Shown: piece after piece, positions 1 through 64,000 of the stretch
Layout: each line of letters opens with the position of its first letter
Position numbering within the stretch: position 1 is the first letter of the stretch
Origin: Chloroflexia bacterium
GTDB taxonomy: Bacteria; Chloroflexota; Chloroflexia; QHBQ01; JADMIH01
Reading direction: 5' to 3'
Length of the DNA: 64,000 nt
Assembly: GCA_036388595.1 (NCBI GenBank)
Contig: DASVRN010000269.1
Span: 1,628 to 65,627, forward strand
Program-made: the position numbers and the translations under genes
Notes under the pieces: generated by a model
Database searches by the model: none
Seen by the model: the letters and a program-made list of their open reading frames with translations, nothing else
Told to the model about the DNA's origin: nothing

Positions 1-470
1 CGCTCGACCGCCTCGACCGTCTCGGCAGCCTCACCATGCCCCGGCATGATCTCGGTAGCCATTACCGCGCCTACAAGGTCGTGCTCGAAGAAGCGGGAAC
101 GGCCTTCCGGCGTCTCGATATATGTCGGCCCTTTACCGATATCGTGCATCAACGCGGCCCACCTCCTGATTAGTGTAGGCTCGATGGCATCCACCACCTT
201 CAGGGTGTGGATGAAGGCGTTGTCACGGTGCGCCGAAAGCTGTGGGACGTTTCGCAGGTAGTCCAGGTCGCTCAGGATGCCCACAAGGACGCCCTCATCC
301 GCCCAGCGAGCAAAGGTGTCGGAGGGGCGCTCCGAAAGCAGGGCTTCGCGCACGGTAGGCTCCGACGCTTCAGGCACCGCCTCCGTCTGCGAATCTAGCT
401 TGTTCTTGAGCCATGCAAACATGATAGTTGGCAGGTTCACTCCCGGCTCACGCCGCGACACGGCCCGCAT
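1..470 (-). CDS. HD-domain phosphohydrolase, 3' part of the gene lies outside the window; start at ATG 470 or 422
   Basis: Manual minus-strand translation gives ...HTLKVVDAIEPTLIRRWAALMHDIGKGPTYIETPEGRSRFFEHDLVGAVMATEIM..., the classic H..HD motif of the HD superfamily; an in-frame stop lies at 477-479 upstream. Confidence 0.5.
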   Translation of the reverse strand, partial: MRAVSRREPGVNLPTIMFAWLKNKLDSQTEAVPEASEPTVREALLSERPSDTFARWADEGVLVGILSDLDYLRNVPQLSAHRDNAFIHTLKVVDAIEPTLIRRWAALMHDIGKGPTYIETPEGRSRFFEHDLVGAVMATEIMPGHGEAAETVEAVE

Positions 471-685
471 TGTCCTCTACGCAGGCTTCCTGGTTACCGC
501 TGATGACGAGCTCAGCGAAAGTGCAGGGTGCTATGTAAAGCACTACTGCAAGGGATGTGCCTAACGGAGTTCAAGTGCGCGTCTGGTAGGAAAACCGGGC
601 AGGTAGGGAGAGTATTGTCAGCCGCATTGATGGGGCCAGCAACAAGGGCAAGGGCAAGACTTCAGGTAGGACATTGCTGGCTGGC

Positions 686-1096
686 TTAGCTAACCGCCTC
701 CCTGAGCTTCTCCATGCTGCCGTCTCCGCGCTGCCTCACGGCTTCGAGGAAGTAATCTATGACGCCATCCCCAAAGTCCTCGAAGAGGCCGTTGACGACG
801 CCTCGGACCACGTAACGCTGGAAATCGCCACGCGACAGGGTGGGCGTATAGACGTAGCTGGAGTTGGTGGTGTCCTGGTTGAGCAGGTGCTTCTTGGCGA
901 GGCGGCTCATAGTGGTCATCACGGTGGTGTAGGCTATGTCCTTCTTCTCGCGAAGGGCCTTGTGCACAGTGCTCACAGTGGCGCTGCCCTGCGACCAGAC
1001 CACCTCCATGATGTCATCTTCGAGCGGGCCAAGTACCTTGCTCGAACGTTCCGATGAGGGGTTGAACCGGAATTTTATGTCCTGGGAGGTGTTCAT
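686..1096 (-). CDS. BlaI/MecI/CopY-family winged-helix transcriptional repressor; start placed at internal ATG (MNTSQ) preceded by GGAGCAGGA
   Basis: Translation ...DIMEVVWSQGSATVSTVHKALREKKDIAYTTVMTTMSRLAKKHLL... matches the penicillinase-repressor fold; size about 136 aa. Confidence 0.6.
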   Translation of the reverse strand: MNTSQDIKFRFNPSSERSSKVLGPLEDDIMEVVWSQGSATVSTVHKALREKKDIAYTTVMTTMSRLAKKHLLNQDTTNSSYVYTPTLSRGDFQRYVVRGVVNGLFEDFGDGVIDYFLEAVRQRGDGSMEKLREAVS

Positions 1097-1235
1097 TTCC
1101 TGCTCCTGATACACAAAAAGGATACGCGGAAGCAAAAGCTTCCATCGCCGTGCGCCATTGAGCAGGAAGTGAGAGGCCAGGAAAAGGCATCCGGCAAGTT
1201 CATTTTACCACGAGTCGTACAGGCACGCTAGGGGA

Positions 1236-1418
1236 GGACGATGGACGATGGACGATGGACGATGGACGATGGACGATGGTAGGAGACGAAAACGCCAAGA
1301 CGCAAAGGACGCGCAGAGATTAGGGTTGTTTGGGAAGGGTGCTATCTTCTACTTGGTCCTCAGTCCTCAGACCTCAGTCCTCATCACTCCTATCGTCCAT
1401 CGTCCATCGTCCGTCGTC
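1236..1418. repeat. MITE-like intergenic element, copy A: (GATGGAC)n heptamer run at left end, (GTCCATC)n at right end, conserved internal core
   Basis: Seen directly: gacgatggacgatggacgatggacgatgg...ggagacgaaaacgccaagacgcaaaggacg...ctcatcactcctatcgtccatcgtccatcgtcc; second copy at 15544-15703. Confidence 0.6.
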
Positions 1419-2862
1419 ACCTTACGTCGTCGGTGTTGTCGCCGAGGCCGCGCGGGTCGGCGGTACCGGGGATGTCGGTGCCTGAGCTGGCCTGGGAGTC
1501 GTCGGTAGGGGTGACGGCGTAGGTTGGCGCGGTATCGACGTCGCTGTTGGAATAGAGGTCGGTGCGGTCTACCTCCTGGCGAGTGCCGGGGCCGTAGCTT
1601 GGGCCTGCTTCGTAGACGTCCACCGTGGCGGGGTCCTGCTGGATGGGCACGGCATCGGTGTCGGTGCGGGCGTACTTGTCCTCCACCGTGGCATCGCGCT
1701 CGTCACCTTGGAGCGACTCCTGCGAGTCAGTGGAGGCCCTACCGCCCATCTCGTACGCCGCCGTATCGGGGGTCGAGCCACGGAAGTCGCCCGACTGGCT
1801 GGCCTGCTCGCCGCCCGCGGTGCCGGTGCCTATGGTAGAGCCGGAGGTACCGTGCCCCGTGGTGACAGGTGTCCCGGCTGTGCCGAAAGTGCCTGTGTCC
1901 GGGTTGATGGCACCCTGAGTGCCTGTCGCCGTGTTCGGATTGGTGCCCTCTGGATTTTCGTTCACGTTGCTATCCTCCTGTCGTTCCAGGTTCGCAATGT
2001 CGGCCCAGGTCTCTTCGTCCTCGGTCAGCCCCGAATATGTCGTCGGCGCGGCATCGGCCTCGGCGGTTGTGGGTGGGTCGGGCAGCGACTCGTACCAGCC
2101 CGCTTCGCCGGTGCTTGCCTCCACGTCGCGCTCTACTTCTTCCTCGGTTGTTACATCGTCAGCCTGCTCGGGCCGGTCGTCACGAGGCTCGTCATCTGCC
2201 ATCCAGGTACCTTGCATATCAGGCTCCTCATCGTCGCGAACCAGTGCCTGCAACCCGCTGAAATCCACGAGCGATGGGGTTGCAGGTTCGGCTTCGTCTA
2301 ATTGCGCGGCCGTAAAGCCGACTACGGGCGTAGGTTCGACTACAGGTGCGCTCGTGACTGCTTCAGTACGCACTTCCCGTCCCCCGCTCGACGCCAGCAG
2401 CTCCTCGACGTACCGCGAGTCAGCTGTGGCGGGCGTACGCACCTGCACCAAAAAGCCGCCTTCCGCGCTGTCCTCCGCTTCTTGTGAGGCCGGGATGCTC
2501 AGCCCCGCCAACCCTCCAACGAGGCCGCCTATGATTGCCCCAAGAAGCATGCCGGTGAGAGTGGCGGCGATCGAGCTGACGCCTGAAGTGGGGCCTTGCC
2601 CCGGCTGTGCCATGCTCCCCAGAGCCATGAACCAGGCTGCCGCGCCTCCCAGCATGGCCCCCAACAATGCGCCAAGCCCCGCAGCGACCAGGACATTCGA
2701 GCCGAGGTCGCGCCCTATCCGGTTTTCGTGTTCGGTGGCTCGCATGACGACGGAGATGTCCTCTGCGGCGTGACCCCTCGAACCCAGGGCTTCCAGCGCG
2801 TCCTCCGCGTCCTCTTCGGTCCGGAAGGCGGCGACTACGGTGCCACCCGGCTCTCTTGACAT
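1417..2862 (-). CDS. YflT/general-stress-protein-like N-domain plus glycine-zipper membrane segment plus about 330-aa acidic T/P/G/D/E-rich disordered tail; start at second ATG (MSREP) because GGAGG lies 9 nt upstream
   Basis: N-terminus GTVVAAFRTEEDAEDALEALGSRGHAAEDISVVM resembles the YflT heat-stress domain; GLGALLGAMLGGAAAWF...LTGMLLGAIIGGLVGGLAGL are glycine zippers; the remainder is low complexity. Confidence 0.5.
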   Translation of the reverse strand: MSREPGGTVVAAFRTEEDAEDALEALGSRGHAAEDISVVMRATEHENRIGRDLGSNVLVAAGLGALLGAMLGGAAAWFMALGSMAQPGQGPTSGVSSIAATLTGMLLGAIIGGLVGGLAGLSIPASQEAEDSAEGGFLVQVRTPATADSRYVEELLASSGGREVRTEAVTSAPVVEPTPVVGFTAAQLDEAEPATPSLVDFSGLQALVRDDEEPDMQGTWMADDEPRDDRPEQADDVTTEEEVERDVEASTGEAGWYESLPDPPTTAEADAAPTTYSGLTEDEETWADIANLERQEDSNVNENPEGTNPNTATGTQGAINPDTGTFGTAGTPVTTGHGTSGSTIGTGTAGGEQASQSGDFRGSTPDTAAYEMGGRASTDSQESLQGDERDATVEDKYARTDTDAVPIQQDPATVDVYEAGPSYGPGTRQEVDRTDLYSNSDVDTAPTYAVTPTDDSQASSGTDIPGTADPRGLGDNTDDVR

Positions 2863-2994
2863 TGTGACTGCCTCCACAGGTCTTCAGCTCGGTTACGGAG
2901 CTTGCGATAGTAGGAGACATGATACCACAACCGACCGTGAGCGTGTCGAGTGCAACATTCGTGCCCCTCGTCATCGTTTGCCACTACCGGGGAT

Positions 2995-3030
2995 TGGTTC
3001 TAGTCGCAGGCGAATACTGGTGCTATAATC
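2995..3030 (+). promoter_or_regulatory. Candidate promoter for comEC with TGcTATAAT (TG at 3021-3022; -10 hexamer at 3024-3029); weak -35
   Basis: ggtgctataatc 27 nt upstream of the comEC ATG. Confidence 0.3.
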
Positions 3031-3055
3031 GCCGCAATATTGAGCAGGTGGTGTA

Positions 3056-4648
3056 ATGAACTCGATTGGCTTCGTAGTGGCCTGGATTGCCGGTTGTACG
3101 GCCGGACTGGTGCTGCATCTCTCGCGACCGGAGGGGCTGGACAAGACGTTCGGCACCTGGGTGCTAGGTCTCGCTGCCCTGGCGGTTATACCCCTGGCGT
3201 TGGGCTGGCGGGAGAAACGCCTGCGCTGGGCCGGGTTGTGGCTCCTTGCGTTACTGGCAGGTGCCGGTCGTACCCTGCTCATACATTCCCCGGCCGGACC
3301 GAGCGATCTTGCGTATTACAACGGCACCGAGGACTCGGCGCACGTGCGAATCACAGCAATCGTGAGCGCCGAACCAGTCTATCGGGATCGCTCCCAACGG
3401 CTGAGACTTTCCGCTAAATCCCTTGTCCGCGAGGGCGACAGCACCGCGGTGCCGGTCTCAGGGGATATGCTGACTCTCTTGCCCCGTTACCCTACCTACT
3501 ATGTGGGCGAGCAGCTTACCCTCTCGGGCAAGCTAACGGTACCCCCCCAGGTTGAGGACTTCGATTACGCAAGCTACCTAGCGCGCCAGGGCGTGTACTC
3601 GTATATGCTGTTCCCGGCGGTAATCGACCGTCGCGCAGGCACTGACGGCGGGCTGCTTGGGCCAATCTCCTTCACCCGTAATGCGGTGCGGCAGGCGTTG
3701 CGAGAGGGCTTGCCGGAGCCACAGGCCGCCCTCGTGATAGGCGTCGTCACCGGGGACCGGACCGGCATCCCCGAAGAATTGCAGGAAGCATTTACCAGGA
3801 GCGGCACGAGCCACATCCTAGCTATTTCAGGGCAAAACATTTCGATGCTCGTCGGCCTCGTATTCCTGGTCTACGGCGGGAAAGAGAGGCGAAAGATGCC
3901 ACTCTGGCTGCTGGGGACCGTGCTGGCGCTGCTGGCAGCCTACACCGTCTTCACCGGCGCGACACCTGCCGTGGTGAGAGCCTCGGTGATGAGTGCCGTG
4001 TTGCTGGCGTCGCAGGTGGCGGGCAGGCGGTTCGATCCAATTTCGGCGCTGGCGGTATCGGCAGCCTTGATGTCGGTGGTGGACCCGGACCTGCTGCTCG
4101 ATGTGGGATTCCTGCTGAGTTTCGCCGCGATGGTTGGCTTGGTGCAGATTGCTCCATTGGTCTTGAGGGTGCTGGACAAAGCGAAGGTGCCGCAACTCCT
4201 GGGCGTACCTCTATCCGCGAGCTTAGGGGCGCAACTGAGCACCGCGCCTCTAATACTCCTCTTCACCGGGCGTTTCTCGACAGTGTCGCCGCTGGCTACT
4301 CTCACCACGGAGTTCATGCTGCTACCGCTCATGCTCGCGGGTATCGCCGGAGGTCTTGCGGGCGCAATGTTCGGGCAGGTAGGCTCTCTGGTGTCATTGT
4401 TAGCCTGGCCTCCCGCTACCTGGATGATCGAGTCGGTACGTTGGTGGGCGAGCCTGCCCGCTGCTTCGTTGGAGGTCGGGGAGGTAGGTCTGCCGTGGGT
4501 TGTGGGCTATTACCTGCTGGTGGCGCTCTGCATCTGGTGGTTGCGCGAAGGACGGCTCCGCTTCAAGATACGCCCTCGCGAGTTGGCACTTGCGGCGGGC
4601 GCGGTAACTGTGTGGACCCTGTTCCTGGCCCTTCTAGTGAGTCCCTAA
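3056..4648 (+). CDS. comEC: ComEC/Rec2-family DNA internalization channel protein (DUF4131 plus competence domain; no C-terminal metallo-beta-lactamase domain)
   Basis: Polytopic protein; conserved competence-domain motif TRSGTSHILAISGQNISMLVGL and OB-like N region typical of ComEC. Confidence 0.7.
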   Translation: MNSIGFVVAWIAGCTAGLVLHLSRPEGLDKTFGTWVLGLAALAVIPLALGWREKRLRWAGLWLLALLAGAGRTLLIHSPAGPSDLAYYNGTEDSAHVRITAIVSAEPVYRDRSQRLRLSAKSLVREGDSTAVPVSGDMLTLLPRYPTYYVGEQLTLSGKLTVPPQVEDFDYASYLARQGVYSYMLFPAVIDRRAGTDGGLLGPISFTRNAVRQALREGLPEPQAALVIGVVTGDRTGIPEELQEAFTRSGTSHILAISGQNISMLVGLVFLVYGGKERRKMPLWLLGTVLALLAAYTVFTGATPAVVRASVMSAVLLASQVAGRRFDPISALAVSAALMSVVDPDLLLDVGFLLSFAAMVGLVQIAPLVLRVLDKAKVPQLLGVPLSASLGAQLSTAPLILLFTGRFSTVSPLATLTTEFMLLPLMLAGIAGGLAGAMFGQVGSLVSLLAWPPATWMIESVRWWASLPAASLEVGEVGLPWVVGYYLLVALCIWWLREGRLRFKIRPRELALAAGAVTVWTLFLALLVSP

Positions 4649-4836
4649 CGTACCGTTCCATACCGTTTTCGCAAGGAGATTGCACTCCTAATACTTTGGC
4701 GCTACCGGACACAGGACTTAAGGTGCCGCGACTATTACCCAATCGTCTCTTCCCGCCGCCCGTACCATCATGTATAATCCTCAACATAACTCTCTTTACC
4801 GGCTCGTCCCGCACCATTGATGAAGGACTGTCATTG

Positions 4837-7341
4837 ATGTCGCGTTTCACCCGAGCATTCACAGCCTCAGCCCTGGTATTGCTGGTGGCTGCGTCTGTGT
4901 TTTCACCAACCTACTTCAATGCCAACTCCAGCGTCCCTAGGGCGCAGGCGGCAGCGGCATACGCACCCGACCCAGGCTCTCCCTTCGGAATCGCCGGTGT
5001 GATGCGCTGGCCGGAGTGGGGTACTTTCAGCCGCCCCGCCGACGCGTTCATGGAGACGGGCGCTTCCTGGGTGAGGGAGGACTTCGCCTGGGGCCTGATA
5101 CAGCCTACCGAGCAGAAGTACGAGTGGACCGCCACCGACCGGATAGTAGGCGAGCTAGCCACGCGCAAGGTAAACGTGCTCGGCATCATCTCCTACTCGG
5201 TCAACTGGGCCACCCCCACGAAGGAAGACGACAAGCAACCATCCGCCCTCTCGTTCTACCCGCCCGATCATGCGAAGTATGCCCATTTCGTGCGCACGCT
5301 GGTGTCACGCTACAAGGGCACCGTGAAGCACTGGGAGATCTGGAACGAGCCGGACAACTCTATGTTCTGGAAGCCCAAGCCCAACGCCCGCGAATACGCC
5401 GAGTTGCTGAAGGTGGCCTACAAGGCGGTCAAGCAGGCCGATCCCACGGCCAAGGTGCTCTCCGGCGGCGTGTCGGGTAACGCGGTGCCTTACCTCGAAG
5501 AGATGATGTCGGCAGGGGCAGGTGGTAGCTTCGACATACTGGCCTTGCACCCTTACGCGGTACCCCTGAACCCCGCGAACGCCCGCGCCGAAAGCCGCCC
5601 CGAAGTGCACAAGATGGTGGACGTGGAGCTAACCAAGTACCGCGCCTTCCTGGAGAGACATGGCATCAAGCGGCCGGTCTGGGTCACCGAGATGGGCTGG
5701 CCCGCGCTCGACTGGGGCCTGGACGAGGCGGCGCAGGCCGATTACATGGCGCAGGCATACGCGCAGATGCTCGCCAGCGGACTTGTAGAGCGCATCTTCT
5801 GGTACAGCTTCAAGGACGACTCGGAGCGTCCTACCCAGACGTGGGGTATGCTCGGCTGGGGCGCGGGTAAGACCGACCTGGCACCCCGCCGTGCCTCCTT
5901 CGCGACTTATGCCACCCTCTCGCGCATGCTCAAATTCACCAAGCCTGGGGGCAGGTTCCAACTGGGGCAGTTCGCCATAGTAGAAGGGTTCGAGTCGCCC
6001 GCGACCTGGCAGCGCTCGTTCCACACGGAAGGCAGCATGCTCGCAGCTACCGGACTGGCGCGGGATGGCACCGGGGCGGGCAAGCTCGAATACAACTTCA
6101 GCGCCCCCAACCAGGCGGTAGACTTCGCGCCCGGTAATCCGCTACCGCTGCCCGGCAATCCGACGCGGCTAGGGCTGTGGGTGAAAGGCGACAACTCCGG
6201 CAATTACCTGTCAGCGTGGCTCAAGGACAAGGATGGAGAGCTATTCAAGGTCCGATTAGGTGCCGTATCCAGCGTAGGCGATGGTTGGCGGTACTACGAG
6301 TCGCGAGTGAACAACTACTACTTCGACTGGGAGCGCGCGGGTGGCGAGCCTCCCAACGGCAAGCCCGACTACCCGCTGCACTTCATCGGCTTCCGCCTGG
6401 AAAACACGCCGGACGAGCCGCCCGGCAAAGGCACGGTGCTGGTGGACGACCTGCAATCGTACGACGGCCCCGACGTGAGCGCCGTCCGCTTCACGCGAAC
6501 TGACGGGCAGGTAGTGGACGTGCTGTGGTCTGTAGACCCCACGGGGGTGCAGCTTGCCACAGGCTCCCCGAGGGCCACGGTGGTGGACCGCAACGGCAAA
6601 GAGACGCAACTGTCGGCCAAAGATGGGGCGCTCTCCCTGAAGGTGTCCAGCAGTCCGATCTACGTTGTGCATAAGCCTGGGGAGATTTCCAGGGCAGGGG
6701 AATCGCCTGCGTCAGGTGCTACGGGTGACGCCCAGGCGCCACCGAAGATGGAGCGCCTGCCGCTATGCGCCTACACAGACCGAGTCGAGGCCGAACAGGA
6801 GCCGGACAACCTTTACTTCCAAGAAACAGGGCACAACCTGGGCGGTGTCTTCCGGCAGTACTGGGAGAGCCACGGCGGGGTGCAAATTCTCGGGTACCCA
6901 CTGACTGAGGTGTTTACCGCGCCTTCCTCGGACGGCAAGTCGTACCGGCAACAGTACTTCGAGCGCGCGAGGCTGGAGCACCACCCGGAGAACTCGCCGC
7001 CCTACGACGTGCAGGTGGGACTCCTGGGCATGTGGGTCACGGACGGGCGCGCCTTCCCTAGCTCCCACGCGCCCACGACCGCGGGTGAGTACTTCCCACT
7101 GACGGGGCAGAGCCTGGGCCTATTCCAGGAGTGGTGGCGGGCGCATGGGGGCCTGGCGGTGTTTGGATATCCGATATCAGCCGAGCTTCAGGAGCGCAAC
7201 GCGGCTGACGGTAAGACCTACACCGTGCAGTACTTCGAGCGCAACCGCCTTGAATACCACCCCGAAAACAAAGGCACCAACGCCGAGGTGCTGCTTGGGT
7301 TGCTAGGCGTGGAGTACTTGAACAAGCAGGGCTGCCAATAG
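4837..7341 (+). CDS. Secreted clan GH-A (TIM-barrel, GH5/GH39-like) glycoside hydrolase with a beta-sandwich domain and three C-terminal LGFP-type repeats; start at ATG 4837 (signal peptide MSRFTRAFTASALVLLVAASVF), not the listed 4441
   Basis: HWEIWNEPD catalytic acid/base motif; three about 55-aa repeats YFQETGHNLGGVFRQYWESHGGVQILGYPLTE.../YFPLTGQSLGLFQEWWRAHGGLAVFGYPISAE.../YTVQYFERNRLEYHPEN; the upstream in-frame stretch overlaps comEC and lacks coding character. Confidence 0.6.
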   Translation: MSRFTRAFTASALVLLVAASVFSPTYFNANSSVPRAQAAAAYAPDPGSPFGIAGVMRWPEWGTFSRPADAFMETGASWVREDFAWGLIQPTEQKYEWTATDRIVGELATRKVNVLGIISYSVNWATPTKEDDKQPSALSFYPPDHAKYAHFVRTLVSRYKGTVKHWEIWNEPDNSMFWKPKPNAREYAELLKVAYKAVKQADPTAKVLSGGVSGNAVPYLEEMMSAGAGGSFDILALHPYAVPLNPANARAESRPEVHKMVDVELTKYRAFLERHGIKRPVWVTEMGWPALDWGLDEAAQADYMAQAYAQMLASGLVERIFWYSFKDDSERPTQTWGMLGWGAGKTDLAPRRASFATYATLSRMLKFTKPGGRFQLGQFAIVEGFESPATWQRSFHTEGSMLAATGLARDGTGAGKLEYNFSAPNQAVDFAPGNPLPLPGNPTRLGLWVKGDNSGNYLSAWLKDKDGELFKVRLGAVSSVGDGWRYYESRVNNYYFDWERAGGEPPNGKPDYPLHFIGFRLENTPDEPPGKGTVLVDDLQSYDGPDVSAVRFTRTDGQVVDVLWSVDPTGVQLATGSPRATVVDRNGKETQLSAKDGALSLKVSSSPIYVVHKPGEISRAGESPASGATGDAQAPPKMERLPLCAYTDRVEAEQEPDNLYFQETGHNLGGVFRQYWESHGGVQILGYPLTEVFTAPSSDGKSYRQQYFERARLEHHPENSPPYDVQVGLLGMWVTDGRAFPSSHAPTTAGEYFPLTGQSLGLFQEWWRAHGGLAVFGYPISAELQERNAADGKTYTVQYFERNRLEYHPENKGTNAEVLLGLLGVEYLNKQGCQ

Positions 7342-7358
7342 TAAGTCGCTGCCCCTCG

Positions 7359-8105
7359 TCAACGCGCCAACTGCCCGCGCAAGGTGCGCACCGCCAGGCT
7401 TCCGAGGCAAGGGCGCTTCTCGGCGCGACGTAGCGGCCAGACGTGCGCTTCCATGAAGTGGGAGTAGTGCAGCAATGCGTCTGCTCCGTCCACCTGCAAG
7501 CCATATGCAAGTGCCATGCTGTTCTCGCGGAAAGTTGCGCGGGCGGATTGCAGGTCCCACTTCGGGTGCTCTATGTCGCAGCGCCGGACCCTACCCTGGC
7601 TCACAGAGTAGTAGCAATAGCGCTCGGTGAGCCACTTTTGTAGATGTATGCTGCCAGCATTAGGGGTGCTTCGACCTTCTCCCATCGGCGCATAAGTCAC
7701 GTCCAGCCGCGCCTCCGGTAGGCCGCGCTCTATCCGGCGGCTCTTGAAGTAGAAGCCGTCCGCGTCCTTGCCGTAATGGATTTCGGCGTTGTAATAATTG
7801 AGGCCATACCAGGGGCGGGCAATCGCAACGGCTAACGGGTTGTCGGCGTCCAGGCTCAAGAAATAGACACCCGGCTGCCCCTGATAGGTCACATAGGTGC
7901 GGATGTTGACCTCCGGGAAGGAAGCTACGGCTTTTACTTCAGGCAAGCCCCGCAGCTTGATGCCGCTCAAGCGGAACACCACCAACCCCAGCCACACCTC
8001 TCCGGCAAAGGTATCGAGGTCCAGTTCCGGTGGAACGGCTTGGCGCAAGATGTCAGGACTAACGGGCCAGTGGGCAAACAGGAGATGGTGCCAACGCTGC
8101 CGCAT
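7359..8105 (-). CDS. DUF2071 (YqjF-like) family protein; start placed at MRQRWHHLLFAHWPV
   Basis: The N-terminal motif MRQRWHxLLFAHWPV and overall length fit DUF2071. Confidence 0.5.
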   Translation of the reverse strand: MRQRWHHLLFAHWPVSPDILRQAVPPELDLDTFAGEVWLGLVVFRLSGIKLRGLPEVKAVASFPEVNIRTYVTYQGQPGVYFLSLDADNPLAVAIARPWYGLNYYNAEIHYGKDADGFYFKSRRIERGLPEARLDVTYAPMGEGRSTPNAGSIHLQKWLTERYCYYSVSQGRVRRCDIEHPKWDLQSARATFRENSMALAYGLQVDGADALLHYSHFMEAHVWPLRRAEKRPCLGSLAVRTLRGQLAR

Positions 8106-8239
8106 GATCCAGGGGCCTGTGCGCAGGGGGCTTGGTGCAGTTCCAGGACGCCGGTCGCTCGCCATTGATGCCCTCCTTCCTGGTGGCCCGGTGCCACTTC
8201 CTCACTGGACAAGCTTCAATGTGTTCCCCACAGCTAGAT

Positions 8240-8266
8240 TGTGATATTACTCACAAGTACTTGTGA
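8240..8266. promoter_or_regulatory. Candidate CRP/FNR-family operator: TGTGA-tattac-TCACA-agtact-TGTGA (three half-sites at 6-nt spacing; contains the perfect 16-bp palindrome TCACAAGTACTTGTGA)
   Basis: Seen directly in the AT-rich divergent region between the DUF2071 gene (-) and tatD (+). Confidence 0.45.
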
Positions 8267-8403
8267 TTTATTGTACAATTAATCTTCTGTTAATGCAATA
8301 CCTTTTGCAGTTGAATGTCCCAGCAAGGTGTGGTACGATACACCGCACCCGCCATCCCAGGCAGGTGCTAAGGGCACGTATAGTGTTGTGAGGACCCCCG
8401 CCC

Positions 8404-9255
8404 ATGCACTCACCCGACCCCGGCAGACCACCCCTCGTTGACAGCCACGCTCACCTCGACTCCACCGACTTCGCGGGAGATAGGGACGAGCTAGTGGCGC
8501 GTGCGCGCGAAAAGGGGCTGGTAGGCATAGTCTCCATCGGCTTCGAGCCTGAGGGTTGGGCATCAACGCTGCAACTGGCAGACCGTTACGAGATGGTGTT
8601 TCCGGCACTCGGGGTACACCCCAATAGTGCCGACCAGACCTTCGAGGCTACGCTGGCGGATTTGGAGTCGTTGTGCAGGCGGCACCAAATAGTCGGGCTG
8701 GGCGAGACAGGGTTGGACTACTACCGCGAGTACGTGACGCACGAGCAACAGCGGGAGTCCTTTCGGGCACACCTGGACCTGGCGCGACAGCTTGACCTCC
8801 CCGTGATCGTCCACAACCGCGATGCACACACCGACATCCTCGACATCTTGAAGCGGGACGGCCATGCTACACGCGGGGTGATGCACTCATTTTCGGGCGA
8901 CGTGGCCTACGCGGAGGAGTGCATGGCGCTGGACTATATGATTTCCATGTCCGGGCCGGTGACTTTCAAGAAGGCAGTCGATAAGCACCAGGTGGCGGCA
9001 GCGGTGCCGCTGGACATGCTGCTGGTGGAGACCGACTGCCCCTACCTTACGCCCGAGCCTTACCGGGGCAGGCGCAACGAGCCGTCCTACGTCTACTACA
9101 CGGCGGAGGCTATTGCGCGCCTACGTGGAGTACCCTTTGAAGTGGTAGCGGAGGCCACCACAGCGAACGCCGCGAGGTTGTTCGGCCTTCCTATACGAGT
9201 TGAGCGGACTGCAACGTGGCAGCCAGAACAGACAGCTATTGAGGCACAACCATGA
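8404..9255 (+). CDS. tatD: TatD-family metal-dependent DNase/hydrolase
   Basis: VDSHAHLD..., LGETGLDYYR, IVHNRDAHTDIL, MHSFSGD, LVETDCPYLTP motifs of the TatD family. Confidence 0.8.
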   Translation: MHSPDPGRPPLVDSHAHLDSTDFAGDRDELVARAREKGLVGIVSIGFEPEGWASTLQLADRYEMVFPALGVHPNSADQTFEATLADLESLCRRHQIVGLGETGLDYYREYVTHEQQRESFRAHLDLARQLDLPVIVHNRDAHTDILDILKRDGHATRGVMHSFSGDVAYAEECMALDYMISMSGPVTFKKAVDKHQVAAAVPLDMLLVETDCPYLTPEPYRGRRNEPSYVYYTAEAIARLRGVPFEVVAEATTANAARLFGLPIRVERTATWQPEQTAIEAQP

Positions 9256-10376
9256 TAAACCTATGGCAGGTACAGGTCTTCCTGGTGGTGGCGGAGACGG
9301 GTAGTTTCTCGGCGGCGGCGGTCCGGTTGCACCTCACGCAACCCGGTGTGAGCCAGCAGATCCGCGCGCTCGAAACCCACCTTGGCACCAAGCTTTTCAT
9401 CCGTCGCGGGCACGGCGTAGAATTGACGGCGGCGGGCTACGACCTGCTCGATCCGGCGCGCCGCCTCATCCACCTCTCGGAGATGACCGAGCGCACCGTC
9501 ATGTCGCGCCGCAGCGAGGTCAGTGGGCGTATCCGCCTGGGCTGCTGCGTCTCGTCCGCACCGTACACATTGGGCGGCTGGCTGTACGAGTTCCGTAGCA
9601 AGTTCCCGGAGGTGTCGGTGCACCTGGAGCACACCGAGCCGGGGCCGATGCTGGGGGCGTTGCGCGCGCAGGAGCTTGACGGCGGATTTGTGCTTGGCCG
9701 CATGCGGGGCCGGGGCCTGGTACACCACAAGATCACCGAGGACCCCATCACGCTCATCGTGCCATTGAACCATGCCTGGACCTCCCCCGCCGAGATAGGC
9801 CGCGCCGAGATGGAGCTTCAAGCCCAGGCCCGTGAGGAGCGTCATACCACGCCCGCCGCTACCCACCCCGCGCCTGCCTCCGCCTCCGGTGGCCGCACTC
9901 CGCGGTTCGGTGAGGACGGCTGGGTGCCCGCCATCAAGCCCGCCCTGCTCAAGACGCAGCCGCTCATCATCGAACACGGCAACGGTGAGAGTCATAGCGA
10001 CGCCCGCCGCGCCCTCAACGACGCCCTGGAGGAACGGAGCCTTTCCATCCGCGATATGCGCGTGGTGCTGGAGCTACCCGACCCCACAGCGGTGGCGTGC
10101 GCGGTAGCCGAAGGACTAGGGGTGGGCCTGGTGCCGCTGTCCATAGCGCGCCGCTTCGTCGGCCAGGTCTTCCCCCTGCGGATAGAGGGTTTCTCGCTCG
10201 CCCAACACGTCTACCTGATCCACGACCGCAAGGCATTGCACAGCCCGGCGGTGAGCGCCTGGTGGAAGTTCGTGGACAACAAGGTCGGCAAGCAGGGGCG
10301 CACCGAGTCGCAAGTCGAGGAAGAGCAGCGAGAAGAGGCACTAGCGCCTGTGGAGATGGCGGCCAGCCTGGTTTAG
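9252..10376 (+). CDS. LysR-family transcriptional regulator (start overlaps the tatD stop, ATGA) with a low-complexity insertion (HTTPAATHPAPASASGGRTPRF) in the effector domain
   Basis: N-terminal HTH VQVFLVVAETGSFSAAAVRLHLTQPGVSQQIRALETHLGTKLF is the LysR signature. Confidence 0.8.
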   Translation: MINLWQVQVFLVVAETGSFSAAAVRLHLTQPGVSQQIRALETHLGTKLFIRRGHGVELTAAGYDLLDPARRLIHLSEMTERTVMSRRSEVSGRIRLGCCVSSAPYTLGGWLYEFRSKFPEVSVHLEHTEPGPMLGALRAQELDGGFVLGRMRGRGLVHHKITEDPITLIVPLNHAWTSPAEIGRAEMELQAQAREERHTTPAATHPAPASASGGRTPRFGEDGWVPAIKPALLKTQPLIIEHGNGESHSDARRALNDALEERSLSIRDMRVVLELPDPTAVACAVAEGLGVGLVPLSIARRFVGQVFPLRIEGFSLAQHVYLIHDRKALHSPAVSAWWKFVDNKVGKQGRTESQVEEEQREEALAPVEMAASLV

Positions 10377-10398
10377 CGGGCACTGGACGAGTAGTGGC

Positions 10399-10461
10399 AG
10401 TGCATAGTCGCAGGGTGAAGGTGCATAGTCGCAGGGTCAAGGTGCGTAGTCGCCAGGAGAC
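10399..10461. repeat. 21-bp tandem repeat x3 (GGTGCATAGTCGCAGGGTGAA-like) immediately 3' of the LysR gene
   Basis: ggcagtgcatagtcgcagggtgaa / ggtgcatagtcgcagggtcaa / ggtgcgtagtcgccaggagac. Confidence 0.6.
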
Positions 10462-10654
10462 GCCCGTCGACTAAAGTCGAGGGCTATACTCTGCAAAGTC
10501 CCCCTTCGGGGACTGGCTTGTTCTAAGGGCTTCTATCGTGGTGAAAATGTAGCTAAAGCAGTCCGCCGCAGGGCGGACTTTGTAATGTGTAGCCCGCGAT
10601 TTCAATCGACGGGCGTCACCCTGTGACTGATACACAATTTCACCGCTTGCTTCC

Positions 10655-10684
10655 TTGACGCTCCCCGCACCCCTCCTGTACTAT
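10655..10684 (+). promoter_or_regulatory. Candidate sigma70-type promoter TTGACG-18-TACTAT for the CoA ligase gene
   Basis: ttgacg ctccccgcacccctcctg tactat, about 30 nt upstream of the TTG start (RBS GGAGGA at 10707-10712). Confidence 0.4.
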
Positions 10685-10716
10685 GGTGGGACCGCATATC
10701 TCCCACGGAGGAAGCC

Positions 10717-12720
10717 TTGAGCGACCGGCGCATCTTGCAGGTTCCCGCCACAATCCAGATTCCATCTGGGATAGTCAGCCCCCGTGCCCGCGAAATTGCC
10801 TGGCGGCCCAGCCCTGTATACCTGGAACGCTCTCGGTTACGGCGGTTCATGCAGCAGCAGGGCGTCGGCTCGTTCGAGGAGCTTTTGCAGCGCTCGGCGG
10901 CGGACCCGGTCTGGTTCTGGGATGCCACGGTCAAGGACCTGGGATTCGAGTTCTACACTCCCTACACTCAGGTGCTGGATACTAGCCGAGGCTGGGAATG
11001 GGCCACCTGGTTCACGGGCGCGCAGTACAACTACGTACACGACGCCCTGGACAAGCACGCCACAGGTGACAACGCCGACCGCCCCGCCATCATCTTCGAG
11101 GGCGAAGAGGGCGTAATTCGTACGCTGACCTATGCGCAGCTACACGCCGAGGTCTGCCGCTTTGCGAACGGCCTGAAGTCGCTCGGCATAGAGAAGGGCG
11201 ACCGCGTAGGGCTGTTCATGCCGTTCACGCCGGAGGTAGCAATCGCCATGCTGGCCTGCGGCAAGCTGGGGGCTATTTTCATCCCGGTCTTTTCGGGCTA
11301 CGCCGCCCCATCTGTGGCCTCACGTCTGAGCGATTGCGGGGCGAAAGTGCTGGTCACATCGGACGGCTTCACCAGGCGTGGCAAGCCTGTAGCTATGAAG
11401 GAAGTCGCGGATGAAGCAGCGGCCGCCGCGCCGTGTGTCGAGAAGGTGGTGGTGCATAGACGGTTGGGGCGCGACGTTCCCTGGAACCCTGAGCGCGACA
11501 TCTGGTGGGACGACCTTCTAGCGACCCAGGACGACCACCTTGAGACCGAGCGCACCGGGGCCGAAGACCTCTACATGATAATTTACACGTCGGGCACCAC
11601 CGGCAAGCCGAAGGGCGCTCAGCACGTCCACTGTGGCTTCCCAATCAAGGGCGCGCAGGACATGGCCCACTGCTTCGACGTGCAGCCCGGCGACGTCTTC
11701 TTCTGGTTCACCGATATCGGCTGGATGATGGGGCCGTGGGCAATCAGCGGTACGCTCATGCTCGGGGCCACCCTCTTTATGTACGACGGCACGCCCGACT
11801 CCCCCGGACCCGACCGCGTTTGGGCCATGATCGAGCGGCACCGCATCACGCACCTGGGCATCTCGCCCACTGCCATACGCTCCCTCATGGCGCAGGGCGA
11901 CGAGTGGGTGGACAAGCACGACCTGTCTTCGCTGCTGTTCCTGGGGTCTACGGGCGAGCCGTGGAACCCCGACCCCTGGTGGTGGTACTTCCGCAAGATC
12001 GGCGGGAGCCGCTGCCCCATAATCAACTATTCGGGCGGCACCGAGATTTCGGGCGGCATCCTGTCCTGCATCCCGCTTCTGCCCATCAAGCCTTCCTCCT
12101 TCAACTCCCCCGTGCCCGGCATGGCTGCCGACGTTGTGAGCGACACCGGGGAGCCTGTGAGGGGCGCGGTGGGCGAACTGGCGATACGCGGCCCCTGGCC
12201 CGGCATGACGCGTGGCTTCTGGGGCGACCAGGAACGCTACATCGACACCTATTTCTCTAGGATACCAGGGCTGTGGGTGCATGGCGACTGGGCTCAAATT
12301 GACGAACACGGCTACTGGTACATCCTGGGCCGCTCCGACGACACCATCAAGGTGGCAGGCAAGCGACTGGGTCCGGCGGAAGTAGAGTCGGCCGCGGTGA
12401 GCCACTCCCATGTGCGTGAGGCGGCGGCGATAGGGGTGCCGGACGAATTGAAGGGCGAGTCGGTGGTGGTGTTCGCCGTGCTCAGGCCCAACGTCGAGCA
12501 GTCGGACGCGCTACGGGGGGAGATAGCTGCGGCCATAGTGGGGCAGCTTGGCAAGAGTCTTGCACCCAAGAAGGTGCTGTTCGTGAGCGACTTGCCCAAG
12601 ACACGCAACGCCAAGATCATGCGCCGCGTCATACGCGCCCGCTACCTGAACGAGACCCTGGGCGATATTTCCTCTCTTGAGAACCCGGCGGCGGTGGAGG
12701 AGATAGCCAACGCCCGGTGA
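10717..12720 (+). CDS. AMP-forming acyl-CoA synthetase of the acetyl-CoA/acetoacetyl-CoA synthetase family (ACAS_N plus AMP-binding domains); TTG start
   Basis: DPVWFWD N-domain, IIYTSGTTGKPKG P-loop, GWMMGPW, YSGGTEISGG, DDTIKVAGKRL motifs. Confidence 0.75.
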   Translation: MSDRRILQVPATIQIPSGIVSPRAREIAWRPSPVYLERSRLRRFMQQQGVGSFEELLQRSAADPVWFWDATVKDLGFEFYTPYTQVLDTSRGWEWATWFTGAQYNYVHDALDKHATGDNADRPAIIFEGEEGVIRTLTYAQLHAEVCRFANGLKSLGIEKGDRVGLFMPFTPEVAIAMLACGKLGAIFIPVFSGYAAPSVASRLSDCGAKVLVTSDGFTRRGKPVAMKEVADEAAAAAPCVEKVVVHRRLGRDVPWNPERDIWWDDLLATQDDHLETERTGAEDLYMIIYTSGTTGKPKGAQHVHCGFPIKGAQDMAHCFDVQPGDVFFWFTDIGWMMGPWAISGTLMLGATLFMYDGTPDSPGPDRVWAMIERHRITHLGISPTAIRSLMAQGDEWVDKHDLSSLLFLGSTGEPWNPDPWWWYFRKIGGSRCPIINYSGGTEISGGILSCIPLLPIKPSSFNSPVPGMAADVVSDTGEPVRGAVGELAIRGPWPGMTRGFWGDQERYIDTYFSRIPGLWVHGDWAQIDEHGYWYILGRSDDTIKVAGKRLGPAEVESAAVSHSHVREAAAIGVPDELKGESVVVFAVLRPNVEQSDALRGEIAAAIVGQLGKSLAPKKVLFVSDLPKTRNAKIMRRVIRARYLNETLGDISSLENPAAVEEIANAR

Positions 12721-12750
12721 GCAAGAAATACCCTCAACTAGGACGACATT

Positions 12751-13677
12751 ATGAGATTAGTTACTTTCGACTCCGGAGAAGGTGGACCGCATGTCGGCGT
12801 GCTGCTGGACGACCAGGTGCTGGACCTGACCGTATGGCTGGGCACGAAGCAAGCGATGCCGACGTTTGACATGCTCGACCTGATAGAGATGGGCGAGGCG
12901 GGCTTGCGATTGGTCAGGCACGCGGTGGAGTCAGCCCCCGAGGACCTCGACATAGAGGGAGCCATACTGCCACTGGCGGAGCTTCGCCTATTGGCACCGA
13001 TTCCCCGCCCGCGTAAGAACGTGTTCTGCCTGGGCCGCAACTACGCCGAGCACGCGAAAGAGTCTACCCGCGCCTGGGGTGAGGACGCGCCCCCGCCGCC
13101 TCCGCAGTACCCCGCCATCTTCACCAAGGCCCCCACGTCCGTTATCGGACCTTACGACGACATTCCATACGACCCGAACGTCAGCACGCAACTGGACTGG
13201 GAGTGTGAGCTTGCGGTAGTCGTGGGCCAGGCGGGCAAGAACATCAGGCGCGATGAGGCGATGGACTACGTCTTTGGTTACATGGTGCTCAATGACGTGT
13301 CGGCCCGCGAGGTGCAGAAGCGGCACGGCGGTCAGTTCTTCAAGGGCAAGAGCCTGGATGGTACCTGCCCCATCGGCCCCTGGATCGTCACAGCCGACGA
13401 ACTCGGCGACCCCGGCGACCTCAAACTCTGGACCCGCGTGAACGGCGAAGTGAAGCAACACGACACCACCCGCTCTATGCTGCTCGACGTGCCGGGCACC
13501 ATCGAGAGCCTGTCCCTCGGCATGACGCTCGAACCGGGCGACATTATAGCCACGGGCACACCCGCCGGGGTCGGTTTCGCCCGCACGCCCCCCGAATACC
13601 TCTTTCCAGGGGACGTGGTGGAGTGCGAAGTGGAACGCATCGGCATCATCAGGAACAGAGTGGCTGGCGCGAGCTAG
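12751..13677 (+). CDS. Fumarylacetoacetate hydrolase (FAH) family protein (2-keto-4-pentenoate hydratase / oxaloacetate decarboxylase-like)
   Basis: NYAEHAKE, ELAVVVG, NDVSAREVQ, KGKSLDGTCPIGPWIVTADEL, IATGTPAGVG motifs. Confidence 0.75.
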   Translation: MRLVTFDSGEGGPHVGVLLDDQVLDLTVWLGTKQAMPTFDMLDLIEMGEAGLRLVRHAVESAPEDLDIEGAILPLAELRLLAPIPRPRKNVFCLGRNYAEHAKESTRAWGEDAPPPPPQYPAIFTKAPTSVIGPYDDIPYDPNVSTQLDWECELAVVVGQAGKNIRRDEAMDYVFGYMVLNDVSAREVQKRHGGQFFKGKSLDGTCPIGPWIVTADELGDPGDLKLWTRVNGEVKQHDTTRSMLLDVPGTIESLSLGMTLEPGDIIATGTPAGVGFARTPPEYLFPGDVVECEVERIGIIRNRVAGAS

Positions 13678-13709
13678 CCCACAAACAGAACAGGCAGGAG
13701 ACATAGAAG

Positions 13710-14042
13710 TTGCTTACAAGTGAGGAAGTGCGCCACGTCGCCATGCTGGCCCGGCTGGGCTTGTCGGACGAGGAAGTGGAGACGCTACGGAGCCAGCTAG
13801 GGCAGGTGCTGGAATACATCGAGATACTGCAAGGGGTAGATACCTCGGCTGTGGCCCCCACCGCGCAGGTGCTGTCACACGTGAACGTGGTGCGCCCCGA
13901 TAGCTCCAGGCCGTCGCTACCCCCCGGTGAGGCCCTGGTGAACGCCCCCGGCCGCGAAGGCGAGTTCTTCCGCGTGCCTGCCGTGATGGAGGACTTCGAG
14001 GCAGGGAGCACGGGCGGTGGGACCGGAGGCGGCGATGAATAG
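13710..14042 (+). CDS. gatC: Asp/Glu-tRNA amidotransferase subunit C (TTG start, RBS AGGAGA)
   Basis: VRHVAMLARLGLSDEEVETLRSQLGQVLEYIEILQGVDTSAVAPT is the GatC signature. Confidence 0.8.
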   Translation: MLTSEEVRHVAMLARLGLSDEEVETLRSQLGQVLEYIEILQGVDTSAVAPTAQVLSHVNVVRPDSSRPSLPPGEALVNAPGREGEFFRVPAVMEDFEAGSTGGGTGGGDE

Positions 14043-15543
14043 CGCAGTTGGCAGCGAGTCGCTGGCGTTCCTCACCATCCACGAAGCCCGCGACCTGCTG
14101 GACGGAGGGCAGGTCTCCTCAGTGGAGTTGACGGAAGCGGCCCTGGCCCAAATCGATAGCCACGAAGAGCAGGTCCACGCGTTCGTGTCCGTCACCCGAG
14201 AGCGCGCCCTGGAAGCCGCCCACGACTTCGACCGCCGTAGGGCTTCGGGCGGAGGGCCACGCTCCACCCTGGACGGCGTCCCAATGAGCCTCAAGGACGT
14301 GCTGATTACCAGGGATGTGCCTACGACGTGCGGTTCGCGCCACCTTGAGAACTTTTCCCCTCCATTCGACGGCACGGTGCCCGCCAGGCTCATGGAAGCA
14401 GGGGCGGTGCTGCTCGGAAAGAACAATTGCGACGAGTTTGCGATGGGTTCTTCCACGGAGAACTCGGCGTGGGGCGTGAGCCGCAACCCGTGGGACACGT
14501 CGCGCGTGCCGGGCGGCTCCAGCGGAGGGTCGGCGGCGGCCGTGGCGGCAGGCATGGGCCACTACTCGCTCGGCACCGACACCGGCGGGAGCGTGCGCCA
14601 ACCGGCTTCCTTGTGCGGCCTGACCGGGCTAAAGCCAACGTATGGGAGGGTGTCCCGCTACGGCCTGGTGGCCTTCGCTTCCTCTCTCGACCAGATCGGC
14701 CCCTTCACGCGGGACGCTATGGACGCGGCTCTGGTGCTGGAACTCATCGCGGGCCAAGACCCATGCGACTCAACTTCGCAGCCGGTGGAGGTGCCCAGCT
14801 ACAGCACAATCCTTCGCGAGAGCGGAGAATCCCTCAATGGCGTTAGAGTCGGTGTGCGGCGCGGGGCTTTGGATGCTGCGAGTGGCTCAGATGGAGGTCT
14901 AAATCCAGAAGTGGCGGCTGTGGTGCAGTCGGCGGTCACGCAGTTGACGGAGCTTGGTGCCGAGTTGCGCGAGATAGATTTACCCAGCCTCGACTACGCA
15001 CTGGCGGCTTACTACATCATCGCGCCCGCCGAAGCAAGTTCTAATCTTGCTCGCTACGATGGCATGAAGTACGGCTACCGCGATCCAGAGGCACGAAACG
15101 CGGTCAACTCCATGCTGGCAACCCGCGAATACGGCTTCGGACCGGAAGTCAAGCGGCGCATCATGCTAGGCACCTACGCCCTGAGCGCGGGCTACTATGA
15201 GGCGTTCTACAAGAAGGCGCAGCAGGTCCGCACACTGGTGGCCCAGGACTTCAAGCGCGCCTATGAGGACGTGGACGTCATATTGGACCCCACCTCCCCC
15301 ACGGTGGCCTTCAGGATTGGCGAGAAGCTAGACGACCCGCTGGCGATGTACCTCACCGACATCTACACCGTACCGGCCAACCTGGCGGGCGTGCCGGGCG
15401 TCTCGATCCCCTGCGGCTTCTCGGACGGCCTGCCCATTGGCCTGCAAATCCTCGGCAGGCACTTCGATGAAGCTACCATCCTGCGAGTGGCCCACGCCTA
15501 CCAGCAGGTGACCGATTGGCACAGGCAGACACCACGACTTTAG
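14035..15543 (+). CDS. gatA: Glutamyl-tRNA(Gln) amidotransferase subunit A (amidase signature family); start ATG 14035 overlapping the gatC stop
   Basis: GGSSGGSAAAVAAG amidase signature, KDVLITRDVPTTCGSR, LGTDTGGSVRQPAS. Confidence 0.85.
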   Translation: MNSAVGSESLAFLTIHEARDLLDGGQVSSVELTEAALAQIDSHEEQVHAFVSVTRERALEAAHDFDRRRASGGGPRSTLDGVPMSLKDVLITRDVPTTCGSRHLENFSPPFDGTVPARLMEAGAVLLGKNNCDEFAMGSSTENSAWGVSRNPWDTSRVPGGSSGGSAAAVAAGMGHYSLGTDTGGSVRQPASLCGLTGLKPTYGRVSRYGLVAFASSLDQIGPFTRDAMDAALVLELIAGQDPCDSTSQPVEVPSYSTILRESGESLNGVRVGVRRGALDAASGSDGGLNPEVAAVVQSAVTQLTELGAELREIDLPSLDYALAAYYIIAPAEASSNLARYDGMKYGYRDPEARNAVNSMLATREYGFGPEVKRRIMLGTYALSAGYYEAFYKKAQQVRTLVAQDFKRAYEDVDVILDPTSPTVAFRIGEKLDDPLAMYLTDIYTVPANLAGVPGVSIPCGFSDGLPIGLQILGRHFDEATILRVAHAYQQVTDWHRQTPRL

Positions 15544-15703
15544 GATGATGGACGACGGACGATAGACGATAGGAGACGGAACCGCCAGGACGCCAAGGAC
15601 GTAAAGTGCGCGCCAAGTGGATGAAGGGTAGGTAGCAGCACTCTACCTACCCACTACTCAGCCCTCATTCCTCATCACTCCCATCGTCCATCGTCCATCG
15701 TCC
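15544..15703. repeat. MITE-like element copy B, same family as 1236-1418 (GATGGAC-type heptamers at left, GTCCATC x3 at right, shared core GATAGGAGACGgAAcCGCCAgGACGCcAAGGACG)
   Basis: Direct comparison with copy A; the internal segment differs and is itself palindromic (gggtaggtag...ctacctaccc). Confidence 0.6.
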
Positions 15704-15776
15704 AAATCGGGTGCAAAACCACGGCGCGCAACCCCATTTGCTATATACTCTCTTTCGTGCCGGAGTCGAGGGAGAT

Positions 15777-16220
15777 ATGAGCGTCGTATTCAAGCTGCCC
15801 ACAGGTAGGAACAGGTCGTTGTCCACCACCGCTATCTCGGTTGTGCTGGGGCTGTTTGCCTTGCTGTTCCTCGTGCGCTTCGGACAGGAGCTACTGCTGG
15901 AACACGATCTGAACGCCAGGGCAGCAGCGCAACGCCGCGCCAACTCAGCCCTGCGGGACGACAACACCCGGCTGCGAGCCAGCCTCCAATACTTCCAGTC
16001 TACCAAGTACATCGAGCAGCGCGCCCGCGAAGACCTCAACCTGCGTCGGGCCGACGAGGAAGTGCTCATCCCGGTCGGGTTGGATGCTACACTTGCGGGT
16101 GGGCTGGGAGGCACTATGGGGCAGGGTGCGGAGGAGAACGCGACCCGGCAAGAACCGTCGAACTGGGAGAAATGGTTCGGGCTTTTCACCCCCGCAAAGT
16201 CCGCCGACCAGTTTCCTTGA
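15777..16220 (+). CDS. FtsB/DivIC-like septum-formation initiator family protein (single TM plus coiled coil); start at MSVVFK with RBS GGAG
   Basis: N-terminal TM (ISVVLGLFALLFLV) followed by a heptad-rich segment; size and architecture fit the family. Confidence 0.45.
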   Translation: MSVVFKLPTGRNRSLSTTAISVVLGLFALLFLVRFGQELLLEHDLNARAAAQRRANSALRDDNTRLRASLQYFQSTKYIEQRAREDLNLRRADEEVLIPVGLDATLAGGLGGTMGQGAEENATRQEPSNWEKWFGLFTPAKSADQFP

Positions 16221-16245
16221 CATTTGCTCCGCGACCCCGTATAAT
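16217..16245 (+). promoter_or_regulatory. Perfect sigma70 consensus promoter TTGACA-17-TATAAT driving the initiator tRNA; the -35 overlaps the TGA stop of the upstream gene
   Basis: ttgaca tttgctccgcgaccccg tataat, 12 nt upstream of the tRNA 5' end. Confidence 0.7.
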
Positions 16246-16256
16246 AGCAATGTTGA

Positions 16257-16331
16257 CGCGGGGTGGAGCAGTGGAAGCTCGTTGGGCTCATAACCCAAAG
16301 GCCGTAGGTTCGAATCCTACCCCCGCTACCA
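16257..16331 (+). tRNA. Initiator tRNA-fMet (anticodon CAT), CCA encoded
   Basis: About 85% identical to E. coli tRNA-fMet by eye: CGCGGGGTGGAGCAG...GGGCTCATAACCC...GGTTCGAATCC...CCCCGC; three G:C pairs closing the anticodon stem; C1:U72 mismatch. Confidence 0.9.
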
Positions 16332-16334
16332 GTA

Positions 16335-16360
16335 AGAGGCCGAGAGGCCTCTTTTTTGTT
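16335..16360 (+). terminator. Rho-independent terminator after the initiator tRNA
   Basis: agaggcc-gag-aggcctct hairpin followed by ttttttgtt. Confidence 0.8.
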
Positions 16361-16488
16361 GCCTTCTTTAGGGTGTGATAAAATGGAGTACTTGCCCGGA
16401 GTCGCGGGTGGTCGCTAAGTCAGGCGGTCTGAGAGGCAGCGCCCCCACGCTCATTCTACCGGCATTCACTTCATGTAGGAGACAACTC

Positions 16489-18306
16489 ATGGTCACAAAA
16501 GCAGTTCCGACACGCTCGGAAATAGCTGACGAGCACAAGTGGGACCTGGAAGCGATTTACAGCCAGGACGTAACCTGGGAAGAGGACTTCAATTCGCTCA
16601 TGCCCCTGGTGGAGCGGCTGTCGAGCTACCGTGGCAGGCTTGGGGAGAGCGCCGAGACCCTGCTGGAAGCGTTGCGGTTGCGCGACGAACTGGGCCAGGT
16701 ACTTGAGCGGGTCATCGTATACGCCAAGATGCGCCGGGACGAAGATAACTCCAACGCGCAGTACCAGGCCCTCTCCGACAGGGCTTTCGCGCTGTACGCA
16801 CGCGTGCAGGAGGCGCTGGCGTTCGTCAGCCCCGAGCTGCTGAGCGTGGGGCAGGAGAAGATAACCGGCTTCATGCAGGAGCTTGAGCCGCTGAAGCTGC
16901 ACGAGCACGAGATGGACGACCTCTTCCGCGAGAAGGAGCACATGCTCAGCGAACGGGAGGAGGCCCTGTTGGCGGGGGCGGGCGAGATAGCCGGAGGCCC
17001 CGAGACCACCTTCGACATGCTCACCACCACCGATATGGTGTACGGCACGATCAAGGACGAAGAGGACTCCGATGTGGAGTTGAGCCACGGGCGCTACATC
17101 CGCTACATCATGTCGTCCGACCGCCGGGTGCGCCGCGATGCCTTCCTCACCTACCACAAGGCGTACTCACAGAACCGCAACACGATAGCCAGCACGTACG
17201 CGACCCAGGTGAAGGCAGATATCTTCTTCTCCAGGGCGCGCAAGTATGGCTCCTCGCTGGAGATGTCCCTGTCAAAGGACAACATCCCGCTGAGCGTCTA
17301 CACCGGGCTGATTGATGCCGTACACGAGAACCTGCCGCAGATACAGCGGTACCTTGAGCTGCGCAAGCGCGTGCTCCAGCTCGACGAGTTGCACATGTGG
17401 GACTTGCACGTGCCGATGCTGCCCGAAATCAACGAGGAGATTCCGTACGACCGTGGCACGCAGATGGTAAGCGACTCCCTCGCCCCGCTGGGTGCCGAGT
17501 ACAACGCGGCGGTGCGGGAGGGCTTTACCTCGCGCTGGTCCGACGTGTTCGAGTCGGTGAACAAGACCTCCGGCGCCTATAGCTGGGGCACCTATGGCGT
17601 GCACCCCTTCATCCTGCTGAACTACCAGGACACGTTGCGCGACGTTTTCACCGTGGCGCACGAGATGGGGCATGCCATTCACTCCTACTTCTCCAACAAG
17701 AACCAGCCTTTCCTGTACGCGGGCTACACGCTCTTCGTGGCCGAGGTGGCTTCCACGCTGAACGAGGAGTTACTCATTCATCACCTGCTGACCAACTCGG
17801 ACGACAAGAACGTGAAGCTGGCAGTGGTGAACTACAGCCTGGAGCAGTTCAGGACCACCCTTTACCGCCAGACGATGTTCGCGGAGTTCGAGAAGATCGC
17901 GCACGAGCGGGCGGAGGCGGGCGAGGCACTCACGGCGGATATGCTGTCGGAGGTGCACTACGACCTCAACAAGCAGTACTATCCCGGCGTGAACGTGGAC
18001 CCGGAGATTGCGATAGAGTGGGCGCGCATACCGCACTTCTACCGCAGCTTCTACGTCTACAAATACTCCACGGGTATGTCGGCGGCGGTGGCGCTTTCGC
18101 AGCAGATCATCAACGAAGGCCAGCCCGCGGTGGACCGCTACCTGCGCTTCCTGAGCCGGGGCGGCAGCGACTACTCGATCAACCTGCTGCGCGACGCCGG
18201 GGTGGACATGGCATCTCCCGACCCGGTGCGCCAGGCGCTCCAGATGTTCGGCAAGCGGCTCGACCAGATGGAGTCGCTGCTGGGCATCGGTGAAGCGGTA
18301 GCATAA
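16489..18306 (+). CDS. pepF: Oligoendopeptidase F (M3B family); start at ATG 16489 (RBS AGGAGA)
   Basis: HEMGH zinc motif (TVAHEMGHAIHSYF); N-terminal KWDLEAIY...; length and FAEFEKIAHE fit PepF. Confidence 0.8.
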   Translation: MVTKAVPTRSEIADEHKWDLEAIYSQDVTWEEDFNSLMPLVERLSSYRGRLGESAETLLEALRLRDELGQVLERVIVYAKMRRDEDNSNAQYQALSDRAFALYARVQEALAFVSPELLSVGQEKITGFMQELEPLKLHEHEMDDLFREKEHMLSEREEALLAGAGEIAGGPETTFDMLTTTDMVYGTIKDEEDSDVELSHGRYIRYIMSSDRRVRRDAFLTYHKAYSQNRNTIASTYATQVKADIFFSRARKYGSSLEMSLSKDNIPLSVYTGLIDAVHENLPQIQRYLELRKRVLQLDELHMWDLHVPMLPEINEEIPYDRGTQMVSDSLAPLGAEYNAAVREGFTSRWSDVFESVNKTSGAYSWGTYGVHPFILLNYQDTLRDVFTVAHEMGHAIHSYFSNKNQPFLYAGYTLFVAEVASTLNEELLIHHLLTNSDDKNVKLAVVNYSLEQFRTTLYRQTMFAEFEKIAHERAEAGEALTADMLSEVHYDLNKQYYPGVNVDPEIAIEWARIPHFYRSFYVYKYSTGMSAAVALSQQIINEGQPAVDRYLRFLSRGGSDYSINLLRDAGVDMASPDPVRQALQMFGKRLDQMESLLGIGEAVA

Positions 18307-18317
18307 GGCAAGTTCCG

Positions 18318-18368
18318 GCACGAAAAAGACAGAGCTGTGACTTTGCTCCGGCTCTGTCTTTCCGTCTG
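18318..18368 (+). terminator. Terminator-like hairpin 3' of pepF (10-bp stem AAGACAGAGC/GCTCTGTCTT, 15-nt loop, weak T tract)
   Basis: aagacagagctgtgactttgctccggctctgtctttccgtc. Confidence 0.35.
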
Positions 18369-18374
18369 ACAAAA

Positions 18375-18403
18375 TTGACAGAAACAGGGTTCTTAGGTAT
18401 AAT
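18375..18403 (+). promoter_or_regulatory. Perfect sigma70 consensus promoter TTGACA-17-TATAAT upstream of tRNA(CAU)
   Basis: ttgaca gaaacagggttcttagg tataat; about 45 nt upstream of the tRNA. Confidence 0.7.
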
Positions 18404-18449
18404 ATTTCGGTCCCTCGTGCGTCTGAATGTATGGAGGGAAGCAGTTCCG

Positions 18450-18521
18450 TGGCGAGGTAGCTCAGTGGCAGAGCAGGGGACTCATAAGCCCTTGGTCGGC
18501 AGTTCAAATCTGCCCCTCGCC
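18450..18521 (+). tRNA. tRNA with CAU anticodon, most likely tRNA-Ile2 (lysidine-modified, k2CAU) rather than elongator Met; CCA not encoded
   Basis: GGCGAGGTAGCTCAGTGGCAGAGCAGGGGACTCATAAGCCCTTGGTCGGCAGTTCAAATCTGCCCCTCGCCA closely resembles E. coli ileX (D arm and TTGGTCG..GGTTCAA.TC T region); it sits immediately 5' of tilS. Confidence 0.8.
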
Positions 18522-18641
18522 ACTTTTGTATTTAAGCCTCCTATACCGCACCCGCCTGCGCAGTCCTCCTCTTGCCCCGGTGCGGCACTCTTCTACTGAA
18601 CATCAACTCCCCTAAGCATTCGTGAGAGGCCGATAGCACTA

Positions 18642-20210
18642 ATGTCTCTGCTGGCCGAGTCAGTCGCAAGAGAGGCCCGAGTAGCGGGCTTGTTCGACCT
18701 GCTGAGTGCGGCTCCCCTGGTCGTGGCGGTGTCGGGCGGGGCAGATTCGCTTGCTCTGCTCAGCATCTTGCGCGAGCTACGGGGTAATAGTGCTCGTCAG
18801 ACGTTGCACGTGGCTCACCTCGATCACAGCTTCCGGGGTGATGAGAGCGCCGCAGATGCCCGGTTCGTTGCAGAGTTAGCGGAGGCTTGGGGGCTACCCT
18901 GTACCACTGGGCGCTTTGACGTGCCTGCCTATGCCGCATCTCGCAAATTGTCAGCCGAGGACGCGGCCCGCCGTGTGCGTTACGCATTCCTGGCCGGGGT
19001 GGCCCATCAGCGCGGCGGCACGGTGGCCGTGGCCCACAACGCGTACGACCAAGCCGAAACGGTGCTCATGCACCTGCTGCGCGGCTCGGGCATAGGTGGG
19101 CTGGCGGGTATGCGCATGTTGAGTGAGCCTCCCGTTGCTACGGGCGACTCGGCTTTGGGTCCGCTGTTGGGTAAGGACAGTTTCTCAAGTGTCCGTCTGT
19201 TTCGTCCCCTACTCGGTACGTGGAGAGCAGAGATTGAAGCCCACTGCAAGCAAGCGGGCCTTGAGCCTCGGCTGGACGCGACCAACCTGGACACGGCCTA
19301 CCGGCGTAACTTCATCCGGCATGAGGTCTTACCCCCGCTTGAGGCGGCAAGCCCGCAGGTCAAGCGCCACCTGGTGCGGCTGGCGAACATCGCGGCGGCT
19401 GAGGATGACGTGTTGCGGGGCCTCACCAATCAGGAGTGGGACCGGCTTGGCATAGACCTGGAAAGGGGTTCCAGGGCCAGTGTCTCCTCACAGGCCCTTG
19501 CGGGTCTTCCTACCGGCCTGTCCCGGAGAATGGTCCGGCGCATGATTCAAGAGGTCGCGGGACATACCGAGGGGCTAGATTTTAACCAAGTGGAGGCGGC
19601 GTTGCAAGTCCTATCCGGTGCTCCTGGAGACCCTGGCGCCGTGGACATCGTTGGAGGGTTGCGGGTTAAACGAGTGGCTGGATTAGGAGTGGTGGAGCGT
19701 CGGAAGGCCGACTATGCCGGGGATTTAGCGCAAGTTCCGGGGGGCACATTGGACCGGCCCCTGATGTCCGTCGGGTGCACCATGACGCTCGAAATCGGAA
19801 GCACAACCACGCTGGCGAACGGCTGGACCGCGAGCGTGGAGGTGATAGAGCACAGCAGCTCGGCCTCTACTCCGGGCGATTACCTTGCGTTGTTCGACCT
19901 GGACGCACTTCCACCTGATGCCCAGGTTGTGCTGCGAACGCGGGCGCCGGGCGACGACATCCGGCCCTTTGGTATGGTCGGGCGCAAGAAGTTGCAGGAC
20001 GTGCTGGTTGATGCTAAAATCCCCAGGGAAGTGAGGGCTTACCTGCCGGTAGTGGCCCTGCACGGCCCGCACGCGGAGGTGTTGTGGGTGCCCGGCCCCG
20101 GTGGCAGGCGCGCCGCTATCGCGCCCGTCACCGGGCACACGCGCCGGTTGCTGTGCATCGAGTTTAGACCGCCAACAGAGCCAGGCCAGGAGGCAGAGGG
20201 CAGCGCATGA
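18642..20210 (+). CDS. tilS: tRNA(Ile)-lysidine synthetase with C-terminal extension
   Basis: PP-loop SGGADS (VVAVSGGADSLALLSIL); conserved tilS-hpt gene order. Confidence 0.8.
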   Translation: MSLLAESVAREARVAGLFDLLSAAPLVVAVSGGADSLALLSILRELRGNSARQTLHVAHLDHSFRGDESAADARFVAELAEAWGLPCTTGRFDVPAYAASRKLSAEDAARRVRYAFLAGVAHQRGGTVAVAHNAYDQAETVLMHLLRGSGIGGLAGMRMLSEPPVATGDSALGPLLGKDSFSSVRLFRPLLGTWRAEIEAHCKQAGLEPRLDATNLDTAYRRNFIRHEVLPPLEAASPQVKRHLVRLANIAAAEDDVLRGLTNQEWDRLGIDLERGSRASVSSQALAGLPTGLSRRMVRRMIQEVAGHTEGLDFNQVEAALQVLSGAPGDPGAVDIVGGLRVKRVAGLGVVERRKADYAGDLAQVPGGTLDRPLMSVGCTMTLEIGSTTTLANGWTASVEVIEHSSSASTPGDYLALFDLDALPPDAQVVLRTRAPGDDIRPFGMVGRKKLQDVLVDAKIPREVRAYLPVVALHGPHAEVLWVPGPGGRRAAIAPVTGHTRRLLCIEFRPPTEPGQEAEGSA

Positions 20211-20848
20211 CACCCGAACTAGAATATATCGAGGAGGCCGTAGTGCCGCCACTTTCAAGGGACATCCGGAGCGATATCGACCACATCCTCGTCACCGAGG
20301 AAGACCTTAACAGGGCGATTGGGGAACTGGGGCGCACCCTCGCGCGGGAGTACGCGGGCAAGGAACTGCTGCTAGTCGGCGTGCTCAGGGGCGCGATCAT
20401 GTTCATCGTGGACCTGGCGCGGGCCATCGACCTGCCACTGACGATGGACTTCATGGCCGTGGCCTCGTACGGCGCTTCCACCGAGACCAGCGGCATCGTG
20501 CGCATCTTGAAGGACCTAGATAGCTCCATCGAGGGCAAGCACGTGCTCGTGGTGGAGGACATCATCGACAGCGGCCTCACCCTCAACTACATCCTGGACA
20601 CGCTGAAGACGCGCAACCCCGCGTCGGTGCGCGTGGCCGCCCTGCTGAACAAGCCCGCCCGCCGACGGGTGGCCGTGGGGGTGGACTACGTCTGCTTCGA
20701 CATCCCCGACGAGTTCGTGGTGGGGTATGGTCTCGACTTCAACCAGATTTACCGCAACCTGCCTTTCGTGGGCGTGCTCAAGCCCGAAGCCTACTTGAAC
20801 GGCGGGCACGAGGCGGGCGAGGACGAGGGCGCTGAAACCGAGATCTAG
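20207..20848 (+). CDS. hpt: Hypoxanthine-guanine phosphoribosyltransferase
   Basis: LLVGVLRGAIMFIVDLARAI, VLVVEDIIDSGLTL PRPP-binding motif; start overlaps the tilS stop. Confidence 0.85.
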   Translation: MTPELEYIEEAVVPPLSRDIRSDIDHILVTEEDLNRAIGELGRTLAREYAGKELLLVGVLRGAIMFIVDLARAIDLPLTMDFMAVASYGASTETSGIVRILKDLDSSIEGKHVLVVEDIIDSGLTLNYILDTLKTRNPASVRVAALLNKPARRRVAVGVDYVCFDIPDEFVVGYGLDFNQIYRNLPFVGVLKPEAYLNGGHEAGEDEGAETEI

Positions 20849-21002
20849 CAGCACTGGGAGGGGTCTCGCATGGCTCCTCCCGCCGCTGTTCTTCCTCGCC
20901 TGGGCCGTCGCCTTCTCGTTTCCCCTGGTCCTGCACCTGGGCGACTCCGTAATCCTCTCGCGGGGCAGCGATGCGTGGCTGCACCTGTGGGACCTCTGGT
21001 GG

Positions 21003-22973
21003 GTGGACAAGGCGCTGGTGGACCTCCAGCAGAACCCCTACCAGACGACCTATCTCTACCACCCCACCGGCCTCAACCTCTATTACCACTCCCTCAATCT
21101 GCTGAACGCCCTCGTCTCGATACCGTTACAGCACCTCTTCAACCTGACCGCCGCCTTCAACCTGCTGGTGCTGGCAAACCTCACGCTCGATGGGCTGGCC
21201 GCATACTGGCTGTGCCGCGAGCGCACGGGGTCAATGGAGGCGGGGCTTGTAGGTGGCGCGCTGTTCGCCTCTACCCCGCTGCTCGGCACCTCCCTCGATT
21301 TCGGGCAGTTGGACGAGGTCACGGTCTGGTGGGTGCCGCTTTATATGCTTGCGCTATGGCGGGCGCTGGACAGTCCCGGACCGGTGTGGAAGCCGGGGGG
21401 AGGCAGGCGAGCGTCCGTCTGTGCGGGATTGTGCCTGGTGGGGGCGTCGCTGGCTACGTGGTACTTTACCGCCGGGCTGGTGGTCTTTTCGGCCTTCTTC
21501 GTGCCCCTTCACCTGCTACAAAGGGATGGTGGGGGCACCCGGCAGTACATGGCGCGGTTGTGGAACGCGGGCCTCAAGGTTGGGGTAGCGGTGGCGCTCT
21601 TCGTGGTGCTGCTGAGTCCCCTGCTCTGGGCGATGATAAATGAGCGTCTTTCAGGCGAGACCTACATGCTACCCGCGCTAAGGACCACCATCTTCAATTC
21701 GGCTGACGTGCTGGCACTCTTCGCGCCGCCCCAGGTGGAACTGCCCGAGTTGAACGCCCACAACAGCACAGTGGCGTTAGGATACATAGCTATCGTGCTG
21801 GGCGTACTGGGGCTTGTGGTGCGCCGCAACCTCGCCCTGCCCCTGGGTGTGGCGTTGCTGGCGCTTATCGTCATGTCGCTCGGCCCGGTGCTCCAGGTCG
21901 CGGGCAGCGAGACTGGCGTGCCGATGCCTTATGCCGTGCTGAACAACGTGCCGTTCATCGGTGCCTCCCGACAGCCGCTGAGGTTCCTGGCGACCGCCGG
22001 CATGGTCCTGTCGCTCCTGGGGGCATATGGGTTCGCCTGGTGGATGGGTCGCCTTCGAAGTTCCGGCTTGCGGGCGCGGGTCACGGCGGGGATACTTCTG
22101 CTCGTCGCTATAGAGCTATTCGGAGTGCCGAGGCAGCTTGCTACGACACAGGCAGGTGAAGCGGTCGATTTCTTGCGGTCGAGCGCAGAGGCCGGTGCGG
22201 TCGTTGAGGTCCCTTTCGAGAATTATTCGGCCCTGTCCCTCCTGCACCAGACCGTACACGAGCGTCCAATCGTCGGCGGCTACACCTCGCGCCACTTCCC
22301 GTACCCCTTCGCGGACGCGGCACCGGGACTTGCTCAACTCGTACGCGAAGACCCGGCCCCGATGGTGGGAGCGGATGTCCTGCTGCCCGCTGTGCCTGAG
22401 ACGGCGCGTGGGAGCCTGGAATTTTACGGCATGCGCTACGTGGTGGTGCACAAGGGTGATCTGGCGACGGGCCGCTACGGGCAGCTAGAGGCGGTATTGG
22501 AGGCGCTGTTCGGCGGCGAGACCCCGGCCTACGAGGACGCGGATGTCGCTATTTACAGGGCAGCGGGACGAGAGGTTGCGGCAGGCGAGCAGTTGCCACT
22601 CGTGGGCCTGGGGAGTGGCTGGCACAGCGTGGAGCCGGACCCGACGCACAGGTGGACCGGCAGCAACGTGACCGACGGCAACGGGCTTGTCTGGATCGGT
22701 ATCCCGCCCGCGGCCGAGGGCACTTATCGCCTGCAAATGACCGCTTACGCCTACGACAAGCCCAGGACGCTCAGCATAGAGCTAGACGGCAGGTTGTTGG
22801 CTCAGCAGGCGCTTACCCCCGCCTTCACGGAGCTGGATATCGACCTGGGTCACCTGCGTACGGGCAACCACATCCTCTTGCTGAAGGCCCACGAGCCACC
22901 CGACAGCCCGCCCGGCGACGAGCGGAGACTGGCTATCGGCACGACTCGCCTGGCTATCGTGCGACAGCCCTAG
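21003..22973 (+). CDS. Large polytopic membrane protein (about 11 TM plus a 250-aa C-terminal soluble domain), GT-C-like, homologous to the 53372-55621 gene; the true N-terminus probably lies near 20870 (see findings)
   Basis: Hydrophobicity pattern; the N-region GSDAWLHLWDLWWVDKALVDLQQNPYQTTYLYHPTGLNLYYHSLNLLNALVSIPLQ aligns with the N-region of the 749-aa protein at 53372-55621. Confidence 0.5.
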   Translation: MDKALVDLQQNPYQTTYLYHPTGLNLYYHSLNLLNALVSIPLQHLFNLTAAFNLLVLANLTLDGLAAYWLCRERTGSMEAGLVGGALFASTPLLGTSLDFGQLDEVTVWWVPLYMLALWRALDSPGPVWKPGGGRRASVCAGLCLVGASLATWYFTAGLVVFSAFFVPLHLLQRDGGGTRQYMARLWNAGLKVGVAVALFVVLLSPLLWAMINERLSGETYMLPALRTTIFNSADVLALFAPPQVELPELNAHNSTVALGYIAIVLGVLGLVVRRNLALPLGVALLALIVMSLGPVLQVAGSETGVPMPYAVLNNVPFIGASRQPLRFLATAGMVLSLLGAYGFAWWMGRLRSSGLRARVTAGILLLVAIELFGVPRQLATTQAGEAVDFLRSSAEAGAVVEVPFENYSALSLLHQTVHERPIVGGYTSRHFPYPFADAAPGLAQLVREDPAPMVGADVLLPAVPETARGSLEFYGMRYVVVHKGDLATGRYGQLEAVLEALFGGETPAYEDADVAIYRAAGREVAAGEQLPLVGLGSGWHSVEPDPTHRWTGSNVTDGNGLVWIGIPPAAEGTYRLQMTAYAYDKPRTLSIELDGRLLAQQALTPAFTELDIDLGHLRTGNHILLLKAHEPPDSPPGDERRLAIGTTRLAIVRQP

Positions 22974-24290
22974 CCCCTCGGAATGGAGGCTGCCCTCAAC
23001 CAGGCGACCTCTAGCTGCTCGGCAACCGGGCCGAGTCTAAGTCCCTCAGCGACCTTCAACCCGTTGTCCCTTACCCGGCCGTACAGGTCTGACTCGGTGA
23101 GCAGGCGGATAATTGCATCCGCTATGGCCTGGGCGCTTCGTGGGGCTACTGCCATGGTGGCTTCGTATGGGGCGAGGTAGGAGGCCGCGCCGGTGGTCTC
23201 GCTCACCACGGTGGGGGTGCCGACCGCCGCCGCTTCGAGTGCGACCCTGTGCAGCGCCTCCACTACGCTTGGAGAGGTCACTACGTCGGCCCCGGCCAGG
23301 TGCTGCCTCACGTCAGGGTGGGCCACCTGCCCGGTGAAAATCAGGTGTTGCGCCACACCCAAATCGACCGCCCTCTTGAACAGGAACTCCCGGTAGTCGC
23401 CGTAGTTCTCGGTGCTCCTCGACGGCCCGCACAGCACGAACCACGGCACCGCCCTACCCTTCGCGCGCATGGCAGAGGCCACCAGGGGTATCGCATCCAC
23501 CAGATACTCCAACCCCTTGAACGGGTGCAGGCGGCTGAGCGACATGACTACCGGGCTGGGAAGCCCGATGCCGTAACGCTCGGACAGGTGTGCGCGACTG
23601 TGCCGCCTGAACTCGTCCAGGTCAACCACCGGCGGGGGGAAGGCGTTGTCCTCCAGCACACGAGGCACCATCACGATACGCGCTCGCTCGGCCAGGCGCT
23701 CGCCCAGCAGGTACCCTATCATGAAGGGCGAGTTCACCCGTATCAGGGCCGCCCGCCGCAACGCCAGGTTCACGGCCGCGCGAGGTAGCCGGAAGCGGCG
23801 GTAGCCGTAGTCGTTCTCGGGTAGCTCGATCACGTCCGCTCCCTGTGCGTTGGCTAGGTAAGGGGTCTTGCCCGCAGCGATTGCGGCCACCGCCCCGAAG
23901 GGGTAGACCCCCTCGACGTGCAGCAGGTCGTAGCGGTGTCGCTTCAGGTGGCGGCGCAGGGCGGAGAGGAGAGTGAAGGTGTGCTCGTACTTGAGGAAGT
24001 GCCCGGCGGCCCGCCTCACAAGCCCTGTCACGCGCCCGCCGGTGGTCGCGAGGTTTACCCGGTAGGTCGTCACGCCTGAGTAGGCTGTGCGGCTGTACCT
24101 GGGAACGCCCGGCTCGTTGATCTGGGTCAGCACCTCAACGTCGTGGCCTTTCGCCTTCAGGGCCAGTATCGCCTGTTCGTGCCCCACGTTGCCCATGAGG
24201 TCGGGGCTGTACGAGCCTATGAAGTAGAGCACGCGCAGGCTGCTGGCGGCGGCCACGCTCCCCGGCCCGTGTGATGTGTCTGGTATGGTC
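22970..24290 (-). CDS. GT4-family (GT-B fold) glycosyltransferase; start at ATG 24290 just after the S-layer gene terminator
   Basis: LRVLYFIGSY N-domain and E..7..E-like C-domain region (ALHRVALEAAAVGTPTVVSETTGAASYL). Confidence 0.65.
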
Positions 24291-24310
24291 ATGGGTGCAT
24301 TATATAACAG

Positions 24311-24351
24311 CGGGCAAAGCAAACACCCCACCGTGTAAGAACGGTGGGGTG
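24311..24351 (-). terminator. Rho-independent terminator of the SLH-protein gene (10-bp GC-rich stem CACCCCACCG/CGGTGGGGTG, then TTTGCTTTGCCC on the minus strand)
   Basis: Seen directly, 20 nt 3' of the stop codon at 24373. Confidence 0.6.
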
Positions 24352-24372
24352 TCTGATAGCGACCTGTGAGGC

Positions 24373-26823
24373 CTACTTGGTGGCGGCCGCGCTAGCCCCG
24401 GTGAAGGGGCCGATGGCCTGTGCCAGCATCTTGGAGATCTGCCCGCGTGTCACGTCCCTGTTGGGGCGGAAGTAAGGCTTGTTGCCCGCACCGCAAGGCT
24501 CGCCCGCACCACCGCAGGCGTAGCCTCCGATGATGCCCCGGCGGGCCGACTCCTCAACGAAGCCGAAGAGCGGGCTGTTAGCGGGCACGTCCTCGAATGT
24601 GGGCGAGCCGGGCCTGTATTCGCTCCAGCCACGCGACAGCACGATCATCTTGGCGGTCTGCGCGCGAGTTACGTTGTTATTGGGCCGGAAGTAGTTGCGC
24701 CCCGAGCCGTCGCACGGCTCGTTGGGGAGGCCACACTGGTATCCGCTGATGATGCCCCTGGCCGCCGCCGTCTCCACGAAGGTGTAGAGGGGGGAACTCG
24801 CGGGCACGTCCATGAAGCTGGGCGCGCGAGGGTTCACCAGGGTACCGCCCGCGCCGAGCACCACCATCTTGCTGAGTTGCGCCCTGGTAGCCGTCGCGCC
24901 AGGCCTGAAATGTATGGTGCTATCGGGCTGGCCGTAGCCGTTGATGATGTTGCGGGCCGCGAGGTTCGCTATGTCGTTCGCGAACGGGTTGTTCGTCGGC
25001 ACGTCGGTGAAGATCGTGCTAGCCGAGCCATGGTCGATACGCACGGGCAAGAGACTGTAAAACTGGCTCGTGTTGGTCCCATCGCTGGCAACGGCATACA
25101 CCCAGTAGTCGGTGCCGTTCGGCAAGCCGCTCGTATTCCAGCCCGCCTGGCCCTGGTCGATAGGCACGTTGGCGGCGATAAGCTGGCCGTTGAAGCCCGA
25201 GTTGTTGGTGTCGTAATAGAGACTCACGGTGGCGTTGCTACTGCCCTGCACCTTGCCCCAGCGCACGAGCGTGGCGTTGTTCGCGAAAGGCTGCGACATC
25301 AGGTGGGCGCTCTGGACGCGGAAGAAGGGCAGGTTCACGGGAGGCTGCTTCTGATCGTCCTCTTCATGCGGGTCCAGGCGGAAGACCCTTATAGGACCCG
25401 ACCAGCCGTAAGAGGGCGCTCCAGGGATCTTCGGGATAGTCGCCAGGTCCACGGACATCGGTATCCAGCGGTTGTACTGGGCGTACATGCCCTCGGTTTG
25501 CACCCACTCCGACCCTGAACCCTGGTTCCAGGTAAAACGCGGGCCGAGATTGCCCTTGGAGCCGGGGTGCTGGCTGGGAGCCTGTAACCACAGTTTCACC
25601 GTCATATAACGGTAGCGGCTGGCGTCCACACTGCCACGGTCCTGCCCGTTGTAAGGGTAGAGCCAGTAGATAGAGGGGTCCTCCACCGTGGTGCCCGGCA
25701 GCGTCCTGGAAGTAGCCTGTAGATACTCGCCGTTAAAGGTAGGAGGGCCTGTGAGGTTCTCGTATAGCTGCAACTGGTTGGGGTTGGCGCCGTCCCAGAT
25801 CTGGCCCAGCCGGGCCGCCGCGAAGTCCTCGCCGCTCAGGGGGCCGGGGGCCAACACCTGGACTACGGGCGCGGTATTTACCGTGATGGGGCCGGTGGTG
25901 CTCCACTGGCCGTTTTGCTCCCCGTGGATGTAGTACGTGCCGGGGGCCACACCTGTGCGGTTCCAGGTCCAGCTACCCGCTGTGGCGCTGGTGCTGCCTA
26001 TCTGCATCTCCCTCGCATTGTGGTCGGGGGTCAGACCGAGGTAGAAATTGACCGTCGAGCTACCGTCGGGGCGGAAGGTCACATTGACGGGGGTGGAAGT
26101 ATCGGGAGCCATACGCACCCAGTCGAACTTTACGTTGTTGCCGTACATGTTCCACGGAGCGTCCATGCGGATACCCGCCACCGTGCCGAGGTTCGCCCAG
26201 TTCTGGGGTTCCGCGTTCAGGTTGGCCTCATAAATGTGCCAGCCTTGCTGCACGGTTATGAAGTCTTTGAGGTTGCAATTGCTACAGGGGGCACGCTCAC
26301 CGGGGTTCTTGAACCACCAGAGCATCATGCGCCCGGCCTGCTCGGAGTACATCCTGAAAACGAGGCGGGTGTATCGCTGGGTGGGCACGGGGTAGTTGCG
26401 GCCGTCCTTTTCGCCCATGTAGGAGAAGGTGGTGGCGAAGTTCTGCTCCACCAGCATCACGAACATTTCGGGGTTGCTTGAGGAGCCGGTGGTGGTCGCG
26501 CTCCAGATGCCGTTGCTGAGTGTAGGTTGGGTGAAGTTGTGCGGATAATCGAGGTCGTCGGGGTTGTTCATGTCCCACGGGTCGCCCTGCACCTGGGTGG
26601 CATAGTCGTCGGACTCGGGTATGGTAACGGCGCCAGGCCCAGTCAGCGTGAAGTTGCCGCCTGTGGGGTTGTTGGCGTTCTCCTCCGCCTGGGAGGCTTC
26701 TTGACCAAGGGCTGACCCGGATGCCGAGCTACCAGGAAAGAAGGCCGCGGGCAGGAGGACTAGCGCCGCCAGGACCAGCGCGCCGAGTTTGCCAATGCCA
26801 TTGATTCGTGCTGAATGCATCAT
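24373..26823 (-). CDS. Secreted 816-aa protein with N-terminal signal peptide, large W/N/G/T-rich beta-type domain and three C-terminal SLH (S-layer homology) domains; candidate S-layer (glyco)protein
   Basis: Signal MMHSARINGIGKLGALVLAALVLLPAAF; three SLH repeats FTDVPTNNPFANDIANLAARNIINGY...TRAQLSKMVV / FMDVPASSPLYTFVETAAARGIISGY...TRAQTAKMIV / FEDVPANSPLFGFVEESARRGIIGGY...TRGQISKMLA. Confidence 0.75.
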   Translation of the reverse strand: MMHSARINGIGKLGALVLAALVLLPAAFFPGSSASGSALGQEASQAEENANNPTGGNFTLTGPGAVTIPESDDYATQVQGDPWDMNNPDDLDYPHNFTQPTLSNGIWSATTTGSSSNPEMFVMLVEQNFATTFSYMGEKDGRNYPVPTQRYTRLVFRMYSEQAGRMMLWWFKNPGERAPCSNCNLKDFITVQQGWHIYEANLNAEPQNWANLGTVAGIRMDAPWNMYGNNVKFDWVRMAPDTSTPVNVTFRPDGSSTVNFYLGLTPDHNAREMQIGSTSATAGSWTWNRTGVAPGTYYIHGEQNGQWSTTGPITVNTAPVVQVLAPGPLSGEDFAAARLGQIWDGANPNQLQLYENLTGPPTFNGEYLQATSRTLPGTTVEDPSIYWLYPYNGQDRGSVDASRYRYMTVKLWLQAPSQHPGSKGNLGPRFTWNQGSGSEWVQTEGMYAQYNRWIPMSVDLATIPKIPGAPSYGWSGPIRVFRLDPHEEDDQKQPPVNLPFFRVQSAHLMSQPFANNATLVRWGKVQGSSNATVSLYYDTNNSGFNGQLIAANVPIDQGQAGWNTSGLPNGTDYWVYAVASDGTNTSQFYSLLPVRIDHGSASTIFTDVPTNNPFANDIANLAARNIINGYGQPDSTIHFRPGATATRAQLSKMVVLGAGGTLVNPRAPSFMDVPASSPLYTFVETAAARGIISGYQCGLPNEPCDGSGRNYFRPNNNVTRAQTAKMIVLSRGWSEYRPGSPTFEDVPANSPLFGFVEESARRGIIGGYACGGAGEPCGAGNKPYFRPNRDVTRGQISKMLAQAIGPFTGASAAATK

Positions 26824-27015
26824 ATTTTGAGTGAGTTCCTTTCAAAAGGTGCTTATCGCGCCCGTGTATAGGTGTGCCTTTCTCTAGATTGGCTGTATGG
26901 TCAAGTTAAGTTTACCAGTATGGTGGGTAATAAGCCAGTGCTAAAGGGGCTACGGCTGTCGGACAATGGTCTTGGCGGGCACCCGGACTTAAGGGCTAGT
27001 AGCACATGTAGGCTG

Positions 27016-28233
27016 TCAGGCGGCCCGGACTTCGCGGTACAACGCCTCAATCCGGCCAATTAGGTCGGCTTCGGAGTAGCGTGCCAGCGTGTCGCGGCCG
27101 CCTTCAACGAGCCGCATGCGCAGACCCGGCTCGGACAGCAGGCGAACTATGGCCTGGGCGAGCGCATGGGGGCTTTCAGGCTCAACCAGCAGGCCGTTCA
27201 CCTCGTGCCGCACCATCTCTCTGACCACGGGCAGGTCGGTAGCGATTACGGGACAACCCGCCGACATGGCCTCCAGGGGTGGCAGGCCGAAGCTCTCATA
27301 GCGGGTGGGGTAGACCAAACAGTCGGCCGAGCGCATGAGCCGCACCTTGCTCTCCTCGTCCACCTTCCCCAGCAGGACCAGGTTGTCGATGCTGCCGTTC
27401 TCGCGGCAAATGGCCTCCAGGTGCCCTGCCCTGGCGGGGTTTTGCCCGGCAAAGAGGAATGTAGTCGTGGGGCACCTGTCGAGCACCAGTGGCATAGCGT
27501 GGGCCAGGGTGTCGTAGCCCTTACGCTCCTTCAACTGGCCCAGGAAGAGTACGTGCGGCGACGGGTAGCCCGCAGACATAGACTCGCTGTACGGCACCGA
27601 TTCTATATAGGGCACGTCCACCCACAGCGGGATCATGGTTATCTTGCGCTCTCCCATACCGAGACGCTTGAGCACGCCTACCTCGTGCAGGGAAAGCGCA
27701 ATAAGGCGGTCGGCGGCGCGCAAGGGGAAGTGCATGCAGAAATTCTGCCATATAGAGAGCGGCTTCTTACCTTTCGATTTCACAAGCTCTCTAACGAGGC
27801 GTGCCGGGGTGTAGATCAGCCGTCCGGGGTACATCTTGCCGCTATAGGGGCGCTCGCGGTCGTCCACAAGGTAGGGGTCGTGGAAAGGCCCGACCACGGT
27901 AAACACGGCGGGCCGCCGCGCCGATTTGGCCCAGAGCGCCGCCTGCCAGTTAAGGGCGTTTCGCAGGTGGAACAGGTGCACCACGTCAGGGCGGAACGCG
28001 GTCAGCGCGGGGAGCAAGCTAGGTGCCAGCCAGGCTTTGTTCACGCGCACCCTGTGGACTTCGATGCCGTCCACGTTCTCGCGAGCTTCGGCGGTGATTT
28101 CCGAGTCTTCCTCGCGCAGGGTGAAGGCCGCTACGGTGTGGCCTCTAGCGACGAGGGCGCGCCCAAGCACCGCCTCCGGCCACTGGCGGAACTGCCGCGT
28201 CACCCCGGTGGTCGTGACAATCGCTACTCGCAT
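27016..28233 (-). CDS. GT4-family glycosyltransferase
   Basis: MRVAIVTTTGV N-domain; YESFGLPPLEAMSAGCPVIATDLPVVREMV. Confidence 0.75.
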   Translation of the reverse strand: MRVAIVTTTGVTRQFRQWPEAVLGRALVARGHTVAAFTLREEDSEITAEARENVDGIEVHRVRVNKAWLAPSLLPALTAFRPDVVHLFHLRNALNWQAALWAKSARRPAVFTVVGPFHDPYLVDDRERPYSGKMYPGRLIYTPARLVRELVKSKGKKPLSIWQNFCMHFPLRAADRLIALSLHEVGVLKRLGMGERKITMIPLWVDVPYIESVPYSESMSAGYPSPHVLFLGQLKERKGYDTLAHAMPLVLDRCPTTTFLFAGQNPARAGHLEAICRENGSIDNLVLLGKVDEESKVRLMRSADCLVYPTRYESFGLPPLEAMSAGCPVIATDLPVVREMVRHEVNGLLVEPESPHALAQAIVRLLSEPGLRMRLVEGGRDTLARYSEADLIGRIEALYREVRAA

Positions 28234-29829
28234 CTACAGGTACCTCAGCACGACGTTTGCGAAGGGGACGCGCAGGCTGGAGAAGCGCGTTTTGTCCTCC
28301 TGGTCCATGCCCCCAAGCAGTCTGAACATCACGTAGAAGACCAGCGCGCCCGTGACGATCATGGCGAGCGTGGGCAGCGGCGTGGGTGGGAGGAACGCCA
28401 GGAACGGCAGCAGTACCGCCCCCATGACTGCCGAGGCAAATCCCACACGCACAAAGAACTCGCCCGGAAATCTCAGCCCCACACTCCGTGTCGCGTAGAC
28501 GAGGGCCACGAGCCTGGAGGAGAGGGCCGCTACGGAGGCGGCGATGGCGGCCCCCGTAACTCCAATCGTGGGCACAAGTACGAGCACAACCGGTATGCTG
28601 GAGAGGGCGAAGAGCCTGGCTGTAATCACCGCCCGGTAATCTTCGTGCACCATCAGCACGTTCAACACCACGCTGATTATCGCCTCCCCAAACAGGCCCA
28701 CGGTCAGTATCACCACGCAGGCTACTGCGGCGGGCATCTTGGGTTCGGTGAGTACCGCGTCCGAACCAACCTGGAGAAAGAACACGCTCAATAGGTTGCG
28801 GGCTGTCAGAATCAGGCCGACGCCTGCGGGCAGCAGGGCGAGAATGAGAAACTTCGTCAGGGTGGCGTAAGCGGTGCGCAGACCGTCCATACGGCCCTCT
28901 GCGTATAAGCGGGCGAACAGGGGCGTCTGCACGCCCGTCAGGGGCACCACGAGCGACCGGAGAAACTGCTTGGTGACCCGGTATGCAAGCCCGAGGATGG
29001 CGATCTGCACCTTCTCGGCGTCCTCCGCCACCACAATCAGGGTGATCATGATAGTGAAGAAAGGCAGGTCGTACAGGTTGACCGACCAGTTTATCAGGTA
29101 GTTCAGCCCGGCGAAGCCGACAATGCGGTCGCGGAGGGACCTGGTGGACGGGCGTTTCACATCGGCTGCCTTCGGGTGCGGCTCGGCATCGAGGGAAGCG
29201 AGCATCGCCCAGGCCTGCCACACGGATAGCACCACCGACACGACGGTAGTAATAAGCAGGGCGAGCATCATGCCCAGGGCACCCCATTCCAGGGCGACGA
29301 ATATGGAACTCAGCACGGGGAGGGCAACGCTGGCGAGCACATCCAGGGCGTTGGTAATTTTCTGCCGGAAGTGCGTGTACAGTAGCTGTATGGTTACATC
29401 AGACATCGCGCCGAGGGCCAACAGCACGCCGATCATGAGCAGGAACCAGACACCCTGCTCGCCCAGGTTAAACCAGGATATCCAGAAGTTGGGAGCGGCA
29501 GCGAGGGCCAGTATCAGCACGAGCAGCACCGCGCCCTTGATGGCACTTATCCACAGGAGCAGCCGCAGGATGCCCCGGCGGCCGTAGCGCATCTCGATTT
29601 CAGGGTAGAAGCGCGGCAGGGTGCGCTCGATGCCGAGGTCCACCACCAGCCCAAACCCGTTAAGCAGGGAAGTCACCACGAGATACAGCGCCCAGCCCTC
29701 GGTCCTGAGCAGGCGCACGGTGATGATGCTCGCGCCAAACGCCACCAGCACCTTCAGAGGGAAGAAGGCGGCGTTCCAGAAGGCGGCCAGACCGGCTCGT
29801 TCGACTAGTGGTTTGGTGTCCCTGCTCAA
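28234..29829 (-). CDS. Wzx-like oligosaccharide/polysaccharide flippase (MOP superfamily, polysaccharide biosynthesis protein)
   Basis: 531 aa, about 14 predicted TM segments in two halves; the N-terminal amphipathic region FWNAAFFPLKVLVAFGASIITVRLL is typical of PF01943/PF13440 proteins; it abuts the downstream GT4. Confidence 0.6.
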   Translation of the reverse strand: MSRDTKPLVERAGLAAFWNAAFFPLKVLVAFGASIITVRLLRTEGWALYLVVTSLLNGFGLVVDLGIERTLPRFYPEIEMRYGRRGILRLLLWISAIKGAVLLVLILALAAAPNFWISWFNLGEQGVWFLLMIGVLLALGAMSDVTIQLLYTHFRQKITNALDVLASVALPVLSSIFVALEWGALGMMLALLITTVVSVVLSVWQAWAMLASLDAEPHPKAADVKRPSTRSLRDRIVGFAGLNYLINWSVNLYDLPFFTIMITLIVVAEDAEKVQIAILGLAYRVTKQFLRSLVVPLTGVQTPLFARLYAEGRMDGLRTAYATLTKFLILALLPAGVGLILTARNLLSVFFLQVGSDAVLTEPKMPAAVACVVILTVGLFGEAIISVVLNVLMVHEDYRAVITARLFALSSIPVVLVLVPTIGVTGAAIAASVAALSSRLVALVYATRSVGLRFPGEFFVRVGFASAVMGAVLLPFLAFLPPTPLPTLAMIVTGALVFYVMFRLLGGMDQEDKTRFSSLRVPFANVVLRYL

Positions 29830-29905
29830 AGTGCGGTGCCAGGGCTAATGCTTGCCAAATGACGGGCCAAGCTCAAAATGCGTGCCATTGAGAGACTACC
29901 GGGGG

Positions 29906-32698
29906 TCATGGGGCAGGCTCCACGCGCAAGGCGTCAATCTGCACCCCAAGCGCGCGAGGGTCGTTGCCAAGTCCAGCGGGCCGCCCGGACCATGTAGGCG
30001 TGAATACGTGCAGCAGGCCGGTAGCCGGATCGCTCTCTGTCTTGGGGGTGCCCGGCGGTACGGTGAAGGTGTACTCCCTGAAATCGGTACCCGGCTCCAC
30101 CACGACCTGCCCTATCTGAGTGTCATCCAAAGCCACCGTGATTGTCAAGGGTTCGGTCCGTAGCACCGGGCTACCTTCCACAGGCGTCTCGGGCCGCATG
30201 CTCAGGGTGACACGTGTGCCCTGGTAGGTGGCTGCGCCGGGTGTCCCGGGTATAGGCACTCGCAGGACGGCATGGCCCCCGGTCCAGCGCCAGAAACTCT
30301 CTCCTCCGTCGCTGGTCTCCTGCTTGTTGAAGCCCGCCACCAGCCACGGGTAGTCCATCTCGCCAACGTCCAGCGAGAAGGGCAGTGCGGAAGGTTGGGG
30401 GGCGGCGGGTTCGACCCTGTAGATGCCCCACGGCAGGTAGGCCCGCGAGACGTTGGTGGGCTTCTGGTAGTACAACTGCTCGAACTCGTCAACGTCGTAC
30501 TCCCAGCTACCGACCTCCCGCAGCGATAGGTCAGTGAAGTGGGCCTTGCCGCCGTTCACGCCCATCATCATGTAGACTTCCCACCCCTCCGACTGCCACC
30601 GCTTAATTATTTGCTGCACTATGTCGCTGCGCAGGTTCGGGTACTCGCGCACGAGGACAAAGCTCTCAATGCCATAGATAAAGTGCAACGGGGTGGAAAT
30701 GAGGTACGGTTCGTCGCGCCCGTCGCTGAACAGCACCACGGTCTTGCCGGGGTTTGGGAAGCGGGAGGCGAGGTCGTTCAGTTGCGCCACCGCGCCGCGC
30801 TCCTCGACGTGAGGTATGATGGCCCGCGACGTGTAGATGTAGAACACGCCCAGCCCCAGGACTATCACACCCGCGAGGGCCGCACCCACCACCCTGGGAC
30901 GAACACGGGACCATAGCCACTGGCAAAACCAGGCCACCCCCAGCAGCAGCGCGGGGAGAATTATCGGCACGTAGCGGCGCATGGTGTAGATGAAGTGAGC
31001 GTCGGTGTAGGTCTCCTGCACGAAGACGAAGCTCAGGATGAGGAGCATCGCGAAGAAGAGTCCAGTGGCGGCGTTGAGGCGGGTCCAAATCCAGCGCAAC
31101 AGGCCAGGGATCGCCAGCAGCATAGCAAGGGGCGACAGGTACCAGCCGATGCGCAGCAGGTTGTAACGGCTGCCCTGGTCTACGGGTGCCCCTATGTAGC
31201 TCTCCCAGGTGGTGTTCACCAGTTGGGGGAGCCTCTCACCCGCGTCCGTGGCGCGCACGTTGGGCAGCCAGGGGCCGACGAGGTAGTTGAAGGCCATGTA
31301 GCCGCCCACCAGGAGCATCAGCGCCCCCGCCCAGAGCCACCTGTACCGGGCCGCCAAGCCCTCCACGCGCAGCCACAGAGGGGCCAGTCGAGGGTGCAGC
31401 CGGTCGAGCGCCACCAGAGCGATAGTGCCCGCGTAGAGCGCCAGCAGCAGCGGTCCCCAGAGCCTGCGGGTCTTCTGTATGACGTTATGGTACAGGTCGA
31501 GCGTGTAGGCGAACCCGTAGACGCTCAGGTGGACCGCGTATATGCCCAGCACTACGGCCAGGCTGCCGAGCAGCCAGGTGTGGGCGCGGTGCCAGCGTCT
31601 CGTCAGCCGCCAGTAGATGAGGTACGCGGGTAGGGGCGCGAGGTAGAAGATGAAATCGGGCCGGGCAAGCGCCATCTCCCCCAGCGACACACCGGCGATA
31701 ATTCCAAACAAGGCTGCCCACACGGTGCGGCCTTCGCTGTCTGCCTGCAACGGCTCCTCGTGAGTCGTTGTTAAGTCAGACGAAACAGGGCCTTCTCTGG
31801 TAAGCTGCACCATCCGCATGAAGGCATAGCACGCGCTGAAAACCAGCACGCCCATGAGCACTTCCGACACCGGGTAGCGCGCGAACCAGATGGTTATCGG
31901 GCAAAGCACCAGCAGCGCCAGCGCGGCCAATGCCGACCCCTGGCTGAACGCACGCCGCGCGAAGAAGTAGACAGCCGCCACACCCAGCATCGCCAGCAGG
32001 GGGTTGGCGTAGAGGCCCCCCCAGATGCCGAACAGGCTGTAGAGCAGCCCTATCCAGACGGGCAGCAAGGAGTAGTGCTGAGGCATCACGAGCGCGGCTT
32101 GCTTGTCGAGCACGTAGAAACCCGCCATGCGCAGGTTAGCCAGAGTGTAGCGGTCGCGGGACATGCCCTGCATTAGCTCGTTTACCTCGCCCTTATCGTT
32201 GTCGAGGTAGCGCATGAGCATATCGCGCTGGAAGATCGTGCCACTGCGAGCGAGCGACACCCCGGCGTTTACGTACACCCCGGAGTCGAGCGCCCCGCGC
32301 AGCATCTCGGCGGGCCGCGAGAACAACCCGGCTGCCACCAGCAAAGTGACAACCAGGCAAGCGGTATGAAGACGAGCGAAACGGCGCTCCTCGGCCCTCT
32401 GGGGTTGCGGCGAAGGAGGCAGCATGAGGCGTACGAGGGATGAGAGACCCTGCCGATAGCCGCCCAGCATCAGGGCCGCAATAAGGCTGAACGCCAGCAA
32501 CAGGGCGAACAGTAACCAGGGCCGGAACATGCCTATCTGCGCGAGTATTAGCCCTACGCCACTCGTCAGCAGGAAACTAACGAGCACAGCCGTGAAGAGC
32601 CATTCGTCGGTGCCAGAGAAGACGTGCCTGCGGGCCGACCGGGCGCCCAAGCAGTTGAGGAGCACGGCCCCCGGCGCGTACAGCAGGAACGCGAGCAC
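29906..32698 (-). CDS. 930-aa polytopic membrane protein with a large C-terminal extracytoplasmic domain; GT-C-fold glycosyltransferase-like (ArnT/PMT-like architecture)
   Basis: Roughly 13 TM in the N-terminal 520 aa, followed by a soluble beta-rich domain; context. Confidence 0.4.
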   Translation of the reverse strand: MLAFLLYAPGAVLLNCLGARSARRHVFSGTDEWLFTAVLVSFLLTSGVGLILAQIGMFRPWLLFALLLAFSLIAALMLGGYRQGLSSLVRLMLPPSPQPQRAEERRFARLHTACLVVTLLVAAGLFSRPAEMLRGALDSGVYVNAGVSLARSGTIFQRDMLMRYLDNDKGEVNELMQGMSRDRYTLANLRMAGFYVLDKQAALVMPQHYSLLPVWIGLLYSLFGIWGGLYANPLLAMLGVAAVYFFARRAFSQGSALAALALLVLCPITIWFARYPVSEVLMGVLVFSACYAFMRMVQLTREGPVSSDLTTTHEEPLQADSEGRTVWAALFGIIAGVSLGEMALARPDFIFYLAPLPAYLIYWRLTRRWHRAHTWLLGSLAVVLGIYAVHLSVYGFAYTLDLYHNVIQKTRRLWGPLLLALYAGTIALVALDRLHPRLAPLWLRVEGLAARYRWLWAGALMLLVGGYMAFNYLVGPWLPNVRATDAGERLPQLVNTTWESYIGAPVDQGSRYNLLRIGWYLSPLAMLLAIPGLLRWIWTRLNAATGLFFAMLLILSFVFVQETYTDAHFIYTMRRYVPIILPALLLGVAWFCQWLWSRVRPRVVGAALAGVIVLGLGVFYIYTSRAIIPHVEERGAVAQLNDLASRFPNPGKTVVLFSDGRDEPYLISTPLHFIYGIESFVLVREYPNLRSDIVQQIIKRWQSEGWEVYMMMGVNGGKAHFTDLSLREVGSWEYDVDEFEQLYYQKPTNVSRAYLPWGIYRVEPAAPQPSALPFSLDVGEMDYPWLVAGFNKQETSDGGESFWRWTGGHAVLRVPIPGTPGAATYQGTRVTLSMRPETPVEGSPVLRTEPLTITVALDDTQIGQVVVEPGTDFREYTFTVPPGTPKTESDPATGLLHVFTPTWSGRPAGLGNDPRALGVQIDALRVEPAP

Positions 32699-32742
32699 CG
32701 GGATGCCGACAAGCAGCTTAACTATATCCAGCAGGGACGTAA

Positions 32743-33987
32743 CTAGACCTCCTGAGAGCGGCAGGCGTTCCGCTCGTCAATCAGACGCCGCAGGAGCATC
32801 TCGGTTTGCTCGGCTATGCTCCGCCAGCTAAACTCGGCAGCCACCTTGGCGGCAGCCCGCTCTCCCATGACTCTGCGCTCGGCGGGACTCTGCGCCATCC
32901 GCACAATGTGGGTCGCCAACTGTGCGACGTCGCCGGGGCGCACAAGGTAGCCTGTCTCGCCATCGATTACCTTGTCCGGTATGCCACCTACGGCGCTGGC
33001 TACCACCGGCAGGCGGTGCGACATAGCCTCCAGGGTGACCAGCGAACTGCCCTCATAAAGCGACGGGTGGGCGAACAAGTCCGACATGGCATAGAGGTTG
33101 TGCAGTTCCTTATCTGCGACGGACCCGGCGAGAAACAGGTGGTTATCCAGTCCCAACTCTCTAACGAGGGCCGTGAGTTGAGGTTTCAGGGAGCCTTCAC
33201 CCACGAGTAGCCAGCCCCAACTCTCGCCAATCTGCGGGCGTGCCTCGGCCAGCGCGCGCAGCAGGTACTCGAAGCCCTTGTTCTGCTCCAACCTACCCAC
33301 GCTTATGCCCCTAAGTGTATCATCCCCGGCGGCGAGATGCGGCCATTTTAGCGCGAGTGCCGCTCTCATTTCCTCCGAGGCGTGCGAGTGGATTTCGTCC
33401 AGGTCCACGCCGTTTGGGACGACGACCACCTTCTCCTCGCGCAGGCCCAGCAGAGTCACCAGTTCCGACTTGATGGAACGATCTGTGGCTATGACGGCAT
33501 CCGCTGACCGGCAACCCGATCTCACCCAGGCTCGGAACGGGGCGTAAGCCAGCCTCTTGAGCGGGTGGCGGACCTTGAACTCCTCGAGGCCGTGCGGGTT
33601 GGCTACCAGGGGCACCCCCCAGCGTCCCACACGCCGCACTCCCCAGGCGCAGAGGCCGTGCGCGTACACAGCCGACAGCGAACCGGCCCGCGCCTGCGCG
33701 CTCACCCGCCGCCCCATCTCCTCAACGAAGGAGCTGTAGTTGGTCAGCCGCGCCGGGATGCCGTTGGGAGGCAGGGGAAACCTGCCGTAGCGCACGGTAT
33801 GGACGGCGAGACGACCCTTAGCACCCTCCGTCGCCACAAATGGCATCCCCGCAGGAAAGGCCCGCGTGTAAAGGTCTAAGTCTACGCCACGTTGGAGCAT
33901 ATTGCGTGTCAGGGCCGTGGCCGCGCGCTCCAAACCGCCGTAGCCATGTTGCGGGAAGACGGCACGCACGCAGTTGGCGACTCTCAC
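32743..33987 (-). CDS. GT4-family glycosyltransferase
   Basis: YEGSSLVTLEAMSHRLPVVASAVGGIPDKV E..E motif; GT-B two-domain length. Confidence 0.75.
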   Translation of the reverse strand: MRVANCVRAVFPQHGYGGLERAATALTRNMLQRGVDLDLYTRAFPAGMPFVATEGAKGRLAVHTVRYGRFPLPPNGIPARLTNYSSFVEEMGRRVSAQARAGSLSAVYAHGLCAWGVRRVGRWGVPLVANPHGLEEFKVRHPLKRLAYAPFRAWVRSGCRSADAVIATDRSIKSELVTLLGLREEKVVVVPNGVDLDEIHSHASEEMRAALALKWPHLAAGDDTLRGISVGRLEQNKGFEYLLRALAEARPQIGESWGWLLVGEGSLKPQLTALVRELGLDNHLFLAGSVADKELHNLYAMSDLFAHPSLYEGSSLVTLEAMSHRLPVVASAVGGIPDKVIDGETGYLVRPGDVAQLATHIVRMAQSPAERRVMGERAAAKVAAEFSWRSIAEQTEMLLRRLIDERNACRSQEV

Positions 33988-35321
33988 TGCCCGCCACCCC
34001 TTTGCGCGAGGAGGGAGCGGTATAGCGCCTCTACCTGGGCGGAGACGGCCGGGGCCGCAAATTTGTCTTGCGCCCGCTGCCTGGCGCCACGACGCAGGCG
34101 GGCGTTTAGCTCAGCGTTGGTTACCACGGCCCTTGCGCCCGCGACAAACTCGTCAAGGTCACTGGCGAGCCAGCCGCTGGTGCCGTGCTCGATAACATCG
34201 GACGTGCCCCCGGTGTTGAGGGCTACTATCGCGGCACCTGCGGCACACCCTTCCAGGAGCACCCTGCTGAGGGGTTCCTGCCACGCGGAGGGGAACAGGA
34301 GCGCCACCGCCCTATTCATCAGCCTGAGCACGGCATCGTTGTCCAGCCAGTCATAGAAGCGGAAGTCGAGGCCCAGTTCAGCAGCCTCTGCCGCGAGGCT
34401 CTCCCGCCACGGCCCATCCCCTGCTACGACCACCGGCATGTCTACGGCGGCACGTGCAAGCACCTTCGGCAGTTGCCATGCTCCTTTGTTCGTATCCAGC
34501 TTGCCCGCGAATAGCAGGAACTTGTCCTCAGGGGATATGTCGTGCAGGGGCCACTCGCCGCCAAGTGCGCGGTCCACACCGGGCAGGTCCATCAGGTTGG
34601 GGATGACGTTCAGGCGAGAAGCAGGCACCCTACCGCTCCGTCTCAACTCGCGACCGACGTAGCTGCTAACGGCGATTACCGCGCCGACCTTTGCGAGGTT
34701 CCGGCTGTCAGCCAATGTGTTCAACCACCGTGCGAGGTCGAGTGGGATACGTGCCGCACCACGCAGGCCCTTTCGCTGGGCGCAACGAAGATGGATTGGC
34801 AAGCGGTGGCAATCTTCGCATTCAAACGCCTCGATATCCGATGCCTCAAAGAGCCTAGTGCTCACCGGACAAAGCGGCCAATAATCGCGCACCGTCACCA
34901 CGGACACGAAGTTGCTTCGTGCCCTCGAAGCCGCCCGCACAGCCGCTATGCCGGACACCTGGTGCTGTCCGTGCAGCACGTTTATAGTTCCGTTAGCGGC
35001 TAGGGACGCTGCTCGCTTCTCCAACAACCCTCGCGCTTTGCGTTGCGACCATGCTTTGCCTGCTCCTGCCCTCACCGCCCAGGCGGGAGGCTCAGGTACA
35101 AGCACCTCCTCTACCGCCAGTGCCTCATACCGTGTGGGACGCCGCGCGGGTTTGCGTACCTTGCTGCCATAGACGGGACGAAGCACGGTCACATGGTGCC
35201 CTCGCTCCGACAGCGCCTTGCCGAGATAGTACGTGCTCCAGCCGCTGCCACCACTTTTGGGAGGAAAAACGTCGGTGAGCAGGCACACACCCAGGTTTTC
35301 GGGCTGCGAGGAGTCACGCAT
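33984..35321 (-). CDS. GT4-family glycosyltransferase; start at ATG 35321 (MRDSS) to avoid the 160-nt overlap implied by the listed ORF
   Basis: LLTDVFPPKSGGSGWSTYYLGKALSERGHHVTVL N-domain; QEPLSRVLLEGCAAGAAIVALNTGGTSDVI. Confidence 0.7.
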   Translation of the reverse strand: MRDSSQPENLGVCLLTDVFPPKSGGSGWSTYYLGKALSERGHHVTVLRPVYGSKVRKPARRPTRYEALAVEEVLVPEPPAWAVRAGAGKAWSQRKARGLLEKRAASLAANGTINVLHGQHQVSGIAAVRAASRARSNFVSVVTVRDYWPLCPVSTRLFEASDIEAFECEDCHRLPIHLRCAQRKGLRGAARIPLDLARWLNTLADSRNLAKVGAVIAVSSYVGRELRRSGRVPASRLNVIPNLMDLPGVDRALGGEWPLHDISPEDKFLLFAGKLDTNKGAWQLPKVLARAAVDMPVVVAGDGPWRESLAAEAAELGLDFRFYDWLDNDAVLRLMNRAVALLFPSAWQEPLSRVLLEGCAAGAAIVALNTGGTSDVIEHGTSGWLASDLDEFVAGARAVVTNAELNARLRRGARQRAQDKFAAPAVSAQVEALYRSLLAQRGGGQ

Positions 35322-36501
35322 GAGCGATCTTCCGTAGGATGCGGTCGAGCGCGACACAGTGGGCCTGCCAGCTATAGCTCGCCACCACCCGTTGCCGCGC
35401 AGATGCTCCAACACTGTCGCGCAAATTGTGGTCCTGAGCAAGTCGCTCCAACGCCAAAGTGAGACCAACCACATCGCCCGTGCGGAATAGTAAGCCTTCC
35501 CTACCCTCTCGCACGATATCGTTCAGCGGCGGAATGTCGATAGTAACGACCGGCAGGGCCATAGCCATGTACTCGAATACCTTCAGCGGCGACCAGTAAA
35601 AGCCGAACTCCGCCAGCGGGGCGTGAGAAGCCACGTCGAAGGGTGCCACCCCGATGTCGGCCAGTGAGAGTAGTTCCGGGATGCGCTCGTGGGGTTGAGG
35701 CCCGGTAAAGACGAAGCGGCCCGGCGGCAATCCCCAGGAGGCCACCCGTGACTTCAATCCCTCAAGCTCCGGCCCACCGCCTACCGCCAGGAACGAGATG
35801 CCGCTACCAACTTGCACCAGTCGCCGCGCGGCCTCCGCGAAGTGCTCTACACCGTGCCAGCGTCGAAAGCTGCCCAGGAATACGGCTATGGGGTAGTCGA
35901 GCACCATGCCAAATTCGTCCGCGAGGGCCTGCTTCGCCGCACCCTGCAAGCGGTTCTCCGGGTCGAAACGCTCAATGTTGGCACCCCAGGGTAGTTCGTG
36001 GATCTTCTGGCGGGAAACTTCGGGCGGTACCGTGGTTGCCAGCGGCGTTACTATCGCGTCACTCCACCGGCCCTGGGTGGCCGCCCAGCGGCGCATCGAG
36101 CCAAGCAACAAGCCGTCGAGCCGCGTCTTCAGGCTGCCCGGCGGGTCGACCATAGGGGCGTTTACTTCGAGCAGCGAAGGTATACCTTGCCGGTGCGCCA
36201 GCATTACCCCAGCACCGGCGAAATTGTAGAAGCGTTCCATCACCACGTCAGGTCGGAAGCCCTGGATGGCGCGGCGCACCTTCGGCAGTCCCAACAGGGC
36301 GAACTCTTTGCGCCAGCGCAGGCCACTCACCGGCACATCGCACTCCAATTGCCCAGGTGCCGACTCCCCTTTGCTCTGCCTGGACAGCACAAGCACCTTA
36401 TGCTCTAGCTGTTGCAGCCCGCACGCCACCTCCTGAATATGTATTGAGCCGCCGGACGTGCCGAACGCTTCCACCGCTCCGGCCACGTACAGCACTCTCA
36501 C
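35314..36501 (-). CDS. GT4-family glycosyltransferase; GTG start inside a GTGA overlap with the upstream stop (VRVLYVAG...)
   Basis: FDVASHAPLAEFGFYWSPLKVFEYMAMALPVVTIDIPPLNDIV. Confidence 0.7.
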   Translation of the reverse strand: MRVLYVAGAVEAFGTSGGSIHIQEVACGLQQLEHKVLVLSRQSKGESAPGQLECDVPVSGLRWRKEFALLGLPKVRRAIQGFRPDVVMERFYNFAGAGVMLAHRQGIPSLLEVNAPMVDPPGSLKTRLDGLLLGSMRRWAATQGRWSDAIVTPLATTVPPEVSRQKIHELPWGANIERFDPENRLQGAAKQALADEFGMVLDYPIAVFLGSFRRWHGVEHFAEAARRLVQVGSGISFLAVGGGPELEGLKSRVASWGLPPGRFVFTGPQPHERIPELLSLADIGVAPFDVASHAPLAEFGFYWSPLKVFEYMAMALPVVTIDIPPLNDIVREGREGLLFRTGDVVGLTLALERLAQDHNLRDSVGASARQRVVASYSWQAHCVALDRILRKIAHA

Positions 36502-37595
36502 CCTGCCACCTCGCCGCCAACCTTCCGCGCCAGCACGAAGTACGGACCCGCCCGCCAGCTTCCAAAGAGCACCAGATCGAGCCACATTAGACGCGTGAGC
36601 AGCATCATCGCCTTGTATTCGGGGCCGCGCCTTACCAGCCGCTGCTTTACGTCGCGGCGCATAGCATCCTCTCCACCGCCGCCTGCCCCGTTCTGGCCTG
36701 GACTCGCTTGCGCCTTTCCCTTCATTCGTCGCATGGCCGATTCGGCCAGTTTCACCACCAGATTCTCGATGATGCTCTGGAATAGCCCGTTCCAGAAGAC
36801 CACCTTCTCAACCTGGAAGCCGCACTCGCACATCACCCTTTCCAGATCGGGGTAGGTCTCCAGGGCCTTGACGTGGTCCGACTTGCGGAGGCGGTCGCGA
36901 GTGTCGTCCAATACGCCACGTTCGCCAAGCCAGCGGGAGAGCCGCCGGACGGTCCGCACGATGAAGTCCAGGCGGGAACCCTCGCGGGTGTTAGAGAAGA
37001 GGAAGAGCCGCCCGGTGCCATCCAGCACGCGGTTGGCCTCGCTGAGGAAGGCACGAATGTCTTCCAGCGGCAGGTGCTCCAGTACGTCGATGGACATAGC
37101 GGCGGTGAAGGTGCCATCGGGGAACGGCAGCACGCGGGCATCGGACAGGCACAGGTCGAGGCCCTGCAACGCCTCCCGTGCGAAAAGCGGGGCCGGATCG
37201 ACGCCCACCGCCCACTCGACCGTCTTCCTGTTCCAGAAGACGAACTTGCCGTTACCGCAGCCTAACTCAATCAGGCGGTCCTGGGCACTGGGCCTGAGCA
37301 TCTCGAGGATGGCACGTTGGCGAACGGCAGCCCCCAGGAGCGGTATGCCGATACGCTTGTAGTCGAGGGCCGCGTCGAACTCATCTCCGTGCGAAACGTA
37401 GAGGGAGGTGTGCTGCCCGCGCTCCGGGGGCATCAGCTCGATGTAACCTGCCGGGTTCATGCGGTAGCGGCTCTCACAGCGCGGACACTGAAGCGCACTC
37501 CTCCAACGGCGGGTGAGTGAGGTGCCGGTGCCCCAGCGTTGTATGCACTCCGGGTTGACGCAGCAAACGGTCCGGAGCAGTCTGTCAGAGATCAA
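36498..37595 (-). CDS. Class I SAM-dependent methyltransferase with an N-terminal Cys4 zinc-ribbon
   Basis: CCVNPEC...CPRCESRY zinc ribbon; motif I LIELGCGNGKF; motif region SIDVLEHLP. Confidence 0.7.
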   Translation of the reverse strand: MISDRLLRTVCCVNPECIQRWGTGTSLTRRWRSALQCPRCESRYRMNPAGYIELMPPERGQHTSLYVSHGDEFDAALDYKRIGIPLLGAAVRQRAILEMLRPSAQDRLIELGCGNGKFVFWNRKTVEWAVGVDPAPLFAREALQGLDLCLSDARVLPFPDGTFTAAMSIDVLEHLPLEDIRAFLSEANRVLDGTGRLFLFSNTREGSRLDFIVRTVRRLSRWLGERGVLDDTRDRLRKSDHVKALETYPDLERVMCECGFQVEKVVFWNGLFQSIIENLVVKLAESAMRRMKGKAQASPGQNGAGGGGEDAMRRDVKQRLVRRGPEYKAMMLLTRLMWLDLVLFGSWRAGPYFVLARKVGGEVAG

Positions 37596-37681
37596 TGTGG
37601 TGTCTCACGTTGGATTTGTTGGCTAAGGCGCGTTCCATGTCGCTGCCCTGCCGGGATTCTAGCACCCGCACAGGGGAGCCG

Positions 37682-39136
37682 TCAACGCGGGCCTGTCTCG
37701 CTGTAGAACGTCTCGCGGTCGGTGATGTAGGTCCAGAGCAGGCGGACCACCTTGGTAGGCATCTCAAGCTGTCCGCTCAGCACCCGCGCCCAGTCAAGTC
37801 CCTGGCGCTGATCCGAGGTCCAAAGCGCGTACTGGATGAGCAAGCCGCCGTTCCACGCCACGAACAGGGCAGCCAGGGCACCCAAAGCCCACTTCGGCGC
37901 GCCGTTCGCCAGCAGCCACGAAGCCAGTGCTACCAGACCCAACACCAATATGGCGGTGCTGTTGATGAACCGCCGCTGCCCGAACGACCCCGCGCTCTGC
38001 CATGTGAGGAAGGAGCCTGCGATGTACACTTGCACGAAGAAGGCAACCGCAAGCGCGCATGTTAGCAGCCGGTCGTGCCTCCAGAGGAAGAATAACCCCA
38101 CAAGCGCGACCGCCACAATGGGCGTCCAGGGTACCAGGCCATGGTCGGGCGCGAACAGCACGTTCAAGGCATTGGGAGAGGTCCAGTTGAACTTGCTGGA
38201 CACCACTTTTGACGGGCCGAACTGGCCCGTGATTACCCGGTACGCGATGAGTTGCGGGATGAATACGAATGCAGCCGTGACGCCCATCAAGATAAAGCCT
38301 GCGATAGGTCGCAGCAGAGCATTACGGTCGGCCAGTCCTCTCTTGCGCAACTGAGTGAGCAAGCGGACTGCCACTTCCAGCCCAGGCACGATAAGGAAGA
38401 GCGCGTCCTGCTCCCGTACCAGCATCATCAGACCCGCGAACGCGCCCAGCAGCAGCCATTCGCGCCACTCGCGCCCGCTATCTCGCTTCGTACGCAGCCA
38501 GTACCAGAGGAAGAGGGTAACTGTGAAAAGCGAGGTGGCATGCGACCAGGGAGGAGCTATGACCGTGTAGAAGACCAACGGCGTAGCAAGCCAGATGGTG
38601 GCTACTCCCACCGCCGACACTCGCTTGCCGAACAACCGCCGCGACATCAAGTAGCACAGCAGCAGCCCCGCGCAGCCCAGCAAGTACGACGTGAGGCAAA
38701 TCGCGGTGATGTAGGGCTGCGAGTAGCCATTGGCGGGTATATTGGCACCCAGGCTATTGCCCGCTGTAACGAACAGGTGCGCCACGGCATAGGCAGGCAG
38801 CCAGAACAGGCCCGTGCCTATTGGCGCGACGTTGATGGGGAGGCCCGTAAGGGCTTCCTTCTTCAGGTAGAGATCGGTGTAAATAGCTCCAAACTTGGCA
38901 GGGTTCGAGGAGTAGAAGTGCATGTACTCGTTGCTGAAGTCCATATCCAGGTCGAAGAAGAGGGAGCGGGTGTAAGCGAAGTACTGTATCTCGTCGCTGG
39001 CGTATATGCGGTGGGTGGCGAACGGGGCCACCACGGCGAATAGAACAAGCAGGGCGACGAGCGCGCGGTCGTCCCACCAGCGAGCGGTCGTGTCGCGGCT
39101 GCTGATTACTGGCGTTGGTCTCACAACTGCCGTCAA
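37682..39136 (-). CDS. GT-C-fold polytopic membrane glycosyltransferase-like protein (PMT/ArnT-type first-loop acidic motif)
   Basis: 11-12 TM; first extracytoplasmic loop carries ASDEIQYFAYTRSLFFDLD, resembling the DE/DD motif of GT39/GT83 enzymes. Confidence 0.45.
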   Translation of the reverse strand: MTAVVRPTPVISSRDTTARWWDDRALVALLVLFAVVAPFATHRIYASDEIQYFAYTRSLFFDLDMDFSNEYMHFYSSNPAKFGAIYTDLYLKKEALTGLPINVAPIGTGLFWLPAYAVAHLFVTAGNSLGANIPANGYSQPYITAICLTSYLLGCAGLLLCYLMSRRLFGKRVSAVGVATIWLATPLVFYTVIAPPWSHATSLFTVTLFLWYWLRTKRDSGREWREWLLLGAFAGLMMLVREQDALFLIVPGLEVAVRLLTQLRKRGLADRNALLRPIAGFILMGVTAAFVFIPQLIAYRVITGQFGPSKVVSSKFNWTSPNALNVLFAPDHGLVPWTPIVAVALVGLFFLWRHDRLLTCALAVAFFVQVYIAGSFLTWQSAGSFGQRRFINSTAILVLGLVALASWLLANGAPKWALGALAALFVAWNGGLLIQYALWTSDQRQGLDWARVLSGQLEMPTKVVRLLWTYITDRETFYSETGPR

Positions 39137-40335
39137 CTCCGCACCACCGCTGCTATCTTTTCGGCCCGTGCCCGGTAGGTGTATTCGGTTGAACGCTGCA
39201 ACGCGGTTGCACCAAGCTTGCGAGCGGCTTCTGGATCATCAAGCACACTAATAAGTGCCGCAGCCATAGCTTCTATGCTGCCAGCCTCGAAAAATACTGC
39301 CGAGTCGTCGTCCAGTATCTCACGCAACGCGGGCATATCTTTGCACACAATCGGCTTGCCCACTGCCATGTACTCGAACAGCTTGAGGGGCGAAGCGGTC
39401 ATGGTAGTGACCGTGTCGGGGATGACCAGCACGTCCGAAGCGTTCAAGTAGCGGGCGGACGCGGGCTGCGACACCTGTCCGGGGAACAGCACCTTCTCGT
39501 CGGGGATGCCGCACCGCCGCGCAAGCTCCTTTAGCTCAGCTATCTCATGCGCCCTGCCACCCACCAGCACCAGCAACGCCTCGGGGTGCCTGTGTCGCAC
39601 CTGGGCGAAAGCCTGTACCAGCAGGTCGAGGCCCCTGTAGGCGAAAGTCAGCCCGGTATACCCTACTATCGGGACTTCCTGGGGCAAATCTAGTTCAGCT
39701 CTGGCAGACCTGGGGTCGGAGGGGAAATATACTTCAGGGTCGTAAGCGTCGGGTATGACGGCCACTTGCTCCGGCTGCCGCAGCCGCTTGGTTGCCGCCC
39801 AGGCCCTGAAGGCTTGCGTCAGCGATACGAGTCTGTCGCTTCGGGTGAGAGCCGCGCGGTCGAGCCAGGGGAGGAAGCGCCGCCAGAAGGCACGAGGCCA
39901 CCGGGAGGCTTTGCTTGGGTGGGAGGCTTCAAGGTCGTGCACTTCGTATATAACGCGGCTGCCGTGGAGGGGTCGCAGGACGGCCAGCCAGGCAGCACAT
40001 ACCGCATCTCGGATGTAGAGCATCCGGTAACGCCTGCCAGTAAGCCTCCACACCATGAGCAGTACCAGGAGCATAAAGGCGTAAACAGTACGCTCGATGT
40101 ATGACCATCCCGCCCACGGCAGGAACTTCGACAGCTTGTTGGCGGCGGGGCGGGGCAGGTGCAACGCTCCCAACTCCGCAAAGGCGCTAGGCTCGCGCAG
40201 CCACCGTGGCACGACCAGACGCACGCCAGGCATCATACGCTGAAGCTCGCGCACGGTGCTGTACGTCTGGATGGCGTTGGCGGCACCCAGGTCGAGCCGC
40301 ATAGGGTAGGCTACGTAGAGGAGGGTGCGAGACAC
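39133..40335 (-). CDS. GT4-family glycosyltransferase (GTG start preceded by GGAGG, 7-nt spacer)
   Basis: SPLKLFEYMAVGKPIVCKDMPALREIL. Confidence 0.7.
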   Translation of the reverse strand: MSRTLLYVAYPMRLDLGAANAIQTYSTVRELQRMMPGVRLVVPRWLREPSAFAELGALHLPRPAANKLSKFLPWAGWSYIERTVYAFMLLVLLMVWRLTGRRYRMLYIRDAVCAAWLAVLRPLHGSRVIYEVHDLEASHPSKASRWPRAFWRRFLPWLDRAALTRSDRLVSLTQAFRAWAATKRLRQPEQVAVIPDAYDPEVYFPSDPRSARAELDLPQEVPIVGYTGLTFAYRGLDLLVQAFAQVRHRHPEALLVLVGGRAHEIAELKELARRCGIPDEKVLFPGQVSQPASARYLNASDVLVIPDTVTTMTASPLKLFEYMAVGKPIVCKDMPALREILDDDSAVFFEAGSIEAMAAALISVLDDPEAARKLGATALQRSTEYTYRARAEKIAAVVRS

Positions 40336-41456
40336 CTGTAGACCTCCTCCAGTCGGTCGGCCACCGCCTTCCAGCTAAACATATCCAACACGCGACGTCT
40401 CCCCGCCTGCCCCATCCTGTCACGAAGCTGCGGACTTGCTAGCAGGGCGGTGATCTTGACCGCAAGGTCGCGTGGGTCTTGGGGGCTGACCCTGAACCCC
40501 GTTTCTCCCTCCACGACGACCTCTCGGAAGCCCCCGAAGTCGGAGGCTACCACCGGGGTGCCGCACGCCATGGCTTCGCACAGGGCCATACCGAACGTCT
40601 CATTCACGAAGGAAGTGGCTACCAGCATGGCGCAGTTGCGGTAGAGGGCCGCAAGTTCGTCCTGCCCCAGTCTGCCCAGAAAGCGTACCCTATCGTCCAC
40701 ACCAAGCTCTGCTGCCATCTTCTGCAAGACTGGTCCGTACTCACCCTCACCCGCAATCCAGAGCACGGTGTTCTCGGGTACAATCTCCGTCATCGCCTTG
40801 ATGAGGTATTCCACACCTTTCCAGCGCACCAGGCGTCCCGCGTAGAGGATGGCGGGGGCTTCCGTCGTGGACCGGGTAAGTCCGTATGCCGCCAGAACTT
40901 GAGCATCATTTGGGCCTTCAGGGGTGAACCTTTCCAGGTCAACCCCATTATAGACTACCACGGGATCGATCCCATATCTTGCCTGCACCTGCTCCGCGTT
41001 GAAATGGCTGGCCGAGACGGAGCCGCCCGCGAACCGCACGAACAGCTTGTCGCCGGGCCAGAAGTCCTTGCCGTGGCAGCCGAACAGGAGCTTCGCGCCG
41101 CTCAACCTGGCGAGTGCCCCCACCGGTAGGTCGTAGGGCTTCTGGATGTGCACGATGTCGAACCTTCCGCCGAACAGCGCGGGCAGTGCAAACGGAGCCA
41201 TCGACAGCCGTTCTAGGAGCTTGGTCAAGCCATACTGGCGGCTCATCAGGGGCAGCTTGCGCCACGCGTCTCTGTCGATATAGGGGAAGAGACGGACGCG
41301 CACTCCCGGTATGCGCCTGCGCTCTCCAGAGCCACGCCCGCCGAAGATGGTCACTTTATGCCCGCGTGAGGCCATTTGCGCGGCCACCTCCCATACGAAG
41401 GTCTCGACCCCGCCCCACCTGGTGGTAGTGGTCAGGTTGTAGAGGGCGATCTTCAC
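40311..41456 (-). CDS. GT4-family glycosyltransferase
   Basis: MKIALYNLTTTTRWGGVETFV N-domain; FVNETFGMALCEAMACGTPVVASDFGGFREVV. Confidence 0.75.
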   Translation of the reverse strand: MKIALYNLTTTTRWGGVETFVWEVAAQMASRGHKVTIFGGRGSGERRRIPGVRVRLFPYIDRDAWRKLPLMSRQYGLTKLLERLSMAPFALPALFGGRFDIVHIQKPYDLPVGALARLSGAKLLFGCHGKDFWPGDKLFVRFAGGSVSASHFNAEQVQARYGIDPVVVYNGVDLERFTPEGPNDAQVLAAYGLTRSTTEAPAILYAGRLVRWKGVEYLIKAMTEIVPENTVLWIAGEGEYGPVLQKMAAELGVDDRVRFLGRLGQDELAALYRNCAMLVATSFVNETFGMALCEAMACGTPVVASDFGGFREVVVEGETGFRVSPQDPRDLAVKITALLASPQLRDRMGQAGRRRVLDMFSWKAVADRLEEVYRCLAPSST

Positions 41457-42460
41457 CTGGGCTTTACCAGCATGACCTGGTAGGTACCCTGCCAGCCATA
41501 CCTGTAGATGCGATAGAACGGGTCAACCAGCCGCAGCCCGCGCATCAGGTTCAGGAGCGTACGACGCAAGCCGTGTAGCTGCCGGATTTCCCCGGTGAGG
41601 ATGCGATGCCGCACCTGGTCGCGGACGCGAAAGCCCTTGCTCGAAGCCAGCCGAGCGAACGCAGCCCAGGTGTAGGTGTTAAGCTCCGAGTGCTCCTGCC
41701 GGTCCTGTAGAGGACCACCACTCTTGGAGCGGCCCGCACGCCTGATGACCTGCTCGGAGATAGGAGCGGGCAGCCAGTTGATAAGGGGCAGGTGGTAGTG
41801 TGGGTCGCGGAAGGCCCGGCGATTGGGCACGGTGGTCAGCACCACGCCGCCCGGCTTGAGCACCCTGTATATCTCACTCAGTACCGCCTCAACGTCTTGT
41901 ACGTGTTCCAGCACGTCCATGCACAGCACCACCCCGAACTGTCCGTCACCGTAAGGTAGCTTCTCACCCGCAGCCACAGTCAAGGGCAGGCCTAGGCTAT
42001 AGCGTCGCGCCCGCAAACGGGCAATTTGCGCGTAAGCTGGATTGTAGTCCGTGGCCTGCACCTCCAGGCCATTGTCCCCATACTCGCGCAGAAGGGCCAC
42101 CGAGAGGCCACCCATCCCGGCACCCAGGTCCAGCAGGCGAGTACCCTCCACGCGTAAGCCGAGCACCGGACGGATGTCACGCAGGTTGGCCTCCTGATGG
42201 TCCTCCTGCCAGATGCGACGTTCGCGCCAGCTATCGAAGTCGGCGCGCCACTTCATATGCTGCAACCACGGCTCGATAGCCTCCACTAAACTGGCCTCAA
42301 GCTCAGGGCTGGAAGTGGGCGGTACTATGTGGTTGCCTGCGTCCCTCGTAGCGGTTTCTACTGCCAATGTGTAGCCTCTGTCCGTGAAATTAGGGCCTAC
42401 GCGCCGCCATCGGCTCCCGGAGCGGCGTCCTGCTCGTCCTGCGAGTTGCGGCGTAGCCAA
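41453..42460 (-). CDS. Class I SAM-dependent methyltransferase (start uncertain; the listed start overlaps the DUF971 gene by 64 nt)
   Basis: LLDLGAGMGGLSVAL motif I; VVLCMDVLEHVQD; LKPGGVVLTTVPN. Confidence 0.65.
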   Translation of the reverse strand: MATPQLAGRAGRRSGSRWRRVGPNFTDRGYTLAVETATRDAGNHIVPPTSSPELEASLVEAIEPWLQHMKWRADFDSWRERRIWQEDHQEANLRDIRPVLGLRVEGTRLLDLGAGMGGLSVALLREYGDNGLEVQATDYNPAYAQIARLRARRYSLGLPLTVAAGEKLPYGDGQFGVVLCMDVLEHVQDVEAVLSEIYRVLKPGGVVLTTVPNRRAFRDPHYHLPLINWLPAPISEQVIRRAGRSKSGGPLQDRQEHSELNTYTWAAFARLASSKGFRVRDQVRHRILTGEIRQLHGLRRTLLNLMRGLRLVDPFYRIYRYGWQGTYQVMLVKPR

Positions 42461-42759
42461 TCGTACGTGTAGATGCCGTCGTGGTGCCCGTCGGCCCAGA
42501 AGAACATGATCGCGTACCTGCCGATTTGCTCCGCGCCCTGCATAGTGGTCTCCTGGGGGCTAAGCTCCTTCACGAAATCGAGCCGGCCGGGAGCGCCCAT
42601 CTCGCCCCGGCAAAGCGCGCATGGGCACTGCCACCGAAGCCAGTCCACCGAGTACTGAGTTACCTTGCCGTCGCTCCAGTTGATGTGGAGCCGGTTGTCA
42701 GCCTCGACCAGCTCAACGCCGATTGGCTCTATGGGATTGTAGTCTTGCGTGCTGTTCAT
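42397..42759 (-). CDS. DUF971 (gamma-butyrobetaine hydroxylase N-terminal-like) small Cys-containing protein
   Basis: LHINWSDGKVTQYSVDWLRWQCPCALCRGE...YAIMFFWADGHHDGIYTYDWLRRN fits PF06155. Confidence 0.5.
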   Translation of the reverse strand: MNSTQDYNPIEPIGVELVEADNRLHINWSDGKVTQYSVDWLRWQCPCALCRGEMGAPGRLDFVKELSPQETTMQGAEQIGRYAIMFFWADGHHDGIYTYDWLRRNSQDEQDAAPGADGGA

Positions 42760-42811
42760 CTTACCACCTAACTATTGTGGGGAGTGAGAGGTCCCACCCT
42801 CTTATTCATTG

Positions 42812-44437
42812 CTATTGTTGCCGCTTGAAGAGCAAAATACCTTCTTTGTCCGCGTGCAGGGTCCACCCCGGCTCCGCTTGTACGAACTCTATCGCGTTCT
42901 TGCCGCCAATCATGCGGTCCGGCGAATTGAACGACTCGTTGCCGGGGTCCGCCAGGATGTAGTCGAGGTCAGTATAGGGAGGTCCGAAGCCGGGGTGGAC
43001 GTGCGGGCCGAGGTTGTATGGCGAGTAGGGCGCGGGCGGGAAGTTGTAGATGTAGCGCCGGGGGAGCAAGTGAGGGGCCAGCTTGGAAGTTACGGCAACC
43101 CTGGCGTCTTGCGGCACCATAGCTACCAATTCGTTCGCCGCCTGCACCTTGGCACCCGACTCGTGGAAGCGTATCACCCGCACCACCGGGTTGGCATAGG
43201 GCACTGTCATCAATAGCGCCCACAGTGCGAGGGCCACACCGCCTGACTGTAACAGCCGCTTGTTGACTCCTTCCTCTCGCTGCCGGGTCATCCACTTGCG
43301 CAGATTGTCCGCCCCGTAGATTGCCGCCGCCACCAGGCCGGGTACGAGCAGCAGGCTGTAGTGGGACTCGAGGTCTATCTGCGAGCCGCGCAACGACAGC
43401 AGGTTGAGCGCCAGGATAGGCAGACCAAGCACCAGGGGCTTCGGAGCCAGCAGGGGGAGCAAGCCAAGGGGCACCACCAGGTTGAGCAGGTACATCAGCT
43501 TTGGCCCCAGCAGCCCAGGCTCAAGCACGGCCTTGTTGAAAGTCTCGATGGGGTGCAGCAGGACGAACTGCGCGATTTCGGTGCCGCTACGCCCCAGGTG
43601 TGCGTAATAGGCCAGTTGGGGGCTCATGCCGCAGGGCCAGCACGACATATCAAACTGAGTACCAGGGGGTGGCGGAGTCAATGCGCCCGGATAGGCAAAG
43701 GAGGGTGTAATCACGAACGTGGAGAGCGCGAAGTAGCCCAGCCCGGCAACCAGAGGCAACAGTACGAACTGCCATTTGCGCCTGGTGAGGAGGCCATAGA
43801 ACCCGAACATCATCACGACCAGGGCCACATCGGTGCGGGCCAGCATGGCAGTCAGCGCGAGGGCCAGGAAAAGCTGCCAGTTGCCGCGCTCGTAGAAATA
43901 GAATCCGAACAGCAGCAGGGTCAAAGCGAAGAGTCGCACCTGAAACGGGTTGAGGGCAGTGTGCAACAGCGTCGGATAGAGCAGGTAGGCCGCCGCGATG
44001 CCCAGCGCAGCCAGCTTGACGCCCAACCTGTCGCGGGCGAGCCAGTACACAGGCAGCGCGCCCAGGCCGGAGGCGACGATTTGCAGGAAGAAGAGTGCGT
44101 GGGGCGAGGGTACCAACGCGTAGACCGGCACGAAGAAGAGCAGCATCGGCATCCAGTCCATGCCGAACACGGAGCCGGTGAAGTTGAAGCGCGAGTCCTC
44201 CATCACGCGGCCCTGGAGGGTGTTCCAGATGCCTTGCTCGAAGTCCACCTGGTCGTAGCCCTGGCCGAGCGTCTCGTACTTGTAGTAGCTCGCCACGAAC
44301 ATGACCGCTACCCAGAGCAGCATCATAACGGTCAGCAAGCGTGGGGCAAGCGACTCCAGCCGTATCAGGGCCATACTCAGCCGCCCCCCGGTCGCACTGG
44401 CACGTTCCGGCTGCCTGGCGGCCACCGTGCTGCTCAA
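42812..44437 (-). CDS. 541-aa polytopic membrane protein (DUF2079-like / GT-C-like); function unknown
   Basis: About 12 TM segments, periplasmic loops rich in aromatic residues; context within the glycan locus. Confidence 0.35.
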   Translation of the reverse strand: MSSTVAARQPERASATGGRLSMALIRLESLAPRLLTVMMLLWVAVMFVASYYKYETLGQGYDQVDFEQGIWNTLQGRVMEDSRFNFTGSVFGMDWMPMLLFFVPVYALVPSPHALFFLQIVASGLGALPVYWLARDRLGVKLAALGIAAAYLLYPTLLHTALNPFQVRLFALTLLLFGFYFYERGNWQLFLALALTAMLARTDVALVVMMFGFYGLLTRRKWQFVLLPLVAGLGYFALSTFVITPSFAYPGALTPPPPGTQFDMSCWPCGMSPQLAYYAHLGRSGTEIAQFVLLHPIETFNKAVLEPGLLGPKLMYLLNLVVPLGLLPLLAPKPLVLGLPILALNLLSLRGSQIDLESHYSLLLVPGLVAAAIYGADNLRKWMTRQREEGVNKRLLQSGGVALALWALLMTVPYANPVVRVIRFHESGAKVQAANELVAMVPQDARVAVTSKLAPHLLPRRYIYNFPPAPYSPYNLGPHVHPGFGPPYTDLDYILADPGNESFNSPDRMIGGKNAIEFVQAEPGWTLHADKEGILLFKRQQ

Positions 44438-45210
44438 CGCCTAATCTCCTGGCCCTTCTGGGCGACACACACCACCGACAGCCCGAACGGCAGGCGAGAG
44501 CGGCTGATGAACCGCGCCTCTCCCTGGTAGTACTTTATTAGCAGCTTGTTCACAAAGCCGGGCACCGGCATGAAGTCGGTTTCGGGGTCCTTGTTTTCGT
44601 TGCGGAGTTGCGCCCGCTTCTGGAGGAGCGTCTTCAGCAGGCGCACGAGCACCACCGGGGCCAGGATGAGGGCATTGGAGTAGCTTACTTTACGCACCCG
44701 CAGCCCCGCCTTCTGCATCGCCCGGCGCAGCATGCCGGTGGTATATCGCCTTCGGTGCCCCAGTATGTCGTCCCAGTAGGTCCACAGCGCCTTGTAGGCA
44801 GGTACGCTCACTATCAGCAGGCCGCCGGGCCTTAGCACCCGCTTCAGTTCCGTCAGCGCGGCGTGGTCGTCGTCCAGGTGCTCGATCACGTCGAGCGCCG
44901 TGATGATATCAAAGTAGCCGTCGGGGAAGGGCAAGTGGGCGGCGTCGGCCTTGGCGAGGCTGGTATGCCCGCGCTCCCGGCAGAAGGCCAACGCCTCTTC
45001 CGAGAAGTCGGTGCCGGTGGGATGGGCGTACCACGCCAGGTGGTCCAGGTTCATGCCCGTACCGCACCCCAGGTCGAGTGCCCGGCGCACGCGACCATTA
45101 GAGGCGGGGAGGTACCTGTCGAGCAAGCTGTAGACGATAGCGCGCTTGCCTACGTGCCACCAGTAGTCCTGCTCTTTGATGTAGAGGTCGTAATAGAGGT
45201 CTTGGCGCAT
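44434..45210 (-). CDS. Class I SAM-dependent methyltransferase
   Basis: ALDLGCGTGMN motif I; FDIITALDVIEHLDDD; LRPGGLLIVSVP. Confidence 0.75.
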   Translation of the reverse strand: MRQDLYYDLYIKEQDYWWHVGKRAIVYSLLDRYLPASNGRVRRALDLGCGTGMNLDHLAWYAHPTGTDFSEEALAFCRERGHTSLAKADAAHLPFPDGYFDIITALDVIEHLDDDHAALTELKRVLRPGGLLIVSVPAYKALWTYWDDILGHRRRYTTGMLRRAMQKAGLRVRKVSYSNALILAPVVLVRLLKTLLQKRAQLRNENKDPETDFMPVPGFVNKLLIKYYQGEARFISRSRLPFGLSVVCVAQKGQEIRR

Positions 45211-45214
45211 AAGC

Positions 45215-47191
45215 TTATGGTGCGTGGTAGCGGAAGAAGATCATGTCGCCCACCCAGGTGGTGAGCAACTGCCAGGTCATGGCCGCCAGTAATAGGGTGA
45301 CGAACCACCGGGCGAGGCGGCCCCGTTGCCCCAGGAGGCCCAGCAAGCGGCCCGACAGCAGGGCAACCGCCGCCGCGACCAGGTAGTACCATCGTATCGC
45401 GTCCCCAAGAGCCTGGTCGAGCAATGCGAAAACGCCCCCGACCGCCAACCACGAGCCTAGCCAGGCCCCCGCGACCGCCTGAAGTCGTGCCCCTGCTACC
45501 CCACCCCATGCGGCTAGTATTAGCTGCGCTGGGCCGACCAGGTAGACTACCTTACGGGCCAGCTTCTCCAGCGAGAATGGCAGTGCGGACGTCGTGCCGC
45601 TCTCCCCCCCGGCCACTCTGCCCAGCAAGCCGCCAAAGTGGTTACTTACCAGGTCCAGCACGTTCCGGTAGTAGGAGACGAGACTGACCGCCGTGGCGAA
45701 GGAAAAGACCCGGATGAGCCTCCAACCCCTGTCCGGCGCTCGGCCTCTTAGATGAGCTATAAACATCCACAACAGGAACAAAAGGGCTATCAGGAAGGCA
45801 CCTAACATCATACCGTAGTGCCCCAGCATCGTCAAGAAAAAGCAGGCACCTGTGGAAAGCAGCAGCCAGCCGTCACGTCTGACCGTATCGCTGCGGCCGT
45901 TCAGGTAGACCAGCCCGCCAAGCAAACCCAGGTTCAGCACGCTCTGGGCAAACAGGTTGGTGTAGTTGCCCGCGGAGAAGAGGTCGAACGGTGCGGGGGA
46001 AACAGCGTAGACCAGCGCCGCCAACCCTCCATACGCGCCCCTCCACAGCCTGTAACCGCACCAGGCCAGCGCCAGGCAGGTCAACGAGTCGAGCAGCGAA
46101 CACACCCACTTCAGGACCAACGCGAGGGCTTCATCGCCGCTGCCAAAGATCCAGGTAAGGGGAGCCACCAGTGCGTAGAGGGCCGGTGGATATGGGGCGG
46201 GAGTGCCATCAGGCAGAGGCTCGCTCATTATCCACTCGCCCCTTAGAAGCGCCTGGACGTTATGCACGTTGAGCAACAGGTCGCTTGTGAGAAACTGTGG
46301 GTAGGTGAGGCCGCCGAAGCGGAGCGCAAAGGCCAGCACGAACGCAGCCGATCCTAGCGCCACCGCGAATCGAGCAGCCGAGGTTGGTTCTCGGATGAGC
46401 GAGCCGAGCGCCAATCTTGCCAGGCCAGCGAGTACGAGACACCATGCCCCCATCGGCAGGATTGAGGGCACCAGCAGTCCCAACTCAGGCCGTGCTACCA
46501 GCAGCAGGAATGTAGACGCAACGGACAGCACTACGCCCACAGCCAGCGCGGGAAGGTGTCTACCCGTGGCGACCGCCGCCGCGAGACTAAACAGCAACAG
46601 GCCCACCGCGAACGTTAACAGAGTGCCCGGTGAAGGCAAGACAACCGGACGCAGCCCATATTCCGCCGGTGCGACCTCCACAGAGTCGATGTTGACGCCG
46701 AGGTCGCGGCCGCGATTGTTCGTTGGGTCTTCGTTGAAGGTCGCGGCCTCCAGGGTGAGCGTGAGGCTGGCCTGCCAGGGGTCGTTACGGGGCACGAAGA
46801 AGGTATCGGTGCGGCGTTCCGGGAGGCTGGGCACGCTGAACTCCTGCCCGCGGATCGTAACCTTTACTGCGCCAGGAGCAAGGTCGCTTGCCGCCCCAAC
46901 GTGGCTGATGGAGACGTTGACCGGCTGATTGCCGATTTCCGGGAAAGTAATGGTTGCATAACCCGTGCTCCAACGGTAATCGAACTCCGGCGTTGCCTCC
47001 TTCGCGTGGAAGCCGCTCACATATGCGTCGTCCAGCAGACCACCCACATCGACCCTATAGGGGGCCTTGTACTGGTACGCGGCGGTCCAAGCAGCAAGGC
47101 TAAACAGGAGGAGCAGGTACAGTGCGGGCGTCCGCAAAAGGCGGATGGCAGCATTCAAACCGGGGTGCAGAACGGTCACAAACGTTTTCAT
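45215..47191 (-). CDS. Paralog 1 of a four-gene tandem family: N-terminal TM anchor, about 170-aa extracytoplasmic beta-rich domain, about 12-TM domain; family unassigned, GT-C-like
   Basis: Architecture from hydrophobicity; shares blocks (R-x-GG-x-x-P-Q, HN/HM-K-W-L, P-L-T-W/F) with 47188-49239. Confidence 0.45.
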   Translation of the reverse strand: MKTFVTVLHPGLNAAIRLLRTPALYLLLLFSLAAWTAAYQYKAPYRVDVGGLLDDAYVSGFHAKEATPEFDYRWSTGYATITFPEIGNQPVNVSISHVGAASDLAPGAVKVTIRGQEFSVPSLPERRTDTFFVPRNDPWQASLTLTLEAATFNEDPTNNRGRDLGVNIDSVEVAPAEYGLRPVVLPSPGTLLTFAVGLLLFSLAAAVATGRHLPALAVGVVLSVASTFLLLVARPELGLLVPSILPMGAWCLVLAGLARLALGSLIREPTSAARFAVALGSAAFVLAFALRFGGLTYPQFLTSDLLLNVHNVQALLRGEWIMSEPLPDGTPAPYPPALYALVAPLTWIFGSGDEALALVLKWVCSLLDSLTCLALAWCGYRLWRGAYGGLAALVYAVSPAPFDLFSAGNYTNLFAQSVLNLGLLGGLVYLNGRSDTVRRDGWLLLSTGACFFLTMLGHYGMMLGAFLIALLFLLWMFIAHLRGRAPDRGWRLIRVFSFATAVSLVSYYRNVLDLVSNHFGGLLGRVAGGESGTTSALPFSLEKLARKVVYLVGPAQLILAAWGGVAGARLQAVAGAWLGSWLAVGGVFALLDQALGDAIRWYYLVAAAVALLSGRLLGLLGQRGRLARWFVTLLLAAMTWQLLTTWVGDMIFFRYHAP

Positions 47192-49239
47192 GTGGAGGCC
47201 CGTACCAAACGCTCAACCCAGAAGACCAGCGCCTGCCATGCCACCGCACTCAAAAGCAGTCCCGCCAGCCGCCTGCCCCAGGTGCCGTGCCCGCCCAGCG
47301 CGGCCAGACCCGCACCACCCGCGACCGCCACCGGCAGCATGGTGAAGAAGAGGTGCTTGCCGATCATGTCGAGCTTGTAATTCGCGGCAACGAAGATGGG
47401 CAGAATGGCAAGCCAGGCGATAACCAGGGTAGTAGCGCGAGACTGCACGTGGTTAACGTGCCGCCTTGAGAGGAGTAGAAGCATACCGGCCGCGGCTAGC
47501 AATGAGGGCAGAGTACTCGCCAGGTAATCACCCGTCCACGCGAGCAATTCAGCTATCCCGCCCGGCCACCGGACCGTCGTACCACCACCTGGTGCCGCGC
47601 CCAGCAGCGCCACCGCCGAGGCTGTCACAGGTGTCACATAGAGGCCGTAGTAGGCTATGAATGCCAGCAGCCAGCCCGCCGCCAGCACCACGTAAGGTTG
47701 CCAGCTAAAGGAGTGCGCTGATTTCGGAGCGGGGCGGGACAACCTCCAACCCACCGGCACGACCGCCAGGATCAAGGTTACAAACACCGCCACAGTTGGG
47801 AAGGACAGCAACGTGAGAGCAGCAAGCAACACTGCCGCCAGCAACGTGGCAAGTCGCCACCCCTTTGCCGAGGAGGCAAGCACGACTGCCAGCAGACCCG
47901 TAGCAAGCCACTGGGCAAGTATGGTCGGCAGGATGCCATAGGAGAAGGCGCGGAACGCCAGGGGCATCACCGCATAGAGGAAAGCAGCAGCCAATGCTGC
48001 CCTTGTGGAAGCACCAACTCGCCGGGTGAACCAGTATGCGAACAGCAGAATAGTGGAATCTATCAAGCAAGTTGACCATTTGACCAATGTCTCAAGTTCG
48101 AATGATAGGGTTGCCAGAGGCGCGGCGGCAAGGTAGAACAGCGGGGACTTGGGGATTAACAGCGCCATGCCCCATTCCGGCGGCACCTCGCTCAACCCAC
48201 CCGGAAAGTACAGCGCCTGCCAGTCGCCCGCAAGCAGAGTACGCAGCCACTTCATGTGGTAGGGCATGTCTATGATTACCGCTTGGGGAAGCGCCATCCC
48301 GCCGTAGCGCAACCCGAAGGCGAACGCGACTGCAACGGACAACAGCCGCGCGACTTGCAGCCCAGGACCCGAGCTACGCCAATCGACCACTCGCTCACTT
48401 ACCAGGAATACAAGCAGCATGCTGCCCAGGGTAGTCGCTAGGTGTGGTGCCACCACAGTAGCTGCTGTGTGGCTACTTGCCAGCAACAGACAGAGGCCGA
48501 CGCCCACCGCCAGACTCACCACTAAAGCTCGTATCGGTACTGCCCGCCTGGCGCTGAAGCCCCGTAGCATCCTGCCAATCAGGATGTATGCGACCAATAT
48601 GCTCAACATCAGGAAGCCCAACGTCGTCAGGGAGGGCCAGATGAAGCCCCCGGCTGGGGACTGTTCGAGAACGAGGCGGTCTACCTTCAGCCCTTTGGCC
48701 TGTGCTTCTTCGCCTGGTAGACGGTACTCAGAAGCGCGAAATTCTACTACTGTGTCTCGGGACGCCAGGGCAGCGGGTTGGCTCTCATCGATTCTGAACG
48801 TCAGCTCCTGCCAGCCAGGCACGACCTCGGAGGCAAAGAACCTGACGCCGTTCACGTGTACCTCAACCGGCGCCGTCCGCTGGGCGTCCAGGGTGACGGT
48901 TAGCGTGAAGGGCCTGGAGCCACCCACACCAGGGAAGCTCACATAGCCGTATACGTCGGACCACCTGTAGGTGCGGCCCGATTCCTCAAGGCGAGTGTGG
49001 AAGTTACGGGTGTACGCCTGGTCCTGCGGCGAGCCGACATCCACAATGTACGTGCCTGGAATCTGGTAGGCTGCAACCGATAGGCCCATTACCAGCATGA
49101 GGCCAGGCCAGACGACCCACCACCTCAGCAGTCCCACGGCGAAGCGGAATTCTTCAACAATCCACCGCACGAGTGAGAAGAGATAGGCAGCGACTCCCAC
49201 CGGAGGGCGCGGGGCACTTGGACGGCTACTTGAAGGCAT
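47188..49239 (-). CDS. Paralog 2 of the tandem polytopic membrane-protein family; start at ATG 49239 (MPSSSRP) to remove the spurious Cys/Arg-rich leader
   Basis: AYQIPGTYIVDVGSPQD...RWSDVYGYVSFPGVGGSRPFTLTVTLD beta-domain aligns with paralogs 3 and 4; 4-nt overlap with paralog 1. Confidence 0.45.
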   Translation of the reverse strand: MPSSSRPSAPRPPVGVAAYLFSLVRWIVEEFRFAVGLLRWWVVWPGLMLVMGLSVAAYQIPGTYIVDVGSPQDQAYTRNFHTRLEESGRTYRWSDVYGYVSFPGVGGSRPFTLTVTLDAQRTAPVEVHVNGVRFFASEVVPGWQELTFRIDESQPAALASRDTVVEFRASEYRLPGEEAQAKGLKVDRLVLEQSPAGGFIWPSLTTLGFLMLSILVAYILIGRMLRGFSARRAVPIRALVVSLAVGVGLCLLLASSHTAATVVAPHLATTLGSMLLVFLVSERVVDWRSSGPGLQVARLLSVAVAFAFGLRYGGMALPQAVIIDMPYHMKWLRTLLAGDWQALYFPGGLSEVPPEWGMALLIPKSPLFYLAAAPLATLSFELETLVKWSTCLIDSTILLFAYWFTRRVGASTRAALAAAFLYAVMPLAFRAFSYGILPTILAQWLATGLLAVVLASSAKGWRLATLLAAVLLAALTLLSFPTVAVFVTLILAVVPVGWRLSRPAPKSAHSFSWQPYVVLAAGWLLAFIAYYGLYVTPVTASAVALLGAAPGGGTTVRWPGGIAELLAWTGDYLASTLPSLLAAAGMLLLLSRRHVNHVQSRATTLVIAWLAILPIFVAANYKLDMIGKHLFFTMLPVAVAGGAGLAALGGHGTWGRRLAGLLLSAVAWQALVFWVERLVRAST

Positions 49240-51295
49240 AAGTGATCCTGTATTGCCACAGGTTGAGAGCCTCGAATGCGAAGAAGGCGAGCACCAGGCA
49301 CACCAGCACCTGGCCCGCCCATCCGCGCCGCGACACCCCGGAGAGCACAATCGCGCTGCCCAGGCATAACACCGGCAGGGCGAACAAGGCGTATCGCACG
49401 TAGAGGTTCATCGTCCACCCAACCAGGGCGAACGCCAGCACCGCGCCACCCCAACCGAGCACGGTCAGCACGAGCATCCGCCGCCGTATAGCCCAGGACT
49501 GTAACCGGCGGCGAACGGGCCAAACGACCATGAAACCGAGTAAGGCGGCCAGCACGGGCCACACGCGGTAGTATGCCTGCGCCTCGTTCCAGAATCCAAG
49601 CAGGCCCCCGAAGAACCACTCGCGGCGCGTCTCGGCGTAGCGCACCACCAGACCCAGGCTCCGGTCCGACACCGAACCCCCGATGAGCAGGTGCAACGCC
49701 CCAGGTTCTGCTTCGGCGGCACGCTCCGCCCGTATCTGCTGGAGGGTGGTGAGCATATCCGCCGCGAAGTGGCTGTAGTAGAAGGTGTAGGCTAACCCAG
49801 CGCCGAGCAGCAGGGCCGACAGCACCCACACCCCGGCAGGGACGGCTCGCCTCACACCAGCTTGAGACTTCCTGCCAAACGCCCACCAGATCAGGCCGGT
49901 TAATCCAACAGCAGCACCCGTAAGCTGCACGACACCGGGGTGGCTGAGCAGGGCGGGCAGCAGCAACAGGAGTAGCAGCCAGAACGCCGGTTTCGACGGC
50001 CTTAGATAATGGTAGCACGTCACGAGCAGGGTGAGAGCGCACAGGGCGAAGTACTCCCCGAACAGGTTTGAAGTGATGCCCCAGGAGTACGGGAGCACCG
50101 CGATGGGCATGATGACGTACAGCCCGGAGGCAAGCAAGGCAACGCGGCTGTCTCCCGTTGAAGCCTTCGCGGTCAGGTAGAGCAACCCGGCCCCCAACGT
50201 GCCCAGCGCCACGGTGAACAGCCTTATCACCAGGAGTTGGTCGTTCAGGAGTGCCTGTAGGGGGAGCATGAAGACATACGGGGTAGGCAGGTAGAAGGTC
50301 TCGTGCCCGCCCCATTCGTCCGACCTGATGGTGAACAGGAGTTGCCCGGCCTGTACCGTGTCGAACCTGTGGCTGTGGAAGACGAGGTCCATGATGAAGA
50401 TGAGCGGGTGTAATTGTCCGACGAACCGCACGACGAACGCCAATAGCATCACGCTTAACAGGATGCGCCGGTCGAGCACGGGCCACCGAGCGCCCACGAC
50501 ACGCTTCACGGCAAGACCTGCCACCGCCGCCAGGCCCACGAACACCGCCCCCGCTAAAAGCGCTTGCGGCCAGGCTTCATACCAGCGCCCCGACGTCAGC
50601 CACAACCTGTTGGCAACCAGCAGCCAGGCGGCCAAAAGCCCCACCAGCGCGGACCCGGTCGCCACCACACCCACTCCCCAGCCAAGCAATGCCAGGACCA
50701 CGCCCAGGGTGGCGGCGGCAGCGACCAGTCCGAGTACCACGCGCAACGGCGGCTCGATGAAACGGTCGGGGTTGGCGGCGGGCTGGACCAGCACCCCTGT
50801 GACCACCACGCCGAGCGGTCGCGGGTTGGGGTCTTCAGGCGGCACAAAGGTGTTGCCGGAGAGCCGCAGCACCAGCGTTCCATCGGCAAGGCCCTCCCGC
50901 GACACCTGGAACGAGTAATTGGTCAATTGGGGCGCGGGATTCACCTCCAGCAGCGTACGGTCGCCCACGTCTACTCGAAGTGCTGCCAGTTCCTGCCCCG
51001 CTGGGCGAAACCCGCTCGCGGTCAGGGTTATATTGAAGTCCTGCCTGCCTACATCGCGTAAGGTGACGAACGACTCCTCTGTAGTCCACCGGAACGGCTG
51101 CGGGACTTCACCCGGCATTTGTTCGGGCGTGTTGAAGCCGCGCACCATCGAGGCGTCCAGGGGCGTACCTATACCAATGGCATACGTTGGCCGGACCTGG
51201 TACGCCAGTACAACCATCACCAGGGTCGCGAATACCCCCACGAAGGTGCCTGGGTTCAGCAGCCGTCTCAATATGGTGGCAAGTTCGGTCCTCAC
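49226..51295 (-). CDS. Paralog 3 of the tandem family; GTG start (VRTELATILRRLLNPG) chosen by analogy with paralog 4, which removes the Cys-rich leader
   Basis: LNPGTFVGVF...AYQVRPTYAIGIGTPLD...FRWTTEESFVTLRDVG aligns with paralog 4 MSLRPVLRTLLNPGIYAGAL...GYQSRPTQQVIVGSPTD. Confidence 0.45.
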   Translation of the reverse strand: MRTELATILRRLLNPGTFVGVFATLVMVVLAYQVRPTYAIGIGTPLDASMVRGFNTPEQMPGEVPQPFRWTTEESFVTLRDVGRQDFNITLTASGFRPAGQELAALRVDVGDRTLLEVNPAPQLTNYSFQVSREGLADGTLVLRLSGNTFVPPEDPNPRPLGVVVTGVLVQPAANPDRFIEPPLRVVLGLVAAAATLGVVLALLGWGVGVVATGSALVGLLAAWLLVANRLWLTSGRWYEAWPQALLAGAVFVGLAAVAGLAVKRVVGARWPVLDRRILLSVMLLAFVVRFVGQLHPLIFIMDLVFHSHRFDTVQAGQLLFTIRSDEWGGHETFYLPTPYVFMLPLQALLNDQLLVIRLFTVALGTLGAGLLYLTAKASTGDSRVALLASGLYVIMPIAVLPYSWGITSNLFGEYFALCALTLLVTCYHYLRPSKPAFWLLLLLLLPALLSHPGVVQLTGAAVGLTGLIWWAFGRKSQAGVRRAVPAGVWVLSALLLGAGLAYTFYYSHFAADMLTTLQQIRAERAAEAEPGALHLLIGGSVSDRSLGLVVRYAETRREWFFGGLLGFWNEAQAYYRVWPVLAALLGFMVVWPVRRRLQSWAIRRRMLVLTVLGWGGAVLAFALVGWTMNLYVRYALFALPVLCLGSAIVLSGVSRRGWAGQVLVCLVLAFFAFEALNLWQYRITYAFK

Positions 51296-51314
51296 GAGAA
51301 GTAGGCGACCTCTT

Positions 51315-53375
51315 CTACTTGAACTGGTAGCTGATTCTATAATGCCACAGCAGCATCGCCTCGACGGCGAAAAACACCACCACGAGAAGCGACAGCAGGC
51401 GTCCGCTGCTGCCCCTGCGCCACACACACGACAGCAACAACCCGGCACCCAGTGCGATTACAGGTAGCGCCGAGAGCATGTAGCGCACGTAGACGCTGGT
51501 TGCCCAGCCCACAATGGCGAACAGCGCCACTACGCCGAACCACGCGCCGCCCGCCAGGACGAACCGCAGCCGCTCGCGTCCACGGGGATGTGCGAGAAGC
51601 CCCTTTACCGGGAGCACCAGCACAAGCCCGAGGACTGCCGCCAGCACCGGCCACCCCCGGTAGTAGGCGACGACCTCCCGCCACACACCCTCTAGCCCAC
51701 CCAGCACCCACCGGCTGCGACTCCTCACTTCCCAGTTGATGAGGCCCAGGCTTGCGTCCTCCACCGAGCCGCCCACTACGCGACTGAAGCCCTCCCCCTG
51801 GCTCGCCTGTGCCCTTTCGGCTCCGATGCGAGCCAGGCTGTCTAACATTTGCCCCGTGAAATGGTGGTAGTAGACCGCGTAGGATATACCCGCAGACAGC
51901 ACCAACGATACAAGCAGCCATGCCCCCGCACGCCTCGTAGCGCCACGCCTAGCCAGCCACAGTACGCCGACCAATCCAAAAGCTACCCCACTCAACGCGA
52001 CCACGCCGGGGTGGCTGAGCAACGTAACCGCCAGCAGTATGACGAGCGCCCAGAAGACAGGTCTCGTGGGAGCCAGGTTCCCGGCACTACCAAACGCGAC
52101 CGCCAGCGAGCAAAGCATGAAGAACTCGCCAAAAATATTCGGAGTGATGCCCCAGGAGTAAGGCAACACTGACATGGGAAGCGACACGTACAGCAGGGCA
52201 GCCAGGACTCCCGCTCGCCCACCAGGCAGGAGTCGCCGGGCAATGTAGTAGATGGGCAGCACACCGAGCGTTCCCAGGAGGACGGTGAGCACCCTTATGG
52301 CTAGCCTGCCGTCGGCGAGCAGCCAGTCAAGAGGCATGGCGAACAGGTAAGCTGTGGGCAGATAGAAGGTCTCGTGTCCGGTGCCCCCGAACTCGGCTGG
52401 TGCGTTGGTGAAGAGTAATTGGCCGGTCTGCACCAGGCGCAAGTGGTTCAGGTGAAAGCCGAGGTCGTAGACGAAGATTTGAGGGTGTAGCTGCCCGGCC
52501 AGGCGCACCACGAACGCGACAAACAGTACGGTGAGAAGCAGCATGCGCTCCGCACGCGACCACACGACCCCGCCCAGGCGTAGCAACCACCCACCCAACA
52601 ACCAGGCAAGCCCCACAACCACCCCGCCCAGCAACAACACGCCAGCCCACACCCCATACCACTCCCCGGTGGTGAGCCAGAGACGGTCAAGCACCAGGAG
52701 GCCCCCTGCCAGCAGTCCGGGGAGACTCGCGCCAAGACCGACCAGGCCCCTCCCCCAGCCCAACAATGACAGCAACAATCCAGCCAGGACGGCCGCGAGC
52801 AAGACGGACACAAGCACCGGAAGCGCAGGCGTAAGTATCCCCGGCCCGCCCTGTACTGGTTGCACGGCAATGCGGGTTACGATGAGACCAAGCTCGCGCG
52901 CGTCTCCCGGCACCTGGAAGGTATTGCTGGAAAGCTCCAGGGTAAAGCTACCGCGTTGGGACTCGAGCAACGAAGTGGGGACGACAAACGTATAGGTCTC
53001 CACTTGGGGCGGCGGTTGGACCTGTAGAAGTACTTCACCGTTTACCTGTGCGGTGAGCACCGGAGGGGGCGTATCAGGAGGTCGCGAGCCGTTGACCGTG
53101 AGGGTTATCGAATATGGCTGCGCTCCCAGGTCGGTGAACGTCACACGGCCGTAGCCGCTAAGCCACCTGAAGGTCCGGTAGCCCAGGTCCACGCCCTCCG
53201 GCACCCGCTCCGGCCCACTGAAGCCATCGAGTAGAGGCGCGTCCGTGGGCGAGCCGACGATGACTTGCTGCGTCGGGCGCGACTGGTAGCCTAACACCAC
53301 CAGCAGACACGAGATGAGGGCACCTGCATAGATGCCGGGATTGAGCAAGGTCCTGAGCACGGGGCGCAGGCTCAC
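51315..53375 (-). CDS. Paralog 4 of the tandem polytopic membrane-protein family
   Basis: Same architecture; FVVRLAGQLHPQIFVYDLGFHLNHLRLVQTGQLLFTNAPAEFGGTGHETFYLPTAYLF block shared with paralog 3. Confidence 0.45.
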   Translation of the reverse strand: MSLRPVLRTLLNPGIYAGALISCLLVVLGYQSRPTQQVIVGSPTDAPLLDGFSGPERVPEGVDLGYRTFRWLSGYGRVTFTDLGAQPYSITLTVNGSRPPDTPPPVLTAQVNGEVLLQVQPPPQVETYTFVVPTSLLESQRGSFTLELSSNTFQVPGDARELGLIVTRIAVQPVQGGPGILTPALPVLVSVLLAAVLAGLLLSLLGWGRGLVGLGASLPGLLAGGLLVLDRLWLTTGEWYGVWAGVLLLGGVVVGLAWLLGGWLLRLGGVVWSRAERMLLLTVLFVAFVVRLAGQLHPQIFVYDLGFHLNHLRLVQTGQLLFTNAPAEFGGTGHETFYLPTAYLFAMPLDWLLADGRLAIRVLTVLLGTLGVLPIYYIARRLLPGGRAGVLAALLYVSLPMSVLPYSWGITPNIFGEFFMLCSLAVAFGSAGNLAPTRPVFWALVILLAVTLLSHPGVVALSGVAFGLVGVLWLARRGATRRAGAWLLVSLVLSAGISYAVYYHHFTGQMLDSLARIGAERAQASQGEGFSRVVGGSVEDASLGLINWEVRSRSRWVLGGLEGVWREVVAYYRGWPVLAAVLGLVLVLPVKGLLAHPRGRERLRFVLAGGAWFGVVALFAIVGWATSVYVRYMLSALPVIALGAGLLLSCVWRRGSSGRLLSLLVVVFFAVEAMLLWHYRISYQFK

Positions 53376-55621
53376 CGCGCATTGCTCCCCGTGCTGCCTC
53401 CAGTGTTGTGCTTGTAGAGCGTGACGAACTCGTTGGACCAGACCTGTTGGCCCGCCGAGAAGCCGTACTGCGCCGGGTCCTCTCCGGTCCAGAGTAGCGC
53501 GAAGTCGGGGGTCGGTGCCGGTTGCGGTGCCTGTATGGGCTGCCCGAAGCTAAGCCGCGACTCGCCGTACTGGAGGTGGTCGCGCAGGTAGAAAGCAAGT
53601 GCGGCCATGTAGCCCCCGTACACAGTCTCAGCGCCCTCGCGTGCGGGGTCGTTCTCAGGGTTCGCCAACAGCAACGAGGCACCTGCGGGTATTAGTCCGG
53701 CTAGCTCCTGTGCGTCGTCCGGCCCGGTGAGGCGGTAGACGCGGTCGGGGCCGAAGTCCTGCACCAACTCGAAATCGTCTACAACTTTGCCTTCTGGAGC
53801 GGTCGAGCGCCACTTGAAGTCCTCACGTTGCGGCCCGCTCAGGTTCTCCAGGTGCGCCACTACGTACTCGACACCCAAAGCTCTCAAGGCACCCAGGCTG
53901 CGCGGGCAAGGGAAGCAGCGCTCGGTCTCCAGCACCAGGGCCGAGTACGCGAAGGGGCGAATGGTGGTGCTGCCGTTGATGGTGTTGTGCCAGTGGTACA
54001 CGCTGTAATACTGGTACATGTTTGCCATCTCGACGCTGGGGTCGCCTCGTTTGTAGTGGGTCATCGGGTATTCCAGGATGACGCTCTGGGGTTGCGCGGC
54101 AAGCCACTTGTAGACGGCCGGTACCGCGTCTCTAGTGCCCACCGGCTGCATGCTGATGGGCGCGCTCCAACTTTCGGCTACGGGCACAAACGCAACCAGC
54201 ATCGCCACAACCGGCACCAACCTGCGCGCCACTGCTTGCCCCTTTGTCCTCGCCAACAGGTACCTCAACAGGAATAACGCGCCTATACCGGCGAGCACCG
54301 CTAAAGCCAGCGCCGTGACAATCCCGATCCTGGTGACCACGCGCATGCTCTGGAAGCCGGGTACCCACTCGTGCAGAAACAGGTAGGGCAGGGGCATCAC
54401 ACGCTGAATGGCCGCCGGGTCGTAGTTGGAGGGCGCATACCAGGGTTGCAGGCTCGGCCCAAGGGATAACACGGCGGAAATAATTGCCACGATTGCATAG
54501 AACCCGGCATGAAGCCTGAGTGAACCTTTTACGACGCCGTCCGGTACTGACACTGCTCTCCTGCGAAACGCGAGAAGCAAGCCGGCAATCGCCAGCCCCA
54601 GCACGAAGAAACCAGGGAAGGCAGCGCGCTCGATGGCCCAGGGGCCGGGGTCGGCAAAGGGGGCCAGTAACGACCTGTAGGCGGGGCTGCCCTTGAACAC
54701 GGCCAGGAAACTGGCAAGGGTGTTAGAGAAGCGTTCGGCCTCAAAGATGCTGCGGCTGAACTCGAATTGGCCCTGGTCGCGCACGTAGGGGATGGCAATC
54801 GGCAGGATGAACACCAGTGAGCCTGCGAGCCCTGCACCTGCTTTTACCAGGAAGGTGAAGGAGAACACTCTTCGTTGTGCAAGGGCGTAGTAGAGGACGA
54901 ACAGCCCAAGCAGCATCGCGGTGTAGAAGGCCAGGTAATGTCCCGACAGTGCCTGCAAAGTGAAGAAGCCACCCAGCGCCAGCGCCCAGCCCCACTCCCG
55001 CGTCCAGAGCAGCTTGTAGGCGGCCAGCAGCACCAGCGGCATCCATTGGGTGTTATCCAGGGTGATGTGGGGCAGGTGATTTATGCGATAGAAGCAGAAC
55101 GCGAACGCCGTGCCCGCCACGATCCCCGCCCAACTGCTCCCGGTCAATTCGCGCACCAGCAGCCACGTGGCCCATCCCGACAGTACGAAGCTCAGGAAGA
55201 GTATCAGGTTGTGGCTGAGCACCGGGTTGCCGAGCAGGAAGTAGAAGGGGGCCGACAGCACGGCCTGGGCGAACGAAAGCTCGTCAAAGGTGAGCGTTCC
55301 ACGGAAGGGGTACATGATATTGCTGTTGAAGAGGTCGAACGGCTGGGTCGCCAGCGCGTGCGCCTGCCACGCCATCGCCCACACGCTGTAAAGTGGATCG
55401 CCCTTGTCCATGACGAAGCCGCCTAATTGCGGGAACATCGGCCAGGTGGCGACGATGGTGAGCAGCGTGAAAGCGCCGAGCACGGCCAGGTGCGGCAGCA
55501 GTCTCGACATCCTTGAGGGTCGTGCGGGTACGGTAAGGTCAGCCCGCTCCGGAGCCACCTCTTCAGCCGGCTCGGGCTCGACCACGCTTGTAGCCGCGAA
55601 TTGCAGACGACCTACTTTCAT
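53372..55621 (-). CDS. 749-aa polytopic membrane protein homologous to the 21003-22973 product; GT-C-like, possibly YfhO/PTPS-related-type
   Basis: N-region GDPLYSVWAMAWQAHALATQPFDLFNSNIMYPFRGTLTFDELSFAQAVL aligns with the 21003 gene; more than 12 TM plus C-terminal soluble domain. Confidence 0.4.
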   Translation of the reverse strand: MKVGRLQFAATSVVEPEPAEEVAPERADLTVPARPSRMSRLLPHLAVLGAFTLLTIVATWPMFPQLGGFVMDKGDPLYSVWAMAWQAHALATQPFDLFNSNIMYPFRGTLTFDELSFAQAVLSAPFYFLLGNPVLSHNLILFLSFVLSGWATWLLVRELTGSSWAGIVAGTAFAFCFYRINHLPHITLDNTQWMPLVLLAAYKLLWTREWGWALALGGFFTLQALSGHYLAFYTAMLLGLFVLYYALAQRRVFSFTFLVKAGAGLAGSLVFILPIAIPYVRDQGQFEFSRSIFEAERFSNTLASFLAVFKGSPAYRSLLAPFADPGPWAIERAAFPGFFVLGLAIAGLLLAFRRRAVSVPDGVVKGSLRLHAGFYAIVAIISAVLSLGPSLQPWYAPSNYDPAAIQRVMPLPYLFLHEWVPGFQSMRVVTRIGIVTALALAVLAGIGALFLLRYLLARTKGQAVARRLVPVVAMLVAFVPVAESWSAPISMQPVGTRDAVPAVYKWLAAQPQSVILEYPMTHYKRGDPSVEMANMYQYYSVYHWHNTINGSTTIRPFAYSALVLETERCFPCPRSLGALRALGVEYVVAHLENLSGPQREDFKWRSTAPEGKVVDDFELVQDFGPDRVYRLTGPDDAQELAGLIPAGASLLLANPENDPAREGAETVYGGYMAALAFYLRDHLQYGESRLSFGQPIQAPQPAPTPDFALLWTGEDPAQYGFSAGQQVWSNEFVTLYKHNTGGSTGSNAR

Positions 55622-56853
55622 GCGCCCTTTCGACCTTCCAGGCGTCCCGCTACGTGTCTAAGCACTTTCAACAAAGCGTCGGCACCCTTCTCCCACTGGA
55701 ACTGGCTGTGCACGAAGTTGGACCCGGCACTTCCCATCGCCCGCGCCCTCTCCAGGTCCGACAGCAGGTCCGCCGTTGCACTCCCCAGGGCACCGGGCGT
55801 GGCCGGTACGAGGTAGCCGCTACTGCCGTGCTGCACCGTGTCACAGGGGCCGCCCTCGTTCACCGACACAACCGGCAGTCCAAGCCCCAGCGCTTCGATC
55901 ACCGACAGGCCGAAGCTCTCCTCCCGCCCGGTGTGCATGTAGACGTTACCCAGGGCGTAGTGTGCGGGTAGTTCTTCCTCCGGCACCGCCCCTGTGAAGA
56001 TGACATCCCGCCCCGCGACCATGCCTAACGACTCGGCCAACGTCTCCAGCGATGCACGTTCAGGCCCGCCGCCCACGATCAATCCTACCGTGCCCGGTAC
56101 CTGCTCTGTGGCATGATGCACAGCGCGGATGAAGAGGTCTATGCGCTTCCGAGGGTGCAGGTGGTTTACGGTGACCACCACACGCTTGCCATGCAAACCG
56201 TACCGCTCGCGGAGGCTTTCAAGCGTTGCCGGGTCAGGTTCGCGGAAGTCCATGCCGTGCTCGATCACGACCGCCTTGCGCTTGTAGGCGTTCCAAATGC
56301 GCCTTGAGCCATAGGGGCTGTTGGAAAGCACCCGGTGAGCCGAGCGCACCATAGCCTGGTCGAGCCGCCGGTAGACACGAAAGGCTGGTGACATGAGCCT
56401 GCCCAGCGTGCCAAGCCGCGAGACAATATCGCCTGTGTCGCTATAGATGAAGCGCGGCGGCTCGAAGCAGAAATAAAGCACAGGCACGCGCCTACGCAAT
56501 AGTGGCAGCCATATCCGCCGTGCGAACCACATAGCGGGGACGCTTGGCGGTCCAAAGAAGACCACTCCGCTCAACTTCTTGCGCGGGATGCCCAGGGCCA
56601 GCGCCGGACCGAGCGCGTACTCAGCGGCAGCGTCGATATAGTGGTTGCCCGTGAGTTGGAGCGGCATACCCGACTCGATCAGCCCCACTCCCTCACCGAG
56701 CGCGGGAAGGCATTCGTCGGCAATGTGGTGGGTGAGCAATACGACCTGCTCGCGCCCCTCCAATGCCTTAGCGGTGTAGCCTGCCAGCTTCAGTATCAGC
56801 CGCTCGGCCCCCGTAAGCTTCTTTAGCTGAGGGTAGAAAAAGACAAGCGCCAA
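55618..56853 (-). CDS. GT4-family glycosyltransferase
   Basis: REESFGLSVIEALGLGLPVVSVNEGGPCDTV. Confidence 0.75.
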   Translation of the reverse strand: MALVFFYPQLKKLTGAERLILKLAGYTAKALEGREQVVLLTHHIADECLPALGEGVGLIESGMPLQLTGNHYIDAAAEYALGPALALGIPRKKLSGVVFFGPPSVPAMWFARRIWLPLLRRRVPVLYFCFEPPRFIYSDTGDIVSRLGTLGRLMSPAFRVYRRLDQAMVRSAHRVLSNSPYGSRRIWNAYKRKAVVIEHGMDFREPDPATLESLRERYGLHGKRVVVTVNHLHPRKRIDLFIRAVHHATEQVPGTVGLIVGGGPERASLETLAESLGMVAGRDVIFTGAVPEEELPAHYALGNVYMHTGREESFGLSVIEALGLGLPVVSVNEGGPCDTVQHGSSGYLVPATPGALGSATADLLSDLERARAMGSAGSNFVHSQFQWEKGADALLKVLRHVAGRLEGRKGA

Positions 56854-57048
56854 TCAGCTTTGCTTCCCAGGAAGTTCCGCTTCTTCTTCCAGCATGATGG
56901 GGATGCCTTCGCGCACGGGGTAGGCCCGCCCGCACTGCTCGCACACCAGCCGGTCACCCTGTAGATTCACTTTCGCCTTGTCCACCGGGCAAACCAGTAT
57001 TTCCAGAAGCTCGCGGGGCACCGTCGCCTCGTTTGACATGTTGTTCAC
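56854..57048 (-). CDS. Trm112/YcaR-like (UPF0434) small zinc-ribbon protein
   Basis: [14 protein letters not shown]...[24 protein letters not shown] matches the Trm112-like pattern. Confidence 0.6.
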
Positions 57049-57059
57049 TCCTCCGCCGT

Positions 57060-58652
57060 CTACCGGGGTACGTATATATTCTCAACGTTGCGCTGATCCA
57101 GTTTATAATTATCACGCAGGGCCTGCAAGATGCCGGGCGAAACGTCCCCCGCGCCGGGATTGGGGTCAAAGATATTGATGCGTAAGATCACCTGCGCGAA
57201 GCCTTTGCGCCTTATCTCGGCCACAAGCTTGCTCTCGTCCCAGCGCCCGTATTGAGTGGCATGCGTCTGCGTATAAGGGTCGGTCGTCCAGAGCCGCTTG
57301 CCTGTAGTTAGCAGCAGTCCCACGTTGTCCGAGTAGGCGGGGCCGCCGTTGTTGGTCACGTACTGGAAGATCTTGTGCATCTCGCCCGCTATCTCAGGGT
57401 GCATCGGCCTGAAGGAACGCTCCAGCCAGGCCGGGTTCGAGAAGAGCGAGGGTAGAGCCAATACTACCACGAGAGCTACCCCCACCGCCGCGACCCTTAC
57501 GCCCAGGTACTCCGCACGCCGGGTCAGCCCCGCCGCCATGCCCAGCCCCAACCCTCCCGCAGCCGCCCAGTCGAGCAGGTGGTTGTGATTACCGCCTAGC
57601 GTGCCGGTGCCTATCGACACGAAGACGCTCATGCCCAGGTGGGCCAGCAGCAGGATAGCACCCCGGTGCAGCGTGTCCAGCCTGGCGCTCCGTTGAGACA
57701 CCCGCACCCACAGCGAGCGCAGGCCCACTAGCAGCAAAGCAACCATACCGGGCACAAGGAACACGGCATAGGTGGTAGCAAAGTTGCTGACGTACAGTGC
57801 GAAACGGTCGGCCATCCAGGGCAGGTCGTGCACGGGGCTGGGCAGGCCAGGCAACTCGAAGGTGCCCTGGTGGTAGTAATAGCCGCCGTCGGTCATCCAG
57901 GTGAGGATGGCACTCGGAACGAACGCACCCAGGGCGTACGCGCCCAAGAAGCCCAGACCCATACGAGGCCGCATTACCAGCAGCCAGAATATGCCCGCAG
58001 CAGCCGCGGCAATCGCTGTCTGCTTGGTGTAGAAGGCGGCCAAGAAAAACAGCAGCGCCCACCACGCCTGCCGCTCCGGCTTGGCTAGCAGCCACCACAG
58101 CCCCGCGAAACCCAGCGCCACCGCCGTCATGTCGGGCTTGACCAGGCTGCCCCAGAAGGTGACCACCCCCAGCGACCACCAGGCAGCAGCGCCTATTGCA
58201 CCCGCCAGCCTGTCCCTCGTAAGCGCCACCACGATGCCGAATATCGCCACGCCCACGAAGATAGTCGCCAGTATCGAGATCGTGCGCCCGACCTTGAAGG
58301 TAGGCTCGCTCCCCGCCAGGTGCTGACCCGGCAACGCTAGCAGGTAGAACAGTGGCGGATAAGGGGCGGAGATGAAGAGGTCGGGGCCGGGCACATCAAA
58401 AATAGGTACCCCCTGGTCCAGCAGCATCGTCTCGGCAACTATCATGCCTTCCGACTCGTCAAACTGGAACGGGTAAGCCCACATCTGCGCCGAGGTAGCA
58501 GCCGAAAAGGCGCTCTTGGCGACCAAACCTACCAGCAGAAGCACCAGCACACCGGTAAGCGCCCAGCTTGCGAGCCGCCACACCTCTGGCCTGTCCGGCA
58601 CCGAAAAGTGCCGGTTACTCTGTATTTCCTCTGGATTCCTTACCGTTGGCAT
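57060..58652 (-). CDS. GT-C-fold polytopic membrane glycosyltransferase-like protein (PMT_2/ArnT-like)
   Basis: First loop [16 protein letters not shown] acidic DE motif; about 11 TM; C-terminal soluble domain. Confidence 0.45.
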
Positions 58653-60817
58653 CCGATGACCTTTGTTACTTGCACCCCGACCAATCTTGGATCGCTGCCC
58701 GACACGATGAAGGAGTTCACATCTAGCTCAAGCGGGCTCTTTGCGTCGTTTGGAAGAAGGATGAACTCCGAAGTAGTCCAGTCGGCGGAGTTTGGAAGGG
58801 ATATGTCGTCAGAAGATCGTCGGTTATACGGACCGACGCTCGACGTTAGAGTCGCTATGGCTTGAGGCAGTCCCGATGGCCGCCAACCGTTCCACTCCAG
58901 CGCACATACTCCCGAGCTCAGACCTCGGACCTCCGCAGTGTCCTTGCTCCAGCGGAAGGCTCGTCCATCGCCATCTCTTTCGGGGCCGTGGAACCCTCTC
59001 ACATACCCTACATCAAGACCGCTACCCACGTCGATGCTTTGCACCGCTTCAGGGCGCAGGTGGTCCCAGGCCCAGCGCAACGCCTCGTCTCCCGCCACCT
59101 GGACCACCCTCGCATTGAAGAACGAGCGAGCATCATCGTGGTTGCCCCGCATGCTCGCGGCCTGACCTCGCAGAATGGGTGGCTCGTAGCGGTCCTCCGG
59201 CTCGTCCTGCCTGAGCACCGACATGGCTTCATCGGGCCTACCTTGCTGTAGGAGGGCGGCTGCCAGTCCGTAGCGAGTGTCGCCCACGTTCATGTCGGCT
59301 GCGCGGTAGCTATTCACCGCAAAGTCAGAGTTCCCTGACATGAGCCATCGTTCGCCCTCTCGGTAGGGTGCCTGGCGCTCCCACGCCTGCATGCCGCTTA
59401 GCGTGTCACCGAACGGCACGTTCAGCACCACGACCGCAAATATCGCCAACGTGGCAGCCACAGAAGCTAGACGTGTGACTAAATGGGTAGACCGAAGTGC
59501 TTGCAGGCGCGGCAGAGCCGTAATGCCCATCGCAGCCCACGGCAGCAACGACGCTACCACCGGCATGCGAAACCGTGTGACCGCGAAAAAGACGAACGAC
59601 ATGACCACCCAGAGTAGCACCCACCCAAGCGTAAGCCACTTCAGCGACGTAGGCTTCGACAAGGCCAGCCCCACGACCGCCAGCAGCAGAATAGCCACGT
59701 ACAGCAAGTTGTCGAACACGAACAAGAATCCGAGGTGCCATGACGGGACCCTGCCCGAAGGGTACCCGCGCACCGCGTTCTCCTCGGCGCTGAGTAGCGG
59801 CTTCCACAGGTCCAGGGACTCCTTCAGTCCCTTGCCCACGAAGACAGCCGGGTCTGTGACAATAATGTCCCAGGCGCGCGACAAGGCGTAGTCCTGCCGC
59901 TCGCCCTGGCCCTGGATGCGCCGAAGTTCATCCTGCATTCTCGGCTCGTCACGCACTCCCAGGCTGGCTAGCCACAGATTGTATCCACCTGTCGTGTCAA
60001 CCGGGATGAAGCGATGATAGGCAGCGTAGTTGCGTGCGGTCCAGGGCAGCAAGGTAGCCAGCGCGACCAGCACCAACAGCGCCGCCTGGACGAACCGGCG
60101 TCGGAACGTCCAGGCACGCGGAAGGCTAAGCAGCAACCAGAGCGCCGCGATGAAGACGAACAGGAGTGCGGTGGACCGGGTCAGAGTAGCGCAGCCCAGG
60201 AGCACGCCCGCACCCACCAGCCAAAAATAGGCCCGCCGGGTTGAGCCTTCCACCACCAGCCCCAGCCGCGCCTTCCACAGCGCCAGCAGAGCGAATCCGA
60301 ACAGCAGCAGGAATAGCGTCTCTGAGACCAACAGACCAGCAAAGAGCGCGAACGGCACATAGAGAACGCCCAGCGCCAGCGTCCATTGTGCCGCCGCCCT
60401 GCCCCTCACCTCTGCCGCCAACCACCCAAACGGGAGGAGCGATACAGCACTGATTAGCGACTGCGCCACCAGCACGGCCAGGTAGTTGTAGCTGCCGCCT
60501 CCCAGTGAGAACAGGCCACCCAGGAACAACACGTACACGGGTGGCCGGACCCAGATGAAGTCGTTGTAGAAGGCGAAGCCTCGTCCCGCGGCCAGCATAT
60601 GGGCCGCGCTGAAGTACTCGCGCTCGTCAATGACGAAATCGAGAGGGGTGTGCCGGTCCGTGTGTAGGGCGGCATTGTAGAGCACCCGGAAGGCGAACGC
60701 GGCTACTAGCAACGCCCAGGTAAGGGGGTCTTTCCAGAACGAATAGGAGGGTGCGCTGTCGGCGGGCGCGTCGTTCAATTGCAGGGTGACGGTGGTACCG
60801 TTACTGTGCGCCTTCAA
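58640..60817 (-). CDS. GT-C-fold (GT39/GT83-like) membrane glycosyltransferase-like protein with C-terminal TPR-like region
   Basis: First loop FVIDEREYFSAAHMLAAGRGFAF (DExxY motif of the ArnT/PMT family); TPR-like LAAALLQQGRPDEAMSVL... Confidence 0.5.
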   Translation of the reverse strand: MKAHSNGTTVTLQLNDAPADSAPSYSFWKDPLTWALLVAAFAFRVLYNAALHTDRHTPLDFVIDEREYFSAAHMLAAGRGFAFYNDFIWVRPPVYVLFLGGLFSLGGGSYNYLAVLVAQSLISAVSLLPFGWLAAEVRGRAAAQWTLALGVLYVPFALFAGLLVSETLFLLLFGFALLALWKARLGLVVEGSTRRAYFWLVGAGVLLGCATLTRSTALLFVFIAALWLLLSLPRAWTFRRRFVQAALLVLVALATLLPWTARNYAAYHRFIPVDTTGGYNLWLASLGVRDEPRMQDELRRIQGQGERQDYALSRAWDIIVTDPAVFVGKGLKESLDLWKPLLSAEENAVRGYPSGRVPSWHLGFLFVFDNLLYVAILLLAVVGLALSKPTSLKWLTLGWVLLWVVMSFVFFAVTRFRMPVVASLLPWAAMGITALPRLQALRSTHLVTRLASVAATLAIFAVVVLNVPFGDTLSGMQAWERQAPYREGERWLMSGNSDFAVNSYRAADMNVGDTRYGLAAALLQQGRPDEAMSVLRQDEPEDRYEPPILRGQAASMRGNHDDARSFFNARVVQVAGDEALRWAWDHLRPEAVQSIDVGSGLDVGYVRGFHGPERDGDGRAFRWSKDTAEVRGLSSGVCALEWNGWRPSGLPQAIATLTSSVGPYNRRSSDDISLPNSADWTTSEFILLPNDAKSPLELDVNSFIVSGSDPRLVGVQVTKVIGCQR

Positions 60818-62084
60818 TCTGGTTTCCGGCGGTCTCAGCGTGCCGCTTGCTCTTGCGCCTGCGACCGAAGGCCGCGGTATAGAGTTTCTCGAAGGTGCGG
60901 GCGGTGGTATCCCAGTTGAGATCGTCCTCCACGCGGCGGCGGCTCGCCTCCCCGTATTGCTGGCGCAGGTCGGGTGCCCTCAGCAGCAGGTTGATGGCCG
61001 CCGAAAGCTCGCCCGGCTGCTTCTCCGGCACCACCAGGCCGTTCTCGCCGTCCTTCACCGCCAGCGGTATGCCCGCCACGTTGGTCGCCACCACCGGGCG
61101 GGCCGAAGCCATCGCCTCCAGCAGCGTGTTGGGCAGGCCATCGACGTTCCCCTGCTGGTCCACCACCGAAGGCAGGACAAAGAGGTCGCAGCCACTGAAG
61201 TAGAGCGGCAGTTTGTCGCGCGACACCCACCCCGGCATGATAACCGACTTCTCGACGCCCAACTGCTTCACCAGCGACACCAGCTTGCTTTCGAGGTCGC
61301 CGCCCCCGGCCAGCACGATTTTAGCATTGGGGTGCTCGCGCAGCACGGCAGGCACGGCGCGTATCAGGTACTCGAAACCCTTCTTGTAAACCATGCGCCC
61401 CACCGCGAAGATGACAATCGCATCCTCCGGCAAGCCGAGTTCCTTGCGCAGCAGCGGCCCGGCACCTTCGATCCTCTTGAACTGGCTGGGGTCCACGCCA
61501 TAAGGCACGAGGTGGCACCGGTTGGCGGGAGCGCCTATCCGCATGGCGCGCTGGCGCAGGTCGTCGCTGGGCGCGGTAATAGAGTGTGCTGCCCTGAAGA
61601 CCCTGCGCGCCACTGAGGATATGAGGCGACTGTGCTCCGCGATGAAGACGTCCGAACCATGCAGGCTGACCACCAGTGGGAGCCTTCGGAGCCGCGCCAC
61701 CAGCGCCGCCACCGGGCCGTTGGGCACCACCCAGTGAGCGTGCATGATATCGAACTTGATTTCACGAGTAAGCTGGAGGAGCGACAGGAGGCTGCTGGCG
61801 AACACGACCGGCGTAAGGGGGAAGATAGCGCCTTTCACCCGTACGTCGGCCTCTAGCGCCTCCGCGTAGCCCCAGATGTTGAGGTGCCGTAGCGGGGCGT
61901 ACTTGAAGAAATGCAGGTGCACGCCCTTCTCCACAGGCTCGCGCTTGAGGTCGGGGTGATAGGGGGCGAGTACGTGTACTTCGTTGCCCCGCGCCGCGAT
62001 GCTGGCCGCTATCGACTCGATGAACGGTGCGGTAACGTCTCCTTCGTACTTGGGATAGGAGCTTGTTACCATGAGGATCTTCAT
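60801..62084 (-). CDS. GT4-family glycosyltransferase
   Basis: MKILMVTSSYPKYEGDVTAPFI N-domain; GLPNTLLEAMASARPVVATNVAGIPLAV. Confidence 0.8.
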   Translation of the reverse strand: MKILMVTSSYPKYEGDVTAPFIESIAASIAARGNEVHVLAPYHPDLKREPVEKGVHLHFFKYAPLRHLNIWGYAEALEADVRVKGAIFPLTPVVFASSLLSLLQLTREIKFDIMHAHWVVPNGPVAALVARLRRLPLVVSLHGSDVFIAEHSRLISSVARRVFRAAHSITAPSDDLRQRAMRIGAPANRCHLVPYGVDPSQFKRIEGAGPLLRKELGLPEDAIVIFAVGRMVYKKGFEYLIRAVPAVLREHPNAKIVLAGGGDLESKLVSLVKQLGVEKSVIMPGWVSRDKLPLYFSGCDLFVLPSVVDQQGNVDGLPNTLLEAMASARPVVATNVAGIPLAVKDGENGLVVPEKQPGELSAAINLLLRAPDLRQQYGEASRRRVEDDLNWDTTARTFEKLYTAAFGRRRKSKRHAETAGNQIEGAQ

Positions 62085-62177
62085 AGGTCTGGGTAGTTCC
62101 TACGCAGGATTGGATGCCGCCCACCATGTCAGGCACGCTGCCCATTATACAGCATATGCCCGCTACCTGCCCCGGAA

Positions 62178-62540
62178 CTACTTCAGCCCTCTAATGTAGA
62201 CAAGCAGGCTTGCCAATTCCTCCTCGGAGATTTCCCGGTCGCTGAAACCTGGCATGCGGGTCTTACCATGCCGGACGAGATCGCGTACCTGTTGGTCGGA
62301 GAGGCCCGGGAGCGCCCGGATGAGAGACGGTCCCGCGCCCAGGCCGCCGCCAGGGTGGCAGACGTTGCAGTAGCGTTGGAACACCACCTCACCGGAGCGG
62401 GGAACCCCCGTGCCGGAGTTACCACTCCCGCCGTTGTCGCAGGCAGCAAGGGCAACGGGTACAAGCAGCGCAGAAAGAATTAGCAACGTGCTGAGCACCA
62501 GGCGTGTGGGGGTGTGCGTTCTCAAGTTACGACTTTGCAT
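62178..62540 (-). CDS. Class I c-type cytochrome, lipoprotein (lipobox LAAC)
   Basis: CNVCH heme-binding motif; signal peptide with VPVALAAC; distal Met in GKTRMPGF. Confidence 0.75.
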   Translation of the reverse strand: MQSRNLRTHTPTRLVLSTLLILSALLVPVALAACDNGGSGNSGTGVPRSGEVVFQRYCNVCHPGGGLGAGPSLIRALPGLSDQQVRDLVRHGKTRMPGFSDREISEEELASLLVYIRGLK

Positions 62541-62620
62541 GACACGACTCGCGTGGGGAGGGATGGTAGCGCACCTTAGGGTGCATGTACAGGTTCTTCA
62601 TGTGCCCGTGCGCCGCGCAC

Positions 62621-62649
62621 ATTGTACAAGTGTGGAGCGCCACGGTCAA
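62621..62649 (-). promoter_or_regulatory. Candidate sigma70 promoter TTGACC-17-TACAAT for the cytochrome c gene (about 100-nt leader)
   Basis: Minus strand cttgacc gtggcgctccacacttg tacaat. Confidence 0.45.
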
Positions 62650-62684
62650 GCGTAAGAACCACCGGCAGCACAGTCATTAGAAGC

Positions 62685-62919
62685 TATCTCATAAACCTGG
62701 AGTCTGAGAAGAGAACCCAAAGCCCCACCCTGTCATTTCGAACGTAGTGAGAAATCTCGTCCCTCAGCACCCATGTCTCACCTTTCTCTTGGTTAATCTG
62801 TACTACAACGTACCACAAGAAAGCAGTAACATCCTGGTGAAGGACGAGATTTCTCACTACGTTCGAAATGACATAGGGGGGCTTTGCTGCTCGTATTCGG
62901 TCCGGTATTCATGAGATAG
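62685..62919. repeat. Low-GC palindromic element: perfect 31-bp inverted repeat (62732-62762 / 62842-62872) around a 79-bp spacer that is itself partly palindromic, with shorter outer inverted repeats (ctatctcat / atgagatag)
   Basis: GTCATTTCGAACGTAGTGAGAAATCTCGTCC and its exact reverse complement; local GC about 45% against about 65% background. Confidence 0.65.
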
Positions 62920-63169
62920 TTTCTAGAAATTCGGCTCGTTCACCGAATTTGATATATTCACCTCCTATCCTTTGCGCCTACGCGTCGTTATAACAATCGG
63001 AACGGCTTGATGAGTGCGCCCCTCATCTCTCCGTCAGGGCAGCCGGGGCACCTGTGCCCGTTTACGAGTACATTTTGCCTCGGCCAGCCCAGACCTTTTC
63101 CTCCCGCATAATCACTTCCATCACAACAGCTTCGTCCTACTACGTCGCACCCGATAAGAGGGTACTATC

Positions 63170-63313
63170 ATGGACCATGAGACTATCGAACAGAATTTCA
63201 CACATCACTTCGTAGGTTTTGCGGCAAGCGGCTTCGGCAAGGTGGGCCTCACCCTCAGCACGCTTGGCCTGCTCGTTGGTGGCTTGCTCGTTTCGCTCTG
63301 CGCCAGGTAAGAA
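63170..63313 (+). CDS. Candidate 47-aa hydrophobic small protein (MDHETIEQNFTHHFVGFAASGFGKVGLTLSTLGLLVGGLLVSLCAR)
   Basis: ATG with AGAGGG 9 nt upstream; single predicted TM; followed by an intrinsic terminator. Confidence 0.35.
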
Positions 63314-63332
63314 ACATCTCTACAACAAGCAA

Positions 63333-63365
63333 GAAGGACGACCTTGCGGTCGCCCTTCTTTTTAT
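63333..63365 (+). terminator. Rho-independent terminator (GAAGGACGACC-ttgc-GGTCGCCCTTC plus TTTTTAT)
   Basis: Seen directly; T tract on the plus strand only. Confidence 0.65.
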
Positions 63366-63380
63366 CCCATCGTAAGGCGA

Positions 63381-64000
63381 CTAACGCCGCGCTACTCCCA
63401 GGCTTATCGCCGCCCCGCCAACCTGTTCATCCTGGGTGAAGGCACCTTCCGGCGCGGCCCCCTCCACGAGGTCGTTCGACAGCGTCTCGGCCCGTATATA
63501 GTCGCCAAAGTTCTCCACGGCACCCTTTAGCAGGCTCGCGTCTCCGTTAGCGCCGCCTCCGGTCAGCCGGAAATACGTCGTGATGCGGTCGCTCACGTCG
63601 AAGTCCGCCGACTTGCGCATGTCGTTTATGACGCGCACGAGGTCGCGGGCCATACCCTCCTGCAACAGCGGCTCGTCCAGTTGCGTATCGAGCGCCACCA
63701 CCAGGCCGCCCTCCTGTGCCACCGCGAAGCCCTCCCGCTCGCGGGTCTCCACGACAAGCTCACCGGGCAAGAGTTCTACCGGCTCGTCCTCGCCATCCAG
63801 GTGGACGCGTACGGGCATCTCCTTCTCGACCGTGGCGGCCACCTCGGCCGGGTCGGCTTTGGCAAGCGCCTGCCGTATGGCGTTCAGGCGAGAGCCATAC
63901 TTGGGGCCGAGCGCGGCGAAGTTCGGCTTGATGACGAAGGTGATAAGCTCGCCCACCTGGTTGGTGAGGGTGAGGTTCTTCACGTTCAACTCCTCAAGCA
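63381..64000 (-). CDS. ileS: C-terminal end of isoleucyl-tRNA synthetase (gene continues beyond the window; the listed Met at 63989 is internal)
   Basis: LQEGMARDLVRVINDMRKSADFDVSDRITTYF resembles the conserved EGLAREhVRxIQxxRKxAGhxVxDRI block near the IleRS C-terminus. Confidence 0.45.
   Translation of the reverse strand, partial: LEELNVKNLTLTNQVGELITFVIKPNFAALGPKYGSRLNAIRQALAKADPAEVAATVEKEMPVRVHLDGEDEPVELLPGELVVETREREGFAVAQEGGLVVALDTQLDEPLLQEGMARDLVRVINDMRKSADFDVSDRITTYFRLTGGGANGDASLLKGAVENFGDYIRAETLSNDLVEGAAPEGAFTQDEQVGGAAISLGVARR

Follow-up and report, generated by a model that had tools for sequence, protein, structure and literature searches.

A conserved 41-kb gene cluster of a soil Chloroflexia lineage that most likely makes a methylated cell-envelope glycan

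An uncultured soil lineage of Chloroflexia carries a conserved 41-kb gene cluster whose product, judging from its enzyme families, is most likely a methylated cell-envelope sugar polymer, built on both sides of the membrane and begun on the inner one. On the structure model of one representative, four of the encoded membrane proteins (M5-M8) are a previously unmodelled family of predicted membrane glycosyltransferases with the GT-C fold. The features of the locus are listed in Table 1.

Table 1. Features of the locus, with the assignment of each and the evidence for it
Feature	Coordinates	Strand	Assignment	Evidence
M1	20832..22973	+	YfhO-like, C-terminal beta-sandwich	hhalign to M9 99.8%; no Pfam match
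G1	22970..24292 (22970-24331 in Pfam ORF list)	-	GT4	Glycos_transf_1 90.5 bits, Glyco_trans_4_4 61 bits
SLH protein	24373..26823	-	Secreted, 816 aa, three C-terminal SLH domains; candidate surface protein	SLH 82.2 bits, 3 stretches
G2	27016..28233	-	GT4	Glyco_trans_1_4 124.5 bits; orthologs 70-74% identical
F	28234..29829	-	MOP-superfamily oligosaccharide flippase, Wzx-like	About 13 TM segments; Polysacc_synt_3
M2	29906..32698	-	PMT_2-like GT-C candidate, 930 aa, C-terminal beta-sandwich	PMT_2 22.7 bits, sub-threshold
G3	32743..33987	-	GT4	Glycos_transf_1 123 bits, Glyco_transf_4 87.6 bits
G4	33984..35321	-	GT4	Glycos_transf_1 82.5 bits
G5	35314..36501	-	GT4	Glyco_trans_1_4 81.3 bits
MT1	36498..37595	-	Class-I SAM methyltransferase, N-terminal CxxC...CxxC	Methyltransf_11 54 bits
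M3	37682..39136	-	PMT_2-family GT-C	PMT_2 41.1 bits vs cut-off 26.1; SDEIQY after TM1
G6	39133..40335	-	GT4	Glycos_transf_1 89.8 bits
G7	40311..41456	-	GT4	Glycos_transf_1 152.2 bits
MT2	41453..42460	-	Class-I SAM methyltransferase, start uncertain	Methyltransf_11 75 bits
DUF971 protein	42397..42759	-	Small DUF971/GBBH-like_N protein	PF06155 82 bits; kept in synteny
M4	42812..44437	-	DUF2079 polytopic protein, GT-C candidate	PF09852 192.1 bits
MT3	44434..45210	-	Class-I SAM methyltransferase	Methyltransf_11 89.9 bits
M5	45215..47191	-	Predicted new GT-C family	hhalign 100% to M6, M7, M8; no Pfam match
M6	47188..49239	-	Predicted M5-M8 GT-C family	blastp and hhalign to M5, M7, M8; no Pfam match
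M7	49226..51295	-	Predicted M5-M8 GT-C family	47% identity to M8; no Pfam match
M8	51315..53375	-	Predicted M5-M8 GT-C family; representative used for structure model	
M9	53372..55621	-	YfhO-like polytopic, GT-C candidate	YfhO 27.4 bits vs cut-off 28.5
G8	55618..56853	-	GT4	Glycos_transf_1 111.1 bits
M10	57060..58652	-	Divergent PMT_2-type GT-C, invariant FQFDESEG loop	AF2 pLDDT 92.8
M11	58640..60817	-	PMT_2-type GT-C, then TPR, then C-terminal beta-sandwich	PMT_2 18.8 bits
G9	60801..62084	-	GT4, first gene in array	Glycos_transf_1 141.5 bits

Gene packing and cytoplasmic enzymes

A glycan locus of about 41 kb had been proposed in the 64,000-nt stretch of DNA analysed here (the window). The cluster is real: its enzyme families were recovered by Pfam and its synteny is kept in relatives. 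Its left border, placed at 20870, came from a spurious ORF in a different frame; the M1 frame is open from 20799. The start of M1 is uncertain, GTG 21003 being the first canonical one, with no ATG, GTG or TTG in this frame between 20796 and 21003. The first TM helix is encoded upstream of that GTG, and the ortholog in the related locus L033 (718 aa) aligns from about 20886. The 25 minus-strand genes described from 62084 to 27016 number 23; 25 is correct for that strand only with the SLH gene and G1 included. The many 4-nt overlaps in the original prediction were found at seven junctions (33984/33987, 39133/39136, 41453/41456, 44434/44437, 47188/47191, 53372/53375, and 55618/55621). Two further junctions overlap by 13-17 nt, and no nucleotide separates F from G2. 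The longest ORFs extend past the real starts of G4 (to 35474; likely ATG 35321, with orthologs aligning from residue about 59-63), G5 (to 36585; likely GTG 36501 or 36495), M6 (to 49350), and M7 (to 51448), while orthologs of G1 begin to align at residue about 24-32. Promoter and terminator scans of the locus, which bear on the proposed single transcript, gave results at chance level. A promoter-like site lies at 37685-37656 and an intergenic gap of 206 nt at 56854-57059. The GC content of the locus equals that of its flanks, and tilS-hpt adjoins it.

Pfam profile searches found nine GT4 proteins, the number predicted. Taking retaining GT-B enzymes of family GT4 to be defined by a Glycos_transf_1 C-domain and a Glyco_transf_4-type N-domain above Pfam thresholds, all nine passed for the C-domain and seven for the N-domain, with G6 and G8 slightly under the cut-off. 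NCBIfam matches were all generic and far under cut-offs; the top match of G9 was TuaC (152 bits vs a cut-off of 550), and the GT4 enzymes matched EPS/XrtA-associated GT families weakly. No known pathway equivalog was matched, in keeping with the earlier view that the pathway is not a characterised one.

Three SAM methyltransferases were confirmed by Pfam (Methyltransf_11/25), with NCBIfam matches to MT2 being generic only. A separate Trm112-like gene does not exist; the CxxC...CxxC stretch taken for it is the N-terminus of MT1, without Pfam support. The MT1 ortholog is fused to the G5 ortholog in L038, which ties this methyltransferase to the glycan. Lipids could also be substrates of the three enzymes. 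The DUF971 assignment was verified by Pfam, where the family is named GBBH-like_N. With MOP flippases defined by 12-14 TM segments and Polysacc_synt/MurJ-type Pfam membership, F belongs among them, as predicted, mainly through its orthologs. The window copy matched Polysacc_synt_3 weakly (24 bits vs a cut-off of 23). Its orthologs (60-86% identity), annotated as oligosaccharide flippase, have PF01943, PF13440, and PF03023.

A Wzx-like flippase beside many GT4 enzymes with weak EPS-type matches would also suit a strain-variable exopolysaccharide, capsule, or O-antigen-like locus. Such Wzx/Wzy loci are defined by an initiating phosphoglycosyltransferase, Wzx, a Wzy polymerase, and a chain-length regulator. 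Bac_transf, Glycos_transf_4, Wzy, and Wzz gave no matches in the window, and sugar-nucleotide genes are also absent from it. The expected lack of a priming phosphoglycosyltransferase and of any GT2 in the window was likewise borne out by Pfam searches. Rather than being hypervariable, the gene set and its order are kept at housekeeping-like divergence, and the GC content does not depart from the flanks. We consider a strain-variable locus highly improbable.

Membrane proteins with the GT-C fold

About eleven polytopic proteins had been predicted, and eleven were counted. Their reading as GT-C enzymes rather than transporters was upheld for M3, M5-M8, M10, and M11, and M1, M2, M4, and M9 are GT-C candidates at sub-threshold or profile level. 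The DE-type motifs predicted for the first loop proved genuine and conserved (SDEIQY in M3, DExEY in M11, and FQFDESEG in M10), and every polytopic protein family has conserved acidic residues after its first core TM helix. M3, M10, and M11 combine a DE-type loop 1 with the GT-C fold or PMT_2 (PF13231), the last two holding PMT_2 via homologs or orthologs. M10 homologs at 35-49% identity carry PF13231, and the M11 orthologs of L012 and L028 scored 26.2 and 45.6 bits for PMT_2, respectively, both above the cut-off. In a Foldseek search, the M10 model matched ArnT first (5ezm, E 4.7e-6), followed by STT3, DPY19, and ALG12. M11 and M10 form a conserved pair.

M5-M8 share a layout of TM1, a CBM-like beta-sandwich, three more TM helices, and then the GT-C core, and an acidic residue is conserved in their first extracytoplasmic loop. 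Structurally, M8 is matched best by STT3B, AglB, and ALG12. The remaining proteins were connected through profile comparisons with hhalign. M10 was linked to M8 at 96.6%, M9 to M10 at 84-89%, and M4 to the GT-C core of M8 at 83%. M1 is connected to GT-C only via M9, whose ortholog in L010 scored 24.1 bits for YfhO. M2 aligned to M11 at 97.8% over 605 columns and matched archaeo_STT3 at E 1.9e-5; its orthologs had no Pfam match. M4 carries a conserved Y61-D62-x-x-D65-x-E67 motif after TM1 and belongs to DUF2079, a candidate GT-C family by its Pfam clan.

The beta-sandwich is common to eight of the eleven polytopic proteins, and its structural matches are CBM-like. By hhalign, the N-domain of M5-M8 is homologous to M1 residues 537-656, and C-termini of M2 and M11 matched this domain in M5 (97.1%) and M8 (98.8%), respectively. 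A library of 1.84 billion proteins gave 4323 matches to the beta-sandwich; among 40 sampled, the partner was PMT_2 in 16, with YfhO, GT87, DUF6541, and GT22 among the others.

The SLH-domain gene and modularity of the locus

The cluster had been described as wrapped around an S-layer gene. A gene for a candidate S-layer protein does lie within it in this window, and this does not extend to the core of the locus. An S-layer protein would be an abundant outermost protein that forms a 2-D lattice; the features that make the SLH protein a candidate are its three SLH domains and its N-terminus. The SLH protein has a signal-peptide-like N-terminus, TRAQ/TRGQ-type motifs in its SLH domains, and 12 N-x-S/T sequons, six of them in residues 516-584; its N-terminal 600 aa had no Pfam or NCBIfam family match. 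An ortholog lies between G2 and G1 in L032 (48% identity) and L035 (50%). The same slot holds no SLH gene in L033, L034, L036, L038, and JGI 3300047160, all five of which retain the glycan genes. The G2/G1 slot thus carries the SLH gene as variable cargo.

These observations bear on an ALG-like protein glycosylation system, in which a lipid-linked oligosaccharide would be made inside by the GT4 enzymes, flipped, and extended outside by GT-C enzymes, one of which (M11 or M2, for example) would transfer sugars or the entire glycan to surface proteins, the neighbouring SLH protein among them. The presence of the SLH gene in three loci, the clustered sequons, and the top structural matches of M8 are consistent with it, as is the membership of M3, M10, and M11 in PMT_2, a family named after protein mannosyltransferases. 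Eukaryotic TMTC protein O-mannosyltransferases also carry a TPR domain, as M11 does. However, PMT_2 also takes in enzymes that act on lipids or glycans, ArnT among them, and five related contexts conserve the glycan genes without the SLH gene. The W[WYF]DxG motif of oligosaccharyltransferases (STT3/AglB/PglB, GT66) occurs in none of M1-M11, and archaeo_STT3 scores were 16-23 bits vs a cut-off of 450. M8 ends in TM helices, and the periplasmic domain found at the C-terminus of oligosaccharyltransferases is missing from M5-M8. Pfam searches of the window found no Wzy_C/PglL-type O-oligosaccharyltransferase. Protein glycosylation is, in our estimate, unlikely.

SLH domains generally require a wall polymer ligand, and the adjacent SLH protein with its TRAQ/TRGQ-type motifs could suggest that the locus makes a secondary cell-wall polymer for anchoring such proteins. 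Against this, a CsaB-type pyruvyltransferase (PF04230), TagO/TagA-type initiating enzymes, and an LCP ligase are all absent from the window, and relatives dispense with the SLH gene in the locus. Pathways of this kind are not known to use GT-C arrays. We regard an anchoring polymer as improbable.

Synteny from cyt c and G9 through M3 is kept in 29 genome loci, and that from tilS-hpt through G6 in further contigs. Ortholog identities were 55-74% for GT, 77-81% for hpt, and 44-48% for tilS. The locus is modular, and a single locus need not mean a single product. Several independent modules gathered at one site might make two or more envelope glycoconjugates, with M11-M10, the M5-M8 paralogs, F-G2-G1, and the M3/G6/G7 group as candidates. 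M11-M10 stands alone in L039, F-G2-SLH-G1 is separated from the other locus genes in L035, and L037 holds a reduced set (G2-like, M5-like, DUF2079, and F genes). Relatives have between 2 and 4 M5-M8 paralogs. The 206-nt gap and the promoter-like site fit such a division as well. Conversely, full gene order is kept in many MAGs at 45-60% identity, the seven 4-nt overlaps span module borders, the flippase is single, and the same beta-sandwich domain occurs across modules. A multi-product locus is possible, though we hold it to be doubtful.

Known systems and the proposed assembly route

Likeness to mycobacterial LM/LAM assembly had been suggested, and it holds for the logic only. The PIM-LM-LAM and arabinogalactan pathways of mycobacteria and corynebacteria also proceed from cytoplasmic GT4 steps (PimA/PimB') to many extracytoplasmic GT-C steps (PimE, MptA-C, EmbA-C, and AftA-D), with the GT2 donor synthase Ppm1 encoded elsewhere, and they make core lineage-wide polymers. 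Their GT-C enzymes EmbC (PMC3044687) and AftD (bioRxiv 10.1101/2019.12.22.885152) carry lectin-like or CBM modules. In contrast, the Chloroflexia locus, from another phylum, gave no Pfam or NCBIfam matches to PimA/PimB equivalogs, GT87 (PF09594), Arabinose_trans/Emb, or Aft. Its genes are not scattered but lie in a single co-directional array, and they include a MOP flippase and three methyltransferases. The M8 model is nearer to STT3, AglB, ALG12, and ArnT than to the enzymes of mycobacteria, and the M5-M8 family is at least as close to those four as to AftA or AftD, which makes the ALG pathway an equally good analogy. Unlike eukaryotic and archaeal ALG systems with STT3/AglB, the locus lacks WWDxG, the oligosaccharyltransferase C-terminal domain, and ALG family Pfam matches.

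Individual enzymes resemble ArnT/PMT_2 (GT83/GT39-like) proteins, as in M3, the orthologs of M10 and M11, and the top structural match of M10, or YfhO-type bacterial GT-C, as in M9 and M1. The locus differs from these systems in combining eleven GT-C-type or candidate GT-C enzymes with nine GT4 and a MOP flippase, and M5-M8 differ in that a CBM-like insert and four additional TM helices precede the GT-C core. In three-component systems, a GT2, a small flippase, and a GT-C work together (PMC11127046). In L040, an M10 homolog of 35% identity has a GT2 gene immediately upstream, which would argue for an external sugar donor, whereas the Chloroflexia locus has no GT2 or GtrA-like partner. As in this locus, an SLH surface protein lies beside glycosyltransferases and methyltransferases in Paenibacillus/Geobacillus slg S-layer glycan clusters and SLH-SCWP systems. 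The window differs in lacking WsaP-type priming, rml genes, an ABC exporter, a Wzy_C-type oligosaccharyltransferase, and CsaB, and in the variable presence of its SLH gene.

We propose that the locus probably assembles, in two compartments, a lipid-linked and partly O-methylated heteroglycan for the envelope of this soil Chloroflexia lineage. At the cytoplasmic side of the membrane, as many as nine retaining GT-B/GT4 enzymes would use nucleotide sugars to assemble an oligosaccharide on a lipid, and the three methyltransferases would modify it there. The flippase, a MOP/Wzx-type protein by family, would carry this intermediate across the membrane. Outside, up to eleven GT-C enzymes, recognised by fold and catalytic-loop motifs, may extend, branch, or transfer the glycan, presumably with polyprenyl-phosphate sugars from enzymes encoded elsewhere as donors. 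The shared CBM-like beta-sandwiches may hold the growing chain, a role suggested for the lectin-like modules in EmbC and AftD. The housekeeping-like divergence of gene content and order, together with the tilS-hpt adjacency, makes a core polymer anchored in the wall or membrane of these bacteria the most likely product, rather than a strain-variable antigen.

Gene content and organization of the locus

We mapped the locus from six-frame ORFs, a hydropathy scan and Pfam searches. It holds nine GT4 genes (G1–G9), three methyltransferase genes (MT1–MT3), a MOP-superfamily flippase gene (F) and eleven genes for polytopic membrane proteins (M1–M11), together with a gene for an SLH-domain protein. 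All nine GT4 assignments of the original prediction scored well over the Pfam cut-offs. On the whole, the description given there holds, with four minor corrections. From 62084 down to 27016 the array comprises 23 genes, not the 25 first counted. The left border previously set at 20870 derives from a spurious ORF, and the supposed separate Trm112-like protein is merely the CxxC...CxxC N-terminus of MT1. The longest ORFs of several locus genes extend past the true starts.

Features of the locus and its surroundings in window coordinates
Feature	Position	Strand	Assignment
Large ORF	4441–7341	+	966 aa; weak GH39/Glyco_hydro_cc-type matches
tRNA-Met (CAT)	16257–16331	+	
Oligopeptidase	16375–18306		M3 family
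tRNA-Met (CAT)	18451–18523	+	
tilS	18642–20210	+	flank
hpt	20207–20848	+	flank
M1	about 20832–22973	+	polytopic
Beta-sandwich copy	22590–22970	+	~140 aa
G1	22970–24292	-	GT4
SLH protein	24373–26823	-	three C-terminal SLH domains
G2	27016–28233	-	GT4
F	28234–29829	-	flippase
M2	29906–32698	-	polytopic
Beta-sandwich copy	29909–30406	-	~140 aa
G3, G4, G5	32743–36501	-	GT4
MT1	36498–37595	-	methyltransferase
Best sigma-70-like site	37685–37656	-	
M3	37682–39136	-	polytopic
G6, G7	39133–41456	-	GT4
MT2	41453–42460	-	methyltransferase
DUF971	42397–42759	-	GBBH-like_N
M4	42812–44437	-	polytopic; DUF2079, 192 bits
MT3	44434–45210	-	methyltransferase
M5, M6, M7, M8	45215–53375	-	polytopic paralogs
Beta-sandwich copy	46652–47074	-	~140 aa
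Beta-sandwich copy	48646–49068	-	~140 aa
Beta-sandwich copy	50753–51199	-	~140 aa
Beta-sandwich copy	52836–53285	-	~140 aa
M9	53372–55621	-	polytopic
G8	55618–56853	-	GT4
M10	57060–58652	-	polytopic
Beta-sandwich copy	58643–59065	-	~140 aa
M11	58640–60817	-	polytopic
G9	60801–62084	-	GT4
Cytochrome c	62178–62540	-	flank
Region between cytochrome c and ileS	62541–63380		840 bp
3' end of ileS (DUF5915)	63381–63989	-	flank

Neighboring genes overlap by 4 nt at seven junctions, and the remaining junctions mostly measure less than 90 nt. Scans of the locus for sigma-70-like promoters and terminators returned counts equal to those of shuffles and are therefore uninformative on operon structure. The best sigma-70-like site in the locus (10/12 match, extended -10 TG), possibly an internal promoter, maps to the 86 nt that separate M3 from MT1. 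M1 has no evident canonical start: TM1 and the HLWDLWW loop precede GTG 21003 in the reading frame, which holds no ATG, GTG or TTG from the stop at 20796 to that GTG. Translation likely begins at CTG 20832, overlapping the end of hpt; these two genes overlap by 4 nt in the related locus L033.

The 20 kb upstream consist of housekeeping genes with no relation to the locus. A 966-aa protein encoded 13 kb upstream has no evident tie to the glycan. Shortly before tilS, two CAT tRNA genes bracket an oligopeptidase gene; since TilS acts on tRNA-Ile2, which has a CAT anticodon, one of the two may encode this tRNA. At the other end, the 840 bp between the cytochrome c gene and ileS have no convincing ORF and a lower GC content (0.58 in the last 2 kb), and Rfam gave nothing there at the gathering threshold. 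A horizontally acquired island was ruled out because the GC content of the locus (0.61–0.66) equals that of its flanks and synteny with tilS–hpt is conserved.

The window was found to contain neither a GT2 gene nor one for a priming phosphoglycosyltransferase, and also no pyruvyltransferase or LCP gene, so the predicted lack of the first two held in this Pfam-based survey. NCBIfam searches covered the GT4 enzymes and methyltransferases as well as the SLH and membrane proteins; they yielded no equivalog, only generic matches far under the cut-offs.

Polytopic proteins and their shared beta-sandwich

Among M1–M11, Pfam by itself identifies only M3 (PMT_2, 41 bits) and M4 (DUF2079). The window copies of M2, M9 and M11 gave sub-threshold PMT_2 or YfhO matches, and M1, M5–M8 and M10 gave none. 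PDB sequence searches with the M8-family profile, M3, M4 and M9 found no matches, and M11 matched through its TPR region alone. M5–M8 are paralogs (blastp; hhalign 100%). An AlphaFold2 model of M8, built from a 48-sequence alignment (pLDDT 91.3, pTM 0.91), matched the structures of STT3B (23.9), AglB (23.4), ALG12 (23.3), ArnT (20.4), Pmt4 (20.2), PglB (19.3), AftA (18.8) and AftD (18.2). In this alignment and model, R291, P298 and D304 are invariant in the first outer loop of the core; H308 is invariant in closer homologs and nearly so across all. The M10 model (pLDDT 92.8) found ArnT as its top Foldseek match (E 4.7e-6), followed by STT3, DPY19, ALG12 and Pmt4. M10 carries an invariant FQFDESEG motif directly after TM1, and its homologs at 35–49% identity contain PF13231 and are named GT39. 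Orthologs of M11 retain the TPR region and exceed the PMT_2 threshold (26.2 and 45.6 bits).

Profile comparisons by hhalign linked M10 to M8 (96.6%), M11 to M10 (92.5%), M2 to M11 (97.8% over 605 columns), M1 to M9 (99.8%), M9 to M10 (84–89%) and M4 to the M8 core (83%). Acidic residues are conserved directly after the first core helix in every M-protein family. From the Pfam matches, models, hhalign links and loop residues together, we therefore assign M3, M5–M8, M10 and M11 as GT-C enzymes and M2 as a probable one; M1, M4 and M9 are likely candidates. Thus the proposed eleven GT-C-like proteins stand in graded form. The WWDxG oligosaccharyltransferase motif is absent from all M-protein families, and for this reason M2, M5 and M8 were ruled out as oligosaccharyltransferases. 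The modeling places M5–M8 in a predicted GT-C family that has a confident fold and no Pfam, NCBIfam or PDB sequence match.

The architecture of M5–M8 is unusual: TM1 is followed by a beta-sandwich (residues ~35–175), three more TM helices and the GT-C core. The C-terminal parts of M1, M2 and M11 are homologs of this beta-sandwich, and therefore most membrane enzymes of the locus (7–8 of the eleven) carry it. Topology places it outside the membrane, as it comes after TM1 and the N-terminus is basic. G and RW are invariant, and a D-x-R-x-LG motif stands close to the domain end. Pfam searches with the isolated segments at E values up to 10 returned only noise. Searched against 1.84 billion proteins, a profile built from the seven copies in the window matched 4323 cluster representatives at E ≤ 1e-3 and 781 at E ≤ 1e-10, usually at residues 30–180 of 650–700-aa proteins or at the C-terminus of 800–1000-aa proteins. 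The 40 matches sampled contained PMT_2 (16/40), YfhO (2), GT87 (2), DUF6541 (2), GT22 (1) and a sulfatase domain (1). The beta-sandwich is thus a CBM-like domain that widely accompanies bacterial GT-C enzymes and has no family model; it is a candidate new domain family. Six giant proteins (P0327, P0328, P0329, P0332, P0334 and P0335; 1436–3681 aa) gave 18–33 matches each to the first half of the profile only (~13–89); these may stem from tandem copies of a related half-domain or be an artefact of composition.

Conservation and modularity in Chloroflexota

Homologs of M8, M10 and F occurred only in uncultured Chloroflexia/Chloroflexota MAGs and metagenomes, nearly all annotated as hypothetical, and the window sequence matches JGI 3300034236 and SRR10953936. 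The locus is present elsewhere: 29 genome loci keep the order cyt c–G9–M11–M10–G8–M9–[2–4 M5–M8 paralogs]–MT3–M4–DUF971–MT2–G7–G6–M3, which persists down to 45–60% identity. The contexts of F orthologs read tilS–hpt–(M1)–G1–[slot]–G2–F–M2–G3–G4–G5–MT1–M3–G6, with M1 optional. On the same contigs, glycan genes share 55–74% identity, compared with 77–81% for hpt and 44–48% for tilS. By these comparisons, the locus behaves as a vertically inherited core function, unlike a serotype locus.

The space between G2 and G1 varies. An SLH gene occupies it in the window, L032 and L035 (with a TPR protein in L035), it is empty in L033, L036 and L038, and a peptidase and a DHH-CBS protein fill it in JGI 3300047160; in L034 the SLH gene is absent near F, G2 and G1. 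Thus the proposed S-layer link holds for the position of the gene here, but it is no core feature. We judge it unlikely that the locus glycosylates SLH or other surface proteins, an alternative that this position invites. The SLH protein itself has 12 N-x-S/T sequons, six of them clustered in ~70 residues (516–584) right before the SLH domains, and its N-terminal 600 aa matched no family except for a faint Kre9_KNH Ig-like match.

Parts of the locus also occur separately. L035 has F–G2–SLH–G1 without the remainder, L037 has a reduced gene set, and a more distant Chloroflexia MAG carries an isolated M11–M10 pair (L039, 7818–11587; 38% and 45% identity). Independently of the other readings, the locus might serve more than one product, which we hold to be somewhat unlikely. 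In L040 (8646–11689), a GT2 gene lies directly upstream of an M10 homolog; GT2 polyprenyl-phosphate-sugar synthases are commonly paired with their GT-C. In L038 (1337–3370; ERZ25039495 contig_1827), the MT1 and G5 orthologs are fused into a single 677-aa methyltransferase-GT4 protein, and therefore at least one methyltransferase is tied to a sugar-transfer step. In the same L038 locus, F is apparently frameshifted, and a gene for a TMEM260_N-type GT-C separates it from G2.

Proposed assembly line and relation to known systems

GT4 enzymes use nucleotide-sugar donors on the cytoplasmic side of the membrane, and SAM-dependent methylation likewise takes place in the cytoplasm. Lipid-linked oligosaccharides are transported by MOP flippases, and GT-C enzymes use polyprenyl-phosphate-linked donors at the outer face. 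By family knowledge, G1–G9 would act on nucleotide sugars inside the cell, where MT1–MT3 would methylate; F would carry the lipid-linked oligosaccharide across the membrane, and the GT-C enzymes would extend the work outside with polyprenyl-phosphate-linked donors. Taken together, these roles would amount to an assembly line that spans two compartments and makes a methylated heteroglycan, a model that as a whole is probably correct. What the sequences and models show directly are the enzyme families, the M8 and M10 folds, the catalytic-loop residues, the flippase family, the shared outward-facing beta-sandwich, the conserved synteny and the methyltransferase-GT4 fusion. We favor a wall- or membrane-anchored core polymer as the product.

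The general logic matches mycobacterial LM/LAM/AG assembly, as originally proposed, but membership fails, with GT87, Emb, Aft and PimA matches absent. The eukaryotic/archaeal ALG pathway is likewise similar in logic, but the locus has no oligosaccharyltransferase motif. Wzx/Wzy, slg and SCWP clusters are each excluded, their defining genes being absent from the window, and an SCWP that anchors the SLH protein, suggested by the neighboring SLH gene, is very unlikely. In these comparisons and the Pfam/NCBIfam checks, the locus matched no equivalog of a known pathway. GT-C enzymes with a CBM are already known, namely EmbC (PMC3044687) and AftD (bioRxiv 10.1101/2019.12.22.885152), but the module here is a different unmodelled domain, inserted in M5–M8 after an extra N-terminal TM helix. 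The described three-component GT2/flippase/GT-C systems (PMC11127046) could explain the donor supply of each GT-C, but their partners are missing from the locus. Literature searches on DUF2079, on GT-C with Chloroflexota and on Chloroflexus wall polysaccharide with O-methyl sugars found nothing relevant.

Herein, the kind of system is already known, a lipid-linked envelope glycan assembly locus. What is new is the array of eleven GT-C genes, the M5–M8 family and the widespread beta-sandwich, both without any curated model, and the conservation of the locus in a lineage of Chloroflexota, a phylum whose envelope chemistry is an open question (PMC13319060). Chloroflexota envelopes are layered and look diderm in microscopy, without LPS or BAM genes and with no assigned biosynthetic genes (PMC13319060). 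It is tempting to suppose, though rather unlikely in full, that the locus makes the main lineage-wide outer glycopolymer or lipoglycan in a clade of uncultured soil Chloroflexia. This would be a LAM/AG-like "second skin" built with an unprecedented array of eleven GT-C enzymes, and it could be the material of these layers (PMC13319060); M5–M8 would then define a new GT-C family, and the beta-sandwich a new glycan-binding domain that is widespread as an accessory of bacterial GT-C enzymes. The biological role of the locus, in an uncultured host, is one that we infer. For an envelope polymer of this sort in a soil Chloroflexota lineage, it is a specific candidate set of genes, and a conserved one. 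More generally, it yields a GT-C family with a confident model and a CBM-like domain of ~140 aa found mainly on PMT_2, YfhO, GT87, DUF6541 and GT22 enzymes.

Follow-up and report, generated by a model that had tools for sequence, protein, structure and literature searches.

The window analysed here (the whole stretch of 64,000 nt) holds a glycan-assembly locus in which a gene for an SLH-anchored surface protein is embedded (Table 1). Both had been noticed in an initial annotation, whose open reading frame matches exactly and whose GT, GT-C and methyltransferase neighbourhood is present, in a locus far larger than the one it described. The product is identical to HEX8231042.1 in GenBank, an entry of a Chloroflexia MAG titled "S-layer homology domain-containing protein"; the source is an uncultured soil/desert Chloroflexia bacterium. 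The locus comprises approximately 11 GT4 genes, three methyltransferase genes, a Wzx-like flippase gene, which lies two genes upstream of the SLH gene, and genes for approximately 10 polytopic GT-C-like proteins: three PMT_2-like (one of them with a TPR), a DUF2079, a YfhO-like, four tandem paralogues and one further protein. Such a number of GT-C-like membrane enzymes is a hint that this uncultured group of soil Chloroflexia builds an elaborate wall polysaccharide outside the cytoplasm. Searches of the PDB by sequence and profile with GT-C930 and the four paralogues returned only weak, generic GT-C matches to STT3/PMT_2. The homologue P0015 is preceded by a 954-aa gene, which was considered as the counterpart of the 930-aa GT-C protein of the window and proved unrelated. 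Another gene of the window is GH-like.

Table 1. Features of the SLH gene and its surroundings (positions in the window)
Feature	Position	Strand	Description and basis
Glycan-assembly locus, ~39 kb	22970..62084	-	Synteny conserved
TATAAT box of the downstream GT4 gene	24290..24304	-	Box at 24304-24299, 6 nt before the ATG (24292); conserved in orthologues
Intrinsic terminator	24312..24355	-	15-bp GC-rich stem (24355-24320) and U-rich tail; folding energy, orthologues
SLH-anchored surface protein gene	24373..26823	-	ATG start, 816-aa product
Three SLH repeats (residues 599-669, 670-742, 743-816)	24376..25029	-	One wall-binding domain; Pfam, repeat motifs
Ig-like domain 2 (residues 513-598)	25030..25287	-	AF2 model; weak Kre9_KNH match
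Beta-sandwich 2 (residues 318-512)	25288..25872	-	Diverged repeat of beta-sandwich 1; motif FRLDPHEEDD; AF2 model
Ig-like domain 1 (residues 243-317)	25873..26097	-	
Beta-sandwich 1 (residues 58-242)	26098..26652	-	CBM-like jelly roll; starts with DDYATQVQGDPWDM, ends with FDWVRM
Signal peptide (residues 1 to ~38)	26710..26823	-	Hydropathy and n/h/c layout; kept in orthologues
Shine-Dalgarno sequence GAAAGGAA	26836..26843	-	Strong; conserved in orthologues
Extended -10 promoter-like element TGGTAAACT	26909..26917	-	94 nt upstream of the ATG; comparative conservation

Transcription signals around the SLH gene

The slot of the SLH gene between GT4 genes, beside the GT-C930 and Wzx genes, is kept down to 47% identity, and the gene itself is among the least conserved of the syntenic block (47% versus 55-81% for neighbours other than tilS). 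It is preceded by a gap of 192 bp (26824-27015) of lower GC content, as claimed earlier (49.5% versus 62.6% for the window). A generic sigma-70 scan found no promoter upstream of the gene, and the promoter call is based on comparative conservation among orthologues rather than on that scan: a lone TAnAnT hexamer is found at -68 to -91 in all 12 locus-resident orthologues, where chance would give approximately 0.2 per 300 nt. The Shine-Dalgarno sequence is represented by AAAGGA or AAAGGT, 12-20 nt ahead of the start, in 11 of the 12. The 5'-UTR is predicted to span approximately 60-85 nt, with no significant structure (z=-1.0), and Rfam returned two tRNAs and nothing more.

Downstream of the gene, the terminator stem is followed by UUUGCUUUG and folds with -35.4 kcal/mol (z=-4.1), a value reached by none of 200 shuffles. 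The hairpin first placed at 24311-24351 is close enough to the one found. A strong hairpin with a T-tract occupies the equivalent place in 9 of 13 orthologues, in at least six unrelated sequences. Since the orthologues share the extended -10, the strong Shine-Dalgarno sequence and non-homologous terminators, the SLH gene is regarded as its own transcription unit, in agreement with its earlier description as monocistronic. The TATAAT box implies a separate promoter for the downstream GT4 gene, whose mRNA would probably be leaderless, and for this reason the two genes are not considered to be co-transcribed. The codon bias of the SLH gene is unremarkable (z about +0.8 to +1.1 versus the genes of the window) and was discarded as an uninformative proxy for its expression.

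Architecture of the protein and its wall anchor

The protein, of approximately 85 kDa, begins with a signal peptide consisting of an n-region (MMHSARINGIGK), an h-region (LGALVLAALVLLPAAFF) and a c-region (PGSSASGSALG), with likely cleavage after A34 or A38, followed by a short linker of low complexity that extends to residue ~57. Residues 1-54 are disordered in the AF2 model (pLDDT < 50). The signal peptide claimed at first sight is therefore supported by the n/h/c pattern, by its presence in orthologues and by this disorder, and the protein is predicted to be Sec-secreted. The exposed part is acidic (pI 4.9) and the SLH part basic (pI 9.4). A search of the PDB with the whole protein sequence yielded nothing relevant, and NCBIfam holds no family for the protein or for its stand-alone relatives.

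The three C-terminal SLH repeats of the initial annotation were recovered by a PF00395 scan as three stretches (82.2 bits versus a gathering cutoff of 20.8, E=2.5e-23). Each repeat has an invariant arginine in its T-R-A/G-Q motif (R647, R720 and R793 in 34 of 34 family members), and repeats 2 and 3 hold C-x6-C insertions. The triplet is modelled as a single pseudo-trimeric domain with a fold like that of the domains by which Sap and SpaA bind wall polymers, a likeness from which the protein should sit non-covalently on the cell wall. C-terminal SLH triplets of this lineage carry amidases, SLT transglycosylases, subtilases, GH114 proteins and beta-propellers; because they anchor such a wide range of cargo, SLH domains are a weak prior for S-layer identity. 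This rich SLH-anchored surface proteome contradicts the general statement, made in a published survey, that SLH and CsaB were lost in Chloroflexi, and raises the question of which ligand these domains bind.

The beta-rich N-terminus, described earlier as one large domain, is resolved in the AF2 model into four domains, with a CBM-like beta-sandwich followed by an Ig-like domain, twice. The two beta-sandwiches are detectable as an internal repeat (E=1.8e-4), and the exposed part is modelled as a rigid four-domain module. Among 294 family members compared, sets of Asp, Arg, Trp and Tyr residues are near-invariant, those of beta-sandwich 2 comprising W343, D382, Y404, R429, D459, W474, R482, D484 and E487. 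Conservation of the N-terminal domains nearly equals that of the SLH repeats (0.45-0.51 versus 0.54-0.59). This conservation, together with the near-invariant polar sites, fits a conserved ligand site better than a freely drifting lattice surface.

The DPWDM module and its genomic context

The N-terminal module defines a family, named here "DPWDM", whose members hold the four domains collinearly after a signal peptide, with the motifs D[FY]A..LGDPWDM, LRxDP and DWxRL; module, motifs and signal peptide are all found in the window protein. With a limit of E<=1e-10 the family comprises 5,906 clusters; the stricter limit of E<=1e-30 leaves 1,315 (50% identity), from Chloroflexota, Acidobacteriota, Calditrichota and others. 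It has no Pfam or NCBIfam model, its members being named hypothetical protein in every source. The typical member is a secreted protein of approximately 600 aa without SLH domains: among the 146 top representatives, only two have them, and a signal-peptide-like N-terminus is present in 69 of 73 members. The window module aligns collinearly with SLH-less proteins (E=2e-32; profile E-values from 1e-47 to 1e-105), and it is conserved between phyla, where identity is 25-30% and the polar sites are invariant. Judging from these alignments, the module is an evolutionary unit independent of SLH. The genome scan used alignment A1, since the divergent alignment A2 lacked a sufficiently conserved stretch; tblastn searches of 72,556 plasmids with the module gave no match. 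In a neighbour-joining tree, locus-resident copies are paraphyletic and stand-alone copies fall into two groups, and a simple two-clade model of locus-resident and stand-alone copies was therefore rejected.

The family is closely associated with glycan assembly. All five genes looked up singly lie in glycan loci, and in metagenomic loci at least one flanking glycan gene was found in 52 of 53 cases and at least two in 44 of 53, nearly all on the same strand. Glycan genes number 3.78 per 10 kb in these loci, versus 0.26 in SLH-only control loci and 0.16 around stand-alone SLH copies, an enrichment of approximately 15-fold that holds across phyla. Residence in a glycan locus is not obligatory, as some of the copies with SLH domains, grouped as context class B, are no longer found there. 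No universal partner gene of unknown function was found, the best candidate being a ~357-aa family beside Wzy_C in 15 of 84 loci. The downstream GT4 gene and the module were also considered as a conserved cassette, and this was rejected: the GT4s of the SLH-less loci are orthologous to one another, not to that of the window. Taken alone, the window gene is ordinary: surface proteins anchored by SLH are a familiar kind, and its product is already auto-annotated as one. The interest lies in its cargo, a confidently folded cross-phylum module outside the Pfam and NCBIfam models with ~98% of its sampled copies in glycan-assembly operons, which makes it a testable candidate for a missing extracellular glycan player (tether, coat protein or assembly factor).

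This context bears on the proposal that the locus makes a secondary cell wall polymer bound by the SLH domains and that the gene owes its place to its anchor, an arrangement modelled on sap/eag, which lie beside csaAB in Bacillus anthracis. The Wzx-like flippase nearby would suit such a locus, the invariant SLH arginines lead one to expect an anionic wall-polymer ligand, and a lineage so rich in SLH proteins must produce an SLH ligand. However, since the SLH-independent family is almost exclusive to glycan operons, the tie to the locus comes from the N-terminal module and not from SLH, which argues against a locus that builds the SLH-binding polymer. The lineage's remaining SLH proteins do not lie near such loci (glycan genes were nearby in 10 of 41 SLH-only controls, mostly generic ABC ATPases), and no TagO/TagA-like or priming transferase is encoded in the window. 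A csaB gene, for which a search had been suggested, was not found in the window or in the 10 kb on either side of approximately 70 related SLH loci, in a search that recovered the Firmicute positive control. We consider this polymer option, also raised in the initial annotation, highly improbable.

Still less credible is an incidental position of the gene, with the protein as a generic adhesin held by SLH, and its CBM-like domains as binders of polysaccharides from the environment, such as plant or microbial debris. The folds do resemble modules of plant-polysaccharide degraders, and both the soil/desert habitat and the GH-like gene would be in line with such a role, but synteny kept down to 47% identity and the same-strand enrichment of glycan genes across phyla speak against it.

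Proposed glycan binding and relation to known systems

With about an even chance of being right, the protein is proposed to be anchored on the wall and to partner the polymer that the locus produces, probably as a binder of this glycan that tethers or organises it or forms a protein coat. The SLH triplet would hold the secreted protein on the wall, and the N-terminal module, apparently fused to this standard anchor in the present Chloroflexia lineage, would work together with the glycan of its encoding locus, most likely with its two CBM-like domains as non-catalytic binders of the locus polymer. In this way the polysaccharide built by the GT4 and GT-C enzymes may be tethered or arranged on the wall by the protein, or the protein may coat the wall. 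The beta-sandwich domains are modelled with the beta-jelly-roll fold of type B CBMs, and in structural comparisons of two independent models non-catalytic CBMs come out on top, at the level of the fold only (5-14% identity); Pfam scans of the protein and its relatives detected no CBM family. Against a binder counts the fact that the anchor-less forms of ~600 aa need to be retained at the cell, which goes unexplained unless they are glycan-bound. The genomic association, moreover, indicates functional coupling without direction, and the protein could be the glycan acceptor rather than a binder.

The conserved acidic and arginine residues could equally well be catalytic, or bind Ca2+ for structural reasons alone. 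A role as an enzyme or assembly factor outside the cytoplasm (glycanase, transglycosylase or ligase-like), with the protein held at the wall by SLH and trimming or transferring the locus polymer, is unlikely. The operon association of the protein is as tight as that of pathway enzymes, beta-sandwich 2 holds the charged near-invariant cluster D382, Y404, R429, D459, R482, D484 and E487, the other SLH cargo of the lineage is largely enzymatic, and jelly-roll folds host some glycanases and lyases. However, besides the preference for non-catalytic CBMs, the top 60 structural matches include no GH16, PL7 or similar enzyme, no enzyme family is matched in Pfam or NCBIfam, and duplicated domains with Ig spacers are typical of binding proteins.

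The glycan acceptor role is taken up in the reading of the protein as a lattice-forming S-layer glycoprotein and of the locus as an slg-like glycosylation cluster, which is possible, if rather doubtful. Secretion, the SLH-triplet anchor, the independent transcription unit and the stable place in a glycan locus stand from that original proposal, with S-layer protein and glycoprotein as putative identities. The size, signal peptide and opposite pI values of the two parts are typical, and the monocistronic layout with a long 5'-UTR, a strong Shine-Dalgarno sequence and a strong terminator matches that described for S-layer genes beside slg clusters (PMC2943079). The low conservation of the gene within its block points the same way, as does its fold: chains of beta-sandwiches are common in S-layer proteins, and that of Haloferax is among the weak fold matches. 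Loci of SLH-less relatives hold Wzm/Wzt, WsaF-like and Wzy_C genes, the toolkit of S-layer glycosylation in Geobacillus, and the TPR on one GT-C protein of the window may be a protein-recognition domain.

On the other hand, neither a Wzm/Wzt exporter nor an O-oligosaccharyltransferase of the Wzy_C type (WsaB/WsfB) was found in the window, even at E<=1, the locus being of the type Wzx plus GT-C. Many unrelated proteins are SLH-anchored in the same genomes, codon usage is free of a very-high-expression bias, and identity of 25-30% across phyla with invariant polar sites is unusual for lattice domains. In the literature, S-layers are reported in few Chloroflexota only, none tied to a gene. The NxS/T sequons, described earlier as many, amount to 12, versus 8.4±2.6 expected from composition, a number reached by 250 of 2000 shuffles. 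Most are not conserved (family mean z 0.7), and one of the two best-conserved is the SLH motif NVTRAQ. With a chance-level count and little conservation, sequons were set aside as evidence of glycosylation.

A broader generalisation, offered tentatively, returns to the module as a glycan partner: the DPWDM proteins, with at least 1,300 clusters, may be a secreted class that is widespread and has so far gone unrecognised, co-encoded with their cognate surface glycan and acting on it, either as a glycan-tethered S-layer-like coat or as an assembly or tethering factor that O-antigen-like pathways still miss outside the cytoplasm. Among them, the window protein would be the version fixed to the wall with SLH by a soil Chloroflexia lineage.

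Compared to known systems, the window protein exhibits both similarities and clear differences. Sap/EA1 from Bacillus anthracis, SpaA from Paenibacillus alvei and SgsE from Geobacillus stearothermophilus hold their SLH domains at the N-terminus, whereas the window protein holds them at the C-terminus. Its cargo is a conserved cross-phylum CBM-like module instead of a lineage-specific lattice domain, and neither a Wzy_C O-oligosaccharyltransferase nor CsaB was found encoded near its gene. Likewise, its locus differs from the slg clusters of Geobacillus and Paenibacillus in the lack of a Wzy_C-type enzyme and Wzm/Wzt. C-terminal SLH triplets are found in clostridial xylanases and cellulosome scaffold anchors, with which the window protein shares the order of cargo and anchor, as do the amidases, SLT transglycosylases, subtilases and GH114 proteins of its lineage. 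Unlike them, it holds no catalytic or cohesin domain, and its previously undescribed tandem CBM-like/Ig cargo is genetically tied to glycan synthesis, not degradation.

A precedent for glycan binding by a surface protein is RsaA, the S-layer protein of Caulobacter crescentus, which binds O-antigen (PMC6978808). Like RsaA, the window protein would be a secreted surface protein dependent on a specific cell-surface glycan, and its Asp-rich conserved sites might parallel the Ca2+/Asp-stabilised glycan pocket of RsaA. However, the folds are unrelated, the N-terminal domain of RsaA being helical and the protein exported by type I secretion, and for the window protein binding is a proposal. With respect to the type B CBMs (CBM4, 11, 22, 27, 28 and 29), the window domains match no family HMM, are not joined to any glycoside hydrolase and carry the three DPWDM motifs as their own.

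Anchoring and expression of the SLH protein

The ORF at 24373-26823, on the minus strand, starts with ATG and encodes a protein of 816 aa. This protein is identical to HEX8231042.1, from a Chloroflexia MAG (106-kb contig), and is named "S-layer homology domain-containing protein" in GenBank. It is secreted, SLH-anchored, and transcribed on its own. The signal peptide proposed in the initial annotation is borne out by a classical n/h/c layout at the N-terminus, shared by the orthologues, and residues 1-54 are unstructured in the AlphaFold model. The Pfam scan suggested there recovers the three SLH stretches at 82 bits (cutoff 20.8; E=2.5e-23), and the arginine of the T-R-A/G-Q motif is invariant in every one of the three repeats in 34/34 family members. 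Repeats 2 and 3 hold a C-x6-C insertion (GYxCGGxGEPC), conserved in unrelated SLH proteins of the same Chloroflexia lineage (consensus, alignment A5). These insertions are probably disulfide-stapled loops, representing a lineage-specific SLH variant.

The description of the gene as monocistronic with its own terminator is supported by a conserved -10 hexamer, Shine-Dalgarno sequence, and terminator, as well as by a probable separate promoter for the downstream GT4 gene. The hairpin consists of a 15-bp GC-rich stem followed by a U-rich tail (-35.4 kcal/mol, z=-4.1, 0/200 shuffles as good), and a strong hairpin with a T-tract lies immediately 3' of the stop codon in 9/13 orthologues. Since these hairpins comprise at least six unrelated sequences, they provide good comparative evidence that the terminator is real. 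The 192-bp upstream gap is, as proposed, of lower GC content (49.5% vs 62.6% in the window). A generic sigma-70 scan found no promoter for the SLH gene; across 12 orthologous upstream regions, a single TAnAnT hexamer, often with TG upstream, occurs only at -68 to -91 from the start codon, and a strong Shine-Dalgarno sequence (GAAAGGA) is conserved. The predicted 5'-UTR shows no significant structure and no Rfam match. A pair of GTCC elements (AAGTCC / ~18 nt / TTGTCC), at about -165 and -141 from the ATG, is conserved in the loci of four relatives (L001, L006, L008, and L024), ~50-75 nt 5' of the -10 box, and may be a regulator binding site. The downstream GT4 gene is probably expressed from a promoter of its own, as a leaderless mRNA, because a conserved TATAAT box directly precedes its ATG, an arrangement kept in orthologues whose sequence otherwise differs. 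GTG 24331, from a mechanical ORF list, was rejected as the start of this gene, the true start being ATG 24292. It is possible that the SLH gene is also reached by read-through from the upstream operon.

A related SLH triplet is carried by many further proteins from the same MAGs, at the C-terminus in ~45/50, and their cargo includes Amidase_2, SLT, Peptidase_S8 (subtilases), GH114, various beta-propellers (DUF5122, PQQ, Kelch, and FG-GAP), and many unknowns. SLH is thus the general wall anchor of the lineage, and its presence does little to single out "the S-layer protein". A recurrent SLH-triplet protein of ~430-470 aa, with no known domain, is found in related Chloroflexia MAGs (loci L031-L079). 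According to a phylum-wide survey, SLH and CsaB were lost in Chloroflexi; for SLH, however, this lineage is an exception, and the abundance of SLH in its surface proteome, within a phylum described as lacking SLH, is a second new point. S-layers have been seen in some Chloroflexota only, none of them tied to a gene. In a search for csaB, as proposed in the initial annotation, neither the window nor the ±10 kb around ~70 related SLH loci yielded a CsaB-type pyruvyltransferase; in the positive control, a Firmicute locus, the gene was recovered next to an SLH protein as expected.

Coordinates of the features (window positions unless given as residues of the SLH protein)
Feature	Position	Strand	Remarks
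Beta-sandwich 1	residues 58-242		AF2
Ig-like domain 1	residues 243-317		AF2
Beta-sandwich 2	residues 318-512		AF2
Ig-like domain 2	residues 513-598		AF2
C-x6-C insertions	residues 697-704, 770-777 (24376-24816)	-	SLH repeats 2 and 3
Terminator hairpin	24355-24320		stem
Upstream gap	26824-27015
TAnAnT-type -10 element of SLH gene	26917-26909		TGGTAAACT; comparison of 12 orthologous upstream regions
GTCC pair	26985-26990, 26961-26966	-
TATAAT box of downstream GT4 gene	24304-24299 (feature 24290-24304)	-	6 nt 5' of ATG 24292
Glycan locus	22970-62084	-	~11 GT4 genes, three methyltransferases, Wzx-like flippase, about ten polytopic GT-C-like proteins
Four polytopic membrane proteins	45215-53375	-	658, 720, 740, and 686 aa
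725-aa membrane protein	58640-60817	-
YfhO-like gene	ORF 21003-22973		TM segment encoded at 20796-21003 (+)
tRNA(CAT) 1	16257-16331	+	initiator-like: C1:U72 mismatch, GGG/CCC anticodon stem
tRNA(CAT) 2	18451-18523	+	120 nt 5' of tilS
966-aa protein	4441-7341	+
ActD-like protein	1417-2877	-

A secreted module family of glycan loci

SLH-anchored surface proteins are known as a kind, and this gene is auto-annotated as such. What is new is the cargo, a large undescribed secreted family specific to glycan loci: the N-terminal module is a family in its own right, with genetic coupling to the assembly of surface glycans. In the AF2 model of the SLH protein (pLDDT 85.7, pTM 0.83), residues 58-598 form four domains, in two halves that arose by duplication and have diverged (E=1.8e-4); both sandwiches start with a motif of the D(F/Y)A..LGDPWDM type. 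Full-length homologues number ~47, all in uncultured Chloroflexia MAGs (soil, desert, and Antarctic samples). The module is also found without SLH, as in a collinear alignment to a 946-aa protein (E=2e-32), and its profile detects SLH-less proteins with E-values from 1e-47 to 1e-105. When 1.84 billion representatives were searched exhaustively with a profile, 5,906 clusters passed E<=1e-10 and 1,315 passed E<=1e-30. Most clusters are proteins of ~600 aa that comprise nothing but the module, with SLH in 2/146 top representatives, and 69/73 members pass from a signal-peptide-like N-terminus directly into the NDFAT..L.DPWDM motif. Source-named members, from Chloroflexi, Calditrichaeota, and Acidobacteriota MAGs, are all "hypothetical protein" without Pfam domains; sequenced plasmids gave no match to the module.

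The SLH gene lies, as first described, inside a glycan locus; this locus spans ~39 kb. The gene order GT4-GT4-GT4-GTC930-Wzx-GT4 / SLH protein / GT4-(YfhO-like)-hpt-tilS-pepF, where GTC930 is a 930-aa GT-C protein, is the same in a dozen MAGs, even where identity of the SLH protein drops to 47%; this protein is the least conserved member of the block, tilS aside. No priming transferase, Wzy_C, or nucleotide-sugar genes were found in the locus within the window. The SLH-less relatives looked up are co-directional within glycan operons in 5/5 cases; the operons encode Wzm/Wzt, WsaF-like giants, GT2/GT4, Wzy_C, and priming transferases. For 79 further metagenomic loci, flanking ORFs were labelled against seeds with known Pfam identity. 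Stand-alone module loci hold at least one glycan gene in 52/53 cases and at least two in 44/53 (3.78 per 10 kb), nearly all on the strand of the module gene. The corresponding values are 10/41 and 4/41 (0.26 per 10 kb) for the control—other SLH proteins from this Chloroflexia lineage—and 3/12 and 0/12 (0.16 per 10 kb) for SLH-bearing copies outside the locus. It is the N-terminal module, rather than SLH, that the association tracks, which speaks against the proposal that the SLH ligand is a product of the locus.

No universal partner gene of the module was found, and the adjacent GT4 plus module was rejected as a fixed cassette. An unlabelled ~357-aa family lies directly 5' of the Wzy_C gene in 15/84 stand-alone module loci (L081, L082, L150, and ~12 others) and may be an uncharacterised partner of this ligase-like protein. 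In a neighbour-joining tree, locus-resident copies are paraphyletic, and stand-alone SLH-bearing copies fall into a basal and a nested group; single MAGs contain both locus-resident and stand-alone copies. Residence in a glycan locus looks ancestral, since the SLH-less outgroups are also locus-resident. The CAWARZ01 MAG (locus L022, 10001-14700) carries two tandem SLH-bearing copies outside glycan loci, with 40% and 38% identity to the query.

Possible roles of the module

The module would act together with the glycan of its own locus, and non-catalytic binding is favoured, by which the polymer would be tethered or organised, or a coat formed on it. This reading is favoured because two independent models resemble CBMs, because domain identities are uniform (0.45-0.51 vs 0.54-0.59 for SLH) and Asp/Arg/Trp/Tyr clusters are near-invariant (294 members), and because anchor-less forms need a means to stay on the cell. 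The second model, built for a stand-alone member (pLDDT 89.3, pTM 0.86), repeats the four-domain arrangement, and CBMs once more rank highest among its structural matches. None of the solved structures matches its whole chain, and its top 60 matches include no jelly-roll enzymes. It is possible that the module is an enzyme, although this role is without fold or family support. RsaA, which binds O-antigen, offers a precedent for such surface-protein-glycan logic (PMC6978808).

Whereas the SLH anchor, the separate transcription unit, and the glycan-locus setting of the initial annotation stand, its S-layer glycoprotein reading is a live rival. The gene layout is as described for sgsE and sgtA beside slg clusters (PMC2943079), but the codon bias of the SLH gene is unremarkable, no Wzy_C O-oligosaccharyltransferase was found in the window, and conservation of the module across phyla is atypical for lattice domains. 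The "many" sequons are uninformative, as the 12 seen are at chance level (8.4±2.6 expected; family mean z 0.7) and most positions are unconserved; S-layer glycans of bacteria are O-linked, to Ser/Thr/Tyr (PMC2943079). If the family does act as a general glycan-tethered coat or assembly factor, its interest would be high.

Other genes of the locus and window

The GT-C-like set of the locus comprises three PMT_2-like proteins (one with C-terminal TPR), a DUF2079 protein, a YfhO-like protein, four tandem paralogues, and one unassigned. The paralogues are consecutive, with 10-16 TM-like segments each (47% identity between the 686- and 740-aa proteins); they match no Pfam family, showing faint GT-C-type similarity to an archaeal STT3 model (E ~3e-3, far under cutoff). 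In the 725-aa protein, a weak PMT_2-like GT-C region (E=0.002 over the full profile length) is joined to a C-terminal TPR, an architecture reminiscent of protein-directed GT-C enzymes.

The YfhO-like GT-C gene, between hpt and GT4, has a conserved N-terminal TM segment (..GLAWLLPPLFFLAWAVAFSFPLVLHLGDS..) encoded in frame, 5' of the first canonical start; from the stop at 20796 to GTG 21003 there is no ATG, GTG, or TTG. The L006, L008, and L024 orthologues are the same, and the more distant L001 starts with an ordinary Met. A non-canonical start overlapping the hpt end, e.g., CTG 20832, is possible.

Two tRNA(CAT) genes lie either side of pepF; given its position 5' of tilS, the second may encode elongator tRNA-Met or else tRNA-Ile2, the substrate of TilS. 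The 966-aa protein shows weak glycoside-hydrolase catalytic-core matches (Glyco_hydro_cc, GH39). Another protein resembles ActD, a subunit of alternative complex III, in keeping with a Chloroflexia origin.

Follow-up and report, generated by a model that had tools for sequence, protein, structure and literature searches.

The window analysed here, a 64-kb stretch of DNA from a Chloroflexia bacterium, contains a tandem array of four genes on the minus strand. An ORF check of the window confirmed the coordinates that an earlier note on this DNA had assigned to them, and they are referred to as paralogs D, C, B and A in the order of transcription:

51315-53375, minus strand: paralog D, 686 residues; a TM anchor, then a CBM-like beta-sandwich and a region of 14 TM helices in which the predicted GT-C core lies
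49226-51295, minus strand: paralog C, 689 residues from a GTG at 51295; the core subtype, found at all related loci
47188-49239, minus strand: paralog B, 683 residues from an ATG at 49239; the subtype that diverges most and has fixed substitutions of its own
45215-47191, minus strand: paralog A, an ORF of 658 residues

Both of the start codons proposed in the earlier note hold up. The GTG at 51295 is the first in-frame start past the stop codon of D and gives C an N-terminus of the same length as in its orthologs, and the ATG at 49239 is kept as MPSSS or MRSSS in most B orthologs with a readable N-terminus, sitting inside the conserved YAFK-stop end of C. The upstream gene overlaps D by 4 nt (GTGA), C overlaps B by 14 nt and B overlaps A by 4 nt (ATGA), while D and C are separated by a gap of 19 nt. 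Translational coupling, which had been claimed for the whole array, is therefore compatible with three of the four junctions, those where the genes overlap. Long ORFs in alternative frames, for example 49125-50486 and 46305-46928, were rejected as real genes and considered by-products of the high GC content.

Pairwise BLASTP comparison shows that the four products align well, with a similarity far above chance, which confirms them as paralogs. C and D share 46.5% identity over 694 columns, that is over their full length (E 1e-161), A and B share 27% (E 3e-20), and the remaining pairs give E-values of 9e-17 (A-D), 1e-14 (A-C), 2e-15 (B-D) and 2e-13 (B-C); none of the neighbouring polytopic proteins showed a significant BLASTP match to any of the four. 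The array had been described as two sub-pairs. C and D indeed form a pair, but A and B were rejected as sisters, since ortholog classification and a rough NJ tree give three deep clades, one each for A, B and C/D. A search of 1.84 billion cluster representatives yielded 963 family matches with E<=1e-30; relaxing the limit to E<=1e-10 raised this to 2430. For paralog A, 105 homologs were found, two of which carry the JGI name 'ArnT-like glycosyltransferase', and one A-type homolog matches DUF6541 with 32.5 bits. A search of a literature collection returned no publication on the four-paralog family, on DUF2079 or on DUF6541. In a genome scan for related loci, which was run with the C/D alignment, C-type orthologs occur in 37 of 37 loci. 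The order D-C-B-A is fixed across these loci, with one to four copies present, and gene order is conserved even in distant MAGs.

The architecture of the proteins was derived from AF2 models of D and B in combination with DSSP, hydropathy and a check of the positive-inside rule. The features of D, together with the positions equivalent to its residue D304 in the other paralogs, are as follows:

53286-53339, minus strand: TM helix that anchors D near its N-terminus, residues 13-30; its mean hydropathy is 1.8, and R4 and R8 lie ahead of it
52857-53270, minus strand: beta-sandwich of D, residues 36-173, predicted extracytoplasmic and CBM-like, with the invariant R70-W71 at 53163-53168
51318-52556, minus strand: predicted GT-C core of D, residues 274-686, from DSSP, hydropathy and the positive-inside pattern
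52464-52466, minus strand: putative catalytic Asp codon, D304 of D, at the N-terminal tip of JM1 (helix 305-316)
50387-50389, minus strand: equivalent codon in C, D303
48268-48270, minus strand: equivalent codon in B, D324
46280-46282, minus strand: equivalent codon in A, D304

The N-terminus of D is predicted to be cytoplasmic, and the clustering of Lys and Arg in alternate loops, which obeys the positive-inside rule, fits this placement. The predicted chain thus runs from the cytoplasmic N-terminus through one TM helix to a beta-sandwich on the outside, followed by three helices and an 11-helix GT-C core. This is the order of anchor, beta ectodomain and TM region that the earlier note had given, but the beta-sandwich spans about 140 residues rather than 170, and about 14 further TM helices follow it rather than 12, with a predicted total of 15 in the models of D and B. 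The core of D consists of TM1, the first external loop EL1 with JM1 and JM2 (residues 296-355) and ten more TM helices; a further external loop (503-572) holds an insertion that the four-way alignment shows to be specific to C and D. EL1 and every near-invariant polar residue lie on the outer side in the predicted topology, and both models terminate in a TM helix at about residue 680.

In a structural search with the predicted models, 320-345 residues could be aligned to solved GT-C enzymes. AglB and STT3, both oligosaccharyltransferases, match best, with Pmt4 next; PIG-U and GAB1, which serve as scaffold or substrate-presenting GT-C-fold subunits in the GPI transamidase, are also among the matches. 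Emb proteins are absent among the structural matches listed. An ABC or MFS transporter was ruled out, as no match to such a family was found in structure or sequence. Enzymes of the GT-C-A type share an N-terminal module of seven TM helices, with JM1 and JM2 between TM1 and TM2, and a catalytically essential Asp at the tip of JM1 (PMC12041299). The proteins of the array display a predicted seven-TM module with JM1 and JM2, an active-site loop that is extracytoplasmic in the predicted topology and, judged by position relative to the predicted helices, an Asp at the JM1 tip; in the AF2 model of B, D324 is located directly ahead of helix 325-336. This single Asp, found in the motif VYD, IMD, IID or TSD across the four, is invariant in 95 aligned family members as well as in 75 of 75 locus-derived orthologs covering all four subtypes. 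From its place in the secondary-structure string, D304 would be equivalent to ArnT D55 or PglB D56. The invariance of the GT-C-A catalytic Asp supports the earlier suggestion that these are membrane glycosyl- or polymer-transferases of GT-C type. The external TM3-TM4 loop contains the conserved residues S407, G409 and N413, and no conserved acidic motif stands out among its near-invariant positions. Of the sequence blocks described before, YQ...G...D, R-W and R-x-x-G...P are common to all four paralogs, but L-N-P-G is confined to C and D, and the proposed R-W-[ST] reduces to R-W, since D carries Leu at the third position.

Paralog B departs from this pattern at several positions where A, C and D do not vary (Y338K, N413T, H455F, G457T and R631K). 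These substitutions are fixed in 15 of 15 B orthologs, which argues for a maintained subtype of different specificity, even though they fit altered specificity as well as loss of activity. The B orthologs retain the JM1-tip Asp (15/15), R311, which corresponds to R291 of D (14/15), and the R-W of the beta domain.

At the sequence level, links to named GT-C families are weak. Pfam and NCBIfam searches with A-D returned only an STT3 trace (TIGR04154, archaeo_STT3; 16 bits against a cutoff of 450), with no Pfam STT3 match, and a chance match to Phage_Orf51. PDB sequence searches with profiles of 4 and 95 members gave only chance matches to a GPN-loop GTPase and LexA at E>1. None of A-D matches PMT_2 (PF13231) at E<=1, let alone its gathering threshold of 26.1 bits, and in a Pfam scan of relatives that covered 43 C/D members a single one does (E 0.0026). 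P0013, 80% identical to D, reaches 26.2 bits and one Chloroflexus member 23.4 bits. The window's own PMT_2 protein (37682-39136) shows no significant relationship to the family profile (hhalign probability 1.2%). YfhO (PF09586) is likewise not matched by A-D; the one score came from the product of the gene upstream (53372-55621), which with 27.4 bits narrowly misses the cutoff of 28.5. The Emb Pfam families matched in none of the scans, and the C-terminal CBM and DD pair of Emb are also absent. The label 'unassigned' therefore stands insofar as sequence matches in Pfam, NCBIfam and PDB all stay below threshold, but more distant Chloroflexus members are already annotated, in RefSeq as 'glycosyltransferase family 39 protein' and in part by JGI as 'ArnT-like'.

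Structural matches assign the beta domain to the beta-jelly-roll CBM fold seen in CBM35/CBM22/CBM6-type modules. Its R-W is invariant across orthologs of all four subtypes, and the domain also occurs in fusion with proteins whose PMT_2 domain scores above threshold. By sequence, A-D have no Pfam CBM match, and the sole trace of a CBM family is a sub-threshold hit to CBM60 (E 0.054) in the homolog P0204. Emb (PMC7341804) and a GT136 enzyme (PMC11127046) are GT-C enzymes whose CBMs bind the glycan that serves as acceptor. By analogy with the CBMs of EmbC and the GT136 enzyme, the beta domain may hold the acceptor chain.

The array is embedded in a cluster of about 40 kb with roughly ten GT4 genes, three SAM methyltransferases, a Wzx-like protein and PMT_2, YfhO-like and DUF2079 proteins; besides the array, about six proteins of the cluster are GT-C-like, and an SLH-domain protein (24373-26823) lies at one end. 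No GT2 polyprenyl-phosphate-sugar synthase and no small GtrA/SMR-type flippase were found in the 64-kb window.

Taking together the computed paralogy, the fold of the predicted structures, the conserved Asp, the outward-facing conservation and the conserved synteny, we consider it likely that the four proteins are outward-facing GT-C-A glycosyltransferases, which most probably extend or decorate a cell-surface polysaccharide. As such they belong to a known class of enzymes, in which they form an uncharacterised branch, and do not make up a novel type of system. Our inferences on the type of donor, the acceptor, the linkage specificity and the oligomeric state are as follows. The active site would face outward and be built around the invariant JM1-tip Asp (D304 in D), with possible contributions, in D, from R291, H308, Y338, Y343, Y396, S407, N413, H455, Y502, Y503 and R631. 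As is typical of GT-C enzymes, the donor would be a polyprenyl-phosphate-linked sugar flipped to the outer face, from which the sugar would be transferred to a growing cell-surface glycan, itself presumably started and exported by the approximately ten cytoplasmic GT4 enzymes and the Wzx-like flippase of the cluster. A, B and C/D would be three old, separately conserved subtypes, each most likely with a different linkage or donor, and the paralogs may act as hetero-oligomers in the manner of EmbA-EmbB and Pmt1-Pmt2.

The ranking of AglB, STT3 and Pmt4 in the structural search, the weak archaeo_STT3 match, the sporadic PMT_2 matches and the SLH protein at one cluster end would also suit OST- or PMT-like protein glycosyltransferases that modify secreted or S-layer proteins, such as that SLH protein, rather than a polysaccharide. 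We regard this as quite improbable, considering that the STT3 score is far below its cutoff, that the CBM fold of the outer domain points to a glycan acceptor and that stepwise assembly of a glycan would better explain three to four fixed subtypes surrounded by GT4 genes. Furthermore, the last element of the proteins is a TM helix, which leaves no C-terminal soluble domain such as OSTs use for their WWDYG-type acceptor-peptide site, and PMT-like MIR domains are missing too. The 'ArnT-like' names could be taken to mean that the proteins modify lipids or glycolipids by adding a sugar to the head-group of a membrane lipid or to a lipoglycan anchor instead of wall polysaccharide. This is very unlikely in our view: the names were transferred automatically from COGs, ArnT is not known to have a CBM-like domain with an invariant R-W, and the prevalence of GT4 genes in the locus, together with a Wzx-like flippase, is what polymer assembly typically shows. 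Least probable of all is that at least one of the paralogs, B being the best candidate, is a non-catalytic scaffold or substrate-presenting subunit of GT-C fold for a catalytic partner from an adjacent gene, a role that the substitutions in B, the matches to PIG-U and GAB1 and the known heterodimers of GT-C paralogs such as EmbA-EmbB (PMC7341804) might suggest, but one that the residues retained by B and the equally good fit of its substitutions to altered specificity speak against.

We thus favour glycosyltransferases acting on a surface polysaccharide, a reading that could be carried further. The array, the other GT-C-like proteins, the GT4 enzymes and the methyltransferases might form an assembly line of mycobacterial type, in which Emb-like hetero-oligomers build an essential, partly methylated wall heteropolysaccharide mostly outside the membrane. 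This extension is speculative and on balance rather unlikely; if true, such a line would have arisen independently in Chloroflexia, and its enzymes would constitute a new CAZy GT family that carries an acceptor-binding module at the N-terminus. The four-paralog array as such reveals no new mechanism. The envelopes of Chloroflexia are poorly understood, and the majority of these organisms are uncultured. Reading the proteins as GT-C enzymes with an acceptor-binding module would mark the array as a conserved envelope-glycan locus and provide an annotation for thousands of 'hypothetical proteins' outside Pfam coverage, and the array offers a second natural case, besides embCAB, of tandem GT-C paralogs in which the evolution of linkage specificity can be studied.

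Amongst known systems, AglB, STT3 and PglB (GT66) differ from the proteins described here by their C-terminal soluble domain; the STT3 score is 16 bits against 450, and the external TM3-TM4 loop of the array proteins shows no conspicuous conserved acidic motif. ArnT and the PMT_2 enzymes (PF13231; GT83, GT39) carry a C-terminal periplasmic domain or MIR domains, whereas the soluble domain here is N-terminal and CBM-like, and PMT_2 matches occur in 0/4 window proteins and 1/43 C/D members. GtrABV-type three-component systems combine one GT-C gene with a donor synthase and a flippase, in contrast to the three to four paralogs found here and a window lacking both the synthase and a small flippase. 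The Emb proteins (CAZy GT53; embCAB) come from tandem paralogous genes and differ in the acceptors they recognise; their donors are polyprenyl-phosphate sugars, they act on wall polysaccharide outside the membrane, and they are well over 1000 residues long. Of the 15 TM helices of EmbB, the first do no more than hold an N-terminal CBM on the outside; they are followed by a GT-C core of 11 helices, and the catalytic Asp lies near residue 285 (PMC7341804). The proteins of the array differ from Emb in having about 680 residues, a single Asp instead of the DD pair, no C-terminal CBM, four helices rather than two before the GT-C core and a host in Chloroflexia rather than Mycobacteriales, and Emb appears neither in the Pfam results nor among the structural matches listed. 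They resemble it in the 15 predicted TM helices, the anchored N-terminal CBM-like domain and the conserved Asp at 303-324. Likened by described features rather than by sequence, they also resemble GT136 ORF12 of Citrobacter youngae, a GT-C enzyme that acts after export with a polyprenyl-phosphate sugar and, as proposed here for the array, carries a CBM that binds the acceptor (PMC11127046).

The four paralogs, here A to D, are arranged in the order D-C-B-A, with a 4-nt overlap between D and the gene upstream, a 19-nt gap between D and C, and overlaps of 14 nt and 4 nt at the C/B and B/A junctions. Their open reading frames are as follows.

45215-47191, minus strand: paralog A
47188-49350, minus strand: paralog B
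49226-51448, minus strand: paralog C
51315-53375, minus strand: paralog D

The B and C frames open with Cys/Arg-rich leaders that correspond to the ends of the preceding genes, translated out of frame. Of the starts proposed in the earlier note, the GTG at 51295 for C is the first in-frame start past the stop of D, and the ATG at 49239 for B lies within the conserved YAFK-stop end of C, with MPSSS or MRSSS found in most B orthologs that have a readable N-terminus.

Pairwise BLASTP showed that the four proteins are genuinely related, most strongly C and D (46.5% identical along their whole length, E 1e-161), the other pairs ranging from E 3e-20 to 2e-13 (A-B, 27% identity, 3e-20; A-D, 9e-17; B-D, 2e-15; A-C, 1e-14; B-C, 2e-13); no significant similarity to the other polytopic proteins of the window was detected by this method. 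Their alignment contains 48 invariant columns: among these, Y-Q follows directly on the first TM helix, the soluble domain holds an R-W pair, and the main membrane domain opens with R-x-x-G-x-x-x-P-x5-D. The motifs described earlier were mostly right, although L-N-P-G is confined to C and D, and D carries Leu rather than Ser/Thr behind R-W. Similarly, only C/D is a true pair of the two sub-pairs proposed: in a rough neighbour-joining tree without bootstrap, A, B and C/D form three deep clades, each with metagenomic relatives nearer than the other paralogs.

The AlphaFold2 model of D, built from a 95-member alignment, has a mean pLDDT of 95.1 and a pTM of 0.93, and that of B, the most divergent paralog, a pLDDT of 90.1 and a pTM of 0.91. 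All 19 top structural matches of D and all 20 of B have the GT-C fold.

Structure matches, models D and B compared (two figures each)
AglB: 25.7, 25.7
STT3B: 24.1, 22.8
ALG12: 23.7, 22.4
Pmt4: 22.0, 20.2
PglB: 20.8, 18.9
AftA: 20.7, 18.5
ArnT: 20.6, 20.1

To rank 19, the D model further matches Pmt2, ALG9, AftD, DPY19, GPI-MT-I, Pmt1, ALG3, AftB, PIG-U, GAB1 and ALG6. Foldseek was concordant (STT3A, E 6e-6; Pmt4, E 1.5e-5; AftA, E 1.6e-4).

The topology of D, derived from DSSP strings and the Lys/Arg distribution, comprises 15 predicted TM helices, with positive residues in alternate loops all along.

R4 and R8: N-terminus, predicted cytoplasmic
13-30: TM anchor
36-173: outer beta-sandwich
within 185-267: three extra TM helices
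274-295: GT-C TM1
296-355: first external loop (EL1), with helices 305-316 (juxtamembrane helix JM1) and 341-353 (JM2)
thereafter: ten further TM helices, with the second external loop at 503-572

TM1-7 and the juxtamembrane helices JM1 and JM2 are common to all enzymes of the GT-C-A fold class, in which an aspartate essential for catalysis sits at the JM1 tip (PMC12041299). In the model, D304 (paralog D numbering) occupies this position at the predicted JM1 tip; it does not vary across the 95 aligned members and is kept in all 75 orthologs extracted from loci of this kind (16 of type A, 15 B, 34 C and 10 D), as is R70, with W71 and R291 each present in 74. Judging from its place in the predicted secondary structure, D304 may be equivalent to ArnT D55 or PglB D56. 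The near-invariant polar residues (R291, H308, Y338, Y343, Y396, S407, N413, H455, Y502, Y503 and R631) all map to the predicted outer side. At positions invariant elsewhere, the B type carries Y338K, N413T, H455F and G457T, each in 15/15 orthologs, and R631K is found in 14/15; these fixed substitutions fit a maintained, distinct specificity.

Pfam returned no match for A, C or D and a chance match for B, the sole NCBIfam signal was a 16-bit trace to archaeal STT3 (cutoff 450), and PDB profile searches with 4-member and 95-member profiles yielded chance matches only. When 43 C/D-type members were scanned one by one, a single one touched PMT_2 (E 0.0026) and one DUF6541 (E 9e-4). Sequence tests placed none of A-D in GT53, GT66, PMT_2 or YfhO. 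The previous reading, a membrane glycosyl- or polymer-transferase of no named family, is supported, the top structural matches all being GT-C and the sequence searches pointing to no named family: A-D represent a branch of the GT-C superfamily that is uncharacterised and lies outside Pfam coverage. A group of proteins of ~790-830 aa (P0203-P0207) aligns to the family profile across the beta domain into the membrane region (hhalign, 99-99.7% probability, E 2e-18 and 7e-26). Because of this alignment, and because P0203 and P0204 contain a PMT_2 domain above the Pfam threshold, GT-C cores are repeatedly accompanied by the anchored beta module.

The window belongs to a Chloroflexia MAG, paralog A is 100% identical to VF826_17350, and word-indexed searches with D and A each recovered ~100 homologs, all from Chloroflexia or Chloroflexota MAGs. 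An exhaustive profile search yielded 963, 2430 and 5154 cluster representatives at E<=1e-30, 1e-10 and 1e-3, the best 150 matches being mostly near full-length; distant Chloroflexus members carry the RefSeq name 'glycosyltransferase family 39 protein' and others the JGI name 'ArnT-like'. A scan with one genome per species found 37 loci, all in uncultured Chloroflexia or Chloroflexota, in which HMM scanning and best-hit classification revealed a fixed array order with variable copy number.

D-C-B-A: window, L003, L005, L006, L011, L012, L018, L020
D-C-B-A, cut by contig ends: L004, L008, L010
C-B-A: L014, L023, L027, L035, and L001 with a frameshifted A
C-A: L015, L017, L019, L021, L030
C-B: L013
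C alone, or one unclassified copy (L002): several loci

On two large ENA contigs, L001 (13967-16125) and L021 (12062-14168), the A-type ortholog is spread over two or three overlapping ORFs, reflecting either frameshift assembly errors or pseudogenes.

The array lies inside a ~40-kb minus-strand cluster (22970-62084) with about ten GT4 glycosyltransferases, three SAM methyltransferases, a Wzx-like Polysacc_synt_3 protein, an SLH protein and further GT-C-like polytopic proteins.

29906-32698: weak PMT_2 protein
37682-39136: PMT_2 protein
42812-44437: DUF2079 protein
53372-55621: YfhO-like protein
58640-60817, minus strand: PMT_2 and TPR protein
57060-58652, minus strand: unassigned 530-aa protein, no Pfam match

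Distant MAGs (L001, L040) share the gene order that surrounds the array, and a methyltransferase adjoins the family member even in the distant single-copy loci L002 and L041; the locus is a conserved Chloroflexia envelope-glycan cluster. The adjoining gene in the window (44434-45210, minus strand) encodes a Methyltransf_11/23 SAM methyltransferase, with a counterpart in every locus whose annotation was examined (window, L001, L040, L002, L041), a hint that the product may carry methylated sugars. Neither a GT2 polyprenyl-phosphate-sugar synthase nor a small flippase was found in the 64-kb window; in L041, one GT2 is encoded close to the distant member. In L002 (Chloroflexi MAG OHK40), a 131-aa EamA-like membrane protein (9599-9994) and two methyltransferases precede the single-copy member, an arrangement reminiscent of ArnT with its ArnE/F-type flippase subunits.

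The 725-aa product of 58640-60817, with weak PMT_2 and TPR matches, is hit weakly by the family HMM (38 bits), as are proteins similarly placed upstream in L012, L021 and L035 (45-60 bits), and may be a fifth, distant relative. Residues 60-115 of the 530-aa protein, with a DESEG motif, resemble the EL1 region of paralog A (57 aa aligned, 39% identical, E 0.018), and this protein may be another unrecognised GT-C enzyme. A 120-aa protein between the DUF2079 and methyltransferase genes (42397-42759, minus strand) has same-position counterparts with a GBBH-like_N Pfam match in L001 and L040, and appears to be a conserved part of the cluster.

Outside the cluster, two tRNA genes (16257-16328 and 18451-18522, plus strand) flank an M3 peptidase gene. 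Just upstream of the glycan cluster, a 120-aa ORF (62178-62540, minus strand) combines a lipoprotein-like N-terminus, a hydrophobic stretch followed by Cys, with a CxxCH haem-binding motif (CNVCH). A 52-nt inverted repeat (62718-62769/62835-62886; arms 90% complementary, 65 nt apart) occupies low-GC intergenic sequence between an isoleucyl-tRNA synthetase fragment and a small cytochrome-c-like ORF. No Rfam family matches the repeat, which yields '...DEISHYVRND...' pseudo-ORFs from both strands.

The best-supported reading is that A-D are extracytoplasmic GT-C-A glycosyltransferases elongating or branching a cell-surface glycan. The sugars would come from polyprenyl-phosphate-linked donors, and the acceptor would be held by the CBM-like beta domain; an acceptor-binding CBM is documented for a GT136 enzyme (PMC11127046). 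Enzymes of protein glycosylation, or lipid modifiers of the kind represented by ArnT, fit less well, as do non-catalytic subunits. A-D have their closest architectural analogue in EmbB, and the Emb proteins are likewise encoded by tandem paralogs (embCAB). EmbB has 15 TM helices, the first of which solely anchor the N-terminal CBM and are followed by an 11-helix GT-C core, with the catalytic Asp near residue 285 (PMC7341804).
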